The notes under the pieces are model-generated. The model saw only the letters and a list, made by a program, of their open reading frames with translations. It had not been told where the DNA came from and searched no databases. The position numbers were made by a program, and so were the translations under genes. 64,000 nt of DNA from assembly GCA_965178125.1 (NCBI GenBank), contig OZ237770.1, positions 1 through 64,000 on the forward strand. The letters are read 5' to 3'. This stretch comes from Bilabrum cf. latius. Its lineage: Eukaryota. Positions within the stretch are counted from its first letter, which is position 1. Every line of letters begins with the position of its first letter. This document shows, one piece after another, positions 1 to 64,000 of this stretch.

Positions 1-589
1 ACCCTAACCCTAACCCTAACCCTAACCCTAACCCTAACCCTAACCCTAACCCTAACCCTAACCCTAACCCTAACCCTAACCCTAACCCTAACCCTAACCC
101 TAACCCTAACCCTAACCCTAACCCTAACCCTAACCCTAACCCTAACCCTAACCCTAACCCTAACCCTAACCCTAACCCTAACCCTAACCCTAACCCTAAC
201 CCTAACCCTAACCCTAACCCTAACCCTAACCCTAACCCTAACCCTAACCCTAACCCTAACCCTAACCCTAACCCTAACCCTAACCCTAACCCTAACCCTA
301 ACCCTAACCCTAACCCTAACCCTAACCCTAACCCTAACCCTAACCCTAACCCTAACCCTAACCCTAACCCTAACCCTAACCCTAACCCTAACCCTAACCC
401 TAACCCTAACCCTAACCCTAACCCTAACCCTAACCCTAACCCTAACCCTAACCCTAACCCTAACCCTAACCCTAACCCTAACCCTAACCCTAACCCTAAC
501 CCTAACCCTAACCCTAACCCTAACCCTAACCCTAACCCTAACCCTAACCCTAACCCTAACCCTAACCCTAACCCTAACCCTAACCCTAA
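1..589. repeat. Terminal telomeric tract (CCCTAA)n, TTAGGG type
   Basis: Perfect CCCTAA hexamers run from position 1, with the C-rich strand at the 5' end as expected for a left chromosome end. Confidence 0.97.
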
Positions 590-3500
590 ACCCTGTGAAA
601 TTCTTCATACACCCATATCGGCGCCGCGCGGCCAGAACGGAACCTGGGGAATATTTGGCCCATGTTTTGCCCCCAGGCCGTCCCGATGCAGTTTGAACGG
701 TCTTCATATCACCTGTAGTTGCCGAGATCGTAGCACGTCGTTTTTCGGTGTGAAATTCTTCATACACCCATATCGGCGCCGCGCGGCCAGAACGGAACCT
801 GGGGAACATTTGGCCCATGTTGTGCCCCCAGGCCGTCCCGATGCAGTTTGAACGGTCTTCATATCACCTGTAGTTGCCGAGATCGTAGCACGTCGTTTTT
901 CGGTGTGAAATTCTTCATACACCCATATCGGCGCCGCGCGGCCAGAACGGAACCTGGGGAACATTTGGCCCATGTTGTGCCCCCAGGCCGTCCCGATGCA
1001 GTTTGAACGGTCTTCATATCACCTGTAGTTGCCGAGATCGTAGCACGTCGTTTTTCGGTGTGAAATTCTTCATACACCCATATCGGCGCATACACCCATA
1101 TCGGCGCCGCGCGGCCAGAACGGAACCTGGGGAACATTTGGCCCATGTTGTGCCCCCAGGCCGTCCCGATGCAGTTTGAACGGTCTTCATATCACCTGTA
1201 GTTGCCGAGATCGTAGCACGTCGTTTTTCGACAAATATTGAAGATGAAAATATTTTTTCCCCGACCCTGTCCCTGACTTTATATTAGATACCCTAACCCT
1301 AACCCTAACCCTAACCCTAACCCTAACCCTAACCCTAACCCTAACCCTAACCCTAACCCTAACCCTAACCCTAACCCTAACCCTAACCCTAACCCTAACC
1401 CTAACCCTAACCCTAACCCTAACCCTAACCCTAACCCTAACCCTAACCCTAACCCTAACCCTAACCCTAACCCTAACCCTAACCCTAACCCTAACCCTAA
1501 CCCTAACCCTAACCCTAACCCTAACCCTAACCCTAACCCTAACCCTAACCCTAACCCTAACCCTAACCCTAACCCTAACCCTAACCCTAACCCTAACCCT
1601 AACCCTAACCCTAACCCTAACCCTAACCCTAACCCTAACCCTAACCCTAACCCTAACCCTAACCCTAACCCTAACCCTAACCCTAACCCTAACCCTAACC
1701 CTAACCCTAACCCTAACCCTAACCCTAACCCTAACCCTAACCCTAACCCTAACCCTAACCCTAACCCTAACCCTAACCCTAACCCTAACCCTAACCCTAA
1801 CCCTAACCCTAACCCTAACCCTAACCCTAACCCTAACCCTAACCCTAACCCTAACCCTAACCCTAACCCTAACCCTAACCCTAACCCTAACCCTAACCCT
1901 AACCCTAACCCTAACCCTAACCCTAACCCTAACCCTAACCCTAACCCTAACCCTAACCCTAACCCTAACCCTAACCCTAAACCCTGTGAAATTCTTCATA
2001 CACCCATATCGGCGCCGCGCGGCCAGAACGGAACCTGGGGAATATTTGGCCCATGTTTTGCCCCCAGGCCGTCCCGATGCAGTTTGAACGGTCTTCATAT
2101 CACCTGTAGTTGCCGAGATCGTAGCACGTCGTTTTTCGGTGTGAAATTCTTCATACACCCATATCGGCGCCGCGCGGCCAGAACGGAACCTGGGGAACAT
2201 TTGGCCCATGTTGTGCCCCCAGGCCGTCCCGATGCAGTTTGAACGGTCTTCATATCACCTGTAGTTGCCGAGATCGTAGCACGTCGTTTTTCGGTGTGAA
2301 ATTCTTCATACACCCATATCGGCGCCGCGCGGCCAGAACGGAACCTGGGGAACATTTGGCCCATGTTGTGCCCCCAGGCCGTCCCGATGCAGTTTGAACG
2401 GTCTTCATATCACCTGTGGTCTTCATATCACCTGTAGTTGCCGAGATCGTAGCACGTCGTTTTTCGGTGTGAAATTCTTCATACACCCATATCGGCGCCG
2501 CGCGGCCAGAACGGAACCTGGGGAACATTTGGCCCATGTTGTGCCCCCAGGCCGTCCCGATGCAGTTTGAACGGTCTTCATATCACCTGTAGTTGCCGAG
2601 ATCGTAGCACGTCGTTTTTCGACAAATATTGAAGATGAAAATATTTTTTCCCCGACCCTGTCCCTGACTTTATATTAGATACCCTAACCCTAACCCTAAC
2701 CCTAACCCTAACCCTAACCCTAACCCTAACCCTAACCCTAACCCTAACCCTAACCCTAACCCTAACCCTAACCCTAACCCTAACCCTAACCCTAACCCTA
2801 ACCCTAACCCTAACCCTAACCCTAACCCTAACCCTAACCCTAACCCTAACCCTAACCCTAACCCTAACCCTAACCCTAACCCTAACCCTAACCCTAACCC
2901 TAACCCTAACCCTAACCCTAACCCTAACCCTAACCCTAACCCTAACCCTAACCCTAACCCTAACCCTAACCCTAACCCTAACCCTAACCCTAACCCTAAC
3001 CCTAACCCTAACCCTAACCCTAACCCTAACCCTAACCCTAACCCTAACCCTAACCCTAACCCTAACCCTAACCCTAACCCTAACCCTAACCCTAACCCTA
3101 ACCCTAACCCTAACCCTAACCCTAACCCTAACCCTAACCCTAACCCTAACCCTAACCCTAACCCTAACCCTAACCCTAACCCTAACCCTAACCCTAACCC
3201 TAACCCTAACCCTAACCCTAACCCTAACCCTAACCCTAACCCTAACCCTAACCCTAACCCTAACCCTAACCCTAACCCTAACCCTAACCCTAACCCTAAC
3301 CCTAACCCTAACCCTAACCCTAACCCTAACCCTAACCCTAACCCTAACCCTAACCCTAACCCTAACCCTAACCCTAACCCTAACCCTAACCCTAACCCTA
3401 ACCCTAACCCTAACCCTAACCCTAACCCTAACCCTAACCCTAACCCTAACCCTAACCCTAACCCTAACCCTAACCCTAACCCTAACCCTAACCCTAACCC

Positions 3501-5797
3501 TAACCCTAACCCTAACCCTAACCCTAACCCTAACCCTAACCCTAACCCTAACCCTAACCCTAACCCTAACCCTAACCCTAACCCTAACCCTAACCCTAAC
3601 CCTAACCCTAACCCTAACCCTAACCCTAACCCTAACCCTAACCCTAACCCTAACCCTAACCCTAACCCTAACCCTAACCCTAACCCTAACCCTAACCCTA
3701 ACCCTAACCCTAACCCTAACCCTAACCCTAACCCTAACCCTAACCCTAACCCTAACCCTAACCCTAACCCTAACCCTAACCCTAACCCTAACCCTAACCC
3801 TAACCCTAACCCTAACCCTAACCCTAACCCTAACCCTAACCCTAACCCTAACCCTAACCCTAAACCCTGTGAAATTCTTCATACACCCATATCGGCGCCG
3901 CGCGGCCAGAACGGAACCTGGGGAATATTTGGCCCATGTTTTGCCCCCAGGCCGTCCCGATGCAGTTTGAACGGTCTTCATATCACCTGTAGTTGCCGAG
4001 ATCGTAGCACGTCGTTTTTCGGTGTGAAATTCTTCATACACCCATATCGGCGCCGCGCGGCCAGAACGGAACCTGGGGAACATTTGGCCCATGTTGTGCC
4101 CCCAGGCCGTCCCGATGCAGTTTGAACGGTCTTCATATCACCTGTAGTTGCCGAGATCGTAGCACGTCGTTTTTCGGTGTGAAATTCTTCATACACCCAT
4201 ATCGGCGCCGCGCGGCCAGAACGGAACCTGGGGAACATTTGGCCCATGTTGTGCCCCCAGGCCGTCCCGATGCAGTTTGAACGGTCTTCATATCACCTGT
4301 AGTTGCCGAGATCGTAGCACGTCGTTTTTCGGTGTGAAATTCTTCATACACCCATATCGGCGCCGCGCGGCCAGAACGGAACCTGGGGAACATTTGGCCC
4401 ATGTTGTGCCCCCAGGCCGAGGCCGTCCCGATGCAGTTTGAACGGTCTTCATATCACCTGTAGTTGCCGAGATCGTAGCACGTCGTTTTTCGACAAATAT
4501 TGAAGATGAAAATATTTTTTCCCCGACCCTGTCCCTGACTTTATATTAGATACCCTAACCCTAACCCTAACCCTAACCCTAACCCTAACCCTAACCCTAA
4601 CCCTAACCCTAACCCTAACCCTAACCCTAACCCTAACCCTAACCCTAACCCTAACCCTAACCCTAACCCTAACCCTAACCCTAACCCTAACCCTAACCCT
4701 AACCCTAACCCTAACCCTAACCCTAACCCTAACCCTAACCCTAACCCTAACCCTAACCCTAACCCTAACCCTAACCCTAACCCTAACCCTAACCCTAACC
4801 CTAACCCTAACCCTAACCCTAACCCTAACCCTAACCCTAACCCTAACCCTAACCCTAACCCTAACCCTAACCCTAACCCTAACCCTAACCCTAACCCTAA
4901 CCCTAACCCTAACCCTAACCCTAACCCTAACCCTAACCCTAACCCTAACCCTAACCCTAACCCTAACCCTAACCCTAACCCTAACCCTAACCCTAACCCT
5001 AACCCTAACCCTAACCCTAACCCTAACCCTAACCCTAACCCTAACCCTAACCCTAACCCTAACCCTAACCCTAACCCTAACCCTAACCCTAACCCTAACC
5101 CTAACCCTAACCCTAACCCTAACCCTAACCCTAACCCTAACCCTAACCCTAACCCTAACCCTAACCCTAACCCTAACCCTAACCCTAACCCTAACCCTAA
5201 CCCTAACCCTAACCCTAACCCTAACCCTAACCCTAACCCTAACCCTAACCCTAACCCTAAACCCTGTGAAATTCTTCATACACCCATATCGGCGCCGCGC
5301 GGCCAGAACGGAACCTGGGGAATATTTGGCCCATGTTTTGCCCCCAGGCCGTCCCGATGCAGTTTGAACGGTCTTCATATCACCTGTAGTTGCCGAGATC
5401 GTAGCACGTCGTTTTTCGGTGTGAAATTCTTCATACACCCATATCGGCGCCGCGCGGCCAGAACGGAACCTGGGGAACATTTGGCCCATGTTGTGCCCCC
5501 AGGCCGTCCCGATGCAGTTTGAACGGTCTTCATATCACCTGTAGTTGCCGAGATCGTAGCACGTCGTTTTTCGGTGTGAAATTCTTCATACACCCATATC
5601 GGCGCCGCGCGGCCAGAACGGAACCTGGGGAACATTTGGCCCATGTTGTGCCCCCAGGCCGTCCCGATGCAGTTTGAACGGTCTTCATATCACCTGTAGT
5701 TGCCGAGATCGTAGCACGTCGTTTTTCGGTGTGAAATTCTTCATACACCCATATCGGCGCCGCGCGGCCAGAACGGAACCTGGGGAACATTTGGCCC
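590..5797. repeat. Four subfamily-A 155-bp satellite cassettes separated by internal telomere tracts
   Basis: Cassettes lie at 590-1290, 1981-2681, 3864-4552 and 5261-5797 (the last lacks the cap). Internal (CCCTAA)n tracts lie at 1291-1980, 2682-3863 and 4553-5260. All four share the left junction ccctaaaccctgtgaaattc. Confidence 0.95.
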
Positions 5798-6430
5798 AAC
5801 CCTAACCCTAACCCTAACCCTAACCCTAACCCTAACCCTAACCCTAACCCTAACCCTAACCCTAACCCTAACCCTAACCCTAACCCTAACCCTAACCCTA
5901 ACCCTAACCCTAACCCTAACCCTAACCCTAACCCTAACCCTAACCCTAACCCTAACCCTAACCCTAACCCTAACCCTAACCCTAACCCTAACCCTAACCC
6001 TAACCCTAACCCTAACCCTAACCCTAACCCTAACCCTAACCCTAACCCTAACCCTAACCCTAACCCTAACCCTAACCCTAACCCTAACCCTAACCCTAAC
6101 CCTAACCCTAACCCTAACCCTAACCCTAACCCTAACCCTAACCCTAACCCTAACCCTAACCCTAACCCTAACCCTAACCCTAACCCTAACCCTAACCCTA
6201 ACCCTAACCCTAACCCTAACCCTAACCCTAACCCTAACCCTAACCCTAACCCTAACCCTAACCCTAACCCTAACCCTAACCCTAACCCTAACCCTAACCC
6301 TAACCCTAACCCTAACCCTAACCCTAACCCTAACCCTAACCCTAACCCTAACCCTAACCCTAACCCTAACCCTAACCCTAACCCTAACCCTAACCCTAAC
6401 CCTAACCCTAACCCTAACCTAAAACCCTAC
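5798..6430. repeat. Internal telomeric tract with variant repeats at its right end
   Basis: (CCCTAA)n ending in acctaaaaccctac. Confidence 0.95.
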
Positions 6431-7256
6431 CCTTCATCGGCTCGTATCAGCGCCGCGCGACATAAACGGAACCTGGGGAACATTTGGCCCATGTTGTGCC
6501 CCAAGGCCGTCCCAATGCAGTTTGAACGGTCTTCATATGTCCTGTAGTTGCAGAGATCTCAATCCGCGAAAATTCAGCATGATATCCTTCATCGGCTCAT
6601 ATCGGCGCCGCGCGACATAAACGGAGCCTGGGGAACATTTGGCCCATGTTGTGCCCCAAGGCCGTCCCAATGCAGTTTGAACGGTCTTCATATGTCCTGT
6701 AGTTGCCGAGATCTCAATCCGCGAAAATTCAGCATGAAATCCTTCATCGGCTCGTATCAGCGCCGCGCGACATAAACGGAACCTGGGGAACATTTGGCCC
6801 ATGTTGTGCCCCAAGGCCGTCCCAATGCAGTTTGAACGGTCTTCATATGTCCTGTAGTTGCCGAGATCTCAATCCGCGAAAATTCAGCATGATATCCTTC
6901 ATCGGCTCATATCGGCGCCGCGCGACATAAACGGAACCTGGGGAACATTTGGCCCATGTTGTGCCCCAAGGCCGTCCCAATGCAGTTTGAACGGTCTTCA
7001 TATGTCCTGTAGTTGCCGAGATCTCAATCCGCGAAAATTCAGCATGAAATCCTTCATCGGCTCGTATCAGCGCCGCGCGACATAAACGGAACCTGGGGAA
7101 CATTTGGCCCATGTTGTGCCCCAAGGCCGTCCCAATGCAGTTTGAACGGTCTTCATATGTCCTGTAGTTGCCGAGATCTCAATCCGCGAAAATTCGACAA
7201 AAATTGAAGATGAAAATATTTTTTCCCCGACCCTGTCCCTGACTTTATAATAGATA
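6431..7256. repeat. Subfamily-B 155-bp satellite cassette with cap
   Basis: About 5 monomers share the cores ggaacctggggaacatttg and atgcagtttgaacggtcttcatat with subfamily A. It ends in the cap ...ccccgaccctgtccctgactttataatagata. Confidence 0.93.
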
Positions 7257-7887
7257 CCCTAACCCTAACCCTAACCCTAACCCTAACCCTAACCCTAACC
7301 CTAACCCTAACCCTAACCCTAACCCTAACCCTAACCCTAACCCTAACCCTAACCCTAACCCTAACCCTAACCCTAACCCTAACCCTAACCCTAACCCTAA
7401 CCCTAACCCTAACCCTAACCCTAACCCTAACCCTAACCCTAACCCTAACCCTAACCCTAACCCTAACCCTAACCCTAACCCTAACCCTAACCCTAACCCT
7501 AACCCTAACCCTAACCCTAACCCTAACCCTAACCCTAACCCTAACCCTAACCCTAACCCTAACCCTAACCCTAACCCTAACCCTAACCCTAACCCTAACC
7601 CTAACCCTAACCCTAACCCTAACCCTAACCCTAACCCTAACCCTAACCCTAACCCTAACCCTAACCCTAACCCTAACCCTAACCCTAACCCTAACCCTAA
7701 CCCTAACCCTAACCCTAACCCTAACCCTAACCCTAACCCTAACCCTAACCCTAACCCTAACCCTAACCCTAACCCTAACCCTAACCCTAACCCTAACCCT
7801 AACCCTAACCCTAACCCTAACTCTAACCCTAACCCTAACCCTAACCCTAACCCTAACCCTAACCCTAACCCCTACCCTACCCCCTAA
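7257..7887. repeat. Internal telomeric tract
   Basis: (CCCTAA)n with variants (ctctaa, cccctac) towards the right end. Confidence 0.95.
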
Positions 7888-10337
7888 CCGGCCTATCTAA
7901 CCCGCATCGTATAGCACGCACATCCTGTCTGTGGGCCGAGAAATCGGCGTTCTCCGTATAGCTAGGGTTACGAAAGTGGCATATTTGGGTGTTTAATGGT
8001 CCATATCTCAGCCGATACTGGTCGTTGATGGCTGCGGCTTCGTCATGGCCGGGTCACGACTGCTTTCGCGTCGGTTACTTTTCGAACTCGGAGTCGAATT
8101 TCACACCCCTTCCTGCCCTCACTGTGCCCTCGGACTGTATCATGGAGGTGCTCCAGACCCACAGGCATGTGCTGCGACGCAGTTTGACCACCAGCATGCA
8201 TCACGGCGAATGGTAGAGTCAGAGCCATGAAATCCATGTGTTCCAGGATATGTGATCTCGGATTGCCGAAGTAGCCCGGCGTGGCATTTTTATAGAATGC
8301 ATATTCAAACGCACTCATGCCGCATCTGGTTGCTGAGCTATCGGGACTTGCGCAAATGTTTGGGCTAGCCCGAATCTTTGATCCATGTTTTCTCAGCCCG
8401 GAAATATGTCCAATGCCTTACACCTTCCACATGATGTCTACGCACCTCTGTTCCCTGGAATTACTCGGAGTTTCATAATTTTCAACCAAGTCTCACTCTT
8501 ACCGGTCTGTGACATGCACCCTATTCCTAGCCTTGCCCCTTTGTGGGGGAGTTGCAAATTCGATTTGCTGATTCATGAGTTTGCATTATTGCACTGTATC
8601 ATTTACGGTACTTGGTTTTCTGACATGATTAAAAAATCCACCCAATTTTCGGGGCCAACCTCCTCTCGCCGGTATATGACATACACCCTATTCCTAGCCT
8701 TGCCCCTTTGTGGGGGAGTTGCAAATTTGATTTGCTGATTCATGAGTTTGCATTATTGCACTGTATCATTTACGGTACTTGGTTTTCTGACATGATTAAA
8801 AAATCCACCCAATTTTCGGGGCCAACCTCCTCTCGCCGGTATATGACATACACCCTATTCCTAGCCTTGCCCCTTTGTGGGGGAGTTGCAAATTCGATTT
8901 GCTGATTCATGAGTTTGCATTATTGCACTGTATCATTTACGGTACTTGGTTTTCTGACATTAATGAAGATCGCCAGTCACCCAGTCACTGTGGGCGTGGC
9001 GCCGACCAGATGAGCACTTACTTGTATTGCTCGATTGCTCGAGAGCTGTGTGCCAGCCATTCTCCAAACTTCGCACACATGACACATGATGATGACTCAA
9101 AGTGCGAATGAACGGCTGAAATCAAGAAATCTCATTTACAGCTAATGAACGCCCCTAAGGAAAACCTCTTACCTAACCCGAACCCATGTACGTATGCAAA
9201 CCCAACCATGTAGGTGTGCAAACCCCATACTTGCAATGCTTGATGTAATAGAATCACGGGGAACATTTGCCCCCAGTTGTGGTCCCAGGCCGTCCCGATG
9301 CAGTTTGAACGGTCTTCATATCTCATCTGGTTGCCGAGATCGCCGCGCGCATTTTTTCTGCATGACAATCTTCGTCCCACCATACTGTCGCCGCGCGGTA
9401 TAAACGGAACCTGGGGAACATTTGCCCCCTGTTGTGGTCCCAGGCCGTCCCGATGCAGTTTGAACGGTCTTCATATCTCCTGTGGTTGCCGAGATCGCCG
9501 CGCGCATTTTTTCTGCCTGAAAATCTTCGTCCCCCCATACTGTCGCCGCGCGGTCAAAACGGAATCTGGGGAACATTTGCCTAACATTGTACCCCCAGGC
9601 CGTCCCGATGCAGTATGAACGGTCTTCATATCTCATCTGGTTGCCGAGATCGTCGCGCGCATTTTTTCTGCATGACAATCTTCGTCCAGCCATATTGTCG
9701 CCGCGCGGTATAAACGGAACCTGGGGAACATTTGCCCCCAGTTGTGGTCCCAGGCCGTCCCGATGCAGTTTGAACGGTCTTCATATCTCATCTGGTTGCC
9801 GAGATCGCCGCGCGCATTTTTTCTGCATGACAATCTTCGTCCAGCCATATTGTCGCCGCGCGGTATAAACGGAACCTGGGGAACATTTGCCCCCAGTTGT
9901 GGTCCCAGGCCGTCCCGATGCAGTTTGAACGGTCTTCATATCTCATCTGGTTGCCGAGATCGTCGCGCGCATTTTTTCTGCATGACAATCTTCGTCCAGC
10001 CATATTGTCGCCGCGCGGTCAAAACGGAACCTGGGGAACATTTGCCCCCAGTTGTACCCCCAGGCCGTCCCGATGCAGTTTGAACGGTCTTCATATCTCA
10101 TCTGGTTGCCGAGATCGTTGCGCGCATTTTTTCTGCATGACAATCTTCGTCCAGCCATATTGTCGCCGCGCGGTCAAAACGGAACCTGGGGAACATTTGC
10201 CCCCAGGCCGTCCCGATGCAGTTTGAACGGTCCTCATATCTCATCTGGTTGCCGAGATCGTCGCGCGCATTTTTTCGACAAAAAGTGAAGATGAAAAAAA
10301 ATTTTCCCCGACCCTGTCCCTGACTTTATATTAGATA
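7888..10337. repeat. Subtelomeric composite unit, copy 1: unique segment, 167-bp repeats, subfamily-C 155-bp array and cap
   Basis: Near-identical to 10970-13431 (offset 3082). The 167-bp repeat spans about 8511-8960 and the 155-bp array about 9257-10276. Confidence 0.92.
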
Positions 10338-10546
10338 CCCTAACCCTAACCCTAACCCTAACCCTAACCCTAACCCTAACCCTAACCCTAACCCTAACCC
10401 TAACCCTAACCCTAACCCTAACCCTAACCCTAACCCTAACCCTAACCCTAACCTAACCCTAACCCTAACCCTAACCCTAACCCTAACCCTAACCCTAACC
10501 CTAACCCTAACCCTAACCCCTACCCTAACCTAACCCTAACCCTAAC
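10338..10546. repeat. Short internal telomeric tract with variant repeats
   Basis: (CCCTAA)n with cctaa and cccctac variants. Confidence 0.93.
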
Positions 10547-13431
10547 TCCGGCCTATCTAACCCGCATCGTATAGCACGCACATCCTGTCTGTGGGCCGAG
10601 AAATCGGCGTTCTCCGTATAGCTAGGGGTATAGCTAGGGTTACGAAAGTGGCATATTTGGGTGTTTAATGGTCCATATCTCAGCCGATACTGGTCGTTGA
10701 TGGCTGCGGCTTCGTCATAGCCGGGTCACGACTGCTTTCGCGTCGGTTACTTTTCGAACTCGGAGTCGAATTTCACACCCCTTCCTGCCCTCACTGTGCC
10801 CTCGGACTGTATCATGGAGGTGCTCCAGACCCACAGGCATGTGCTGCGACGCAGTTTGGCCACCAGCATGCATCACGGCGAATGGTAGAGCCGAACCAGT
10901 TTACCTGCTCCTATCTGATTCCGGATTGCAAGCGAACATGTGCCCGCGTCGTCTCGACTAGTTCCGACTCCGGCCTATCTAACCCGCATCGTATAGCACG
11001 CACATCCTGTCTGTGGGCCGAGAAATCGGCGTTCTCCGTATAGCTAGGGTTACGAAAGTGGCATATTTGGGTGTTTAATGGTCCATATCTCAGCCGATAC
11101 TGGTCGTTGATGGCTGCGGCTTCGTCATGGCCGGGTCACGACTGCTTTCGCGTCGGTTACTTTTCGAACTCGGAGTCGAATTTCACACCCCTTCCTGCCC
11201 TCACTGTGCCCTCGGACTGTATCATGGAGGTGCTCCAGACCCACAGGCATGTGCTGCGACGCAGTTTGACCACCAGCATGCATCACGGCGAATGGTAGAG
11301 TCAGAGCCATGAAATCCATGTGTTCCAGGATATGTGATCTCGGATTGCCGAAGTAGCCCGGCGTGGCATTTTTATAGAATGCATATTCAAACGCACTCAT
11401 GCCGCATCTGGTTGCTGAGCTATCGGGACTTGCGCAAATGTTTGGGCTAGCCCGAATCTTTGATCCATGTTTTCTCAGCCCGGAAATATGTCCAATGCCT
11501 TACACCTTCCACATGATGTCTACGCACCTCTGTTCCCTGGAATTACTCGGAGTTTCATAATTTTCAACCAAGTCTCACTCTTACCGGTCTGTGACATGCA
11601 CCCTATTCCTAGCCTTGCCCCTTTGTGGGGGAGTTGCAAATTCGATTTGCTGATTCATGAGTTTGCATTATTGCACTGTATCATTTACGGTACTTGGTTT
11701 TCTGACATGATTAAAAAATCCACCCAATTTTCGGGGCCAACCTCCTCTCGCCGGTATATGACATACACCCTATTCCTAGCCTTGCCCCTTTGTGGGGGAG
11801 TTGCAAATTTGATTTGCTGATTCATGAGTTTGCATTATTGCACTGTATCATTTACGGTACTTGGTTTTCTGACATGATTAAAAAATCCACCCAATTTTCG
11901 GGGCCAACCTCCTCTCGCCGGTATATGACATACACCCTATTCCTAGCCTTGCCCCTTTGTGGGGGAGTTGCAAATTCGATTTGCTGATTCATGAGTTTGC
12001 ATTATTGCACTGTATCATTTACGGTACTTGGTTTTCTGACATTAATGAAGATCGCCAGTCACCCAGTCACTGTGGGCGTGGCGCCGACCAGATGAGCACT
12101 TACTTGTATTGCTCGATTGCTCGAGAGCTGTGTGCCAGCCATTCTCCAAACTTCGCACACATGACACATGATGATGACTCAAAGTGCGAATGAACGGCTG
12201 AAATCAAGAAATCTCATTTACAGCTAATGAACGCCCCTAAGGAAAACCTCTTACCTAACCCGAACCCATGTACGTATGCAAACCCAACCATGTAGGTGTG
12301 CAAACCCCATACTTGCAATGCTTGATGTAATAGAATCACGGGGAACATTTGCCCCCAGTTGTGGTCCCAGGCCGTCCCGATGCAGTTTGAACGGTCTTCA
12401 TATCTCATCTGGTTGCCGAGATCGCCGCGCGCATTTTTTCTGCATGACAATCTTCGTCCCACCATACTGTCGCCGCGCGGTATAAACGGAACCTGGGGAA
12501 CATTTGCCCCCTGTTGTGGTCCCAGGCCGTCCCGATGCAGTTTGAACGGTCTTCATATCTCCTGTGGTTGCCGAGATCGCCGCGCGCATTTTTTCTGCCT
12601 GAAAATCTTCGTCCCCCCATACTGTCGCCGCGCGGTCAAAACGGAATCTGGGGAACATTTGCCTAACATTGTACCCCCAGGCCGTCCCGATGCAGTATGA
12701 ACGGTCTTCATATCTCATCTGGTTGCCGAGATCGTCGCGCGCATTTTTTCTGCATGACAATCTTCGTCCAGCCATATTGTCGCCGCGCGGTATAAACGGA
12801 ACCTGGGGAACATTTGCCCCCAGTTGTGGTCCCAGGCCGTCCCGATGCAGTTTGAACGGTCTTCATATCTCATCTGGTTGCCGAGATCGCCGCGCGCATT
12901 TTTTCTGCATGACAATCTTCGTCCAGCCATATTGTCGCCGCGCGGTATAAACGGAACCTGGGGAACATTTGCCCCCAGTTGTGGTCCCAGGCCGTCCCGA
13001 TGCAGTTTGAACGGTCTTCATATCTCATCTGGTTGCCGAGATCGTCGCGCGCATTTTTTCTGCATGACAATCTTCGTCCAGCCATATTGTCGCCGCGCGG
13101 TCAAAACGGAACCTGGGGAACATTTGCCTAACATTGTACCCCCAGGCCGTCCCGATGCAGTTTGAACGGTCTTCATATCTCATCTGGTTGCCGAGATCGT
13201 TGCGCGCATTTTTTCTGCATGACAATCTTCGTCCAGCCATATTGTCGCCGCGCGGTCAAAACGGAACCTGGGGAACATTTGCCCCACATTGTACCCCCAG
13301 GCCGTCCCGATGCAGTTTGAACGGTCCTCATATCTCATCTGGTTGCCGAGATCGTCGCGCGCATTTTTTCGACAAAAAGTGAAGATGAAAAAAAATTTTC
13401 CCCGACCCTGTCCCTGACTTTATATTAGATA
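10547..13431. repeat. Subtelomeric composite unit, copy 2, with a partial tandem duplication of its left ~340 bp
   Basis: 10547-10890 repeats 10968-11299. The remainder matches 7888-10337 and ends in the same cap. Confidence 0.92.
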
Positions 13432-14100
13432 CCCTAACCCTAACCCTAACCCTAACCCTAACCCTAACCCTAACCCTAACCCTAACCCTAACCCTAACCC
13501 TAACCCTAACCCTAACCCTAACCCTAACCCGAACCCTAACCCTAACCCTAACCCTAACCCTAACCCTAACCCTAACCCTAACCCTAACCCTAACCCTAAC
13601 CCTAACCCTAACCCTAACCCTAACCCTAACCCTAACCCTAACCCTAACCCTAACCCTAACCCTAACCCTAACCCTAACCCTAACCCTAACCCTAACCCTA
13701 ACCCTAACCCTAACCCTAACCCTAACCCTAACCCTAACCCTAACCCTAACCCTAACCCTAACCCTAACCCTAACCCTAACCCTAACCCTAACCCTAACCC
13801 TAACCCTAACCCTAACCCTAACCCTAACCCTAACCCTAACCCTAACCCTAACCCTAACCCTAACCCTAACCCTAACCCTAACCCTAACCCTAACCCTAAC
13901 CCTAACCCTAACCCTAACCCTAACCCTAACCCTAACCCTAACCCTAACCCTAACCCTAACCCTAACCCTAACCCTAACCCTAACCCTAACCCTAACCCTA
14001 ACCCTAACCCTAACCCTAACCCTAACCCTAACCCTAACCCTAACCCTAACCCTAACCCTAACCCTAACCCTAACCCTAACCCTAACCCTAACCCTAACCC
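13432..14100. repeat. Innermost internal telomeric tract
   Basis: (CCCTAA)n with one cccgaa variant near 13531. Confidence 0.96.
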
Positions 14101-14296
14101 GCACTGTGGTGGTCGGCAGGTCCGAGGGGTGCGCCGTGGATGAGGTCGCAGGCGCACTGTGGTGGTTGGCAGGTCCGAGGGGTGGGCCGTGGATGAGGAC
14201 GCAGGCGCACTGTGGTGTTTGGCAGGTCGGAGGTGTGCGCCGTGGATGAGGTCGCAGGCGCACTGTGGTGTTTGGCAGGTCCGAGGTGTGCGCCGT
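14101..14296. repeat. 53-bp GC-rich telomere-adjacent minisatellite (~3.7 copies)
   Basis: The unit gcactgtggtggtcggcaggtccgaggggtgcgccgtggatgaggtcgcaggc starts at 14101, 14154, 14207 and 14260. Confidence 0.9.
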
Positions 14297-14459
14297 GCGA
14301 TCCTTTTTTTTTTTTTGGATGAGCGGCCTGTGACTAGAAATCATAGATCCCAGATAAAAGCAAAAGAGGTGTACTCCACAACTGACCAAAATGGTTAGCA
14401 GCATAAATGACAGACTCCGTCATCCAGGCAGCGCGAATCGGTCTCTTGATCGACTGCAC

Positions 14460-16256
14460 TCAATGCGATCTTGCCGGGTAAGCTCTAGTCGTGTACCGCA
14501 CAGTACCAAGGTTGTCATAGTACTTAACGACAAAGCCAGCATCGTTGAAGTATACGCCTGCGAATCCAGAATCTGCAGTCACTGCAAGCTCCTCGATGAC
14601 TGCATCGCTGGAGTACGCCAGCTTTGCCCTGCGATTCTCGTCCACTGTCAGGGGGCAGGTCGACTCGGCGGCGTGCACGTACTTAAGAGCCCCGGCCGGG
14701 ATGTCCTGCTTGTGCGAGGCAGCATAGCAGCACTCATGGAAGGACCCGGCCACAACATAAGCCACGTTGTTATTTTCGATGTGTGCCTGGATGTGGTCAT
14801 GGCCACACAGGTAGTGCGCCTACGAAATCACAAGAGTGGAGTGGCCGGAGTTGGCAAGGGGCGCATAGGTGATCAACTTATGGAGCTGGTGTACAGGAAG
14901 TATCCCCGCTGTATGGCAGGCAGGCGTACAGTAGGATCAGCTCACGCCGTACTTCTCGAGCAGGGGAGCCAGCTTGTCCACAAGGTCCTGCGTGGGTCCG
15001 TGCTGGCCAGGGCTCCACACCGGGTAGTGCCCCCCCACAAACACGAAGTCTGCAGAGCTCTTGGCGAGCTACTCATCGATCCACGCGTACCAGTCTGTGT
15101 TCTTCACCTCGGCGGGGACATCCTGCGAGCGCAAAGCAAGCAGCAAACAGCTAGCAGGGGAGCGAGGCCTAGGGAGCGGGGGGGCGGCCTGGACCAAATA
15201 CCGCGCTGGCAGAGGCAAGGCAGCTAACCGGGTGGCTAGCTCTGTGCTCACGATGGTGCGGGTCTCGTTGTCAGTGATCCCTGTCATGATCACGGTGTCC
15301 ACCATGACCACATCCACCGCGTACTTCTTGCCGGACTCATCTGATTCAAGCGTGTCCGAGAACGTGTAGAAGCTGCGAAGAAACTTCCAGGCGCTCAGAA
15401 GCAAGACCGACTCATCAACATGCAACAGACCTTAGCAGCAAAGCGCACTGGTACGAATAGTACGACTTACTAATCGGGATAGTTCCAGCGCTTGCTCAGG
15501 CTGCTGTACGCGATCTGGGCCGAGACATTGCCGCGGTGGTCATGGTTTCCAGCATTTACCCAGAACGGCACATCCTCGAGTTCAGCCGCATCGAATGGTC
15601 GCTCAAAAGTGTCCTGAAACCGAGACGAATGGACATCACCTTGGATACCGTGCGAGTAGAAGCTGCGCGAATCTTGGAGGATGTACGCAATTTAAAGCGA
15701 GTTCTAGAAGTCACTGCTATGGCAACCATTTTTGTTTAATATATTTTATCTAACTTGTCGCCGTTCAGCAGAATGAATGCCGGGGTACTGCGGAAGTGAG
15801 AAAACTTGGCAAGCGCCTTGCAGCAGCTGGCATGTCCCAATGCGCGGCGAACAAGACAGTCATCGCAGGATCAACTAACTCGTTCTTTGCCAGGGATCCA
15901 AGTCGACCAGCGGCAAGCTCTTCGCCAGCGGTGTAGTAGCTGCGCTGGCGTGATTGAAGCATGAGTAAGATGCGAGTGGTACGAAGTGCATTCTAACCCT
16001 TTCGTTAGCAATGGTAGATCGTCGCAGTAGGATGTAGGATATCCAGCGCATCTCACGGGGATGTCTCCTATCCACCCCAGTCACCCTGCGTACCAAAGGT
16101 ACAGATCAGCAGCAACCACCCTAGGTAAGCGTCGACAAGCTGATGACATGAACGTAGTCACGTAGTCGGGTGAACTTCACTCACAACTGAGAAGAACATG
16201 GATGAAGCCAGGGCGGACCCAGCGCTAGCAGCGCACATCAAAACGAAAGACCGCAT
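14460..16256 (-). CDS. Secreted purple/tartrate-resistant acid phosphatase (ACP5-like), multi-exon
   Basis: A signal-peptide-like start [11 protein letters not shown] is followed by the motifs [35 protein letters not shown] and CGHDH across GT-AG introns. In-frame TAG at 16068 and 15069; ends TGA. Confidence 0.88.
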
Positions 16257-16656
16257 CGGTATAACAAAACTGTGTAAATGTGTGTGCTGCGCTCTGCTGA
16301 CCGGATCTCGCGAGACTGGTCGAGCGGAACCGACGCCGCGGCGCCCGCGCCGAAGAATCCTTGTTGCTCAGCTCCATCTTCCCTGCATCAATCACACAAA
16401 CCGCATCAATAGTGCTAATCTGCAAGACACAGCGTAGAGTAGGTCGTCTGCTTTGCAGCTGAGTGAGATAGTTGAACGGCCGTGAATCGTCAAGTGATCG
16501 CCGATATTGTCTCTTGTATCCGTTGCAGAGAAGCCCATGCAGCAATTCTGCGCAGCGCATGCTCAAGACAGCACACCTTAATGATTCGATGCATGTATTC
16601 ACTTTCTGAAGTTGAATGAGCGCAGTAGTCGCATAACCCTCATAGCTAGCGCACAT

Positions 16657-18165
16657 ATGAGCGGGGCAAGGATATTACCAGCCGCTGGCCTTGATCCGAC
16701 TCACGTCACGCGAAGAAGCATAAACCTACTGGCAACCCACAGGAAATCTTTAAAGCATGACCAGGCGTAGAAGGCAGGCAAGTCTACATTGACGGCCATA
16801 GGCGAGAGGAGCCTCAGGAGCGAGCGGCCACGGCCAGTGGTGCTGGCAGGCAGGGACGTGCGCCACATGGAAATGGATATTACCGCCGGGACACCCACGG
16901 CGCGACCAGTCGTAGCAAGCAGGGTCCATAAGGTGAGTGCAGCTGACCGCCGGAAGAGAGCAGATCGATTGCGTGCCATCGACGAGGGCAGGCTGCAGCG
17001 GAACGTCGCCAGCGGTCGGTCAGACCAGGAGAGGCTGAGGCGAGAGGCGGACCGCATCAAGCGGGAGTTGATGGCCTCGGATGTGGGCGTCAGTATTTCA
17101 CATGCCATGTCTGCAGCAGCGGCAGTGTCGGTGCTGGACGAGCAGCGTGCCCGCAAGCAGCACCGCCATGCAGTGCAGCGAGAAGAGGACCTGGCCTGGG
17201 ACAGAGCTCGGCTGGACCAGGCCAGGGCGGAGGAAGCTACGGCCAGAAGCAAGGCGGCCCATCAGCGGGCGAGGAGCGTGCAGGTCCGGCAAGAGTTAGG
17301 CGAGTAGCTGCGCCGCCGGGCCATCGAGCGCCTGCTCGCCCTCGAGCGCAAGGACCAGGAGGGGAGGGCGGCGCTCAAGCAGCAGGCTGCCAGGGAGGAG
17401 GAGGACAGGGAGCGGGCGAGACAGCAGCGAGCACTGAAGCTGCAACTGCAGGCAGATCTACGGGCCTCCAACGCTGCCTCGGAGGCGATGAAGCAGCAGC
17501 GGGAGAGGCGGGAGGAGGAGCATGAGCGGGTGCTGGAGGAGGAGCGGGTGCAGCTGGAGATGGAGGCCCGCCGCAGGGAGCAGGAGGCCCGGGAGGAGAA
17601 AGAGGAAGAGGAGAGAATATTCCGCAAGCTGGCGGCACGGCAGCAGCGAGCAGCTGATACCGTCGCCGCCGAGGCCGAGGCCATCGCAAGGCGGGAGCAA
17701 GAGAAAGTGGAGATGGCAAGGCGGAGGCGGGAGCGGGATGCGCGGGAGGAAGCGGCTCGTCGGAAGCATGAGCTGCTCCAGGGTCTGGACGCGCAGCGCA
17801 AGAGGAGGGAGGCAGTGCTGGCCCGCGAGCGGGAAGCAGACCTTCAGGCGGCCATGGTGGTGCAGCAGGAGCAGGAGGAGGCGCGGTATCGAGCCTAGCA
17901 GGAGAAGGCAGCCCGGGAGCAGGACAAGGCGAAGTACCGAGCAGAGGCGCGGGCGGAGCTGGAGGCGCGGATGCGGGCTCGGGCAGGGGCGAGGCATGCC
18001 AAGCTGCTCGAGGCAAGGGAGGGGCAGATGACGCGACAGGCTGAATCACTGGCCAGGCAGGAGATCCAGAGGGAGGCCTTGGCGGAGGCAGGTCAGAGGG
18101 GGCTGCTTGGAGCCACGAGGGCGGTGGTGGACCGGGCTGTGGGCCGGGCAACTGGGTAGTTCTGA
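16657..18165 (+). CDS. E/R/A/Q-rich coiled-coil protein, possibly trichohyalin-plectin-homology ciliary type (502 aa with TAG=Gln)
   Basis: ORF-track fragments at 16789, 17488 and 17971 share one frame, broken only by TAG (16768, 17305, 17896, 18157). ATG at 16657, TGA at 18163. The family call rests on composition only. Confidence 0.72.
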
Positions 18166-18306
18166 CTTGAATCTTTCCGGGCACGGTACGTGAATTTGCA
18201 GCGCGCGGGGTAGGCACAAAGTAAGCAGAAGCAAAGTGGACACACGAACGTCCGGCCGCCCAGCGACACTCAAAGTCTGTGTCAGCATTGGATGCATGAG
18301 TCGAGG

Positions 18307-20442
18307 TCACTTGAATGCACCGGCAGCTGCCTGCGCCGCCCTCGCGGCTGCTTGCTTCCGGACTGCCTCCACCGCCTCTCGCTGGGCCTCGTCCGCTCGT
18401 CGAGCCGCCACCTCGGCCCTCTTGCGCCGATCTGCCAGCCGCTCGGCCTGGAGGGCAGCAGTGGCCTGGCTCTCGCTCGCACGCTGGTGGAACTGCTCGC
18501 GCAATCGGGCAGCCAGTTCCTGTCTTCGCCTCGTCTCCGCCCCTTCGGGATCCAGGCCTGTGCCCACTGCATCATCTGCGCCGGGAGCCACCGCCGCTCC
18601 TCCGGTGGATCCAGCCATGCTCTGTATAGCCTGCCGCACGCGCGCTGCATCAGACCTAAACACACCACTAATGCTGCCAGCCCCAGAATCGCCCCGCCCA
18701 TGTGCGGCAGCCAGCGCCGCCACACGCTCTTTCTTCTTCTGCAGCATGGCTTCTCGCACCATCCGCCTCTGCTCCATCAGGTGCCTGCGGCGGGCCTCAA
18801 TCGCCTCCTACTCCCCTGAGCTAGAGCCCCCGGCAGGAGAATCTCGCGGAGCAACAGAGGCAGAGGTACCGCCCGCCCCCAAACCTAGCGCGCTTTCCAA
18901 TGCACTGCCTACATCGGAACTTTCCGATCTTTCCCCAGCGCGCGAGCTCCCGCCCTCGCCCCCGCCCAACATTCTGGCCCGCATGCCACGCACCCACTCC
19001 AGCTCCTGCGCAGTCCCCGCGCGCCGCTCTTCGGCAGCACTGAGCAGCGCAGGCAGAGGTGCACGGGCATGCGGGCCTGTTCCTGACGTTCCTGCCCCCC
19101 CGAGCGGGGGCAAGCCCGCCAGGGAGGAAAGAGATGATGATCCGGTGCCCCTTTTAGGAAGTACAGGTGCAGGTGCAGGTGCAGGTGCAGGCGTTGGTTC
19201 ATGTTCATGTGCATGTGCAAGTGCAGGTGCAGGTGCAGGTGCAGGTGCAGGTGCAGGTGCAGGTGCAGGTGCAGGTGCAGGTGCAGGTGCAGGTGCAGGT
19301 GCAGGTGCAGGTGCAGGTGCAGGTGCAGGTGCAGGTGCAGGTGCAGGCACATGCGTTGGTGCAGGCGCAGGCGCAGGCGTTGGTGCAGGTGCAGGTGCAG
19401 GTGCAGGTGCAGGTGCAGGTGCAGGTGCAGGTGCAGGTGCAGGTGCATGCACATCTGGCTCAGGCTCCGCAGCAGTTGCTGCAGCCTACTTCTCTGCCGC
19501 CTTGGTCTCCTCCTGCAGTGCCCGGATGCGGGCCTCCTCCTCTCGCAGAGAGGCAGCCAGCGCCTCCTCCAGCTCGCGAAGCTCGCGCTCCGCCTCTAGT
19601 CGATGCCTGTCTGCCTCTCGCAGGGATGCATCCAGGGCTTCCTCCAGCGCGCGCCTCTCTTTCTCTTCCTGCGCCTTCACCTTAGACCCGGCTTCGTTTG
19701 CCTCCTGCTCTGCCGCCCTCGCCGCCGCTTCGACCAGCGCGCTGACCTCCTCATCGGTGAGCCCACCCGTGCTGTGGGCGTCCTTGGCGAAGGCAGACGC
19801 AGCGTAGGCGTCCAAATCAACGCCTTGGGACCATGACGAGCTCCCTGCAAAGGCCGCCTCTGCGCTTACCGTAGCAGGTGCGTCTTGCGACCAGCCACCA
19901 GCAGGCTTCTGGCTCTCACCATCACCTGCATCGCTCGTCGGTGGACTGGCCGAAACCCCGTCTACTGCCTGCCCAATGGCTCTAGCAGCCTATGCCTCAA
20001 GCTGAGCATTGCGCCGGGCCATCATCAGGGCAAATGATGCATAGTCACTGGCTGCAAGTAGAGTATCTAATACTCTCTTATTGACAGGCCTGGCGTCGCG
20101 ACCTAGTGCGCTTCGCTCGCACAGTGCTGCGAATACTTCTGGACTAACTCCAACTTCAGCAAGGGCTGCCTCAGTTTGACTTTCAACTAACTCTTGCCAC
20201 TGCCTATGCAGGTCGGTAAGGGCTAACGGATGCTCAGCTTGCATGAGGCGCGTCGCTGAAGTGCCTTTTGGGACGCCATCCGTTGCACCAGCATCCATTG
20301 GTGCTGCCAGCGATGCAAACATGGCACAGTGCTCATCAACAAATGCTGCGAGAGGAGCTTCCCATCGTTCTTGTGCCATTAAGGCGCAAAGATGATCGAA
20401 TAGCCAATCCGCATCATCTTGCTGGTCGCTCACCGATGCCAT
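18307..20442 (-). CDS. CFAP36: CFAP36/CCDC104-like BART-domain protein (711 aa with TAG=Gln)
   Basis: The N-terminus looks BART-like (WEAPLAAFVDEHCAMF...LLAASDYASFALMMARRN). Four same-frame fragments are joined by TAG at 19990, 19486 and 18808; ends TGA. Confidence 0.8.
19165..19446 (-). repeat. Coding hexamer repeat (GCACCT)n encoding a (Pro-Ala)n linker
   Basis: gcaggt runs on the + strand lie inside the CFAP36-like ORF. Confidence 0.9.
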
Positions 20443-20906
20443 GCTATAGGGCTCCTCTGGACAATATCTTATCTAACGACAACTTGTTTAGAAAGCTGCG
20501 TTAAAGAGATGGAACGAAAATTGAACCCGCAAGCGATTTATGAGGGCTGGCCGGACAGGGCTCGATGATGTCCACAATCGATGAACAACGCATCGTGCTA
20601 AGCTAACATGGAAGTAGCTTACAATACGGTTTTTCGGAATCAAACGTGAGGGCTAGGTGTTGCTGTATGAGGTTCTGTTCCAATGAGGCTAGGTTTTACT
20701 GTCGGCGACGAACCGGAACTGGTGGGGCCCCCCGGGGGAATGGAGCAGAATGCAGCCTGTGCGAGTGGTGGGGCCCCTGATGTCCAGTAGATTCATCGAA
20801 CTTAAGATTCTAGGTGATGGTTGCATGCAGCGCTCGGATCGGGGTAGAGACGTGCAATGTAACTGCAGCATGTCACCACAGCGCGGGTGGCACGACGCCG
20901 CCTTCA

Positions 20907-22135
20907 TCAGAAGAGGCCGACGCTCCGCTTCAGCTGGGCCCTCTTCCAGGCCTGCTTGCCGGTGAAATCCTCCCTCGACATCCCGAATACTTCGGCGAAA
21001 TCCGCATCCGTGAGGTACTCCTCCTTCCGCGAGAACTCGATGTCCAGGTCGCCGTCAGCCTTAGCCGCCCGGAGCTCATCCACTGAGTAGGTTGCATCCC
21101 CGGGCTGCACGGCAGCGGCCTTCTTGCCGCTCATGCTGGCGATGAGCGCCTCCTTCTCGGCCTGGGCCTTGGCCAGCCGCTCCTTGGTCTCCTGGTCAAA
21201 CTGCTCGTGGGCCTCCACCACGGCTGCCTGAGCCTGTTCCGCACTTTCAGCTGCTGCATCGGCTGCGGCAGCAGCTTCTGCCGCTGCCTCTTCCGCTGCT
21301 GCTTTGTCCTCGGCGGCAGCAGCTTCCGCCGCGGCTGCAAGCGCATCTGCCTCCGTGGCAGCCGCCTCGGCTGCTTCGGCCGCACGCTCAGCCTCTGCCT
21401 GGGCTGCTGCCACGGCGGCATCGTCCTCGCCTTCCCCCTCGGCGGCCTCCTCGCCCTCCTCATCGGCGGCCTCCTCGCCCTCCTCCTCGGCGGCCTCCTC
21501 GCCCTCCTCATCGGCGGCCTCCTCGCCCTCCTCCTCGGCGGCCTCCTCGCCCTCCTCCTCGGCGGCCTCCTCGCCCTCCTCCTCGGCGGCCTCCTCGCCC
21601 TCCTCCTCAGCGGCTTCCTCGCCCTCCTCCTCGGCGGCCTCCTCGCCCTCCTCCTCAGCGGCTTCCTCGCCCTCCTCCTCAGCGGCCTCCTCGCCCTCCT
21701 CCTCAGCGGCTTCCTCGCCCTCCTCCTCAGCGGCTTCCTCGGCGCCGGCCTCGCTTCCTTCCTCTGCAGCATCTGCAGCGTCTTCCCCAGCATCAGCCTC
21801 TGGCTCAACAGGCGCCTGCGAACGCCAAAATAGTCGACATGATGCGAAGCGATCCAGGATCTTCTGGTCCAGGCACAGGTTCAAATAAAGCCAACGTCCA
21901 AAATCAAGTAGACCACAGTGACTTTAAAAAATGTTGATTGCATTCGAGGTACTGAAGGACAGCTTGCTGCAGCATCGCATGACGCTGGTAGTAAACAATA
22001 TCCCCCCTTCCCAGCCACAGCATGCTTGCAACGTCTTGCAATTGGCATGCGTGGGCGATACTTGCGCATCACAAGCTACTCTCTTACTTCATCCGCAACA
22101 GGTGCATCCATTACTGGCTCTTCGGCATCCGACAT
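20907..22135 (-). CDS. Acidic repeat protein with a C-terminal villin headpiece domain
   Basis: The C-terminus KEEYLTDADFAEVFGMSREDF...WKRAQLKRSVGLF is a villin headpiece. 24-bp repeats encode AAEEEGEE. Predicted exon 1 is 22135-22088 and the intron 22087-21816; ends TGA. Confidence 0.85.
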
Positions 22136-22353
22136 CTTGGAATACGGCTAAATCAGCGAAGTTGACTGGACTCTCGTAAAGACGCACGACGAGAAACCAG
22201 ATCAGGTAAATGCGTTTGTTGCGTACTGTTATACACCAGACCGAGACCCGATTCGGTCACCCGAACCCAACCAACTCTCCACGCCATGCCTAGTCTACTT
22301 GCGTACTTTTCTAGATCATATTACGTCACAGCCTCGGAAAGCGCCTCGATTCT

Positions 22354-25096
22354 TCACTGGCAACTTGCCTGCAGATCTAAACAAGTCGGCATGCGTACAG
22401 CACCTCTCTCCCACTTCAGCACGAAGATCTTCTTGGCGGCTGCGAGAGGGAGACCCACGAGTGCATCTGGTGCTTCCTGCACTCCCTCTGTCACTGAGGA
22501 CCGCCTCAGGTAGTAGTGCGGAAAGAGTCCCCCGTCTCCCTCGGCCCTCTTGTCAGAAGGGGCCTCCCAGACCACCCCCGGCGACAGGCTGGCAGTGCCA
22601 GTGCTTGTGCTAGTGCCAGTGCTCGCACCATCGGCTTTAGCCTTGCCGGGCGCACGCAGCCCCGTCATCGCGGGCGACAGGCTGTCGAACTCGATGACGA
22701 TGGACCTCCGCCTCACCTCAGGTGCGGCGTAGAACAGACGGGCTGTGCCCAGCAGCTGCTGCACACTGGAGAGGTGCATGTACCCCGACCCGGAATCAAT
22801 AGGCTGGGGCCGTACCACCCACGGCTCTCCAGCTGACGTAGGAATAGGCCGCACGCTGCTGGGCGCGTGCGAGTCGCCCCCTGTCGCTGGGCCACTGCCA
22901 TCGCTACCGCCACCGGCAGCCTCTGCTTGAAGGGCGACTGCGTCCTTGTCAGCGATGCGGAAGGAGGACCGCAGCCGGCGGGCGGCACTGCTGGGGCCAT
23001 CCACTGCGGACTCGCACACAGCTGTAGGCCCGGCAGGGCTAGCAGCAGCATAGTCTGTACCCTATGTCGGTGGCGAAGCTCTGACTCCCCGACTCTCGCT
23101 CGCAGGACTCGTGCTCCGGTAGGTCACCACGGTCTCCTGCCAGGGCTCGCACCACGCCGCCTGGATCGATGGGTGGGCGGGCGGCATACAGTCCCCGAGC
23201 ATGGACGACGCCTCTTTGTGCACGAGGACGCACGAGTCGTACCGCAGGCGACGGCTCGCGGGGCGTCCATCCCCGCTGGCCTCTCTCTGCAGCGGGTCAG
23301 CCTCCTCCTAGGAGCCTCCGAGAAGTGCTCCTGCCGGGCCCGTGGGCACCATCAGCGGCACCCAGGACCGAGACAGGGCAGTGGTGGCGCGGCTCAGCCC
23401 TTGGCGGACAGTCCACTGGACTCTTGCCTTGCTCGGAGCTGTGCCCGACGGAACATCAGCAGCCTCACACTCGCTCCACTCCTCCATCCCCTCAGGGGTC
23501 GTGCTGGCTGCCGGTGCGGTGACATTGCCATCTGATGTGGCTGACTCTGACCCCGCCGTGGTCGCACGGCCCTAGAAGTCCTTGTGCAGCACGTGCACGT
23601 GTCTGCGCCCGCCAGCGCCAAGCGCTAGGCCGACTACTGTGAGCGACCGACTGCCGTACGGTGGGGTCGAGCGCCCTTCAGGCGCACCTGCCGCAAATGG
23701 ACGGGCCGGCAGTAGGAAGGGCCCGCTCTGGCAGAATTGCTCTGCCTCCTCTCCCACAGGGGACCACCCGAACTCACTGCTCCGTGGAGAGGCTGCCTCG
23801 GGGTCGCTTCCTGCTTCTTGCCCCCCGTTGACTGTGGTGCCAGTGGACAGCATCGGCGGCAGGAGATCCAACAAAATTCTGTGCAGGAGAACGTGCCCGT
23901 CGGCATCACTCTCGTCACCGGTGGCTTCATCCTTTGCCGGGCCAGTGGCTTCATCCTTTGCCTGGCCAGTGGCTTTATCCTTTGCCTGGCCAGCTGTCCT
24001 ATCAGCCTACACGCGGAGAGCAGTCGCCCGCCGCAGTAACTCTCCCCGCAGCACCGCCGTCATCGCCCAGCTGCGGCCCCCCGAGCCCACGTCACCGAGT
24101 GTCGAGTTGCTCAGCACGAGGACCTTTGGGGCTGAATCCTTCCCGGACCTATCAACACCCGACTCGCTAATCGGCATGACGCACATTTTGGAGCCCCCGA
24201 GGGCAGCGAGTCCATCCGTGGAGGAAGCAGTTCGTGCCTCTGCCGCCTCCTAGTCGTGGATGCGTCCATCTGTGGAGGAAGCAGCTCGTGCCTCTGCCGC
24301 CTCCTAGTCGTGGATGCGTCCATCTGCATGGATCGAGAGGAGAACACTGCACCCAGCGCTCTCCCAGGCTGGTGATGCCCCCTTTGACAACCCAACGGCA
24401 GAGCATTGACCTGCAAGGGCAGTCGCAGATTGGTCCCATAGTGACCCGACTTCGTGATGAGACTCTGGCCCAGTCGGGATCTTCGATTCAGTACTAGTAG
24501 GCGGTCGGTTCGATACGAATACCGCTGACGGTCCCCGACACGGCGTGGCAAGACCACCGAGTTTGATTGCATTGAACCCCCCAAACTGCACCCCTTCTTT
24601 GTCATCGTCGTCACTTGGTACCTCGTGCACACCAGCACCGGCACACGCAAGGTCTTTGCATGCCGCAAGGTATGGAACCAGCAGTCCCCTCGATAGCAAA
24701 TTACCAGCAGGGCAAGGCACGCGCGGCACTGCCTTTGACCGTACGTTAGTCAGAGCGCATACGGACCCAGCATTGATGTCCAACCCGATCCAAGTCCCCC
24801 CAACTTTCAAATCTCTCGGACAGAGGAATTTTCTCGTCGTGCCGGCAGGGCCCAGCACCGGCATGTCGCACACTTGCAAGGGGCCAGCTTCTCGTTCCTG
24901 CGAAGGAATGGGTAAATCAAACCGAACATGGATCATGCATTAGTCAAAGGCTTCGCCGAAACCTCACTACCACGGCAAGGGTAACCATAGCGTTTGGTGT
25001 GGAGCAGTGCCCGCTCACGAGAAACTCGTCTCGCAAATGCAGCACAATGGTCGGAATCTTGGGGTGTACATTGAGAACTACGAGAAGCTTGCACAT
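22354..25096 (-). CDS. TANGO2/NRDE-family protein fused to a C-terminal DUF952-like domain
   Basis: NRDE-type motifs are MC...RDEF, RDLKVGGTWIG, LTNVR, SRGLLV, GGFN, LSNSTL and YGSRSLTVV. DUF952-like motifs are GYMHLSSVQQ, VVWE and LFPHYY. After the first intron there is one frame with six TAG and no TAA/TGA until 22354. Confidence 0.78.
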
Positions 25097-25234
25097 TTGT
25101 CTTTAATCTGCCTGTGGGTACTGCCAAAATTTAAACTGCTGCCGGCAATTCCATCTCATTTCATATTTTTGGCCGAACCGGACTCGGATCCAGAATTCAA
25201 TAGTCAACTCCACGAAGTTTTATACGTAGAAAGA

Positions 25235-25964
25235 ATGGAAGGATCCTCTCTTCCAAGCCTGAAAGAACTCGGTACTGGGGGCAGGTACGCTGAAAAGGTC
25301 GCGAAAGCAACAGATCGTCTTCAAAAGGCGCTTGTGAAGCAGCGAGAAGTTGCCCAACGGATGACTGCTATTTTGGATGGCGCAGTGAGCTGACTGGTGC
25401 AGCCGCATCGACCGACACTTCTTGTTTTGGCATCCATAGGTTTATATGATTCTCCTTGCTAAGCCCTTCAGCCAATGTCGCTTGAGCTGAAGTGTCCAGG
25501 CTAGTTGCCCAGCTTGTGTTTCGCAGGAAGGCGCCGTAGAGGCCAGTAGACGAACTTGCAAAAGTCTAGAGGCTGCTATTGCCACTGCAAAGATGCCAGG
25601 CTACTTTTCGCACTACAAACCGCCTGAAGCAGTCGTTTCAGCTGAGAAAGACGGAACTATGCGTAAGCTGTCGAAACAGCTTGCGGCAGCCGAGGAGGAA
25701 TCGCAGAAAGCCTCCCAGGCGCTGGATGCAGCGAAGAAGGAGGCCACTGATCGCGCTGCTGCCGATGCTCGCAGGGCGCAGGAGGGTCACGGCGCTGGCA
25801 GGAGCCTCAAGGACTGGCTCCGGGTGAACGGGCACCCGCGTGCTCCAGCCGAGGGCATGCTCAGTACGTTGGAGCCATCCGGCCGAGTATATGGCGGTGG
25901 GAAGCACATGGGTCCGTTTCGAAGCGTCGCTGTGTCGATGAAGCATGGCAGGGTGACGAGATGA
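25235..25964 (+). CDS. Hypothetical protein, two predicted exons
   Basis: ATG at 25235, a gtgag donor near 25385 and a ttcgcag acceptor near 25526 join in frame to ORF 25593-25964 (TGA). I recognised no domain. Confidence 0.55.
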
Positions 25965-26536
25965 AGCGCAATCAAAAGCCGCCACCAGGCACATTGGGCA
26001 TAGAAGGCGCCGTGGTGACCTCTCGCAAGAGCATCCGAGGTTCTAAGAGGTCAATGCATAGCGGTGGCTGGGCTGCAGTTCCGGAGTGGGCCCGCGCTGT
26101 GCCAAGGGGTGCGCAGCTAGGCCTAGCACCGCCTTCCATGCCGTATTCGATGCCACCACGTTCAGTGGCAGTGAGGGTTCAAGGTCATGCGCGCAGTATG
26201 TTGGATCAGGATGTCACGGCGGGGGGTTGGGGGTGCGGGGGAAGGGTGGCTGTCACACCTTCCACATCACGATGCAAGCAACGCACATCACAACGCAGCT
26301 CAGCCCGGCGGTGGCGATACCCACGGCTGTGGTGCACGCAACAGGACAATGGCAAGTAGTGGAGTTAGGTTTAAAATTGGCACCGAATTTCGTATCTATC
26401 ACATTGAAGTTGCGTCATGTTGTACGCACGCACACACGCATCAGATCACGGTGGCACTCATCACAGTGCGTTGGGGCTGATCAGCATCACGCTGACGCCA
26501 GCCACGCCCCATTACTGTTTCACGAAAAGCTGGTGC

Positions 26537-28499
26537 ATGCAATCTGACGCGACTCTGTCAGAGTTCATTAAGAGCAAGGTAGACTCAGCTTCTCCGGTCG
26601 AGTACCACAGATGGATTCTAGTAAGAGTGGCATAAGTTCGAGTTGCCTGGAGTTGCAGTATTGCAGCCTAGTTGCTTCCTGAAACCGACCTGACCTGGTT
26701 CTTGCAGGAGTAGCGAGGGTGGGATAGCAGATATTACGATTCCAGAAAAGCTTTTAGAAGCATTGGTGGTAAATCTATCCCTGATGGCAGGCTGGCAGGT
26801 GCTGGCGGTGCCGGGTATACGCTGGACCTGCTTCGGGCAGTCGCAGCAGATGACTTTGCGGCCATCAGCAAAGCTCTTCAGAATGGCATGGATCCAAATA
26901 CTAGAAATGAGTTTGGTCACGCTGTGAGTACCGTCTAAGACGCAGCAGAGTGGCCCAAAGTTGCAGGTTGGCGGAATTTGGCCACACCACGTCACTACGT
27001 CTCCAGCTGCCTCGCCCTCTTTGAGTTCTTTTCGTCTTTATCATCATGGCGCACAGCAGGCAATTGCTCAGTGGGGTTCACGTAGTTGGCTTGTTTTCCT
27101 TCAGGTACAGCACACGTGCTTGGCCATGATTAGTGCCCACTTTTACTTTCCGCCGCAGCTGTTGCATCATGCCGCAAGGCATGGGTCGACTCGTGTTCTG
27201 AGAGCTTTGCTCCATGCCGGCGCTACTGTGCACGTCGCAGATGCAAGCGGAAAGACGCCCCTGCACGACGCCTGCTGGGGCACTGGCGGGGGCCCAAATC
27301 TGGAGGCCGCCTCGCTGCTGCTGGACGCATCCGAGGCGCTGGCTAGGGGTCTAGACCGGCTGGGTGCATCTCCACTTGAGTACATACCCAAGGGTCAGTT
27401 CCCCGTGTGGATGCTGCACCTGAGCCGCAACAGGAACAAGTGGTGGGCGCCCCACCCTCACAGGGCCAGAGGACCCCCTTGCAGGTTCGCTGAAACGGCC
27501 CCCCGCCGATTGCACGCCACTACCAGGAGCAGCACGCCACCCCCCCGCGCATAGTCGGGTGTAGCCGACGTCAAGAGACCATTACCGCCCCCGGCATGTG
27601 GCAGCAGCAGCAGCAGCAGCAGCAGAAGCAGTAGCAGTAGCAGCAGCCGTCCCGAGCTGCCTGCATCAGTGGGGCACCTGCTGGCCGTGGCTCCCGCTGG
27701 AGTGGAAGCAAGGGGGTCAGCGGGGCTGGGGGAGGGGAGTGCTGCTGCCGGGGTGCCATCATGGGCTCCGCCCGAGTCAGTGTCCGTGTCTGATCGGCTG
27801 CAGGTGGCCTCTGGAGGACACCTGAGAGCTCCGGCAGGCGGGGCGAAGCAGGGTCCACACATATCGCCTATGGCTAGCACTGCCAGCCGATCGCGTGCAC
27901 ATGATTCCGACAGTAGATGCACATGCAAGTGCAGACTGAGCAGCGCTGCCTCTGCCTGTGGGCACGAGTCTCGCTGCTCGGGCTGGGGCGGTGACGGTTC
28001 GTCGCAGGTGGGCATGGAGTCTGGCGAGGACCTGGCTGCGGGGCATCGCGGCGGCTAGCGGGCTGCATCGCGAGCGATGTCTTCATCAACCGTTGGAACG
28101 CCCGACGCCGGCCAGGCTATTGATGCCTCGAACGGATGCGGCTCGCGATCCACCGGGTCTGGTGATTCGTTGCCTGGCGTTGATAACAGCCTGGAGACCG
28201 AGAGGTGCCGCCGTGACGCTGTGAGACCACTGCACGGCGAGGGAGTTCGATCCAGCAGACTTAGCAGGGCGCCATCGGGTATGGTTGACCAGCTCGCAGG
28301 CACGAGTGGTCACGACCCAGGATCACCCCAAATGCAGTGGCAGCATGGGTGCCTCGTTCCTAGCCACATGGATAGGAGCCCTATGCGATAGTCATACAGC
28401 GCTCAAAGAGCTGTCCTTGGCCGCAGCCGGTGGGCATCAGCGCCAAGTGTGGCAGAAAGGCGACCGGCGTCGGCCTCAGTGCGAATGCAAGAGGACTGA
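26537..28499 (+). CDS. Ankyrin-repeat protein with a low-complexity tail
   Basis: Ankyrin motifs GMDPNTRNEFG/LLHHAARHG and ADASGKTPLHDACW, with two predicted introns. The tail is joined through TAG at 27552, 28056 and 28389 to TGA at 28497. Confidence 0.72.
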
Positions 28500-28718
28500 C
28501 CGTCCGACCGCTACTATTTCGAGGCAATAGCACCAAACAAATCTAGGAGTTCTTAGATTTAGTTTAACGCTACTGATTTCCACGGGAAAAGAAAGGATAG
28601 CACCAAAGTTTGCAGAAGAAGCCTCGAACGAATTTCAAACGAGATTTTGTAACGTTAAGGATCGGATGTCTTGACCACCAATCCTGTATCGTAACAATTC
28701 GTTGATACCAGGGTAACC

Positions 28719-29260
28719 ATGGCCGGCAAGGGAGGCAAGAAGACCGAGTTTCGGTACACTGTTGATCTTACTCAGTTGACTGCTGACGAGAAAGTGGTGG
28801 ACCCCGCTGAGTTTGTGAGCATGAAGCACCGGCCTGGTTGCTTTAGTGCAATCCCCCGCTCAACCTGCACAACTGCATGTGTTAGCCTGCATACAATGCA
28901 TATTTGGTATACAAGATGTAGCTCTTACACAATCGTGGGCTTAGGTACACTTGGATTTGTCCGTCTATGTCGTTCAACCGCCACCCTCATCACCTTTACT
29001 GTTCACAGGCTGACTACTTGTCAGCAAGGATTAAGATCAACGGCAAGGTTGGAGGCATTGAAGCAGCTGGTGTTGCCGTAGCAAGCACCGGCAGCTCGGT
29101 CTCTGTGGGCGGCTCCAAGCCTGCGACCGGCAGCGCCCCTGTTAGCAAGAGGTACATCAAGTACCTCACCAAGAAGTTCTTGCAGAAAGAGCAGGTTCGT
29201 GAGCACGTGCGAGTCATCGCTGACGGCAAGAACGACTATGTCGTAAAGACCATCGAGTGA
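28719..29260 (+). CDS. RPL22: 60S ribosomal protein eL22 (divergent)
   Basis: Motifs YLSARIKINGKVG and SKRYIKYLTKKFL. Intron 28815-29008; ends TGA. Confidence 0.88.
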
Positions 29261-29502
29261 ACTGTCTCGATAATAGTTGTGGCTCGTGGGCACCGCTGTG
29301 TTCGCCTTTGTGATTGATGCGGCAAGAGAATTGCTTTCGAGTCAAACGTTGCAATTTAGCATAGCACATTTCTCAAAATTGGCGCGGTGTAAATGCCTGC
29401 TAGGCTGCGCGGTAGAATGCCAGAATGCTGAGCTGGCTTCGCCCTGGTCCTGCAGCGGGTGCGCCAGATTCAGAATGTGCCGTGCCGGTGGATCTTCTTC
29501 CA

Positions 29503-30693
<1,191 letters not shown>

Positions 30694-31081
30694 AACTTCT
30701 AGTACTTGGTTGCAAGTCTATGATTGCCGCAAGAATATCAACCTCTTCTCGCCGCAGCTATTTGATGGCCCTATGTACAGCTAGTTCTCCCACTGCCCAC
30801 GTCTATGCTGCTGCTCTGTATGTCAAAGGAATATATATTGGGATTAACCCACCTCAAGTACAACGAATGGTAGTTTCCACTTACCTCTTTTTGGTTCTTC
30901 ATTAAAACCATTCTGGCTCCGGATTTGATTCAGCAGTGCACCCGTCACCATGCATCTCAATTGATTCTATCCAATCGAGTGGTGTAGAGTCTTTCATTGT
31001 ACATAAATCTCCGTCACCAGACGCATCTGGTCAGATATTGAATGGTTAAAGCCTGATTTAGCTTGATCTACTTCAGAAAGA

Positions 31082-33163
31082 ATGGGATTGTGCGGCTCCC
31101 ATGTACCTGATCCATCGAGCTCAGGTCATGGGTTAGGTGTGCAGGCTGAAGCTTTCAGTGGCCCAGCAGGACATAACGTGGGGAAATCCGATACTTACAG
31201 GCCTGCAACGGTAGGCAGTACCATGACTAAGTAGCCTGTACTAGAGTTACAGAATGGGAAGAGCGCATCCACAAGAGCTTGTCAAGCGCCATCATCAACC
31301 GCTTCACCGGTGCATGAAGACGGTAGCACGAAATATGACATTGCAACGCGCGAAAGCTCTTCGCAGTCGTCTCACGGTGTGGATGACCAGGACGTGGACG
31401 TGGATGTTTAGGTTCAGTTGGGAACCGGTCGCGAACAACGACGCAGCTCTGAAGCTTCAAGGGGAGTGAGCTTCGCAGACGATGCCGATTCACAGTGGTC
31501 CAGTGGGTCTGGTCCGCAGCGACAAGACCCGTTCAGCCCTTCGTCGGGAGGCCCTGGCGCGTCATTGCATGGCCAACAGAGACCGCCAGCCGTGCGCGAG
31601 GGCAGCATGGCCAGTGCCACCACAACCGGCACTGGAGCGGCCATGAAACGCTTCGCGGGGTGGGGTGCACTTGGGTCCGCTGTGACAGGCACGATTGGAG
31701 ACGAATCGTTTGGCGGCCCCGCTGCGGTGTGGAGGCACGCGGCTGACAGGGACCGCCAGGGTGGCCTGGGCGACACTGGCAACGAGAAAGGCTCGGCTGC
31801 ACCGTCAACTGCAGCTGATGCAGGGGGTATTCATATCGCCGGGCCAGCAGTGGCACCCGAGGCACCCGGTATCGCACCATCGGGGCCATCAGGGCCAACG
31901 AGTGACGCCGGTAGCTCTGGATCTGGATCAGCACCAGTGGGCGTGTGGGAGGGCTGCACCGAAAGTGGTGCCCGACTGGTCGCTGAGGCCGTTCCGAGCG
32001 GAACCGAAGCCGCGTCGGGGTCGGAGGTGCATTGGCGACTGGGAAGAGAGGTAGGCAGGGGGGCGAACGGCGCGGTGTACGAAGGGCTAAACGACTCAAC
32101 CGGGGAGAAGTTTGCTGTGAAGGTGCTTCGGGTTGACGTTGGAGGTGCGGCAGCATCTGCTGGTGGCGAGTCAAGTCTCGAGCTTGAAGCAGTGCGCAGG
32201 GAGGTGCAGGCTTTGCGGCCCCTCGCACATGCTAATGTCGTCAGGTATCTCGGCACAGAGTTCATTGACGGATAGCTGCTTGTATTCATGGAGTACTGCT
32301 CTGGAGGGTCGCTTCTTGAGCTTCTGGCAAGCTTTGGAGGCAGGTTGCCCGAAGAGGTAGTTTGCCGCATTGGCTCCCAGGTTTTGAAGGGCTTGCAATA
32401 CCTCCATAGACATGGAGTAACGCATTGCGATCTGAAGCCGGCCAATGTCATGATCGGTAGCAACCAAGTCGTAAAAATTGCGGATTTTGGAACCGCAATA
32501 TCTCGGGGGTCCAGGGAGGCCCAGGAGGTGTAGACAGGCTCCTCCGAGCCTACACAAGGTAAGGAAAGCCAACTCCGCGGCACGCCGTATTTTATGAGTC
32601 CGGAGGTATTGCGCGGTGAAGAACCAAACCAAGGTGCAGATATTTGGGCCTTTGGTGCTACTCTGTTCTATCTTTTGACTGGAAGACCACCCTGGACGGA
32701 ATTTGGCGCGACATCTTTTCCCTAGTTTCGAGCAGCTTTGTTAGATGCTTTAGCTTCGAATAAAAGTCTTGTTCCGGCTGCTGAATCAAGTGTTGCGATG
32801 CTTCCTGCCCTATGGAATGTAGTGAAGTCATGTATGATTGGGAATTCTGCTGAGAGACCAACTGCAGCCTAGTTACTTGTTGCCATACCATTTAAGTTAT
32901 CTGTTTCTGATGCACCTGAAACTAGGTCAACGGTGGAAATGAGGTTTTAGCTGGTTAGAGGTGCTACCTTAACACCGAGTGTAGAAGCTAGCACAGGGAC
33001 CAGTATAGGGATCACTAGTGAGGGTGAAAGCTTGGCTGGAATCGTGGCACAGGCAAACTCAAATAACTTCCCGAAAACTAGAGGTTCAAATCCAAAATTC
33101 AAAGCTTATAAGTAGGATGGATAGGCTAGTGCTTTAGAGGATGTCAGTGAAGGGGTAGACTGA
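31082..33163 (+). CDS. Ser/Thr protein kinase, STE11/MEKK-like (693 aa with TAG=Gln)
   Basis: Motifs GRGANG, FAVK, MEYCSGGS, HCDLKPANV, DFG, GTPYFMSPE, DIWAFG and RPTAA*LL lie in one frame with only TAG interruptions until TGA at 33161. The N-terminus is MGLCGS. Confidence 0.88.
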
Positions 33164-33181
33164 TAAAATAATGCTTAGAAC

Positions 33182-36100
33182 TCAAAGAAGTCTCATTTGT
33201 AAAATAAAACGAAGTCCGCGAGAAAATGCTTTTGCCTAGGATCCATCTAGAATTGCGAACTACTGCCACCCCCAACTCATTTCATGTCCTAGTCCAAATG
33301 TTTTTCCTGTCAATGATCGTCCACAAACGCTTTGCGGAAAAACTGATCCTGGAGATCCGCATAGCCTGATAGAAAACGACACAGTCCGTGCCACCCGATT
33401 ATCAAGTTGGTTATGGTCTACACTGTCAAGTCGCAAGAAAACAGAAAGGCCAAACTGACATGTAGCAGTTATATAGAAACGCTTGGCATCAACAAACCAA
33501 GTAGAGCCGAACATAGACACTGGTTGACTTGTACACATTAACTCCGCCAATCTCGGATCAGATGGATGCAGCCTTGATAAAGCTAATATAACCTCTGCGG
33601 AAGGTACAATATCATCAATCAAGACACTAACTCTACACGGTTCCATGCCATGCACGTCCTGAGATAAATCTTCTGCTTCACTAGAAGCTCCAACTACTTC
33701 TGGACCACATGTAAGATCACGGATTGCTGTAGAACTGCCAGCTACGCAATCGAGAAGTGCATTGCTTGATTGCTACCAAGACTGAGATAAGGACGAAGCT
33801 TCACAATCATCCTTAAGCAGACTTGAGTTATCTGACTTTCCTATGGACCGATCATGCTCATCAGCAGAACTGAAGCCCTCCGCTAATACTAGTTGCCAGT
33901 TCGAACGCATTGGATTACTTCTGCTGCTTCTGTCTGTAGCCCATAACCTTAAAACCTCGATCAAAGGTTGCTGGAGTTCGGGATCTCGCTAAGTAACATA
34001 CATTGATGACTCTACTGCCTGAGAGCCGCGCATCAATGCAGCCTCTTCCACACCTAAGGTCTGTAATTTTCCGATAGCCTTCACAGCTAACTAAACTTCT
34101 GTGGAGAACCGAACCATGGATCGATCTATGACTTTCTACAGATCCTGAGATTTGCAATCCAACGCCATCAAGGACAAATAGAAAACTAGCATTGAGTTAG
34201 GTCGAGAGGCTGCAACCGTTGGGTGCGTTCCTGAGAGCACCACATATATCTCTACACAAGGATGCATCCGAATATCATCTAGAACAACATTCTCAACTTC
34301 AAATAGTTGCAAAATACTCTCAGCTTCATGAAAGTGGTCAACTACAGCTTCTACAGCTTGGACTAGCTTCGATACCAATAGGTGCACTGCGAAATATCAC
34401 ATAGCAATTCCAATGAAATTTAAAGTCCTATTAATCTTCTGCAGGCTTACTAATCGTTGACTTAAGAACTCACCTTCGGCTTGACTTGTTGCGGAAGCCT
34501 TGAGACGTCGACGCTTGGGTTGATCAGTGTGGGGTTCGCTTGCACGCTTTCGCTTGATAGACAGACTGCTCGAACGGCTACCACTGCTACTTGATCTTGA
34601 CTCGGATGATGATGACCCATCCCCAGTGCTTCTTCCGGAGCTTGGCGATCTCGAAGATATCCTCGCCGTTGGGCTGTGCTCTGACTGGTCATGATCACTA
34701 TCACTAGATCCAAGAGAAGCGAGCTGTACTTCAACACATGGTGCTACCTGCAAAAAAGCAGCAGTAAGAGTTGGGCAGCAGACAGAAGCAGGCAATACAT
34801 TGACCTTAGCTTGCATAGGGCATTTCGCCGATGGTTGGTCGTGCAGTCGTATGCTCACCTGTACCTGTGTAGACACGCGCGGGTCCGTTGGTGCCTCAGG
34901 GAGCACATCGGCTGGTTCGTCAGGCCTTGATTGCATCGCTGCCTAGGATGCTATTGCGGCTTGACCAGGGGAGGACGCCGGCCCAAGTGCAGGCCCGAAG
35001 CTGGACTGCATGATGGCCCCCGGCAGCCGCCCCGAGCCCATGGAGCCCACGGCCTCGCCCGCCCGACGCCCGCTGGACACCGAGGAGCGGCCGCGCCGCA
35101 CATGGGAAGATCCAGATTCGGACCCGGAGCCAGAGCCGCTTCCCACCGAACCGCCGTCCGCGGCAACGGCCCCAGCGACTACTCCGCCTGCCACCTGGGC
35201 CCGTCTCCAGAGTGCAGCTCGCCCCCCACTGGCTCGCCTCCCGGACGACCCCTTGCTGCTCCCGGCGCCGATCGCCACGGAGTCTCCCTCCGGTCCCGAG
35301 CCGCTCCCAGTTGCTCGCGGGGAAGCTGCCCGGGAAGGTGCATCGCACGATGGCGCTCGTGTACCAGCATGGGACGGGTCCCCGAGATGCACAGGGTGCT
35401 GACTAGACCCGGAAACGCCTGCACCATCTTGCGATACACTTCTGCTGCTGCCACCACTGCCCATACCTTCCATTGCCCCAGTCCCGGCCTCCGCGCCGAC
35501 CCTCTTTCTGCCCCTCTTCTTCTCCTTCTACTTCTCCTACTCCCATGTGGCTGTCCTGCCCCGCGGACCCGCCAGCCGCCACTGCCTCCCTCCGCTGAAC
35601 CAGCCCCTGCCTGCGCCGGTCGCAGTGGACCCTGCCGTACCGCTCTTCATCTTCATTTCTCTAATCTCCCTGCTGGCCTCAATCACGTCCTGCAGCGTCG
35701 GCACTCGGCCCCCCTGCGCCTCGACCGCCGCGGCTGTGTCGATCGCATCCCTCAGCAACGCCTGGATAGCGGCTTCTTCTTCATCTTCAATTTTGATGCA
35801 CGACTCGTCACCTAACTGGGCCATGCCGGCGGCTGTGCCCCACCCACCAGCACGACCAGTTGCCACCGCCTTGACCCCACAGAACCCCCCGGGAATATCC
35901 CCCCCTCCCATGGCTGCGGTCATGGCACGCTTAAGCCGCTTGGCGTGCCGCTGTTCCCCAGCGATTCGTTCCCGCGCGATCTTGAGGGTTTCCAGCGCAT
36001 GCAGCCCGCGCGTCCCGTCGTCACTGAACCATGACTCGGGCGAGGTGTAGAGTCGGGCAAGGAGAGGTGGCGTGCTGCAGGGGAGGAGGTAGAGGTGGGG

Positions 36101-37892
36101 GGACATAGTTGACGGAGGATGTGGGGAATGGAAGAGCACGCACAGCGGGGGTGCTATCACGGAGATTAGCGTCGCACTGCAGTGCACTGCAGCGCGCGAT
36201 CTCATCTCACAGGTAAGCGGCGTCCTCTGGGGAGAGATCGGCGGCATTGCGGCACAGGAACGCCCACGCAGCGTCGAAGAGGAGGGAGCCCTCCAGCACG
36301 TGTCGTTCGTGCAGTGCACCTGCCAGCAGGCATATGTCAGCCGGGGATGGGATAGGCAAATCCGTGACTGTGCCCCCCGCACCCGCACCCGTCCCACCGT
36401 CGGTACCCCGACCCCAGCCGCTGCTGAGGTCTGCGACTGGTGCGGAGGATGACGAGGACGACGAGGACGAGCGGGGCGGTGCTGCTCTTGCACCACTAGG
36501 GCGGGCAGCACCAGAAGCAGCGGTGGTCGCCATGCAAGGGGGGGACGACGAGGACGGCGTGGACGGCGGGACCACGACGGCGCGGGAGCGGCCATGCGCT
36601 CCGGTCGTCACACTCGTCCCATCTCCGTGCCGTGTCGCGGGCTGTGAGCCCATCTCCATCTTCAGTTGCTGCTCCATCTTGTCTTGGTGCCTCTTCCGGA
36701 TGCTTTTCATGCTCGTCACACCGCGTGCTGGCGGCAGCCGGGTCCTCCTCGCTTCACCTGGAGGCTCACCGACCCACGCGAGGAGGTCGCGTTTCGGCTC
36801 CGAATCTTTCCCGCTGCCTGCCTCACCATGTGCGCGAGCAGCAGCACCACGCGGTGCGCCTGCAATTCCTCCCTCCATCGGGGCATGAGCCAGTGCCATG
36901 CCCCCATGGGCCAGTGCCATGCCGGGACCATCCCCACCTCCAGCCCCCGTCTAAGCACGGCCGTTCGAGGCCGCACTCGTCACATACCTTCTATCTCCAA
37001 GCGCGATCCCACCCGTGGTCTGCATCCCTCTCGATGCACGCGCTCCCTCTCTCTCTCCCTCTGCACCCCCACCCCCACCATCCCCGTGCACCTTCAGGTT
37101 GTCCTCCTCCTGCCTGCCGCGGTGCCTCGCGAGCACCTGCCTGAAAGCCGCCCGCACCCGCGCCCTGAAGTCCCGGCCCTCGTTCTTGCTGTATGAACCG
37201 AAACGCGCCTCTACCACTTCCCTGGCTCTGCAGACGAGCGCTTTCTCGACCTCGCCGCTAGGCTGCAGCAGCCTCGGCGCCTCGCACAGGCACAGGAAAA
37301 TCCGATCGGCTGCCATCTGAGCGAGCTCGGGCAGATCCAGAAAACTTGCTGCCTCTAGCAAGCCAACAGTAGATCCAAAGCTCAGCTGCGACAGCCTAGT
37401 TGATTGAGCAGCAGGCGAGGACGACCCGCTTACGACATACAGGTACCTGCGGTCAAGAGACAGATGGTAACATAGCAAACAAAATGCAGACGATCATTAG
37501 TTTATGTGATATATATACCATTCGTATCTGTGGCTGCCGTCTGAATGTCGCTGGAGCGTACATCGCGGTGCCAGTGGCGTTTTATCACTGAGTGACAGCT
37601 CAGCTTCTCACTCGATAGCAGCAGCGATCGCATCTGTATCTACGTACTCCCCAATAACTCCACACTACAGATCCTCTTTCTGATCTCTGCTTTTGGCTCT
37701 CAATGGAAACGTCATGGCTGCTTGTAAAGTAGGCGACTTCATCAAAACAAGTCGATGCGCCTGCACTTTGAGTTGCTCGAAATTATGATTTTCTCGACCA
37801 TTATCCCCCGGTAATTCAGGCCATAGGGTTAGCACAATATCTGTCCAATCTGAGGAAGCAGCCCCTGGAGCAAGTGGTAGCCTTTTGTCCAT
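33182..37892 (-). CDS. Large BTB/POZ-domain protein with a putative C-terminal MATH-like domain, multi-exon
   Basis: BTB motifs SDWTDIVL, AHRLVLMKSP and YLY...LLEAASFLDL. C-terminal MATH-like motifs SQPVSMFGSTW, LSVFLRL and WGW. There are three predicted introns and many in-frame TAG; ends TGA at 33182. The start is uncertain. Confidence 0.65.
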
Positions 37893-38676
37893 CGTCCGGG
37901 CGAACGAATGTCTTTGGTCCACTGGTGTGATTGAGTCTTCATCTTCGAAATTCGTGCCCTCAAAACTTCATTTGGTTGTCCATTCAGCAGGCTCTAATGC
38001 GCGGAAAGTGCTCGAATAATATGCACAAAAAGGGAAATATCTATCTGGGTCTGCTAGTGTTGTCTAAGCCCCGCCCCCTGCCACCAGCACTCGGCCCCAG
38101 CCAGACCTCGGTCCAGAGGGAGAAGCAGTCCTGATACAAGTCCCCACTCCCCTTGGAGAAGCAGTAGCAACGGCATCAAGGCACCCGCCTGCCATTCGAC
38201 CCCCTTCCAATGCCTGCCACCCATGGTACGATTTCCGGCCCAACCAGGTGATGGTGTCGACGGCGTGAAGCGGTGAAGCACCCTCCTCATCACAATGCGA
38301 TGCACGCGCTGGCATGCAGCTAATGATGGCATTCTATACTCGTAGGTATCCCGGTGTATGATGGCAACGCAGTGCATTGCGACTGGCCTGTAGCGCATTG
38401 ATCTGCAACATCCCCCACGTTCAAGCATCACCCCGGACCTCCCATACCCATCTCATGTAGCACAGTCAGACTGATAGGGTTGGTTGGCTGTGCTTCTTCC
38501 CAGTGGCGCTGCAGGTGACCTGCCCACAGCGGTGCCGCCTGCAGGCAGCACAGGCATGTGATCGTGGTCGACGAGACAGTCCATGCTCCTTCCTTGGAGG
38601 TTTCACGCTGGTACCTCCCAATTAGAAGTCATAGACATGCGACATTTGTCCCCCGGAGTCATTCAATGCTTGCGGA

Positions 38677-39150
38677 TTAAACAGGCCGCGGTCGCTCTTC
38701 CTTTGCCTTGCCCGCGAGCAGGTCCACCACCAAAGAGACTCCTGGGAGCGATAAAATTGGCCCAACAATAGGGACGTTCCGGCCCAAGCCAATAGCAGAT
38801 CCCAAAAACGCGCCAAATATGATTAGAAGTCCAGCAATCTCTACCATTGCACCAATCAACCCCCATCGCATGACAACCAACACAAGCCCAAACCAGAACA
38901 TGATTCTGCCGCTCGTTTTGCGCCAGAACGCAGTGGTGTCTTTCTCCACTGCTTGTACCGGATTGAAAAATGCGAGCGATTGCTTCCACCCGATGAAGAA
39001 TGGCCAGCCACTAAGGAAAACAACATTGCCGAGCGACAACAAGGACGCGTCAAAGAACAGCAAACATCCTAGCAGTATCAGCCCAAGCCCCACAGATAGG
39101 AGCATAAGCCCAATTTTCTGCCCATCCTTCAGCGCAAATGCATCAAGCAT
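38677..39150 (-). CDS. GOT1: Vesicle transport protein Got1/GOLT1
   Basis: QKIGLML...LFFDASLLSLGNVVFLSG...RNVPIVGPIL; ends TAA. Confidence 0.9.
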   Translation of the reverse strand: MLDAFALKDGQKIGLMLLSVGLGLILLGCLLFFDASLLSLGNVVFLSGWPFFIGWKQSLAFFNPVQAVEKDTTAFWRKTSGRIMFWFGLVLVVMRWGLIGAMVEIAGLLIIFGAFLGSAIGLGRNVPIVGPILSLPGVSLVVDLLAGKAKEERPRPV

Positions 39151-39378
39151 ACTTATCGGTACCTGTCGTGGACTCGCCAGCCAACGTCTCGCAGCTGGCG
39201 CCGCGGACCACGTGGGATTACGGAACCAATTGATTCGTTGGTGGAGGTCCAAAGGACAAAATCCGATTCAGCATGCCGCATACACCATAAAAGTTAACAT
39301 GTTTGAATAATACTCACGCTAGAACAGACCGCAAGGCCGCATAGCCCACAGCAGGGGGCCACTACGGGAGTTGGCAGA

Positions 39379-41103
39379 TCAGCCATCCACATGTCCAGCA
39401 GCAGCCCCTACCGCAGCCGAACCGTTCTCCCACGCCACCGCAGGGCGGGACCCAGAGCCCCCCGAGCCCATCGCTACCTGCACCTGGGAGGGTCCTCGCT
39501 GCACCTCGTCCGTCCTGTCGCACTCGTCACATGTCATGAGCTCGTCCGAGGAGCACGACTCGCAGTCGCTGCCCCCGTCCCGCTTGCCCTCCCCGATCTA
39601 TCGGTTGAGCGCGTCAAGAGCGTCCTTGGCCTGGCCCTCGGTTTCTGCCACCGGGGACCCCTTGTTCCCTGGCGCATCCTCGGCACCCCCGCCAACCACA
39701 TTGACCACACCCTCCCCCTTCTTCTCCTTCTTGTCCGGCACGAGCTTGCCCTGGGCGAGCAGAGCCACCTCGTCCAGCACGGCCTGCACGATGTCCTCCA
39801 GGGACTGCACGTGCGCCTGTGCCCACTGGTTCGACCACATGCCCAGCACCATGGCGGGGAGATACAGCACCAGCACCATGGGCTTGCCTGCTGCCGCCAT
39901 CATGAGCGCGGGGCCGGGGCAGGCTCCTGTCAGCGCCCAGCCCACGCCGAACACCATGCCCCCGAGCACGAGCCTCACGGTGATGGTCCTGCTCTGGGGA
40001 ACACAGAAACGCTTGCCCTGCCCCTCGGGGTGTGACGCGAGCAGCGGCTCCCCGATCTGGTAGGCCAGCCTGTACGCAGCCGCCACCACCAGCACTGCGG
40101 CTCCCATGACGAACACGAGCTGGCTGTCCCACCTCGGGTCGAGGGTCAGGAAGCCCAGGAGCTTCTCCCGCTGGGTCATGCCACCGACAGCCAGCCCGGT
40201 CGCGAACACAGCACCGGCCAGGAATGACGCTGCCGAGTCAATGAGATCGTGGCTGCTTCGCCAGAGGATGAGAACGACCCCGAGTGCCACCACGCTCACA
40301 GCCAGCACAGCCATGGACACCTCAGGGATGGGGTCGTTGGACAAGAAGAGCGCAGAGTCGGATTTGAGCATCGCGTTGCCTGTGGCTGCGTGCGGCTGCC
40401 CGTCCCTGTCAAATGCGCCAGCGAGCGCCCCCCCTCCGTTGGCGGGAGAGTTGACCGCAGTGGCAGTGAGGAAACCGGTGGCCATGAAGGCGGCGGTCGC
40501 CACGATGCTCCTTGGCGACACCCGGCTCATGCCGCACACGCTGTGGCCAGATGTGCATCCGCTGCCAAATCTCTGCGAAGCCAAACAGGATAGAACATTG
40601 AACAAAGACAAGTATGGACGGTTCGGGATGCGGGCCTTTCGATGGCAACTTGCACCTCAGGTATAGCTTGCAGTCTCACAGTTCCGAAGCCGACTAGGTA
40701 CCCTCCCAGCGCGTATGCTAGCTCGGAGCCCTCCATAAATGGTGCTGATGCGCCCTTATTTAGAGTATACATCATTTCTCTTGAGCTTTCGGGGATTGCC
40801 AAGGCAGCGGCGAGCGCCAAGAGACCAGCAAGCCATGCAATCTTGAAACGCATATCCGACGACTGGAAGAGAGCAAGCGTGTTGATAAACCCTGCATTAA
40901 TTAGAATTAAGTCAATTCGAGTGTCCAGTATCATATATTGGGGGAATACCGTCGAATCGTAGTGGCAGATGTGCACGGCTGCAAACCCCTAACAGCTAAT
41001 CTTTGAACTCACCTGAGATGCCTGTCAGCCGCCCCGTCACCAACAAAAGTCCTGCACTAGACAAACCAACTGCAATTCCACCGATAAGGCCTTCCCACCA
41101 CAT
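39379..41103 (-). CDS. YeeE/YedE-family sulfur-compound (thiosulfate) transporter, both halves in one chain
   Basis: Motifs GLIGG...[39 protein letters not shown]...FL...WD and [20 protein letters not shown]. Two introns; TAG at 39598 reads through to TGA at 39379. The start is uncertain. Confidence 0.85.
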
Positions 41104-41351
41104 GTTTTGAACCTAATGTGTTTTGGTATGAGTCCTTGGAAACTAGACTGGCGTGTCAGCTGATGGAGAATCGAGTCCGAATCATATTGCGGAACCAGTA
41201 ATGCGCGGCGGCGTGACCGGAGGGTGCCAGTGATTCGTGCTCGTTCAGCGCGGCCAGAGTGCAACAAGGCATGTGGGCGACTACGCATTGAAATGGACGC
41301 AGCAAGTCAGTACTAATTGAATTTCTTTTGGTGTCTTGACCGAGCTGGTAC

Positions 41352-44300
41352 ATGTCAAGGAATACTGACGAATCAGACGGCATGCCCATTCAGTCACCTA
41401 GTAGGCAAGAAACTCTGAGCAATTCTCGTGATCTCACCTCAACAAATGCGGCGTCTGTAGGGTCAGTACAATGTAATTCTGGCCCCTAGCTTGTTGATGC
41501 GGCGCTAGAGAGCAATGTGAACGCTCACCGCCCTGCCCCAGGCATGGTCGGGCAGCCTCTGGATGTATTCCTGATAGACGAGGATTTAGAAGACCGTGGC
41601 CTGTCGCATTTATCTAGTATTGGGCCATACCATAATTTACCCTATATGAGGGATGAGCCGCGGTCGCCTTCAAGGCCAGCAGGGTTGCGGCGCCGGTCAG
41701 AGGCGGCGCTAGCAAGCTCAGCACCTCTACACCCAACAGAGGACAGCCCGTTCAATGACAGCGCAACGTTGATTTAGCAAAATAAAGTGCCAGTTTCACG
41801 GGATACGGCTGCAGTAAGGATGGCGCGTCTGGATGTGACGCCTGGCCGAGGGCAGTCTGCTGACCACGCGACCATGGAGGCAGTTGATTTTCTGGGCAGA
41901 CCACTTCGCATGGACACTGGCAGGCCGGCTGTTCAGCACCAGACCACAGTCTCACATGTCAAATAGCCGCGTGATCTAACAGAGCGCGGCCGGGGCGAGC
42001 TCCCAGCCACCGTCCTCGCCGCAGTGCTGGCAGATGGCTCCTTGCGACCGTTCGGTACGGCCCCCCCTGCTGCAGAGCTGTCTCCTGCCCTTCGAGCGCA
42101 CTACGACTCCGTGCGATAGGGCGACGACGATGGTCCAGCTGCCGCCAGCATGGTAAGCGAGGCGCTGGCGGCCACTGGGCTCATCTCCAGCGGGGTCCTC
42201 GAGAGTACCGGAGGGAACGGTGGGGGGGGTGGCCCGGGGGATATCCCCGGGGGACTTGGGGGTCAATCCGGTGGGAACCGCTCCAATGCCTCGAAAGAGT
42301 CTGATTAGGCGGTTCCTTTGGGCGCCCCTGCCCTGTGGCTGTTCCGGTGCCCCACCGCCACCCGGTCGTTTAGCGAGCTGCTGCTGGGGCAGCCGTGGTT
42401 CGACCCGCTCAGCTTGGCGTTCATCTTCGCCAACTGTGTGCTACTGGCAATTGAGACCCCTGCATCATTGCAATCCAGCGCTGCAAATGACAATGATGCA
42501 GCATATAATGCGCAGGTGCTGCGTGGCATTGATCTCTTGTTCACAATCTACTTCACACTCGAGCTGATGGTTCGCATGTTCGCACTGGGCATAGACACCA
42601 AAGACTCGGGAAGCTTTTTTCGATCCGGGTGGAATTGGCTAGACCTCGCCGTTGTGGTAGAAGGGATTGTCAGCCAGCTGGACGTGCTGGCCGTTGGGAT
42701 CAGCCTGGCACCGCTGCGGGCAGTGCGTGCGCTGCGGCCACTCAGGAGCATCGATCGGCTGCCTGGGCTGCGGCAGCTGGTAGATTCCATCTTGTTCTCC
42801 CTTCCCATGCTTCTGAATGCTTTCGCTGTCATGTTGCTCTTCTTTGCCGTGTATGCGGGCATCGGGGTGCAGCTGTGGAGAGGGGATCTGAGGCAGCGGT
42901 GCTTCGATGCCAGCACAGGACACTTGGTTGTGGGTGACAGTAGGCCATGTGGGGGCTTGCATTCGTGCAGCGCAGGTGGAAATGGGCTGCACGTGTATGA
43001 TGGCAATAGTAGCGAGGCTGTATCTGGTGTTGCTGGGCTTGTAGGCTCGGTTGACTCCGAACGACAGGTGTGTGGCCTGCACGATCTCTCTCCTGCGGCC
43101 GGCACGCTGGGCTTTGACAATGTTCTGCAGGCTGGTCTACTGCTGATGTCTATCCTCACACAGGAAGGATGGTCTAGCGCCATGTACGCAGTGCAAGACG
43201 CCTCCACGCCCTGGGCATGGGTGTACTTCGTGACTGCCCTGCTGCTCGGAGGCGTTCTCCTGGTCCACTCTCTGGCCGCCATCATGCTCATGAAATTTAA
43301 CGAGTCCACCAGGACCCGAGAACGCGAGGCTAAGATGCAGGCTGCGGTGGAACAAGCCAGAGATCGCACGAGGGCGCGCGTGCTTGAGCAGGAGAGGTAG
43401 CGCAAGTAGGACGCCCTGAGGAAATCGAACCAGTCTGAGGCGGCGGCGGGCAGGCTAGCCATCATGCGCAGGATGAAAGAGCTAGGCGAGGCCCTGCGCA
43501 GTAAGCCCGAGGGAGCAGCGCCCAAGGGCGCGTCAGCTTCGATGGAAAGCGGTCGCGCCACTGCGGACGGGTAGGGCGAGCCAGCTGTGCCCATTGCAAA
43601 CGGCAGCGGAAGTGCTGGCGTCATGGATAGCGATAGCAACCGTGACAGTGACAGCGACGATGATGATGATGATGATGACAGCAGAGGGGGCAATCTCTCA
43701 GACAGTGCGAGGACAGATAGCAGCGTAGAATTCGCCGACATATCAGTGCTGGGCCAGCTACCCGAAGTGGATACATTCGCAGTGCCTGTTGGGCTAGATG
43801 GGCTCAAAGCTGAGGCCGTTGACCCCGACCGAGGGCGTGCATCTTCAGGGTCATCAGAACCATCCTATCGCTCGCTGGACACCCCCATGCACCAGAAACA
43901 GCGGAGGTGCAGTGCTGGCAGCAGCATTGAAGCAGATGAATCTGGCCATCAAGAGCTAGGATCGCTGCAGGATAATATGCACGACAAAGGAACAAATCGT
44001 CACAGCGGGCGTATCCCTGCCACGCCCGCTGCATCGGTGGCCGCACATAGCTCCGTCCGACTGCCGCATGCAGCTCGTGTTGCTCTTTGTCCCAGCTCTG
44101 CTCATCCTGCATCGAAGTCAAGCGCGAGCGCAGGAGACGCAGCGAGCTAGCGTCGGCCGATCCAGCCAGCATCAGCGCAAAACAGCAGGCTATCAGACAG
44201 CATACTGTCCGCCACAAACAATCATGCGTATGGGGAGCACGGGGGCACCGTGTAGCTTGCTGCAGCAATACTGCAGGATGCATTAGTCCGATCTGATGGC

Positions 44301-47300
44301 GATGCAGACGAAGCGGGCGCCCTGCTTCGCGGCAAGTCGCACGCCTGGTGGTCAGCACACCTAATCGGTGGGAATAGGGTAGAGCGCGCGCAGGGCGACT
44401 CAGCCGACGGAGACTCGTCGGTATGCGAGGGCTGTCTTGGATGCATGGCAGCAGCACAGGACTGCGTATGTCCCAGGGATAGCACCGCAGTGCAGTACTG
44501 CCAGCTGAACGTGTCTCTTCCGCTAGAGCTCTACGTGGTGCGGCGCAGCTGGTTTGACTCGCTCATGACAATCACGGTGCTGGTCAATACAGTGGCACTG
44601 GCGCTGCAGCACCATGGCATGTCATCAGAACTAGAACAAGGTTTGAACGCGACCAACACGATCATCACTGGGATTTTTGCAGGTGAGCTGGCCCTGAAAC
44701 TGCTGGGAATGGGGCTCGCTGGATACTGCTCGGACGTGTTCAACGTGTTCGACGGGCTCGTCACCCTGATCGCTGTGGTGGAGCTGGTGGTGGCAGGGCC
44801 AGGCGGTGGATCGGGGCAAGGGCGCGCCATCTCGGTGCTGCGGCTGCTTCGGATTGTGAGAGTCTTTCGGCTGGTTAGGCACTGGGAGAGCATGCAGCAC
44901 CTGCTGCGGGTCCTCGTGAGGACGCTCCCGCAGTTCGGGTACCTGGCCCTGCTTCTGTTGCTCTTCCTCTTCGTGTACTCTGTCATGGGGATGCACCTGC
45001 TGGCGGGTGCATATCAGGATGACCTGTCGAGGAGCCTTGATGCCACCGAGCCTTTTGCCAGGGCTCGTAGAGCTGCACTCGGGTTGCCCACAAACACAAC
45101 GGGTGGATACACTGGGTTTTCACCGGAAGAATTGGAGGCTGTGCTCGGCGAGACTGCAAGCACACGCGGCATCAACGGCGGCCTGCCCCTCTTCGAGCTC
45201 CCAAGAAATCACTTCGACAGCATGGCCTACTCGTTCATCACCATGTTCCAGGTGCTTGCAGGGCAGGGCTGGAACCACATCGCAAGGGACGTGGCAGCGT
45301 ACGCTTCCCCTTGGTACCTGATTTTGATCGTGTCTTGGGTATTCGTAGGCAGGTTCATCCTGCTGAACCTGTTCCTGGCGATCACCATTGCTGCCTTTGA
45401 CGACAGCGGGGAGGATACAGGGACTAGCGGTCATGAGAACGCCGCTGACTTGCAGCACACTGCTATGTCAATGTTAAGGCAAGCCAAGCAGGTCCAGGAC
45501 TTTCACTCGGTCAACTCTGGGGTTAGTATCCAGTCCGGTGTTGTTTTGGCCCGGAAAGGCACCTTTCAGCAACTGGTCGCCAGCGCCATCAGCTTGCCGC
45601 GGCTGGCCAAAGCCACTAATTCCGAGGCCCAGAGTGCCACCGAGTCTTCCCGGCCAGGGAGCAGTCTGCAGCGGTTTCACGACAGCATCGGCAGATCGGA
45701 CCACATCGGTGGAGCAGCAACGAATCTGACGAATACGCCATTAGCAACAGGTTCGGAGGCACCCCAACGTGAAATGGGCAGCGGGAAAGGAGCAGCAACC
45801 AGCCATGGACCTGCCAGCACAGGTCCCGGTGCAGTGACGTCTGGCGAATCGGTCGTTGCTGATTCCCGTGAAGGAGCTTCTTCCTCTCTATCACCGAGCA
45901 GCCGTGGCTCGTCCATCATAGCAAGTGTGGACGATGGGCAGGTGGACTGGATCGATGACGCCGACTGTGGCGCCCCTGAACCTGCGGTGCAGCCCCCAAC
46001 GGCTATTCGGGGGAGTTCTGATCCGCCTGCAACGCCCCCGCAAAAGCAGCTTCTCGTCCCATCTGCGATACTTCGAAGTGCACAAGGCAAGCTGATCAAA
46101 GCAAGCAGATCATAGGTCGGCAGCAAGGCAGCTGAACCTGACTCACGGTGCTCAGTAACCGGGGCAGCATTACTTTCAGAGTCAGAGTCAGAGTCAGGGT
46201 CTGAGCCAGAGCCAGAGCCAGAGCCAGAGCCAGAGTCAGAGTTACACCAAGCTTCCATTCATACCGGTAGCTCCTTTGCACACTAGAGCAAAATCGGCGC
46301 CGATTCGTGTAGTCAGTCGAAGGATCAGCCTGCCGCAGGAATGCGATCGAGACTGAGTGCAAGACCTAGTCTGCTGGGCGCAAGGGCATAGTCCTGTAGC
46401 TCAGTTTCTGAGGTGCTGGGCGCTGGGGCAGGGTCTCGTAGCTCAGCATCTGAGGTGCAGCGAAGCAAGGCCGTGGCCTTATCTGCAGCATCGAGGCCTC
46501 TCGCATGCAGCGCCACCGGTGTGACTCGCAAGGAGTGCATGGACATGGGTAGGATCAGGCAAGTCGCCCCACCGGATGACACGACACATTGGACCGCCGC
46601 ACCAAGTCAATCCCTTCAACTTCAACGCAGCCCGAGTACACGATCGAGTCCCAGCACGTGCGCGTGCACCTTCCTCCCGCGGGACGGCGAGCGGCCCAGC
46701 GACCTTCGATCTCTTCGTCCTGAGACCGACTACTGGGCTCTGCAGCCTGCAGCACTGACTCGTCCACGACTGCGGCAACGTCGAGCCACGAGCGACAAGC
46801 ACACAGCGCAAGCTCCAGATGTAGCCCAAGCACCAGGTGTACCACTAGTGCCCACGTGCGTCATGATCACATGCGAATGCGATGCAACGCGAGCTAACTG
46901 CCTATGCTGTGATGCTGGTGGGGTATGTGCTGACCGTGCGGGCCAGTGCCTGGATTGGGAGCTGGTCTGCAGGTGGGGCTCACGCGACTCGCACTGGCGA
47001 ATATCTACGCGAGGCATAACGCAGGTACTAACTATAATTAGTACCATAGCTATGGCTGTATCAGGACATCCAAGCGGGCAAACAAGCGCCTGGGTGCGTG
47101 CCATTGATGTGCTGGCGTCTCTGGCCTTCGCTGTCGAGCTGGCCCTGCGGTGCATACGACACGGCGTGCTAATGCACAAGCAGGCAGTTCTACGATCTGT
47201 ACAAGGAATACTGGACGCGGCATTCGTGCTTGGGTCGGTGATCGAGCTTGCAGCTGTCCTGCCTTCCGCAGGGGTCGACCGCGAGTCGATTCCTCGTGCG

Positions 47301-50300
47301 ATCGTGCTGACCGCGGTCTTCGCTCGGGTGCTGCGGTGCACGCGTCCTTTCCGATCGCTGTCTATCAGCCGAGGCGTCGCTCGGGTGGGCACAGCGCTTT
47401 GCAACGGCCTCCCAGGCATGGTGAACGTACTTGGCATTGTTCTGCTGGTCTGGTTCCTGCTCGCGGTGCTCGGGGTGCAGCTGTTCGCCGGGGCCATCAG
47501 GGCTTGCTCCGATCCGCTGTTCCCTGAAGGGGCCTTGCTTGTGCCACAGGCAGGCGATTCGGTGCTCGGAGTATCCAACAGCAGCAGTGCAAGCGACGCC
47601 AACGGTACTGTGCCTATCCAACCAATGCATTGTGAGGGGACGTTCCTTGACACAGCTACCGGATTGCAGTCCCCGCGACGGGTGATCGTGGGCGAGTGGA
47701 CCTTCGATAACAGCGCCCAGGCGCTCTTGGCGCTGTTTGTAGCAAGCTCCGGGGAGGCTTGGCCCGGGATGATGTTCGGCCTGGTCGACGCGGTCGGCCC
47801 CAACACGCAGCCGAGACGAGACAACAACATGGCAGCCTCTATGTTCTTCGCTGCATTGGTGGTGCTCGTGCAGTTCTTCTTGCTGCAGCTTGTGGTGACA
47901 GCCATATACGGAAGCTTTCGCCGGGTTCAAAGCAAGCAGCATGGCGCAAGGAAGCTTACCAAGAGACACAGCGACTGGTTGGCGGCGTAGGAGCAGCTGT
48001 CTCGTGCCAGGCCACACCAGCTCCAGCCCGTGGCGCGCACAGAGTTGTAGGAGAGTCTTCTGTCGTTTGTGGACAGCGAAATAGCGCATAAAGGAGCCAT
48101 GGCGTGCATTGTACTGTCCGCACTGGCTCAACTGAGCGTGCACCACGGCTAGCCCCGTTGGGTGGACCCGGCGATCGAGTGGGCGAGCCAAACATGCGCG
48201 GCAGTGCTGGTTCTCGAAGCGTGTGCATGCGTGTTTGCAATGCAGTGGCAAGGGTACTGGGCGAGAAGGAGAAATCGGTTCAACCTGGTACTGGCAGTGG
48301 CTGGATGCATCGACCTGTTAATCGTGCCTGCGCTGAGGCAGAGCGCGCCAGCCATGAGCACCGCGGCGGGATAGACTGTTGTGCGCTGCATGCAAGCACT
48401 TCGGTTTGCCAGGCTGTTTCGCGTTGCTCGCTCTTTTCCAGAGGTGCATGGAATGATGCAGGCTCTCGCACGGGCGGCGCCTGCTGTCTTCCAGCTTATC
48501 GTGATTGTGGCGTGCTGGCTGCTCGCATATGGCATCGCAGGGATGGCTCTGTTCGGGGACTAGGACACGAGTGCGCAGCTGGGTCCACATGGCAACTTCA
48601 AAACGATTGGATCTGCTACCCTGCTTCTGCTCCGTTGTGCGACGGGGGAGGGCTGGGAGCAGGTGATGAAGGCGGCGTGGCGTGGCGGCGGCATTTTCCG
48701 ATGGGCTGCTGCGCCTTACTTTCTGTCATTCGCGCTGGTGACGGTATACACACTCATGAGAGCGTTTGTGCTGGTTATCGTTGACGAGTTTGAGCGATGG
48801 GAGGAGGAATCCACGGGCTCAGCAGCACTGCTTCTTGCTGATTTCCGGCGGGCGTGGGCCAAGGCGGACCCATTCGGCAAGGGATGGATCGCGGTGCGAC
48901 AGCTGGAGGCATTCCTTAGGGACTTGCCCGAGCCCATGGGCCTGGGGCACGAAGCTCCCTTCTCTGACTTCCTGCTGTACCTGCGCTCGCTGAATCTCTC
49001 CGCTTGGGACGGGTGCGTGTCGTTCCGCGAGGTGCTGCTGGCTTGCCACAGGGAGACCATTGGAGTTGGGGTGCCAGAGCACGCGCGGCTGGCCATGCGT
49101 ATGCGGCCGGACAGAGTGAAGTCCAGCGTGCAAGCTAGTATCGAAAACTGGAAGGCAAGTCAGCAGGGGGAAGGTCAGTCGGCGGATTGCTATTCTGTCG
49201 GTGACATAGGCACGGGCTGCCTGGGCAGAGGCTCTAGACTTCCCACCAACGCCGGCGGAGCCCTCGATGCATCCAGCACTGCCGCCGGCGTATGGCCTGT
49301 GGTAGCCTGGGGTGGTCCTTCCGATGGACTCCTCAGCATCATTGCTGACCCTGCAATTGCAGCACTGGCCGCCGTGCCGGCGCAAGCCTCCCCGTTCGAT
49401 TAGAGGCCCGGCTCCACCGCTATTTTAAAGCTGCGGGCCAGGAAGGCGAGGCTATCGCGCGAATTGGACTTGCTCGCTGGAGCTCGACAAGATCTGGAGC
49501 GGCTATCGGCCTTGGATGCCACGACTCGCAGGCGGGATGGCGCGTGGCAGGGGCCAAAGAGTCCAGCCAAGGCTGCGACAACACGCGATTCGTTCCCAGC
49601 TGGTCGTCGCACCGATGATGCCGACGGCAAGAAGGTCGGTGACCACAACGATCCGGATGCCACCCTACCAGCGGCCGCATCCAGGTGGCAGTCGGCACAG
49701 ATGCTGACCCAGGCACAGCAGGCTGCCAGGCGCGCTCGTCGGCAGGTTTAGCGGAGCACTCGGCAGATTTCGGCGATCATCCACAAGATCGAAGCAAGAG
49801 CAGCGGCAACTCGTGCGCGCATCAGGGGGCACTCGAGAGGGCCAGAGGCAGAGGAGAAGCAGAGGTTGGTCATAGAGGCAGAAATGCAGGAGCAGGCACT
49901 GCTGCACACACCGACATGGTTCAGCCGAGTCTTCGGTCCGGCCGAAGCTGCGCAAGCGCTGCGGAGGCTGCAGGAAGCAAGGATTAAGAGAGTCCGGGCT
50001 GAGCTAGGGCTATGGTCTCAGCAGAAACAGGGCTAGGAACTGGCGTTTGGAGATGATTCAGATGGCGAAGGGGAGGAAGGCGGGACGCCGCAGGTGGTGG
50101 GGCTGAGACGGGAGCTGGATCCAGATGCAGTAGAGGCGGCTCGGTCTGGCTGGTCTGCCAGCGAGGAAATCAGTGTCAGGCCGAGAGACGCGACTCGCAC
50201 CGACGCTCTTCTGCTAGTTGCGATTGCTAAAGCGAGGCCGAAGCTACTTGAGTGGAGGCGCAGGGCGCTGGCCAGCCTGAGTAGGAAGAGGGTGAGGCGC

Positions 50301-50579
50301 GGGATGAATCGGGTGCGCGGGGCCGCGCTGATGGTGGGCAGGCACGCAATCCTGCGACAGGGCCTCAAGCGCGCCGGGACGGGCATTACTAGACCATAGA
50401 ATGGAAATACGGAGATTCAGGCTGCAGCATAGGACTAGTCCCAAGCGGCACCCCCTTACAATTAGTTGGGGCGGAAACCCCAAAACGTCGTTAAGCTTGG
50501 GACTGCAAAGCAAGGACAGTAGGGGGATCCAGGTGGCGCGGCTACACTGGAGGCATCTGCCCCAGGTTCGCAAGTGTAA
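41352..50579 (+). CDS. Four-domain voltage-gated Ca2+/Na+-type channel alpha subunit (intronless, 3075 aa with TAG=Gln)
   Basis: Four 6-TM repeats with S4 segments (LRAVRALRPLRSI; LRLLRIVRVFRL; ARVLRCTRPFRS; LRFARLFRVAR), pore loops TQEGW/AGQGW/SGEAW/TGEGW and a C-terminal EF-hand-like segment. One frame from ATG 41352 to TAA 50577 with about 26 TAG. Confidence 0.9.
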
Positions 50580-50760
50580 CGATCCACGAGCGCGGTTGAT
50601 CTGTGATCCGATCCGTGCGGGTGTCTCGAGTATGCATGGCATCATGATAGGATCCGATAGTTCGCCTGTGGCTGGTTACAGCACAAAAGAATACTAACAT
50701 GTACGTCTGCTTCTAGTCGCCAAGCAAAGGAATTCAATTCACCCGGATGATAGCCACCAC

Positions 50761-53700
50761 TCAGTCCGCAGAGCGCCCATCGTCACTCATCGCATGACCT
50801 CTGCCTCCGGTCACACTCACACCCGAGTTGCCCCCGCCACCGACCCCGCCCTCCCGATCTTCTTCTATCTTTGCCTCCAGCGACTCCAGCGCGGCCCGGA
50901 TGTCCCCAGCATCCCTCGGGCCCAGCTCCAGCGCCCGCCCGTACAGCTCCACCGCCTCCTCCCGCAGCCCCAGCCTCCGACTCGCCCTGGCCGCCAGCAC
51001 AAGCACCGCGGGCTCCCTGGGACACACCCGCCTCAGCCGAAGCATGAGCCCTCTCGCGCCCCTCGCGTCGTTGTCGTCGTCCAGCCTCCATCGCGCGGCA
51101 GCAAAGAGCGCCTGAGCGTTGCCTCCGTCCTTCCGGAGCGCCTGCACGGCCTCTCTCAGAGCCGCCTTCTTCTGCCCCCCCGCGTGCAGGGCGTGCGCGT
51201 ATGCCACCCGCAGCGAGGCGCTGGAGGGGTGCAGCATGACAGCCTCACGGTATGCCCCCGCTGCGTCTGCAGGCGCGTCCCTTCTCATCATGGACATGCC
51301 CAGGCCATACCAAGCCCTGTAGCAGCGGTAAGAAAACTGCAGCGCAGTGCGGTACCTCTTCTCAGCAGCATCCAAGTCACCGCAGGCCAGGTGCTCGTGG
51401 CCTGCCAGCACGTGGACAGTCTCCGATGTGGGCGCGAGTCGAGAGGCGCGTCGGAAGCAAGCCAGGGCGCCCGCGTGGTCTCTCAAGAGCGCCCTGTTGT
51501 TCCCCTGGACCACCCATGTCTCCGCCCTACCAGGTTGTTCCCTGGCTAGCCGTTCGGCCAGCAGCCCCAGCTCACCAGCCCGCTGCAGCTGCCACAGCGC
51601 TGTCGACAACAGCACAGGGGCCCGAGGCTCCCTGCAGGATGCATTGCACGATCGCTGCAGGAACCCCGCCGCCAAAGCGTACCGCCCCGCCTCCAGCTCG
51701 ACCTCCCCGCGCAGCGCTAGGGCCAGGGGGCTGTCCCCGTGTGGCTGGGGCACGGCCTCGATGGCCTGTCTCGCCCGGTCCAGCCGCAGGCAGCCCAGCT
51801 CCCGCGCCGCGGTACCAAGCAGTCGGAGCAGGCCGAGCACCTGCTCGAACCCGGAAATCAAACTCTCCTTATTTTCCCTCGCCCTCTGCCGCAGCGCCTC
51901 CGACAGAGCCCCGAGCATCGCGCCCGCCGATGGGCCCTCTTGTTCCCTGGACTGTTCCCTGGCCGAGCTCTTCGCAGCAGAGTCCCCCACGTCATCGTCG
52001 TCGTCCTCGTCGCCATTACCGCCCCTGCCGCTGTCCTCCCCACCCGACGCGCCCGTGCCACCGGCGCACTGACCAGGAGCACCTCGCTGCTCTCCAGCGG
52101 AACCGGAATCTGCGCCACGTACTGGCGACCCTTGTGCCGCCACTACGCTCGCTGCAGACGTGCCCCCAGTGGCTGGGAGCGACCTGGCCCCCTGTCCCTG
52201 TCCATGTCCCTGTCCATGCCCCTGATCACCCCCCCCTTCCGTGATACCTTGGCCCTCGCCCGTACTAGTGTTCGGTTGCGGCGTCTCTTCAGAAGCAACG
52301 GGCGTGCGCTGCACACGCGCTTGTTCCCTGGACCTGGCCCTGGATCGCGTCATGGGTCGGGTGTCCTTGATAGCATGCTTCCCTGGCTTGTCACCGTGCG
52401 CTATCGTGCCGTGCACCCCTGCCCGCTCCTCCTCTGCGACCAATTTCCCGGCAGGCGTGCCCGAGGAGGGAGACTAGTCCGTGTACAGCTGTCTGCCCCT
52501 GCCCCTGCCTTCGTCCTTGCCCGCAGCGGCACTGTGGGGGGGCTCCTGCCGGGGGATGATCCCCATGGCGGGGGTATAGGGTCCCGCGGGAGTATGTTCC
52601 GCATCGAATCGCGCGGCGCTCATGTCCATTTCCGCCTCATCGCGGCCCCTTTTGTGAGGCGCAGTCATGGAGGCGCTCGATCGAGCGGGGGCCGCCAGCG
52701 CACCGGAGTGCAGTGCACCTCCTGATGAGGACCCCAGCGGGTTTCTGGCCCCGGGTGGGGTGGCACCATGGGCGGAGGGTGGGTGCGCGGCGCCCCTGGT
52801 TCCGCTGCCCACTGGGGTATCGGCAGCGGCGAATGCCAGTCGGCTGCGGGCCGTGTGCCTGGGGAGTGCGGGCGGGCCAACGGCGGGGCCTCGGTGCGCG
52901 GCGCCACCGGTTCCGCTTCCAACGAAACGGGAGCGATCGAACGGAGACCACACCGGAGCGGGGCTCCAGTGCGCGGCGCCGCCCCCGGTTCCGCTGCCCG
53001 CGCCCACCGGGCTCAGCCCAGCAATGGATCCACCGGCCAGAAGGCGCCCTCCCCCGGGGAGGAGCACAGGGCCGCTGCTCCGATCCATTACGGAACCGGC
53101 GCCGCGCGATTCAGCGGCGGGAGTGCCGGGCAGACACATGGGCACCGGCGGGGTGAGGGCGCAGGCAGCCTCATCCCCTGCCAGCGGTGGAGGGTGCTGG
53201 TGGTGGGGCTGGTGCTGGTGCTGCCCGGGCTTTGGGCGTGACGGTCCATCGTCTGTGGCATGGGCGTGCGTCCTCGGCGTGCTCGCAGCGCCGTGCAGTG
53301 CACCCTAGTGCCCCGCCGTCCCGCCCGCTCCGGCCCGCATCGTTCCCTGGATCGTCACACCCAGGTCCTCGGGGCCGGCACCTCCCTTCACTGCAGAGGC
53401 AGGCCACGACGGGACCGGCCTGTCATCGGCGCCGCGCGAAACTGCGGAACCAGGGGTTCCGGTGGAGACCCGCGTGGCGATTTCAAGGGCGGCATGGAGG
53501 GACCTGTTGAGCGTGCGGCCCGTGCGCCGGCGTGCGCGGCGCCCAGATCCGGTTCCGCTGCCGCTCCGAAGGCCGGATTGCTGGGCTGCGCCCCGAGGCA
53601 TTGCGGAACCAAGAAAGGCGCCGCGCGCGTCGGAATGTGCCTCCGGCACGGCAGACAAGCCGCCCGCGCTCGGGGGATGCAGGTGCTGCGGCGGGTGCTG

Positions 53701-55083
53701 GTCCGCGACTCGCATGGTCTCTCTGGCATCGGCGAACATAGACGAAGGTTCCCTGAGATCCCCCGCCGACATGGCTCCCTTGGAGGAGGGGGCCGAGGAA
53801 GCGGCGCCGCGCAATCGGGCCCGGGCGATGCGCGGGTCCGTGGAGACCTCCGAGGGAGCGTCGGATCCACCGGTGGATCGACCCATGCCGGTGCGCGGCG
53901 GTTCCCGGTACTGCTGACGTGGTGCGGTCCGTGGGTCACCAACCTGACCCTGCTGATCGTACCCTCCAGATGCAGGCGGCCGCTTTGCGGAGCTTCCTGT
54001 GTGTGCGCGGCGCCGGATCGCGAACGACGACCCAGATCCAGCCCCTGACCCCACCCGCGCGCCACCCTCGCTCGTCACACCTTTGCCGGAGCCCGAGTGT
54101 CTGTCTCGCCTCCTGCCCCTAGAACCCACCGCCCGCCCAGCAGCCACAGCGGCCCCCGCCGCCCCCATGTCCGCCCCTGCCCCCGCCGCTGCAGGTGCCA
54201 GGAGCTGGACCAACGTGGCGCCCGCCGCCAGCTGGGAGCTCGCAACGGCCGCCGCAACGGCTGCCTGCGCCGCTGACTCCCCACTCGTCACACCCATGGC
54301 ACCTGTACCATCCGCAGCCGCTTCGAGGGCATCGGCCGCTGCTGTTTGCGCGGCGCCTCCCACCTGAGTGGCGAGCGCGCTGCGGAACCGCTCGCTCATC
54401 GCGAGCACGTGCCCTGCTGGGGGCGCCTTCCCCATCCTAGCCATCCTCTCGTAGGCACACCACATGAAAGGATCGTGCGCCAGGACCGCGGCATACACCC
54501 CCAATGCGTCCTCCAGCTTGCCCTGGGCCTCGGCCACACGGCCCAGCAGGTACAGCCCCGCCGCCCCGTTGGGGATGCGGGAGCAGTCTCGGCTCAGGGA
54601 CTCGAGCGGGAGTGGGGCGCCGTGCAGGCCCGCAGGGCGCAGCAGAGCCTCTGAAGCGGCTAGCAGCTGGCCCTCTTCCACGAGCGCGCGAGCAAGCAAG
54701 TACTGGTTGGCCGCAGCTGATGATGGTCGCAAGATTTCGATCGCCTCCGGGCGGCGTCCCGCGTAAATGTAAGCACACGCTGCCAGATGAATGTACGTCT
54801 CATTGTTTGGTTCGAGAGATATGAGACGCTCCGCTAAGAACGCCGCAGTGTCGTGGAGGTGCAACGAGAGATAGTGCTCGATGAGCCGAACCAGAGGCGG
54901 GCCCATCTGGCTCCGCTGCTCCTCCAGACCTTCTAGCTCGCCATGAGGGTTATACCTGCGAGTTTCACCTCCCTTGACGGAAGACAAACCCGAAAATCCT
55001 ATCGAACGCTAAGCGATAGGTCTGGTCTAGCTGAATGGCGAGCTGCCAACACTGCCGCTGGCACCTGAAAATTGGCCCCCCAT
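50761..55083 (-). CDS. CDC27: Anaphase-promoting complex subunit 3 (Cdc27), TPR protein
   Basis: N-terminal AAFLAERL...HDPFMWCAYE and C-terminal TPRs (LSTALWQL, ETWVVQGN, LAGHEHL, YRAWYGLG). Fragments share one frame joined by TAG (53305, 52474, plus two upstream); ends TGA. The start could be a downstream Met. Confidence 0.85.
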
Positions 55084-55306
55084 GGCACGAACTCCGCCAT
55101 CTCCAGGAGTGACACCACCTCCTGGTGTACCAAAATTCAGCATGGCTTCGTGAACAGCGTGATTAGCCACAGGCGTTTATTTGCTCGGGCTCCCTGCCCA
55201 ACGAGTGCGAAAGTTGACGCCGCGCAACGGAACCGGGTGTTTGTTCCGTTGAAATCCGGCGCCAACCAGGATTTGTAGATCTGGCTGTCAGGGAAGTAGG
55301 ATCAAA

Positions 55307-56564
55307 ATGTTCAGGAACAGCTATCAGCACGGATTCTTGAGTATTCTGTTTTCGATTGGGTGAGCAGATCATATCTGAATTAGGCCTGCTTGGTCGCATC
55401 CCTCGGGTACAAGTGATCCGTTGCAGGTTGCAGCCATCCAACGGGGCGGGCGTAGGCCCAACAGTATTGCATTGTGATAGCATCTAACTGATACTTGTAT
55501 ATTTCATGAGGCGGCTGAGTCGCACGACTTGCGCTGTCGCCGTTGCTGGGTGGCAATGAGGATCTGACTGCGAAGTAGCATCCGGAAAATCGCCCGTTTT
55601 ATTGCGCTCCTAACAGACTTTGTGCTACCAGCACACGCCTAAACTACTGATTTATTATCAATTTGACTGCCGCAGAAGCAAACCTTTGCAAATTTGGGAC
55701 AGCAAGGGTGAGATTGACTAGAGGCTGCCGCAACGGCAATATGCTCGTTGAACCTTGCACAGTAGCACGCACTGTTGCCGCGCAATCAAGCCCACTCTTC
55801 CGGTCGCACCCGCCATACTTGTATTTGCAGTAAAGAATGGGCACATCAAGCGAATCAAGGATGGTGACATCAATTCCAGTGTGCTCGAGGTTTGCGGGAC
55901 GAATGTAAGCACCACCTACATCACCTGCCCGAACCACCCGAAGCGAACGCTTGGCATCAAGTTGCCCTTCTTGGTAATGATTATTAAGAACTTGAAGAAG
56001 TACTTCACGTTCGAGGTCACGGTGCTGGATGACAAGAACATCAAGCGAAGGTTTCGAGCGAGCAACTACCAGAATGTCACGCGGGTGAAGCCCTTCATCT
56101 GCACAATGCCGATGAGGCTGGACGAGGGCTGGAACCAGGTGCAGTTCAACCTGAGTGATTTCACGAGGCGAGCATACGGCACGAATTTCGTCGAGTGCCT
56201 CCGCGTGCAGATCCACGCCAACTGCCGCATCCGCCGCATCTACTTCAGCGACAAGCTCTACAAGGAAGCGGACCTTCCCAAGGAATTCCTCCTCTACATG
56301 AAGAAGGACGAGGTGGACCCAGGCATGGACGCAGGTGCCGGCGCCATGGCCATGGAGGAGGGGGGGCCCGCGGGCGGGGGCGCCGCCATGGAGGACGAGC
56401 ACGCGGGGGCTGGTGGCGAGGTGCCGATGGCCATGGAGGAGGCAGGGGAGGAAGGGGGTGCTGCACCCATGGCGGAGGGGAAGGAGGAGGGCGGTGCTGC
56501 CCCCATGGAGGGAGGTGAGGAGGGTGGCGCGGGTGGCGCTGTGCCTGCCGGTGGCGAGAGCTGA
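55307..56564 (+). CDS. CFAP20: Cilia- and flagella-associated protein 20 (BUG22) with an acidic Gly-rich tail
   Basis: [33 protein letters not shown]...[23 protein letters not shown]...[17 protein letters not shown]. Two introns; ends TGA. Confidence 0.95.
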
Positions 56565-56866
56565 GCGTTCACGTGGCTTACTTGTAGTGCAGCAAGGCGA
56601 ATGCAGTAGGGGGTGTTTTGGCGGGCTTGCTGCCGCGGGCACCGTGTCTTGGGTCGTTCGTTGACCGGAACAGGGACTATTTGTCACAAAATGCATCGAT
56701 TTTTTCATACTCATGGAGTTCTTGCGTTGTTACATCGCCAATTGGCCAGAGAACTCTTTTTCTGATTTTGTCGGACTCGGAATAAAAGCTCGCAACTGGT
56801 GCACAGCCCAGCGATTCGTCAAGTGCGGCACATCCCGTTACAAGTGAATCTCTCCGCTCTCAAAAT

Positions 56867-58551
56867 ATGCCAAAGAAAGGATCAAAAGAAGATGCCGAGC
56901 CTCGCGTGCTTCTTGGCCGCCCCGGGAACAACGTGAAGATGGGAATCGTTGGTCTTCCGAACGTAGGCAAATCAACTTTCTTCAACACGCTTTGCAAGAT
57001 GAATGTTGCGGCAGAGAACTACCCGTTTTGCACGATTGATCCGACAGAATCTCGTGTAACAGTTCCTGTGAGTTGTGTGCTAGGCTGGAGCGGGGACAGC
57101 CCCATTCTCCCAATGTGTGTTGCAATTGTGTTTCAAGCACAGAGAAAGAATCGCTAAATCTCAGAATCCAAAACTGCATTCGTATAGTATTCGAGTTTAT
57201 TTTGCGCAGGATGATAGGTTTGATTGGCTGGTGAAGGCCTACAAACCGAAGAGCGAGATTCAGGCCGTGCTGACGGTGACTGACATCGCTGGCCTGGTGA
57301 AGGGGGCATCTGCAGGCGCCGGTCTCGGCAACGAGTTCCTTTCAAACATCGCCTCTGTCGATGGCATCTTTCACATGTGCCGGTGAGCCGTCATTTGCCC
57401 TTTTGCTGTTCCCCGTTCGCCCCCCGCACAGCTTCACGGTCTCCAGTCGCAGAGAGGGGAGCACTCGCAGTGCTTTTCCTTGCGGCTTGCACGATGTACC
57501 GCCCCCCACTATGCACATTGGTAGTATATGCATTCATATCCGCAGTGGCTTCCCCGGGGAGAAGGTGACCCACGTGGAGGGCAGCGTGGACCCCTGCAGG
57601 GACCTGTCCATCATCATGCGGGAGCTCATCCTCAAGGACCTCGCCAGCGTCAAGAAGTGGCTGCAGGCGCGCAGGCGGAACGTGTGCAGGGGCACTGCAT
57701 CCAAGGAAGACAAAGCAGAGTTCCTGGTGATGGAGAAGGTCTACCGATTCCTGAGAGACCCGGAGTTCGCCAAGACCATGATGCTGGAGCCCGCCGGAGG
57801 GGCTGGGGGGGCCGCCAAGGGTGGGGCCAAGAAAGCTGCCGCGGCGGTGTCCAGCGCCACCGCTGGCGCGGGCATGGCGAAGATCGCAGAGAAGGGCCTC
57901 GAGGACGAGGAGGAGGAGATCCCCGAGGATGCCGAGCTGGGGGCGCAGGTGAGGTTCGGGAAGTGGGCAGCCTCTGAGGTTGAGGTGCTCAACAAGGCAC
58001 TGCTGCTGACCAGCAAGCCGGCCATCTTCCTGTGCAACCTGAGCGAGAAGCAGTACTGCAGCAAGAAGGCCAAGTGCTTGCTGGAGATCAAAGCGTGGAT
58101 CGACGAGAACTGCCCCGGCGAGAAGCTCATCCCGTTCAGCGCAAAGTACGAGAGCAAGGTCTTCAACCTCGCCGAGGAGGACCCAGCCAAGGCCACGGCC
58201 TACATCAAGGAGAAGGGTGGCAAGTCCATGCTCCCCAAGATCATCAAGGCGGGCTACCACAACCTGGGCCTGATCCATTTCTTCACGGCAGGCGAGAAGG
58301 AAGTCAGGGCCTGGAGCATCCGGGCGGGCATCCCAGCGCCCAAGGCTGCCGCGGTGATCCACACGGACTTTGAGAAGGGCTTCATCCAGGCAGAGGTGAT
58401 GACCTTCGACGATCTCAAAGAGGCCGGGAACGAGGCCGAGACTGCCAAGGCGGGCAAAAAGAGGACCGAGGGGAAGGCCTACATCGTCAAGGACGGCGAT
58501 GTGTGCTTCTTCAAGGTAGCCACGCTGGGAGGAGGTGGCAAGGGCAAGTGA
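56867..58551 (+). CDS. OLA1: Obg-like ATPase OLA1/YchF
   Basis: [55 protein letters not shown]. Introns at about 57068-57209 and 57383-57545; ends TGA. Confidence 0.95.
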
Positions 58552-59473
58552 GACGGCGTGTGGCACTCGAAGTGTGAAACGGGGGCTGGCCTGGTTGACA
58601 AGTAGTGCAAGCTCCCCTATCACATCAGCCTTCGACTCATCTGGACCAATTGAACCGCAATGCAATCTCAGCATCCGTGAATTCTTTAGCTACGTAAATT
58701 GAATCCATATCCGGCGGATCAACTAATGATCTTGGATCCTGGATGCTCGGCGAGTGCTGCAGCCGGGTCACTCCACAAGTCAGTTTCATCCAACAGTCTG
58801 GTCCCAGTACCGGATCCGTTGGATTCTGATGACAACCCCAGCTGGACTCCCCCTGGTGATTTTGGGATTAAGTTAAGATGGTCTACACCATCTACACAAG
58901 CAGTCTAACTACAGCAGTATGGTTTTCCTCAATGATTAGAGATCTGGACGGAGTTAGCCACCCTTAGGCGGCAGTAGACTAGGGTATGTCAGCGAACTCG
59001 AGCGAAAACGACATTAATTAAATACCCGCAATTGATCCTGCGGAGGGCTACCCATCTATGAATCAAACTAGCCATGCTATACTTTTGCATGGAGCGACAA
59101 GATCAAAGAGCCCAAACCTGCTCGTTTGTGGGAGGTTATGCAGTCAATGACCATACCTAACTTTAATTGCTCCCCACGCATCCAGTCTACCGTACGGGTA
59201 TAATCCCACATGTGAACCTGGCAAGTATCCGGATCCATTTGCTTTTCGAGGGGTACATTAGTTGGCCTCCATCGTGAACCACATTGCCAATCTAAAGCTT
59301 GCACGGTAACTGGTTCAATCTAGTTGGTAATTCGAAGCGAAGGTTCGCGAAGATAGAGGGTTCTAAACGGAACTACGGCCGTTGATGCTCAGCTCAGTTG
59401 TGAGCAGAGCTATAGAGACGTACTTTGTTTCACAGTCTTTATATATAATTCGTTAAGAAATTTAAAGTTGAAT

Positions 59474-61885
59474 ATGGAAGGTTTAGTAGCAGAAGTGCGT
59501 AGCGCTGGCCTGCAGGCTTTGCGGGACGCAGATGCGGCTACTCGCGAGTCAATCAATCAAGCCGTGAAAAGCGAGCAAATGGCCCCGCTCTTCGCGACAG
59601 ACCCGTGCAATGCGCTTGTGCACTATTCCAGTACCAATATGGCGGAAGAGGCAGCGAAACACCTCGCCGCAACAGCACTCGCAGCCCTTGGTACGGCTGC
59701 GCGCGACCAACTAGCCCCGATTTTTAGGTCGTTCTTCGACAGTGGCACGTCAAACTACGCCTCAGCGCGCATGACTTGGTGGCTTGCCTTCGGTTTTGCG
59801 GGAATGCTTCGTTCGCCTGAGAACGTCGACGTCTTCAGCGTGTGGACGGATGATGGTCTCCCGAGCCCCGCAGGCGCGGATTCGCCAGCACAAGAGTGCT
59901 TGGCATCGCTGTACGCTTCAGACCTGTACTCCAACTTGTTTGTACCTGACATTCCGAGCGGTCTTACAGCAAAATATCGGGCTGGACTCTTACAGCTGTC
60001 GCTGACGGCGCCGTCCGCGATCGAGGCGGCGACACTTGCAGCGGCGCAGACGTCCATTTTCAACCCGGCTCCCCACCAAGGCGAGCCAGCTCCGGCGGCT
60101 CCAGGCATACCGAACTTGCCTCAAGCAGATGCCGCAGCGGGTGGGGTCGGTCAACCCCCGGCAGGGATCGAGAACGTCGCCCCAGCGGCGGTGGCTGCGG
60201 CGGGAGTTGCCGGCGACCAACCTCAGGCGGCAGCACAACAGGGACCAGGGGAAGATCAGGCTCCGGAAGGGGCAGCAGCAGAAGATGCTGGCGACCCACC
60301 GCCCCCCCCGCCTGCATCGGGTGCGGGCATGAGCGCCGACGAGTTGATGCCGGACTCCCCGGCTGGCAGCCCTCTCGGCTCCGAGTAGCAAAGGGCATCT
60401 CTACTCCATTTCCTATAGGTTCACTTGTAGGCTATTACGCAAGGCGACCTCCAGACAGATCAAGTCGCCGACATTGCCACCGAACTCGGCCTGTTCAAGG
60501 GTCTGGGTACTATGGGCACCAACAGCACCGCGACTACGGTGATCTTGCTGTTGCGTCCATTGCTTCAGCACTGTGGTCACGAAGGCTCAGTGGACTTTTT
60601 CAGCGAAGCCCTACATCGGGTCGGAGACCATGTACGCAAGAGGCACAAGCTGCGCGAGGCCTGCATCTCAGCGGGTTTCCTCGCGGCGTTCAATGAAGTC
60701 GACGAGCCGAAAGCCGGCGACTAGCAGCAGCCAGCATCGGGGGCCCAGTCTAAGCCCGCCAAGATCCCGGCGTTCTCACCTGCCTCGCATGCTACGCGCG
60801 AGGAGATCCTCTCGGAACTGCGGAAGACCTCTCCTACAATGATGCAAGCAGCAAAACCGGACGCTGCTCTCGCACAATTCGCCCAAACAAGCGCGGCGAC
60901 CGGCCCAGTGGGAACTCAACTCCTCTCCGCGGCCCTAGGCGAAGAACTTATGGGGCTGCTCCCGACCGGGCTCCTGGATATTCTGGTGCGTACGCTGGCG
61001 AAGTTCTCGGGTAACTTGGTCAGCATCAAGACAACATCGGGGGCGACTGTGCGAGAGTGGACCACTAGTTCAACTGTTTCAGCTCAACAGCTAAAATCAT
61101 CAGCCCCGGCCACGCACACAGTGTTGGACCGAAACATCCGGGCACTTCACCGGGGCACAACCGCTGTTCTCCAAGTGGTCAACAAATTGCGGGACCAAGC
61201 TGCAGCTGAGGGCCGACTGGCAGTTTCCGACGCACCTGAAGGAGACATTCGAGACCTCGTCCGGACTACAGTAGAAGTCTACGCTCGAGCAGAAGGCTCC
61301 AGCATCACGATGTCGGCCATTCCAGCAAAAGACGCCCAGGCCATCTTGGGACAGCTATAGCTCTGTCTCTTCAACGCCAACGCAGCGGCCGCATCCCTGC
61401 AGTAGCTAAGTGCGACCGTGAGGATCGCACTTAAAGAACGCGTCATGCGTATCCTGTTCACCGTTAATGTGGCTGCAAGTACTGGATTCTGGATCGACAC
61501 CAGACATGTGAAGCGTACCGATTTTATCGAGCTGCTCACGGAATTTTCCGATCAGGCAGCAGCAGCGCTGTTTGGCCCGGACCATGCCCAATGGACTCAG
61601 ATGTTGTCCTCAGGACAACAGGCGAGTACCAGGGATCATACTCGACGTGGAAATCGCAGCGCACCAGCCCAAGCGGGACGAGGCCGAGGTCAGGGCCGCG
61701 GTCAGGGCCGGGGTCGGGGCGGTAGAGGTCGAGGTCGAGGGCGAGGGCGAGGCCAAGGTCGCGGAGGCCACGGTCACCAAGCTGCGGACCGCGACTCCGA
61801 TACCCATTCAGGCCAGCCCGGTGAAAAGCGGTCGCTAGATGACCGGGAAGGTTCCCCGGCGGCCAAAAAGACGCCCTCGTCCTGA
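59474..61885 (+). CDS. Retroelement ORF1 (gag-like, 803 aa with TAG=Gln) with a C-terminal RG/RGG-rich region
   Basis: ORF-track fragments at 59468, 60512, 60839 and 61418 share one frame separated only by TAG; ends TGA at 61883. Confidence 0.75.
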
Positions 61886-64000
61886 CATGCAGCAGCTGGG
61901 CGCGCCAGCCCGGCAACTACAGGAGCCGGGGGCCTTTTGGGGTCTGATGTGATTGCTGGAGGAGCTGATTCCATCGCACAGGTTATGCATTCCTGGTCCC
62001 AATTCCCCACACGAGGCCCCGCTATCAAAGTGCTCTTTGACGCACTACTCGCTATGCCAGCTCCGCCTGAACAACCTAGGGTTTCAAAACCGGTCTCGCC
62101 ACCAGAGGTTTCACACCGCCTGTCCGCCGCCCCCTCCCCGGCAGCCAGACGTACGTTGCTGTCCCAGTTAATCTTCCGGTCGCTCCCTCAAGGTGCGTAG
62201 CTGGCCAATACAAAAGATCGTCCCGCGCACAGCCTCTGCCCACTAGCCATGGCATCTACCCTGGCCTCTGCGGCACGTCAGGCGGCAGCGGCACGCAAGG
62301 ATCAGCCCCCAGCGTGGGCAAGAGCATCACTACCAGAGGTTGGAGCTCGTGTCGGCTAGCCTTTTTCCTTCGGCTCATTCTCGGAGATTACTGGCTCAAT
62401 CAGATAGAAAAATCAGGCGGCCGCAGGGGCGGCGGCGCTGGCGGTGGAGACGGCAACTAGCATAGAGGGAACTGTGCCGCGCAGATATAGAGAAGCTGAT
62501 GATGTCGCTGCTGCTGCCGTTGAACAGAATGGCGCGGCCAGCAAGACGGTTGCACTGGGGTACGCTGTGCCGCGTGATGCGCCTGAAGAAGCTGATGCTG
62601 TCGCTGCTGCTGCCGTTGGGCAGAGTGGCGCGGCCAGCAAGACGGTTGCACCGAGGCACGATGTGCCGCGTGATGCGCCTGAAGAAGCTGATGCTGTCGC
62701 TGCTGCTGCCGTTGGGCAGAGCAGCGCGGCCAGCAAGACGGTTGCTCCGGGGTACGCTGTGCCGCGTGATGCGCCTGACGAAGCTGATGCTGGCGCTGCT
62801 GCTGCCGTTGGGCAGAGCAGCGCGGCCGGCAAGAAGGTTGCTCCGGGGTACGCTGTGCCGCGTGATGCGCCTGACGAAGCTGATGCTGTCGCTGCTGCTG
62901 CCGTTGGGCAGAGTGGCGCGGCCAGCAAGAAGGTTGATCCGGGGTACGCTGTGCCGCGTGATGCGCCTGACGAAGCTGATGCTGTCGCTGCTGCTGCCGT
63001 TGGGCAGAGTGGCGCGGCCAGCAAGAAGGTTGCTCCGGGGTACGCTGTGCCGCGTGATGCGCCTGACGAAGCTGATGCTGTCGCTGCTGCTGCCGTTGGG
63101 CAGAGCAGCGCGGCCAGCAAGAAGGTTGCTCCGGGGTACGCTGTGCCGCGTGATGCGCCTGAAGAAGCTGATGCTGTCGCTGCTGCTGCCGTTGGGCAGA
63201 GCAGCGCGGCCAGCAAGAAGGTTGATCCGGGGTACGCTGTGCCGCGTGATGCGCCTGACGAAGCTGATGCTGTCGCTGCTGCTGCCGTTGGGCAAACTGG
63301 CGCGGCCAGCAAGGAGCTCCCGGCTACATCTCCAGGACTCGAAGTACCGGAGGCCCACTTACCGGCACCAGAAGCGAACTCTCACCCTCCCAACCTCCTT
63401 CGCACGGAAGATCTTCGCTAGTGTTGGACCACGCACCTCACCAGGTTGAGCTAGATTCGAAGGGTGGTTCGGGTGCAGGTCAACCCGCACGGCAAGCGAC
63501 CTGCCCTGCACACGAACATCATTGCCATACATAGACTCCGATGCCCTAGTTGTAAACAACCCAAGAGCTGTATCGTGCTTTCAGCACTGTAGCAGCTTGT
63601 GGAGAAAGGTGTACCGCTTCAAGACTTCATTACCGCCCAACGACCAAAAGCACTAGCACACCGATGGACCAGACACGCCCAACCCTCCGATGCTGTCGGT
63701 ACCATGGTGTCAGACTTGTTGTCAGAAGGTGTAGCTCGCCATGTGCCGGCTGAGGGCCTCATTGGGGAACCCCTGCGACATTTCATCGTCACGTCTAAGG
63801 ACTACATCTTGAGCGAGAGCGGCCTTCGCAAGGAAGAAGCAGGCGACGGTAGGAAGCCACGGCTTGTCATGGACGGTCGGCCTCTCTCCGCTATATCCCA
63901 ACGAGCTCCGTTCTCAATGGCGGGCATACATCATTTTGCTGCCAACCTTCAGTCCCGCAGTCACATGTTCAGCGTGGATATCAGCGCTGCGTACTACCAC
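61886..64000 (+). CDS. Retroelement ORF2 (reverse transcriptase, partial)
   Basis: The frame is open apart from TAG from 61886 to the window end, with the first ATG at 61985. RT motifs appear at about 63850-64000. Confidence 0.8.
62474..63313 (+). repeat. 96-bp coding tandem repeat (~9 copies; VPRDAPDEADAVAAAAVGQSGAASKKVAPGYA)
   Basis: gtgccgcgtgatgcgcctga recurs every 96 bp within ORF2. Confidence 0.92.

What the first reader, a model, noticed from the sequence alone, without database searches (positions are those of the whole stretch)
1..14100. Layered telomere: near full-length telomere tracts alternating with capped satellite cassettes
Seen: eight tracts (about 590, 690, 1182, 708, 630, 630, 210 and 670 bp) alternate with same-orientation cassettes, ordered by subfamily C, C, B, A, A, A, A from inside to outside. 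Most internal tracts are as long as the terminal one. Inference: each internal tract was once the chromosome end, a cassette was appended to it and then re-capped by telomerase, leaving a chronological record. Known analogues are yeast Y' elements, Magnaporthe MoTeR and terminal Penelope-like (Athena) elements, but these cassettes are non-coding satellites. This may be an undescribed telomere-extension system.
Basis: partly seen in the sequence, partly recalled or inferred. Interest (0 to 1): 0.8.

Follow-up and report, generated by a model that had tools for sequence, protein, structure and literature searches.

The report
Stacked telomere and satellite layers
One chromosome end of an unidentified protist carries eight telomere tracts separated by seven copies of a small non-coding repeat cassette, most likely built by repeatedly copying telomere-flanked cassettes onto the end, as already known in other forms from yeast, Leishmania, nematodes and the rice blast fungus.

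Summary
Eight CCCTAA tracts, all in one orientation, alternate with seven same-orientation non-coding cassettes ordered A,A,A,A(truncated),B,C,C from the tip inward.

New points:
- Every complete cassette ends inward in a conserved 60-nt "cap" joined to the next tract in one fixed phase, in 6 of 6 cases and across subfamilies that are only 78-82% alike.
- Sister copies are near-identical.
- All four A copies share one outer telomere junction.
- Internal tracts are almost perfect, and 5 of 7 hold 103-118 repeats against 98 at the tip.
- No coding capacity, reverse transcriptase or Rfam match was found.

Cassette C is present in contigs of two independent studies, and further satellite subfamilies exist elsewhere in those genomes. 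The layer order itself could not be checked with long reads.

Best reading (0.55): recombination-dependent copying (BIR-like) of telomere-flanked cassettes onto chromosome ends, a natural Y'/TALT/LCTAS/MoTeR2-like arrangement.

Rivals: a dedicated, defined-end appending mechanism (0.2), rolling-circle copying (0.1), assembly artefact (0.1).

Verdict: a new variant of a known kind, of moderate interest.

The parts
1..589 (+). Terminal telomere tract, 98 CCCTAA repeats, at the contig start (chromosome tip on the left)
590..1289 (+). Cassette A1: 155-bp satellite x4 plus cap (1230-1289); private 18-bp tandem duplication at 1071-1107
1290..1980 (+). Internal telomere tract 2, 115 perfect repeats
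1981..2680 (+). Cassette A2: satellite x4 plus cap (2621-2680); private 18-bp tandem duplication at 2400-2435
2681..3863 (+). Internal telomere tract 3, 197 perfect repeats (the long outlier)
3864..4551 (+). Cassette A3: satellite x4 plus cap (4492-4551); private 6-bp duplication near 4410-4421
4552..5260 (+). Internal telomere tract 4, 118 perfect repeats
5261..5797 (+). Cassette A4: 3.4 satellite units with the normal outer junction; cut on the inner side within a unit, no cap, joined to tract 5 with at most 1 nt of shared sequence
5798..6419 (+). Internal telomere tract 5, 103 perfect repeats
6420..7255 (+). Cassette B: irregular telomere-like repeats (6420-6433), 155-bp satellite x4.9 of a second subfamily (two alternating unit variants), cap 7196-7255
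7256..7889 (+). Internal telomere tract 6, about 105 repeats, one variant repeat and a degenerate inner end
7872..10336 (+). Cassette C1: unique DNA, 167-bp repeat x2.7 (8502-8960), unique DNA, 155-bp satellite x6.7 of a third subfamily (9258-10276), cap 10277-10336
   Evidence: covered by contigs of runs from two studies
10337..10546 (+). Internal telomere tract 7, about 35 repeats with variants at the inner end
10547..13430 (+). Cassette C2: partial extra copy of the outer C segment plus 78-80 nt not seen in C1 (10547-10969), then a full C copy (10970-13430) differing from C1 at 3 places only; cap 13371-13430
13431..14100 (+). Innermost telomere tract 8, 111 repeats with one variant, joined with no degenerate zone to a 53-bp minisatellite
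14100..14297 (+). 53-bp minisatellite x3.7, the start of chromosome-unique DNA; the inner boundary of the whole structure

Best explanation
This is a real chromosome end that has been lengthened outward several times by copying, not by telomerase alone.

The cassettes belong to a family of non-coding telomere-associated elements. Each has a 155-bp satellite array closed on its inner side by a conserved 60-nt cap, and the cap always abuts a telomere tract. Because every cassette is flanked by telomere repeats in direct orientation, a telomeric 3' end can pair with the tract lying inside a cassette. That end may come from this chromosome end, its sister or another end. It can then prime recombination-dependent (break-induced) replication that copies the cap, the satellite and the outer telomere.

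Each such event buries the former terminal tract and adds one or more layers. Unequal exchange between layers, slippage and deletion then reshape the stack: the truncated A4, the unit gain or loss in C2/C1, and the small private duplications.

Telomerase is needed only for the rare healing events that created each subfamily's outer junction, and for keeping the tip.

Shown: layout, polarity, junction identity, near-identity of sister copies, absence of coding capacity. Inferred: the copying mechanism, its donors, and that all layers sit on one molecule.
For: 1. Direct-repeat geometry. Eight tracts lie in one orientation and none in the other across 64 kb. Seven cassettes lie in one orientation and none in 14101-64000.
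2. Junctions look inherited, not re-made. 4 of 4 A copies share the same irregular outer junction and first-unit variants. 6 of 6 caps meet the tract in the same phase across A, B and C. The outer junctions of C1 and C2 share a degenerate-repeat motif.
3. Amplification is recent. A1-A3 have 0 substitutions. C1 and C2 differ at 3 places in about 2450 nt, with none in the first 2159 nt.
4. Internal tracts are young. Five have no variant repeat and three have 1-3, although the cap junction predates the A/B/C split (units 78-82% alike).
5. No element-encoded machinery was found. Rfam gave 0 matches. The longest cassette ORF is 154 aa, and 0 of 9 ORFs reach a Pfam cut-off. No RT, endonuclease or helicase family appeared in 87 flanking ORFs.
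6. The sequence family is real outside this assembly and larger than this end. C1 is covered in 29, 30 and 27 of 30 bins by contigs of X1, X3 and X5, which come from two studies. 3 of 3 tested loose-end continuations are absent from the window.
7. The mechanism has direct precedents: Y'/SUL1 terminal amplicons and human 18p by (mm)BIR from telomere ends into internal telomere tracts; BIR from ITSs in wild nematodes; break-induced expansion of non-coding MoTeR2 arrays; and TALT.
Against: 1. Five of seven internal tracts hold 103-118 repeats, close to the terminal 98. Random-register invasion or exchange gives such clustering in about 1e-3 or 5e-5 of simulations (post hoc). Copying by descent cannot explain similar lengths next to different subfamilies. 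This favours addition at the very tip of full-length telomeres.
2. 0 of 3 private duplications in A1-A3 are shared with the neighbouring outer copy. The A array is therefore not a simple serial in-cis copy. Each copy looks taken from a clean master, or else mutated afterwards.
3. The cap (92-97% alike) is better conserved than the satellite (78-82%), hinting at a function of its own.
4. No donor end, no whole genome and no long read could be examined. The tool masked the telomere flanks, so even the junctions were not read-checked.
5. Dependence on recombination proteins is untested.
Confidence: 0.55

Rival explanations
1. A dedicated end-appending mechanism. A template with defined ends anneals by a short telomere-complementary tail to the natural 3' terminus of a full-length telomere. 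The template is most simply a C-strand-sense cassette RNA ending in the cap plus a few CCCUAA. It is copied by a reverse transcriptase encoded elsewhere, and telomerase then recaps the product. The cassette would be a non-autonomous telomere-specific retroelement, working like MoTeR2, terminal Penelope-like elements or Drosophila HeT-A.
For: - The inner (cap) end is constant, with fixed phase in 6 of 6 cassettes across diverged subfamilies.
- The cap is more conserved than the satellite.
- The outer end varies, as with 5' truncation: C is long, while A and B retain only satellite plus cap.
- All copies point the same way.
- Internal tract lengths cluster at the terminal length.
- Each A copy carries its own private error, as in master-copy amplification.
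- The tract always ends ...TTAGGGT at the cap. This is the 3' overhang terminus reported for two Leishmania species (passage in PMC8621916); it is an analogy only.
- The A and B arrays begin 1 and 10 nt from the unit position at which the cap is joined, as a fixed template start would give.
Against: - No RT, endonuclease or any coding capacity in the cassettes or in 50 kb of flank; the genome was not available to search.
- No poly(A) tail, and no structured RNA signal (fold z-scores -1.07 to +0.92; Rfam 0 matches).
- A4 is truncated at the supposed 3' (priming) end.
- The identical irregular outer junction in 4 of 4 A copies needs either deterministic telomerase initiation or copying.
Confidence: 0.2
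2. Rolling-circle or pseudo-rolling-circle copying. Either an excised circle of one cassette plus one tract is copied by a telomere 3' end, or the tip invades an inner tract of the same end and copies round repeatedly. Several layers would arise in one event.
For: - Units of cassette plus tract (about 1.4 kb) are flanked by direct telomere repeats, which can loop out.
- Two of the three A-to-A periods are 1391 and 1397 bp, derived from the coordinates.
- Sister copies are near-identical.
- Precedents: pseudo-rolling-circle mmBIR; the roll-and-spread model in Kluyveromyces lactis (abstract start of PMC3486848 in the listing).
Against: - The model predicts equal internal tracts and inherited errors. 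The A array has 115, 197 and 118 repeats, and 0 of 3 private duplications are shared.
- It cannot place three subfamilies in one stack without further events.
- No data on circles.
Confidence: 0.1
3. Assembly artefact. Reads from several chromosome ends, each holding one cassette and one internal tract, were chained through telomere-repeat overlaps, or the number of layers was inflated.
For: - Pure repeat tracts of 600-1200 bp allow false overlaps in any register.
- Layer order could not be tested: only k-mer contigs were available, and the tool masked the telomere flanks.
- One assembly base (8047 G) is A in every contig that covers it in X1, X3 and X5.
Against: - Any read holding a cap followed by CCCTAA repeats already proves an internal same-orientation tract, so at least one layer per end must be real.
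- Seven successive false joins with no branch to unique DNA are unlikely.
- Copies are individually distinguishable: private duplications, the truncated A4, unequal tracts and the extra segment in C2.
- C1 and C2 are separated by only 210 bp of tract, which modest reads span.
- Cassette C is present in a second study.
Confidence: 0.1
4. An old, static subtelomere in which the internal tracts are fossil telomeres kept by descent.
For: The cap-tract junction is shared by diverged subfamilies. Decayed telomere remnants at repeat joints were noted for another protist in this scan (e1-671186; not checked here).
Against: The tracts are 99-100% perfect over 600-1200 bp, while the adjoining cap and satellite have diverged by 3-22%. 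Sister cassettes are near-identical.
Confidence: 0.03

Closest known systems
Yeast Y' and SUL1 terminal amplicons and the human 18p terminal repeats (Brewer et al. 2026, PMC13515017; abstract and sections 9 and 12 read)
   Same: Direct tandem copies of the terminal segment appended to a native telomere. Copies are separated by internal telomere tracts and are near-identical. For human 18p the tracts are about 650 bp of CCCTAA, close to the 620-710 bp seen here.
   Different: Units there are 6.7 kb (recalled) to 45 kb and carry genes; here they are 0.5-2.9 kb and non-coding. Within one amplicon their internal tracts are nearly identical, which is not so in the A array here (115/197/118). The yeast cases arose under telomere stress or in mutants, whereas the state of this organism is unknown.
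Template for ALT (TALT) in C. elegans and mTALT in mouse ES cells (PMC4595603, PMC7889907; abstracts only)
   Same: A block of non-telomeric DNA flanked by telomere(-like) repeats is copied in cis and in trans onto chromosome ends and becomes part of the telomere.
   Different: TALT spread was seen in telomerase-deleted survivors and starts from an internal genomic source copy. No internal copy exists in this window, and the genome could not be searched. The irregular first repeats at the A and B outer junctions suggest that telomerase was active here (inference).
Leishmania conserved telomere-associated sequences (LCTAS) (passages of PMC12676763 and PMC8621916; the original 1998 paper is not held)
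   Same: In a wild-type protist, blocks of TTAGGG repeats are interspersed with short conserved non-coding satellite elements at chromosome ends. Terminal amplification has been proposed for their maintenance.
   Different: LCTAS are about 100 bp with two conserved blocks; sequence relatedness was not tested. The tracts here are near full telomere length and nearly perfect. The cassette is a 155-bp satellite array plus cap. This organism has interrupted genes on both strands, which is unlike a trypanosomatid (inference).
MoTeR1/MoTeR2 arrays in Magnaporthe oryzae telomeres (PMC7367193, passages)
   Same: Head-to-tail arrays embedded in telomeres and separated by TTAGGG tracts. MoTeR2 has no RT. 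There are truncated copies with de novo telomere addition, and arrays expand and contract by break-induced events at the internal tracts.
   Different: MoTeR internal tracts are 0.5 to somewhat over 20 repeats, against 35-197 here. MoTeR1 supplies an RT with a REL-endonuclease domain, and no RT was found here. MoTeRs carry telomere-like variant repeats at one terminus; here the telomere-like hexamers sit in the cap at the inner end. No sequence similarity was tested.
Subtelomeres of wild panagrolaimid nematodes (PMC10760449, passages)
   Same: Natural isolates with internal telomere tracts (54 bp and 1.7 kb) alternating with blocks shared between ends, interpreted as BIR from ITSs followed by telomerase.
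   Different: The blocks there are 1.5-74 kb of ordinary sequence, with no conserved cap and no regular stack of seven layers.
Terminal Penelope-like elements (Athena) and Drosophila HeT-A/TART (recalled; no paper read)
   Same: Same polarity logic: a constant end towards the centromere, a variable outer end, and addition to chromosome tips.
   Different: They encode, or depend on, element reverse transcriptases. Nothing of that kind was found here.

Membership tests
Terminal tandem amplicon made by telomere-primed (mm)BIR (Y'/SUL1/human 18p type) | Direct tandem copies of the terminal segment separated by same-orientation internal telomere tracts | tested here: met
   Eight tracts and seven cassettes in one orientation
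Terminal tandem amplicon made by telomere-primed (mm)BIR (Y'/SUL1/human 18p type) | Copies within an amplicon nearly identical | tested here: met
   A1-A3 have 0 substitutions; C1 and C2 differ at 3 places
Terminal tandem amplicon made by telomere-primed (mm)BIR (Y'/SUL1/human 18p type) | Internal tracts of one amplicon identical or nearly so in size (pseudo-rolling-circle form) | tested here: not met
   A array: 115, 197 and 118 repeats; private duplications not inherited, 0 of 3. The in-trans or stepwise form is not excluded.
Terminal tandem amplicon made by telomere-primed (mm)BIR (Y'/SUL1/human 18p type) | Dependence on BIR factors (Pol32 and others) | not testable with these tools
   Needs genetics in the organism
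TALT (template for ALT) | Non-telomeric block flanked by telomere(-like) repeats and present at chromosome ends | tested here: met
TALT (template for ALT) | Internal genomic source copy | tested here: inconclusive
   None in 14101-64000; no genome held
TALT (template for ALT) | Spread to all ends on loss of telomerase | not testable with these tools
   No genome and no telomerase status
Leishmania LCTAS | Short conserved non-coding element interspersed with telomere-repeat blocks at chromosome ends | tested here: met
   The architecture is met; description taken from passages
Leishmania LCTAS | Sequence homology to the CSB1/CSB2 blocks | not tested
   No LCTAS sequence was available from a tool; the original paper is not held
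MoTeR-type telomere-targeted retrotransposon | Head-to-tail arrays within telomeres separated by TTAGGG tracts | tested here: met
   compared
MoTeR-type telomere-targeted retrotransposon | Reverse transcriptase (autonomous member), or termini shared with an RT-bearing partner | tested here: not met
   No RT family in 9 cassette ORFs or 87 flank ORFs. A partner elsewhere in the genome cannot be excluded.
Terminal Penelope-like elements (Athena) | PLE reverse transcriptase lacking the GIY-YIG endonuclease; 3' end carrying telomere repeats (features recalled) | tested here: not met
   No RT found. The telomere-adjacent constant end is present.
Any Rfam RNA family | Covariance-model match | tested here: not met
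   0 matches at E<=1 in 1-16000

The most novel reading that the evidence does not exclude
In a telomerase-positive wild protist, a defined-end non-coding cassette is added, genome-wide and routinely, exactly onto the natural 3' terminus (...TTAGGGT) of full-length telomeres. The cap serves as the docking end, and the product is then recapped. Chromosome ends would thus be maintained as stacks of full-length telomeres and cassettes by a dedicated mechanism, RNA-templated or otherwise, and not by accidental recombination.
Probability: 0.2. Interest if true: 0.85.

Novelty: new variant of a known kind. Interest (0 to 1): 0.55.

Why it matters
If the stack is real on single molecules, it is a natural, apparently wild-type example of composite telomeres. 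Full-length, perfect telomere tracts are buried repeatedly under small non-coding cassettes that share a conserved docking-like end.

It would give a tractable system for three questions:
- How telomere ends start copying from internal telomere tracts outside mutant or cancer settings.
- Whether such cassettes serve as a back-up for telomerase.
- Why buried tracts stay at terminal length.

The fixed cap junction and the tract-length clustering are the two features that could separate accidental recombination from a dedicated extension mechanism.

Tried and rejected
- Whole genome: none is held for this window. Other chromosome ends, TERT and RT genes could therefore not be searched.
- Earlier notes of this scan: nothing for this genome, for look-alikes or for the cassette sequence. 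A word search gave only other genomes.
- Metagenome contigs: the 24-nt satellite core gave 0 matches. An 18-nt cap motif gave 64 rows (63 loci). None extends the cap: flank identity is at most 13/32 and 9/24. The 3 loci holding telomere 12-mers are unrelated degenerate telomere-like tracts. No relatives were found.
- Rfam: 0 matches.
- Folding of the A, B and C units and the cap on both strands: z-scores from -1.07 to +0.92, so no structure signal.
- Pfam on cassette ORFs: nothing at threshold.
- Pfam on the 11 ORFs nearest the innermost tract: nothing.
- Sequencing runs: no RNA holder is listed. X6, guessed to be RNA, laid one 151-nt contig on 2 of 30 bins of C1. This says nothing about expression.
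- Read depth: the word depths differ widely between runs. The cap bin against the C-unique bin is about 142x in X1 but about 3x in X3 and X5. The tool states that depth is not copy number, so I make no copy-number claim.
- Telomere junctions: not testable, because the tool cut contigs at the telomere flanks.
- Organism: the best named relative of the YchF/OLA1 fragment is Cafeteria roenbergensis at 46% identity, and the best unnamed hit is 80%. The lineage is left unassigned.
- Literature: searches found analogues but nothing on this cassette. The organism is unidentified, so I cannot say that the structure is not in print.
- Complex prediction, structure tools and the phage/plasmid/E. coli collections were not used, as they are irrelevant to non-coding DNA of a eukaryote.
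Full report
**What is there**

The window starts at a chromosome tip. CCCTAA repeats run from base 1. A scan for perfect 12-mers of the repeat in all phases finds eight C-strand tracts and no G-strand tract in the 64 kb:
- 1-589
- 1290-1980
- 2681-3863
- 4552-5260
- 5798-6419
- 7256-7871 (degenerate to 7889)
- 10337-10546
- 13431-14100

In repeats these are 98, 115, 197, 118, 103, about 105, about 35 and 111. Five tracts hold no variant repeat and the other three hold one to three. Tandem Repeats Finder reports the same arrays and a 155-bp satellite between them.

**Anatomy of the cassettes**

- A1 (590-1289), A2 (1981-2680) and A3 (3864-4551) each hold four 155-bp units followed by a 60-nt non-satellite "cap".
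- A4 (5261-5797) has the same outer junction and 3.4 units. It then stops inside a unit and runs straight into tract 5 with at most one shared nucleotide. It has no cap.
- B (6420-7255) holds 4.9 units of a second subfamily plus a cap.
- C1 (7872-10336) is a composite of unique DNA, a 167-bp repeat x2.7, unique DNA, 6.7 units of a third subfamily and a cap. C2 (10547-13430) has the same make-up.
- C2 also has an extra partial copy of the outer segment, plus about 80 nt not present in C1 (10547-10969).

The units of A, B and C are 78-82% alike. A core is 88-92% alike and a boundary part 58-67% alike. The caps are 92-97% alike.

In 6 of 6 complete cassettes the cap meets the next tract at the same nucleotide and in the same repeat phase (...TAGAT|ACCCTAA). 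The inner half of the cap contains three telomere-like hexamers. An 18-nt motif from it recurs by chance in unrelated degenerate telomere tracts of metagenomes.

The outer junctions differ between subfamilies:
- 4 of 4 A copies share one junction with an irregular first repeat.
- B has a different junction, with other irregular repeats, 10 nt further into the unit.
- C1 and C2 have degenerate repeats that share a motif.

**Age and relationships**

A1-A3 have no substitutions. They differ only by private tandem duplications of 18, 18 and 6 nt at different places, and none is shared with a neighbour. C1 and the full part of C2 differ at three places, all in the satellite: a small patch, and a 12-nt indel. 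There is no difference in the first 2159 nt.

The stack was therefore amplified very recently. The cap-tract junction itself is older than the split of the subfamilies. Near-perfect tracts beside diverged caps mean that the tracts are renewed. They are not fossils.

**Surroundings**

Tract 8 abuts, with no degenerate zone, a 53-bp minisatellite x3.7 and then unique DNA. No cassette sequence occurs in 14101-64000.

The first Pfam-supported gene fragments lie at 17.3 kb (TPH) and 20.0 kb (BART). Further in are a villin headpiece protein, ankyrin, a kinase, a multi-domain voltage-gated cation channel, APC3/TPR and YchF/OLA1. Eleven ORFs between 14.4 and 16.4 kb matched nothing.

None of the 87 flank ORFs or 9 cassette ORFs matched a reverse transcriptase, endonuclease or helicase. 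The longest cassette ORF is 154 aa. Rfam gave no match, and the units show no fold signal.

The organism is an unidentified eukaryote. The YchF fragment is 46% identical to Cafeteria roenbergensis as best named hit and 80% identical to an unnamed metagenome protein. No genome is held.

**Outside evidence**

Twelve public runs hold part of 7890-17889. Five hold half of its words or more, and these five come from two studies. All are kept as short k-mer contigs.

Laid on C1 with 24-nt flanks, contigs of X1 and X3 (one study) cover 29 and 30 of 30 bins. Contigs of X5 (another study, another organism label) cover 27 of 30 bins. The cassette is therefore not an assembly invention.

The tool cut contigs at the telomere flanks, so neither the junctions nor the layer order were tested. 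Loose ends show satellite units running on into other variable regions. Three of three such continuations tested are absent from the whole window at up to 3 mismatches. Further subfamilies therefore exist elsewhere in those genomes.

Word depths disagree between runs, and the tool says they are not copy numbers, so I draw no copy number from them. No relatives were found in metagenome contigs or in earlier notes of this scan.

**How it most likely works**

Every cassette is flanked by direct telomere repeats. That is the substrate on which telomeric 3' ends are known to start recombination-dependent replication:
- Terminal Y' and SUL1 amplicons in yeast, and four 45-kb repeats separated by about 650-bp CCCTAA tracts on human 18p.
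- ITS-primed BIR in wild nematodes.
- Break-induced expansion of non-coding MoTeR2 arrays.
- TALT and mTALT.

Copying that starts inside a telomere tract carries the cap junction, the cassette and the outer junction along with it. This explains the identical A junctions and the fixed cap phase without a new telomerase event per layer. Later deletion explains A4. Unit gain or loss explains the C1/C2 difference. I put this at 0.55.

**What does not fit neatly**

1. Five of seven buried tracts hold 103-118 repeats, beside 98 at the tip. In simple random-register models this occurs in about 1e-3 or 5e-5 of trials (the window was chosen after seeing the data). It is what one expects if cassettes are added at the very tip of full-length telomeres.
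2. None of the three private duplications is inherited by the next outer copy, so the A array is not a serial in-cis copy.
3. The cap is better conserved than the satellite.
4. The A and B arrays begin 1 and 10 nt from the unit position where the cap is joined. Under uniform break points the chance is roughly 1e-3, again post hoc.

These points keep alive a dedicated, defined-end appending mechanism, most simply RNA-templated (0.2). The constant tract end ...TTAGGGT at the cap equals the overhang terminus reported for two Leishmania species. That is an analogy only.

The other rivals:
- Rolling-circle forms (0.1) predict equal tracts and inherited errors, which are not seen.
- A chained mis-assembly (0.1) cannot be excluded without long reads. 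It is unlikely given seven distinguishable layers and the 210-bp tract between C1 and C2.

**Comparison and verdict**

The architecture matches known kinds in working principle. It fails the tested defining features of the retroelement families, since no RT was found. It also fails the pseudo-rolling-circle form, since the tracts are unequal. Sequence membership in LCTAS was not testable.

The distinctive features are the near full-length, nearly perfect buried tracts, the small non-coding satellite cassette, and the conserved cap with a fixed junction across diverged subfamilies.

I rate it a new variant of a known kind, with interest 0.55. I found no description of this cassette. With the organism unidentified, that is not evidence that none exists.

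**Papers seen**

- PMC13515017: abstract and sections 9 and 12.
- PMC12676763, PMC8621916, PMC7367193, PMC10760449, PMC8311970: passages.
- PMC4595603, PMC7889907, PMC6226469, PMC13234504: abstracts only.
- PMC3486848: listing only.
- Athena and HeT-A: recalled, not read.

Noticed in passing
window 1071-1107, 2400-2435, 4410-4421, 10200 (against 13282-13293): All four indels that distinguish sister cassettes are multiples of six nucleotides: 18, 18 and 6 nt duplications, and a 12-nt indel. There are no substitutions in A1-A3. This is an odd mutation spectrum, with a chance of about 1e-3 if indel lengths were uniform modulo 6. It is unexplained.
   Followed up: partly
window 590-600, 6420-6440 and the cap junctions: The A array is 4.0 units and the B array 4.94 units. 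Their telomere-healed outer ends lie 1 and 10 nt from the unit position at which the cap is joined on the inner side. This may point to a preferred break or start site at the satellite unit boundary.
   Followed up: partly
window 10547-10969 and 7888-8218: The outer ~345 nt of cassette C, plus ~78-80 nt seen only in C2, form a ~423-bp period present 1.8 times in C2. Contigs of X1 give this segment a higher word depth than the next segment, and they carry A where the assembly has G at 8047. This suggests more copies elsewhere.
   Followed up: partly
window 14100-14297: A 53-bp minisatellite x3.7 is joined directly to perfect telomere repeats and followed by a T-run. It looks like a break healed inside the minisatellite, with no subtelomeric buffer before unique DNA.
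   Followed up: no
window 19164-19447: A (CAGGTG)n array of 47 copies at 90% match lies inside a 537-aa open frame with no Pfam family.
   Followed up: no
window 42309-47990 (+): Three consecutive open frames each hold an Ion_trans domain (E 1.8e-49, 2.6e-57, 1.7e-32). This is probably one multi-domain voltage-gated cation channel gene interrupted by introns.
   Followed up: no
window 6431-7195: The B satellite units alternate between two variants, giving a 310-bp higher-order period.
   Followed up: no
run X5, window 9496-10267: One contig of the second study joins 9496 to 10267, skipping 770 nt with 7 other letters between. That genome holds a C-like array with about five fewer units, or a variant copy.
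   Followed up: no

What the first reader, a model, noticed from the sequence alone, without database searches (positions are those of the whole stretch)
1229..1296. Conserved ~60-bp cap joined at the same nucleotide to telomere repeats in all three satellite subfamilies
Seen: cgacaaa..tgaagatgaaaa..ttttccccgaccctgtccctgactttata(t/a)tagata|ccctaa ends the cassettes at 1290, 2681, 4552, 7256, 10337 and 13431. It is far more conserved than the variable parts of the A/B/C monomers, and it contains degenerate hexamers (cccga, ccctgt, ccctga). The left ends differ between subfamilies. Inference: a fixed right end and variable left end fit a + strand template whose CCCUAA/CCCTAA 3' end anneals to the G-overhang and is copied (telomere-primed reverse transcription or break-induced replication). 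The cap would be the cis signal.
Basis: partly seen in the sequence, partly recalled or inferred. Interest (0 to 1): 0.7.

Follow-up and report, generated by a model that had tools for sequence, protein, structure and literature searches.

The report
Telomere-riding element without reverse transcriptase
The conserved short sequence is the fixed inner end of a 14-kb, two-gene mobile element stacked in cut-short copies inside this single-celled eukaryote's telomeres; it looks like telomere retrotransposons, but no reverse transcriptase was found in it, so it may spread by DNA copying or an unknown enzyme.

Summary
Observation confirmed and extended. The cap is the centromere-side end of a telomere-embedded element, F1. 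Genome-wide, 231 of 232 cap cores run straight into CCCTAA, at 28 of 36 ends of contigs C1-C18, always in the same polarity. The window's "satellite cassettes" are the shortest members of a nested series (46 bp to 14.4 kb; 52 distinct healed outer ends among 84 units). Long copies carry two divergent ORFs (2328 aa and about 515 aa) under purifying selection. They have no Pfam, PHROG or PDB match and no RT, helicase or HUH motif. Sister families F3 and F4 end in the same GATA|CCCTAA; F2 ends differently but is arranged alike. The genome reads TAG as Gln and has an open TERT. None of 34 RT loci fetched (of 84 hits) shows the cap; no hammerhead was found. DNA-level copying is strongly indicated (junction blocks shared between contigs, a 12.2-kb triple repeat). 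Best model (0.5): copying primed in a telomere tract (BIR-like), aborted at random, healed by telomerase. RNA-templated copying (0.25) is neither shown nor excluded. The cap as a cis signal is plausible, unproven.

The parts
2..589 (+). outermost telomere tract, (CCCTAA)98
590..1228 (+). F1 stub, A-type 155-bp array, healed outer junction at about 590-593
1229..1290 (+). cap = fixed inner end of F1 (last ~51 nt conserved), joined to CCCTAA at 1291
1291..1980 (+). internal telomere tract, 115 repeats
1981..2681 (+). F1 A-type stub, same outer junction as 590 (tandem duplicate); cap 2620-2681
2682..3863 (+). internal telomere tract, 197 repeats
3864..4552 (+). F1 A-type stub, same outer junction; cap 4491-4552
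4553..5260 (+). internal telomere tract, 118 repeats
5261..5799 (+). A-type stub that has lost its cap: monomer joined to the tract at a telomere-like site; the same inner junction occurs at the left end of C17
5800..6417 (+). internal telomere tract, 103 repeats
6418..7256 (+). F1 B-type stub; cap 7195-7256
7257..7868 (+). internal telomere tract with a variant repeat
7869..10337 (+). F1 C-type stub: spacer with 167-bp repeats (8502-8960), array 9258-10276, cap 10276-10337; 98% identical to part of the long C-type copy at the left end of C8
10338..10516 (+). short internal tract with a variant repeat; tract pattern and next outer junction recur at the right end of C11
10517..13431 (+). F1 C-type stub; cap 13370-13431
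13432..14097 (+). innermost telomere tract, followed by a 53-bp repeat (14100-14297) taken as the native subtelomere

Best explanation
F1 is a two-gene element that lives only inside telomeres and spreads by DNA-templated copying primed in a telomere tract. A chromosome's G-rich 3' end pairs with an internal (CCCTAA)n tract just inside a donor copy and is extended through the cap, the arrays and, if synthesis lasts, the two genes. Synthesis stops at a random point, and telomerase adds a new tract. The inner junction is inherited, never remade, so it is fixed; the outer end varies. Stops inside a donor's outer tract copy whole blocks, and copying from stubs makes ever shorter stubs. SHOWN: polarity, fixed inner and nested outer ends, block duplication with tracts, two ORFs under purifying selection, an open TERT. 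INFERRED: strand invasion, telomerase as the healer, growth at the tip, and a role of the element's proteins (the small one perhaps binding its own array) and of the terminal motif in promoting copying.
For: 231 of 232 cores are joined. 52 distinct outer junctions in 84 tract-flanked units, median 1.18 kb; 10 of 52 recur on more than one contig. At the right end of C36 a 12.2-kb block of four units occurs three times, with near-equal tract lengths and one difference in 10,367 nt between two of the blocks; the MoTeR preprint reads such patterns as D-loop/BIR products (10.1101/845669, passages). 8 of 9 distinct junctions upstream of the small ORF lie in or beyond the antisense big ORF. Two D2 copies on different contigs end 10 nt apart, 3.1 kb upstream of the small ORF, as re-healing would give. 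F3/F4 lie inside F1 at 9 of 10 places holding both. TERT domains are open under TAG=Gln. No RT in the element and no cap in 34 RT loci. In yeast, BIR often stops at internal telomere tracts and is healed by telomerase (PMC7736798, abstract). TALT blocks flanked by telomere-like sequence spread between ends (PMC4595603, passages).
Against: Healed junctions show no telomere-like seeds (mean fit 1.16 vs 1.08 background, 50 junctions), and the yeast abstract says non-ITS sequences rarely end BIR unless it is made less processive. The skew to short copies (40 of 52 at most 3.3 kb, 4 at most 120 bp) is what aborted reverse transcription gives (recalled). Pure BIR does not need a conserved terminal motif, yet F1, F3 and F4 share one. 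D2 copies are too alike to trace descent (2 variable of 4921 columns), so the 10-nt pair could be a hot spot. Block duplication also occurs in arrays of RT-coding MoTeR1 and its partner, so it does not show how single units first arrive.
Confidence: 0.5

Rival explanations
1. Telomere-primed reverse transcription (terminon/HeT-A-like): a C-strand-sense RNA ending in cap-CCCUAA pairs with the G-overhang and is copied by an RT supplied in trans; truncated cDNAs are healed, and BIR only amplifies them later.
For: Polarity and nested outer truncation match EN- Penelope-like elements and MoTeR/FoTeR (PMC6431247, 10.1101/845669, PMC12857005; passages). Short-length skew. Seedless healing. The small ORF is on the predicted sense strand. 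The genome holds 84 RT matches.
Against: No RT in F1, F2 or the F3 pieces. No cap or tract in 34 of 84 RT loci fetched, with 0.7-3.7 kb each; by recalled motifs those whose RT motifs were printed look like LINE- and DIRS-type RTs. No Rfam match or stable fold at the cap. Long copies need a 7-14 kb RNA antisense through the big ORF; no pile-up at the promoter. The RVT_1 search missed TERT itself, so a distant RT could be missed.
Confidence: 0.25
2. The element's own protein joins a fixed element end to the telomere 3' end (one-ended strand transfer from displaced single-stranded DNA, HUH-like in logic); the conserved terminal motif is its recognition site.
For: F1, F3 and F4 share CCGA(C/T)CCT...TGAC...GATA|CCCTAA, although F1 and F3 proteins are only 21-28% identical. 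Both ORFs have dN/dS below 1. The big protein has no homolog outside near-identical or sister fragments.
Against: No HUH, RT-type xDD or P-loop pattern in F1 or F3 proteins. The F1-F3 end alignment (shuffle p 0.016) scores no better than F1-F2 (p 0.0075). F2 lacks the motif yet is arranged alike.
Confidence: 0.13
3. Telomerase itself copies the element RNA: the 3' end mimics the telomerase RNA template without a boundary, then TERT switches back to its own RNA to cap the product.
For: TERT is the only RT found that is expected to act at chromosome tips. Seedless, degenerate-repeat healing. Many very short units.
Against: Copies reach 14 kb, far beyond known TERT read-through (recalled). The single interior GATACCCTAACCC site shows no cap likeness by eye.
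Confidence: 0.05
4. Passive hitchhiker: a host subtelomeric gene pair once flanked by a tract is shuffled by ordinary telomere recombination; the cap is homogenised by conversion and has no function.
For: Cap divergence (2.4%) matches big-ORF dS between subfamilies (0.007-0.04). One cap variant occurs in several array subfamilies, which suggests exchange.
Against: Four families show the same behaviour. ORFs were found only at contig ends (9 of 9 matches). The terminal motif is shared across deeply diverged families.
Confidence: 0.07

Closest known systems
MoTeR1/MoTeR2 (Magnaporthe) and FoTeR (Fusarium); 10.1101/845669, PMC12857005 (passages)
   Same: Head-to-tail arrays in TTAGGG telomeres, 5' end to the tip, truncated copies healed by new telomere, BIR/D-loop amplification; MoTeR2 has no RT.
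   Different: No RT-REL partner found sharing the end. Tracts between units are 11-355 repeats (median 63) versus 0.5 to about 20. Two divergent orphan genes and a 155-bp array.
Terminons / Athena, EN- Penelope-like elements; PMC6431247, PMC8557442 (passages)
   Same: Large multi-ORF elements, 3' end attached to telomere repeats, 5' truncation capped by repeats, terminal repeat arrays, introns retained.
   Different: No PLE RT and no hammerhead found; the largest ORF points toward the tip, antisense to the would-be template.
C. elegans TALT and yeast Y'; PMC4595603 (passages); Y' details recalled
   Same: A DNA block flanked by telomere tracts is copied to many ends by recombination.
   Different: Here telomerase appears intact, copies are nested truncations, and no helicase motif is present; TALT is captured host DNA, Y' keeps both ends (recalled).
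Drosophila HeT-A (recalled; only a search listing seen)
   Same: No RT of its own, long repeat-rich 3' part, truncated arrays at tips.
   Different: No poly(A) junction, telomerase repeats between units, no Gag match, no TART-like partner found.
Chlamydomonas Sultan/Suber; PMC8287924 (passages)
   Same: Species-specific repeats next to telomeres with telomere-like borders.
   Different: Sultan arrays lie inside the telomere-proximal subtelomere and heal at seeds; F1 units lie between full tracts, heal without seeds and derive from a gene-bearing element.

Membership tests
EN- Penelope-like (Athena/Coprina/terminon) | PLE-type RT in the element | tested here: not met
   No Pfam hit in four long F1/F2 ORFs; no xDD motif in F1; PDB profile search of the F1/F3 shared domain empty.
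EN- Penelope-like (Athena/Coprina/terminon) | hammerhead next to the 3' telomeric stretch | tested here: not met
   Rfam E<=1: 0 matches in window 1-15000 and in 5 further loci; cap folds no better than shuffles. Non-canonical forms not excluded.
EN- Penelope-like (Athena/Coprina/terminon) | fixed 3' join to telomere repeats, 5' truncation capped by repeats | tested here: met
EN- Penelope-like (Athena/Coprina/terminon) | autonomous partner elsewhere in the genome | tested here: inconclusive
   34 of 84 RT loci read, none with cap; 51 contig ends read; the search missed TERT, so sensitivity is limited.
MoTeR/FoTeR telomeric non-LTR elements | RT plus REL endonuclease ORF, or shared ends with such an element | tested here: not met
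   An RT ORF with a REL-like C-terminus (motif recalled) lies at C37:10224-13742 but has no cap or tract beside it.
MoTeR/FoTeR telomeric non-LTR elements | head-to-tail arrays separated by telomere tracts, uniform polarity | tested here: met
Y'/telomere-linked helicase elements | encoded helicase | tested here: not met
   No Pfam helicase, no P-loop.
TALT-like recombination templates | block flanked by telomere tracts copied between ends as DNA | tested here: met
   10 of 52 junction classes on more than one contig; 12.2-kb triple repeat.
TALT-like recombination templates | telomerase absent | tested here: not met
   TERT RBD and RT region open over 1131 codons under TAG=Gln; activity not testable.
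HUH transposons (Helitron/Replitron) | HUH Rep domain | tested here: inconclusive
   No H-hydrophobic-H in F1/F3 proteins and no Pfam hit; the fold model was unusable (pLDDT 34).
any retroelement | RNA intermediate | not testable with these tools
   Only contigs were available; no strand or end information.

The most novel reading that the evidence does not exclude
F1/F3/F4 are an undescribed class of mobile element with no RT, transposase or helicase, whose 2328-aa orphan protein (or hijacked telomerase) recognises the conserved GATA|CCCTAA end and attaches single copies to chromosome tips, building a second, element-based layer of telomere on top of working telomerase.
Probability: 0.18. Interest if true: 0.9.

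Novelty: new variant of a known kind. Interest (0 to 1): 0.64.

Why it matters
Fixed inner ends with nested, telomere-healed outer ends are usually read as the mark of telomeric retrotransposition; even for MoTeR the authors could not separate transposition from BIR (10.1101/845669, section 28 part 1). Here the same pattern covers most chromosome ends examined, in four families, with no RT found in the element and with telomerase apparently intact. It is either a natural test that DNA copying alone builds HeT-A/terminon-like arrays, or a pointer to an unknown mobilising enzyme. It also supplies two selected orphan proteins, one of which diverges together with its own tandem array.

Tried and rejected
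Ribozyme or structured RNA at the cap: Rfam 0 hits; z-scores -1.0 to +0.8 for 6 sequences. RT near a chromosome end as partner: C37:10.2-13.7 kb and C43 RTs carry no cap. Interior cap at C14:701367 as a counter-example: the copy starts right after an N run, so most likely a scaffold join. Terminal inverted repeats: no cap-like inverted end in the long copies; the only inverted matches were internal tandem repeats. Cap derived from the telomerase RNA gene: one interior site, no likeness. Protein identity: Pfam, PHROGs and PDB sequence searches empty apart from one weak PHROG (E 0.33); word-index search for the big ORF empty; HMMER over 1.84 billion proteins gave 8 fragments, all matching F1 or F3 at 49-99%; F2 gave 4 fragments at 83-88%. 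AlphaFold models were poor (pLDDT 34 and 47); fold searches of the small-ORF model were uninformative (best E 3.9; best Z 5.3, rmsd 4.0, 74 aligned). RNA: no RNA holder listed; contigs give no strand or end. Tracing descent among D2 copies failed for lack of variation. A language-model atlas search of the proteins was not obtained, so remote homology stays open. Three look-ups of earlier scan findings returned nothing.

Full report
Observation. The window is the left end of contig C36 of a 48.6-Mb, 111-contig genome. Its first 14.1 kb alternate (CCCTAA)n tracts with seven non-telomeric units. Six end in the cap at the stated positions, in one phase. The unit at 5261-5799 lacks it. The three capped A units share one outer junction, so the window holds fewer independent events than caps. 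The conserved part is the last ~51 nt: 97.6% identity over 55 pairs of 11 subfamily representatives that I picked from 33 distinct ends, against 75.3% for the last monomer and 83.5% for its best window.

Genome-wide. There are 232 exact cores and 231 complete cap-CCCTAA junctions. Only the first 100 places are listed (C1-C18). They cover 28 of 36 ends, plus strand at left ends and minus at right ends. One is interior (C14:701367) and its copy begins at an N run. I read 55 stretches (51 contig ends, mostly chosen for carrying caps). Of 136 segments ending at a tract, 100 were F1, 11 F3, 9 F2, 4 F4 and 12 other. The 12 are: five F1 pieces with a broken inner end (four distinct junctions), one F1 unit misfiled because of a variant tract, four bacteria-like contig tips and two unassigned. 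Of 20 ends fetched without prior selection, 9 held a complete unit.

What the cap belongs to. The units form a nested series sharing the inner end. Among 84 F1 units with a tract on both sides there are 52 distinct outer junctions, from 46 bp to 14.4 kb, median 1.18 kb. The longest copies read, from the tip: variable tandem repeats, a 2328-aa ORF pointing to the tip, a ~0.9-kb interval, a ~515-aa ORF pointing inward, spacer, 155-bp array, cap. No fixed outer end was found. These frames need TAG as a sense codon. TAG=Gln is supported by two of four TAG codons in the aligned part of a DIM1 homologue, which face Gln in the human protein, and by an open TERT frame with 8 TAGs. dN/dS is 0.18-0.37 for the big ORF and 0.26-0.62 for the small ORF between subfamilies. 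One contig of run X1 (RNA status a guess; depth 4.9) skips 363 nt with GT..AG ends on the big-ORF strand just before its start. All 17 genomic copies examined keep that intron. This is a weak hint of expression, and it does not separate the models, because the intron is antisense to the proposed template and Penelope-like elements keep introns (PMC8557442, passages).

Sister families. F3 has the same layout with a different array; both ORFs are homologous to F1 (big 24-28% identity, hhalign probability 96%; small 21%, probability 75%). F4 is known only as stubs. F1, F3 and F4 all end CCGA(C/T)CCT...TGAC...GATA|CCCTAA; GATA plus three repeats occurs 263 times. The F3-F4 end match is strong (0 of 2000 shuffles). 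F1-F3 is modest (p 0.016) and no better than F1-F2 (p 0.0075), so the alignment test alone does not prove a motif. F2 is a 10-kb unit with one 2167-aa inward ORF and another fixed end, with the same nesting. F3/F4 lie inside F1 at 9 of 10 places holding both, which suggests growth at the tip.

Search for the enzyme. The ORFs match nothing outside their own lineage in Pfam, PHROGs, PDB or the protein collections. F1 and F3 proteins lack RT, P-loop and HUH patterns, and the fold models were uninformative. The genome has 84 RVT_1 matches. I fetched 34; none has cap or telomere repeats in the fetched flank, and those whose motifs were printed look LINE- or DIRS-like by recalled motifs. That search missed TERT, so a distant RT is not excluded. 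No hammerhead or stable fold was found at the cap.

Mechanism. DNA-level copying is strongly indicated: 10 of 52 junction classes recur on more than one contig, and a four-unit 12.2-kb block with its tracts is present three times. Copying from tracts, stopping at random and healing can alone give a fixed inner end, blocks and, by iteration, short stubs (inference). 8 of 9 junctions upstream of the small ORF lie in or beyond the antisense big ORF, without a pile-up at the promoter. Against this stand seedless healing, the strong short skew and the shared terminal motif. Read-through RNA from an outer neighbour could also copy blocks. I put DNA copying at 0.5, an RT in trans at 0.25, an element-encoded joining enzyme at 0.13, telomerase read-through at 0.05 and passive hitchhiking at 0.07. 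The cap as a cis signal is about even: the big ORF is as homogeneous as the cap (dS 0.007-0.04) while small ORF and array are old (dS 0.24-0.56), so exchange near the tract could keep the cap uniform.

Comparison. It works like MoTeR2, terminon stubs or TALT. It fails the membership tests for EN- PLEs (no RT, no hammerhead), MoTeR (no RT-REL partner found), Y' (no helicase) and TALT (TERT present). Papers seen: passages of PMC6431247, PMC12857005, PMC4595603, PMC8557442 and PMC8287924; passages and section 28 part 1 of 10.1101/845669; abstract of PMC7736798; listing only for Replitrons (PMC10288648). HeT-A and Y' details are recalled. Eight literature searches listed no description of this element. 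The library holds open-licence papers only, no supplements were read, and the organism was not identified, so a genome paper could mention these repeats.

Verdict. Interest 0.64.

Noticed in passing
window 29506-30822 (-); L071: The nuclear code reads TAG as Gln while TAA and TGA end frames: two TAGs face Gln in human DIM1; TERT and many long ORFs open only so.
   Followed up: partly
L067:1-3441, L109:1-3802, L128:1-6566, L087 tip: Non-element DNA outside the outermost tract at four contig tips; it looks bacterial by gene content (by eye). Probably chimeric; one piece ends in the same last letters as the cap.
   Followed up: no
L055:7540-7612 (C14 about 699.6 kb): An N run joins ordinary genes to what looks like a chromosome end (F1 stub, tract, F3 stub, subtelomeric repeat); likely a scaffolding join.
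   Followed up: partly
L084:8165-9703 vs L084:289-7272: Small ORF and array are deeply split into subfamilies (dS 0.24-0.56) while the big ORF is nearly uniform (dS 0.007-0.04): modular exchange, perhaps a protein evolving with its binding array.
   Followed up: partly
L130 and L067:5447-10000: Family F2: 10-kb telomere-embedded unit with an orphan 2167-aa ORF (dN/dS 0.21 between variants); weak likeness to the F3 big ORF over 92 columns (hhalign probability 32%).
   Followed up: partly
L071:340-750: TERT carries a long Ala-Gly repeat insertion upstream of the RNA-binding domain.
   Followed up: no
L052:224-3742: RT ORF with a C-terminal cysteine motif and REL-like region (recalled motif), in several interior copies.
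   Followed up: partly
window 8502-8960 and 9000-9160: The C-type spacer shares strings, by eye, with the 839-bp repeats at the outer end of long A-type copies.
   Followed up: no
L073:3943-5160; L066:751-5250: A 22-bp quasi-palindromic tandem repeat lies both at the outer end and before the array of D2 copies, 70-203 matches per copy.
   Followed up: partly
window 14100-14297: 53-bp G-rich repeat just inside the innermost tract; similar repeats follow the last tract at several other ends.
   Followed up: no
window 41340-50576 (+), 50764-55176 (-), 62492-63313: An uninterrupted 3079-codon four-domain ion channel frame, an APC3/TPR gene, and a 96-bp tandem repeat inside an ORF.
   Followed up: no

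Follow-up and report, generated by a model that had tools for sequence, protein, structure and literature searches.

Known UAG-only codes and the window

Nuclear codes in which UAG and UAA carry different meanings are rare. Many ciliates, Hexamita, Streblomastix, ulvophytes and Amoeboaphelidium use a table-6 code, in which both UAR codons specify glutamine. A split between the two codons is described for the fornicate Iotanema spirale. In the sections of the paper that treat its code, UAG alone is reassigned to Gln, with a predicted tRNA-Gln(CUA), the sole anticodon reading UAG but not UAA, and a T32G change in the GTS motif of eRF1 (Panek et al. 2017, PMC5304391). The ciliates Hartmannula sinica, Trochilia petrani and Protocruzia tuzeti likewise read UAG as Gln, according to the relevant part of a later survey (McGowan et al. 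2024, PMC11687900), which gives UAA as their preferred stop (86.9–98.3% of genes) and UGA as the rarest. The same part lists UAG-only changes to leucine in Rhizaria sp. exLh and the TARA phyllopharyngean ciliates, and to serine in Scotinosphaera. The initial annotation of the DNA analysed here had given Iotanema as its example of a UAG-only change; this precedent stands, but set beside that part of the survey (PMC11687900) the list was incomplete, as the three ciliates above also belong to it.

We analysed a window of 64,000 nucleotides at a chromosome end (telomere repeat CCCTAA/TTAGGG, GC ∼60%, introns of 123–316 nt). UAG lies inside many conserved, expressed genes of this window and takes the place of Gln. 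We are highly confident that UAG means Gln in the nuclear genes, that UGA is the main terminator, with UAA probably a minor one, and that neither of the latter two is a sense codon, a pattern which we take to be NCBI translation table 15. The same reassignment had been proposed in the initial annotation, and alignment columns, relatives, frame statistics and four concordant sequencing runs all support it.

Like Iotanema, as far as the code sections of that report go, the window has UAG as a sense codon aligned with Gln and keeps UGA, and apparently UAA, as stops. However, the dominant stop in Iotanema is UAA, whereas TGA prevails here, and the two also differ in lineage and genome type: the telomere of the window is TTAGGG-type, its GC is 60%, and its OLA1 carries an insertion also found in Cafeteria. 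The three ciliates, on the data in that part of the survey, show the same codon change and have sense UAG across most genes, but the order of stop usage is reversed in the window, and its telomere, intron sizes and base composition are not ciliate-like. Ciliate telomeres are of another type than TTAGGG, and a ciliate host was rejected on these three features. Table-6 codes also turn UAG from a stop into Gln, probably by a tRNA-Gln with a changed anticodon, but UAA is sense in them too. In Rhizaria sp. exLh, the TARA ciliates and Scotinosphaera, as the survey part lists them, UAG is uncoupled from UAA as here but the amino acid differs. The code type is already known (Iotanema, some ciliates), and the host most plausibly adds a new lineage to those with UAG-only = Gln.

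Table 1. Genes and open reading frames of the window, with TAG read as sense
Feature	Position	Strand	Length (aa)	In-frame TAG	End	Matches and structure
TPH (trichohyalin-plectin homology) domain protein	16657..18165	+	502	4 (aa 38, 217, 414, 501)	TGA	PF13868, E = 7.9e-18
BART (ARL2-binding) domain protein	18307..20442	-	711	3	TGA	PF11527, E = 1.3e-18
860-aa ORF	22354..24936	-	860	6	TGA	Weak DUF952 match, PF06108, E = 9.2e-6
Ankyrin-repeat protein	27126..28499	+	457 (from first ATG)	3	TGA	Pfam Ank_2/Ank/Ank_4
Ribosomal protein eL22	28719..29260	+		None in exon 2	TGA at 29258	PF01776, E = 2.4e-16 (exon 2); at least 2 exons, exon 2 from ~29009, intron borders predicted
Dim1 (18S rRNA dimethyladenosine transferase)	29503..30693	-	396	4 (aa 20, 34, 140, 171)	TGA	PF00398, E = 4.8e-62; PDB alignments
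MAP3K/STE-like protein kinase	31082..33163	+	693	9	TGA, then directly TAA	PF00069, E = 1.2e-50; PDB
Unknown putative ORF	33182..34267	-	361	6	TGA	No Pfam family
Unknown putative ORF	34397..36595	-	732	3	TGA	No Pfam family
Got1/Sft2-like membrane protein	38677..39150	-	157	None	TAA	PF04178, E = 0.0035, under curated cut-off
DUF6691 / sulphur-transport-like membrane protein	39379..40530	-	383	1	TGA	PF20398, E = 3.7e-28
Four-domain voltage-gated cation channel (Cav-like)	41352..50579	+	3075	26	TAA	Pfam Ion_trans, E = 1.8e-173, in 4 stretches, and GPHH; no intron
CDC27/APC3-like TPR protein	50761..55143	-	1460	4	TGA	Pfam ANAPC3 and TPR families
CFAP20	55307..56564	+	272	None	TGA	PF05018, E = 1.5e-74; introns 55359-55674 and 55707-55829 (spliced contigs, GT..AG joints in X6 and X7)
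OLA1 (Obg-like ATPase)	56867..58551	+	459	None	TGA	Pfam MMR_HSR1 and YchF-GTPase_C; introns 57068-57209 and 57382-57544, confirmed by spliced contigs
Retroelement-like unit, ORF1	59474..61885	+	803	6	TGA	No Pfam family
Retroelement-like unit, ORF2	61985..64000	+		6	Open at window end	Frame of ORF1

In-frame TAG codons and the absence of in-frame TAA

With TAG read as sense, 81 TAG codons lie in frame in 13 ORFs of the 16.6–64 kb region, which bears out the earlier claim of at least 12 genes broken by TAG only. Breaks in these ORFs are never caused by TGA, TAA or a frameshift, and for nine of the 13 there is a supporting Pfam match. UAG makes up ∼15% of Gln codons (81/523; 14 ORFs counted). TAG was not found in OLA1, CFAP20, eL22 exon 2 or the Got1-like gene; these four are short or highly expressed, as expected for a rare codon read by a minor tRNA. 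The longest open frame grows from 619 to 3079 codons once TAG is sense and stays at 619 codons when TAA is sense instead. Many frames also lengthen with TGA as sense (up to 980 codons), since TGA outnumbers the other stop triplets in this GC-rich DNA. Hence, ORF length alone is not a valid test.

A non-circular test set is provided by 4802 codons from seven genes that are bounded by homology on both sides. TAG occurs 25 times in frame in this set, against 47 and 34 times in the two other frames. TGA is absent in frame (83 and 94 off-frame), and so is TAA (14 and 20 off-frame), of which 17 were expected from the off-frame rates (Poisson P-value = 4e–8). These counts bear on a table-6-type code, in which UAA and UAG would both be Gln, UGA would be the sole stop, and UAA would be rare owing to high GC. 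Among the stop triplets of the region, TAA is indeed the least frequent (420 versus 823 TAG and 1354 TGA), and the two genes that end in TAA could instead terminate at in-frame TGA codons lying 6 (Got1-like) and 9 (channel) codons downstream. However, the absence of TAA beside 25 TAG remains improbable when composition is estimated from the codons themselves (P-value ∼0.001, from an A-ending share of 0.22–0.25 in twofold codons and the CAA/CAG ratio). Moreover, the sole two in-frame TAAs stand at the very ends of ORFs, as random sense codons would not, and in confirmed frames no TAA was found bridging two stretches of coding sequence. We therefore consider such a code very unlikely: neither UAA nor UGA is a sense codon.

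Amino acid identity of UAG

In Dim1, the Gln share of the TAG columns is 118/118 at aa 20, 25/120 at aa 34, 120/120 at aa 140 and 89/120 at aa 171. Just four of 298 aligned Dim1 columns have Gln at 0.7 or above, and three of these four are TAG here. Gln is found in 13/28 and 20/27 sequences at channel aa 2233 and 2267, respectively, and its share in four kinase TAG columns is 0.11–0.19 versus 0.032 for other codons. Log-odds were summed over the 21 TAG columns that could be aligned and were sufficiently occupied. Gln scores +3.1 bits, ahead of every other residue by ∼49 bits; Ala is next (–46.2), Glu reaches –53.4, and Leu, outside the eight best residues, lies below –57.2. As a control, the same scoring gave back the standard amino acid for 60 of 61 sense codons. 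Column by column, Gln ranks first in just 7 of the 21. The Gln enrichment of aligned columns, on which the initial annotation had made its reading depend, is present by log-odds.

Kinase fragments of 81–94% identity are available from two other assemblies. The standard-code ORFs of both close relatives break at the position of window TAG 398 and restart at M403. At TAG 548 one relative breaks and the other has an ordinary Gln codon; such codons also stand at TAG 110 in one close relative and at TAG 398 in a relative of 63% identity. At TAG 484 the close relatives have Thr. The same UAG usage occurs in at least two close relatives. These relatives are known as fragments in public assemblies only.

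Two sites would suit another amino acid for UAG, for example one of those known from other UAG reassignments (Glu, Leu, Ser). One is kinase TAG 597, where Glu is found in both close relatives and is the commonest residue of the column (29/73); the other is channel aa 2404, a TAG codon on a column with Ile, Val or Leu in 28/28 homologues. Against the summed scores for Glu and Leu, the TAG codons at the two invariant Gln columns of Dim1 and the Gln of relatives at three kinase TAG sites (110, 398, 548), we regard any of these meanings as extremely unlikely.

Termination of translation

Among the 16 genes scored, 14 end in TGA, two in TAA and none in TAG. The TGA ends first annotated for Dim1, OLA1, CFAP20, eL22 and the kinase hold at each gene, as do the TAA ends of the Got1-like gene and the channel, while the common TAG ends that would have spoken against the reassignment are absent (0/16). 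The TGA of Dim1 lies precisely where its human and yeast counterparts terminate, and OLA1 of a relative (81% identity) likewise stops at TGA. UGA stays a stop, as shown by its absence in frame, the 14 of 16 gene ends and the Dim1 C-terminus. UAA would appear to be a working terminator as well, judging from two genes, each with a TGA soon downstream.

Stop codons can be used in a context-dependent manner, as in Condylostoma and, for UAA, in Blastocrithidia. UAG could similarly be ambiguous here, that is, Gln inside genes and a terminator at some gene ends. TAG is enriched near ORF ends, with 5 occurrences versus ∼1.7 expected in the last 20 codons (12 ORFs). The last TAG of the TPH gene stands two codons ahead of its TGA, kinase TAGs stand 12 and 15 codons ahead of the stop, and the channel has five within its last 60 codons. 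Moreover, the kinase ORFs of the relatives stop after '...FK', whereas the window continues for 90 more residues. However, the C-termini of Dim1, OLA1 and eL22, which are placed by homology, coincide with TGA, and TAG is absent there; in CFAP20, too, the end is a TGA, though it follows a non-conserved tail. The channel tail is rich in Gln encoded by ordinary CAG and CAA too, which suits coding sequence. Overall, we consider ambiguous UAG unlikely, but given the end enrichment some ORF tails could truly end at UAG.

TAG codons in sequencing runs

In four runs, each from a different study, every TAG covered reads T-A-G with no other letter. Runs X6 and X7 contain GT..AG-spliced contigs of CFAP20 and OLA1, and therefore both hold cDNA. 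Of the 26 channel TAGs, 22 lie in X6 pieces, as do two of the four in CDC27; X7 pieces likewise cover two of four in CDC27. The X6 contigs are colinear with the channel gene over 42255–50694, save for two skipped repeats, and have no other letters at the TAG sites, and in the X7 piece 54608–55167 two CDC27 TAGs are unchanged. X6 was classed 'probably DNA' and may also hold DNA; RNA-level evidence is therefore weaker for the channel than for CDC27 (X7). As far as contigs rather than raw reads can tell, with rare variants lost in contigs, UAG is present in mature mRNA, neither edited nor spliced out. Editing and splicing had been named at the outset as ways in which the reassignment might fail; in the X6 and X7 contigs the T-A-G is kept and no joints fall at the TAG sites covered.

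The retroelement-like unit is multi-copy, with a depth in X1 of 83–106 versus ∼26 elsewhere. X5 differs from its ORF1 at three places, all of them synonymous in the ORF1 frame.

These data bear on the possibility that TAG is not what the ribosome reads at these sites, owing to errors of sequencing or assembly, to pseudogenes, to small introns or to U-to-C RNA editing. No support for this was found, although contigs can hide rare variants. The four runs agree at every TAG covered, contigs of the spliced-cDNA runs are colinear with the genome across TAG sites and jointless there, the 13 ORFs are interrupted by TAG alone, and the relatives break at the same codons. We give this explanation almost no credence, and retain UAG as a translated Gln codon.

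Host lineage and mechanism

The window OLA1 protein has an insertion in common with that of the stramenopile Cafeteria, which points to a putative stramenopile host. On the weak lineage evidence of this kind, the UAG-only code may have arisen independently in the host lineage. We put forward tentatively, as a serious possibility short of a conclusion, that reassignment of a nuclear stop codon is seen here for the first time among stramenopiles: a heterotrophic flagellate related to bicosoecids, together with two or more close relatives, would have evolved UAG-only = Gln independently, in a GC-rich genome whose main stop is UGA, not UAA. If so, the base composition would be opposite to that of every ciliate case, and codon capture under AT pressure would not fit.

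Mechanistically, UAG is read as Gln, with UGA ending most genes and UAA apparently a few. By analogy with the Iotanema findings, in the code sections of that report (PMC5304391), a tRNA-Gln with anticodon CUA would decode UAG yet not pair with UAA, and eRF1 would have lost or weakened its recognition of UAG while keeping that of UAA and UGA. Within the window there is no tRNA gene of any kind (ARAGORN; Rfam) and no eRF1 gene.

Implications

Codes with split UAG and UAA meanings bear on how eRF1 discriminates between stop codons and on whether reassignment requires AT-biased genomes. With its 60% GC, mostly UGA stops, chromosome-level assembly and RNA data, the host would be a tractable non-ciliate system in which to search for the suppressor tRNA-Gln(CUA) and the altered eRF1. 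Standard-code gene callers will fragment most long genes of the host and its relatives, and the relatives' kinase is present in protein collections as pieces of 53–295 aa. Therefore, annotation and phylogenomics of the host and its relatives need a code with TAG = Gln.

In-frame TAG, TAA and TGA

The window opens with a telomere and a subtelomere of ~14 kb built of 155-nt repeats and more CCCTAA arrays; from ~16.6 kb on it is gene-dense nuclear DNA (roughly 53–65% GC, GC3 = 0.69 in confirmed genes) with spliceosomal GT..AG introns of 123–316 nt. The unusually many internal telomere arrays may be genuine features of the subtelomere or may arise from the assembly. The basis of all results is this 64-kb window together with public homologues and one alignment of public runs.

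Coordinates of features in the window
Feature	Position	Strand	Description
Telomere	1-594		99 CCCTAA copies
Chromosome end	1-14300		recurring blocks of four 155-nt repeats with long internal CCCTAA arrays in between
Internal CCCTAA arrays	1290-1985, 2681-3868, 4552-6419, 7256-7889, 10337-10546, 13431-14100
Duplicated segment	8502-10276 and 11584-13370		~3 kb
Pro-Ala dipeptide run	19164-19447		6-nt unit x 47 copies, in frame in BART-domain protein
24/72-nt repeat region	21424-21786		long in-frame simple repeat, frames open on both strands
Dim1	29503-30693	-	18S rRNA dimethyladenosine transferase, 396 aa
Kinase	31082-33163	+	MAP3K/STE-like, 693 aa
Kinase end	33158-33166	+	tandem stop, TGA then TAA directly
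Two unknown ORFs	34397-36595 and 33182-34267 (within 33182-36607)	-	one frame, parted only by TGA at 34397-34399
Channel	41352-50579	+	Cav-like, four-domain voltage-gated, 3075 aa, 26 TAGs
CFAP20 joints	55706->55830 (X6, X7); 55358->55675 (X7 alone)		first joint GT..AG
OLA1 joints	57067->57210, 57381->57545 (X6, X7)		GT..AG
OLA1 exon 3 insertion	57900-58000		acidic/Ala-Gly-rich, ~55-70 residues by eye
Retroelement-like unit	59324-64000		multi-copy
Retroelement ORF1	59474-61885		6 in-frame TAG
Retroelement ORF2	from 61985		6 in-frame TAG
Repeat in ORF2	62492-63313		96 nt x 8.6 copies

With TAG read as sense, we found 81 in-frame TAG across 13 ORFs, nine of which have family-level identity by Pfam: a TPH-domain protein, a BART-domain protein, a weak DUF952 match, an ankyrin protein, Dim1, the MAP3K-like kinase, a DUF6691 membrane protein, CDC27 and the channel. 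Codon counts gave no TAG in OLA1, CFAP20, eL22 exon 2 or the Got1-like gene. Among 16 scored genes, 14 stop at TGA and two, the Got1-like gene and the channel, at TAA. The initial annotation had described genes interrupted only by TAG and ending in TGA or TAA, and this description is accurate. The longest open frame grows from 619 to 3079 codons with TAG as sense and is unchanged with TAA as sense; treating TGA as sense likewise extends many frames in the GC-rich DNA of the window. As ORF length is weak evidence in such DNA, we counted stop triplets within stretches flanked on both sides by Pfam/PDB homology (7 genes, 4802 codons). TAG occurs there 25 times in frame (47 and 34 times off-frame at +1 and +2), TAA never (14 and 20; Poisson P = 4e-8) and TGA never (83 and 94). 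Adding spliced OLA1 and CFAP20 (5533 codons) leaves the in-frame counts of TAG, TAA and TGA at 25, 0 and 0. In frame, TAG is tolerated, and TAA and TGA are excluded.

UAA is probably a stop codon, and its status is the least secure part of the code assignment. Only two genes end in TAA, and each has an in-frame TGA 6 or 9 codons further on. Against UAA as sense, the homology-bounded count lacks in-frame TAA, and 0 TAA versus 25 TAG has a P-value of ~0.001 given the A-ending share of 0.22–0.25 of twofold codon pairs. Moreover, no two coding segments are joined by TAA in any confirmed frame, and both TAA occurrences lie in the last few codons of genes, which is not expected of a rare Gln codon. 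It is also possible that UAG has a dual use and terminates occasionally: the last 20 ORF codons are mildly enriched in TAG (5 observed versus ~1.7 expected, 12 ORFs), and kinase ORFs of relatives stop earlier than that of the window. Yet the homology-placed C-termini of Dim1, OLA1 and eL22 use TGA, as does CFAP20 after a non-conserved tail. For the two unknown ORFs, a lone intervening TGA is within chance expectation in this window, but the pair could also form a single gene whose TGA is recoded or misassembled.

Amino acid at UAG

Alignment with 120 homologues placed Gln at the Dim1 TAG columns (118/118 at residue 20, 120/120 at residue 140 and 89/120 at residue 171); the TAG at residue 34 falls in a variable column (Gln in 25/120). 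A Gln share of at least 0.7 is found in only 4 of 298 aligned Dim1 columns, three of which are TAG in the window. For the channel, 28 distant homologues have Gln in 13/28 at TAG 2233 and in 20/27 at TAG 2267; at TAG 2404 all 28 have Ile, Val or Leu, and the other channel TAG sites are variable. The four alignable kinase TAG columns have Gln shares of 0.11–0.19, with a mean of 0.032 for other codons (150 representatives). Gln scored best in the log-odds summed over the 21 sufficiently occupied TAG columns (+3.1 bits; Ala -46.2, Glu -53.4), in a scheme that recovered the standard meaning of 60 of 61 sense codons, TCA being the miss. Gln ranks first in 7/21 of these columns and first or second in 9/21, a ranking ordinary for Gln codons, since the mean Gln share at channel CAG and CAA columns is itself 0.095 and 0.040. 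The alignment columns support UAG = Gln.

Two other tests did not discriminate. PDB alignments of the kinase were uninformative, its TAGs falling on variable positions (Thr/Lys), and the Gln share within five codons of TAG is 0.046 versus 0.040 overall. Lys is the most enriched neighbour (2.2-fold within five codons; 12 ORFs, 16657–61885), and the highly expressed OLA1, CFAP20 and eL22 have zero TAG. From these two observations, TAG seems to be placed where weakly expressed genes are locally less rich in GC and under less constraint.

Public runs and a retroelement-like unit

Four public sequencing runs from four studies were aligned to 41001–61000 as contigs, in which rare variants are lost. 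No sequence difference was found at any TAG covered; the only three differences in all, each in run X5 (which covers 19/30 bins), are third-position changes that leave the protein of retroelement ORF1 unaltered. Run X6 is rated probably DNA, and the RNA status of X6–X9 is a guess; contigs of X6 and X7 are spliced at GT..AG in CFAP20 and OLA1, hence both runs hold cDNA. X6 pieces span 22/26 channel TAGs and 2/4 CDC27 TAGs; X7, without cover over most of the channel, spans 2/4 CDC27 TAGs. Over these sites neither run has any other letter or a joint. Editing or splicing of UAG out of mRNA, the alternative named in the initial annotation, was thus sought and not seen in these cDNA-holding contigs.

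The retroelement-like unit has a depth of 83–106 in run X1 versus ~26 on neighbouring genes, and several loose ends at 59323/59324. Its two ORFs lie in one frame with a single TGA as the only stop between them, an arrangement that would be expected of a readthrough fusion. Since in-frame TAG is present in both ORFs, the element obeys the code of its host.

Close relatives and lineage

Two other assemblies (contigs of 5905 and 4698 bases) encode short proteins 81–94% identical to the kinase. Being standard-code ORF calls, they reveal by their ends the stop codons of the relatives. In both relatives one fragment stops at residue 397 and the next starts at M403, so that window TAG 398 marks the break; at this position a more distant relative (63% identity) carries Gln. 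One close relative ends at 547 (window TAG 548), where the other has Gln and reads on, and one has Gln at TAG 110. At TAG 597 the two close relatives carry Glu, and at TAG 484 Thr. This comparison indicates that TAG and ordinary Gln codons interchange between near relatives, which share the unusual UAG usage because conserved coding sequence runs on past their breaks. Two metagenome contigs of 3.5 kb (80–81% OLA1 identity) carry an OLA1 exon with a TGA stop; outside the exon they have no Pfam match, and a putative ORF there has 4 in-frame TAG.

The telomere type is TTAGGG. Among named sequences, Dim1 is matched best by diatoms, Triparma and oomycetes (68–72% identity; other sequences reach 75–77%) and OLA1 by Cafeteria roenbergensis (46% over 97% of the query). 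In our alignment, the OLA1 insertion is common to the window, C. roenbergensis and three environmental sequences, and absent from the five amoebozoan, animal, metamonad, diplonemid and gregarine OLA1; it may serve as a lineage marker. Together, these features point to a bicosoecid-related stramenopile. A ciliate or fornicate origin was rejected on the basis of the telomere, the GC content, the length of the introns and the shared OLA1 insertion.

Relation to known codes

By analogy with the mechanism in Panek et al. 2017 (PMC5304391), we infer that UAG would be read by a Gln-charged tRNA with anticodon CUA, which could not read UAA, and that eRF1 would have to ignore UAG and still recognise UAA and UGA. 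That study found that the GTS motif of Iotanema eRF1 carries the change T32G. The 64-kb window contains no tRNA genes (ARAGORN; Rfam at gathering thresholds) and no eRF1.

PMC11687900 lists UAG alone as Gln in Iotanema spirale, Protocruzia tuzeti, Hartmannula sinica and Trochilia petrani, as Leu in a rhizarian and TARA ciliates, and as Ser in Scotinosphaera. According to this paper the main stop in the ciliate UAG = Gln cases is UAA, whereas window genes mainly use UGA. In full texts outside subscription journals and supplements, we found no stramenopile or bicosoecid reported to have a UAG = Gln code; none of the terms 'genetic code', 'stop codon', 'UAG' and 'TAG' occurs in the Incisomonas MAST-3 genome paper (PMC12614181). 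Overall, the UAG = Gln nuclear code is real and of a known kind, and the lineage appears to be new for it.
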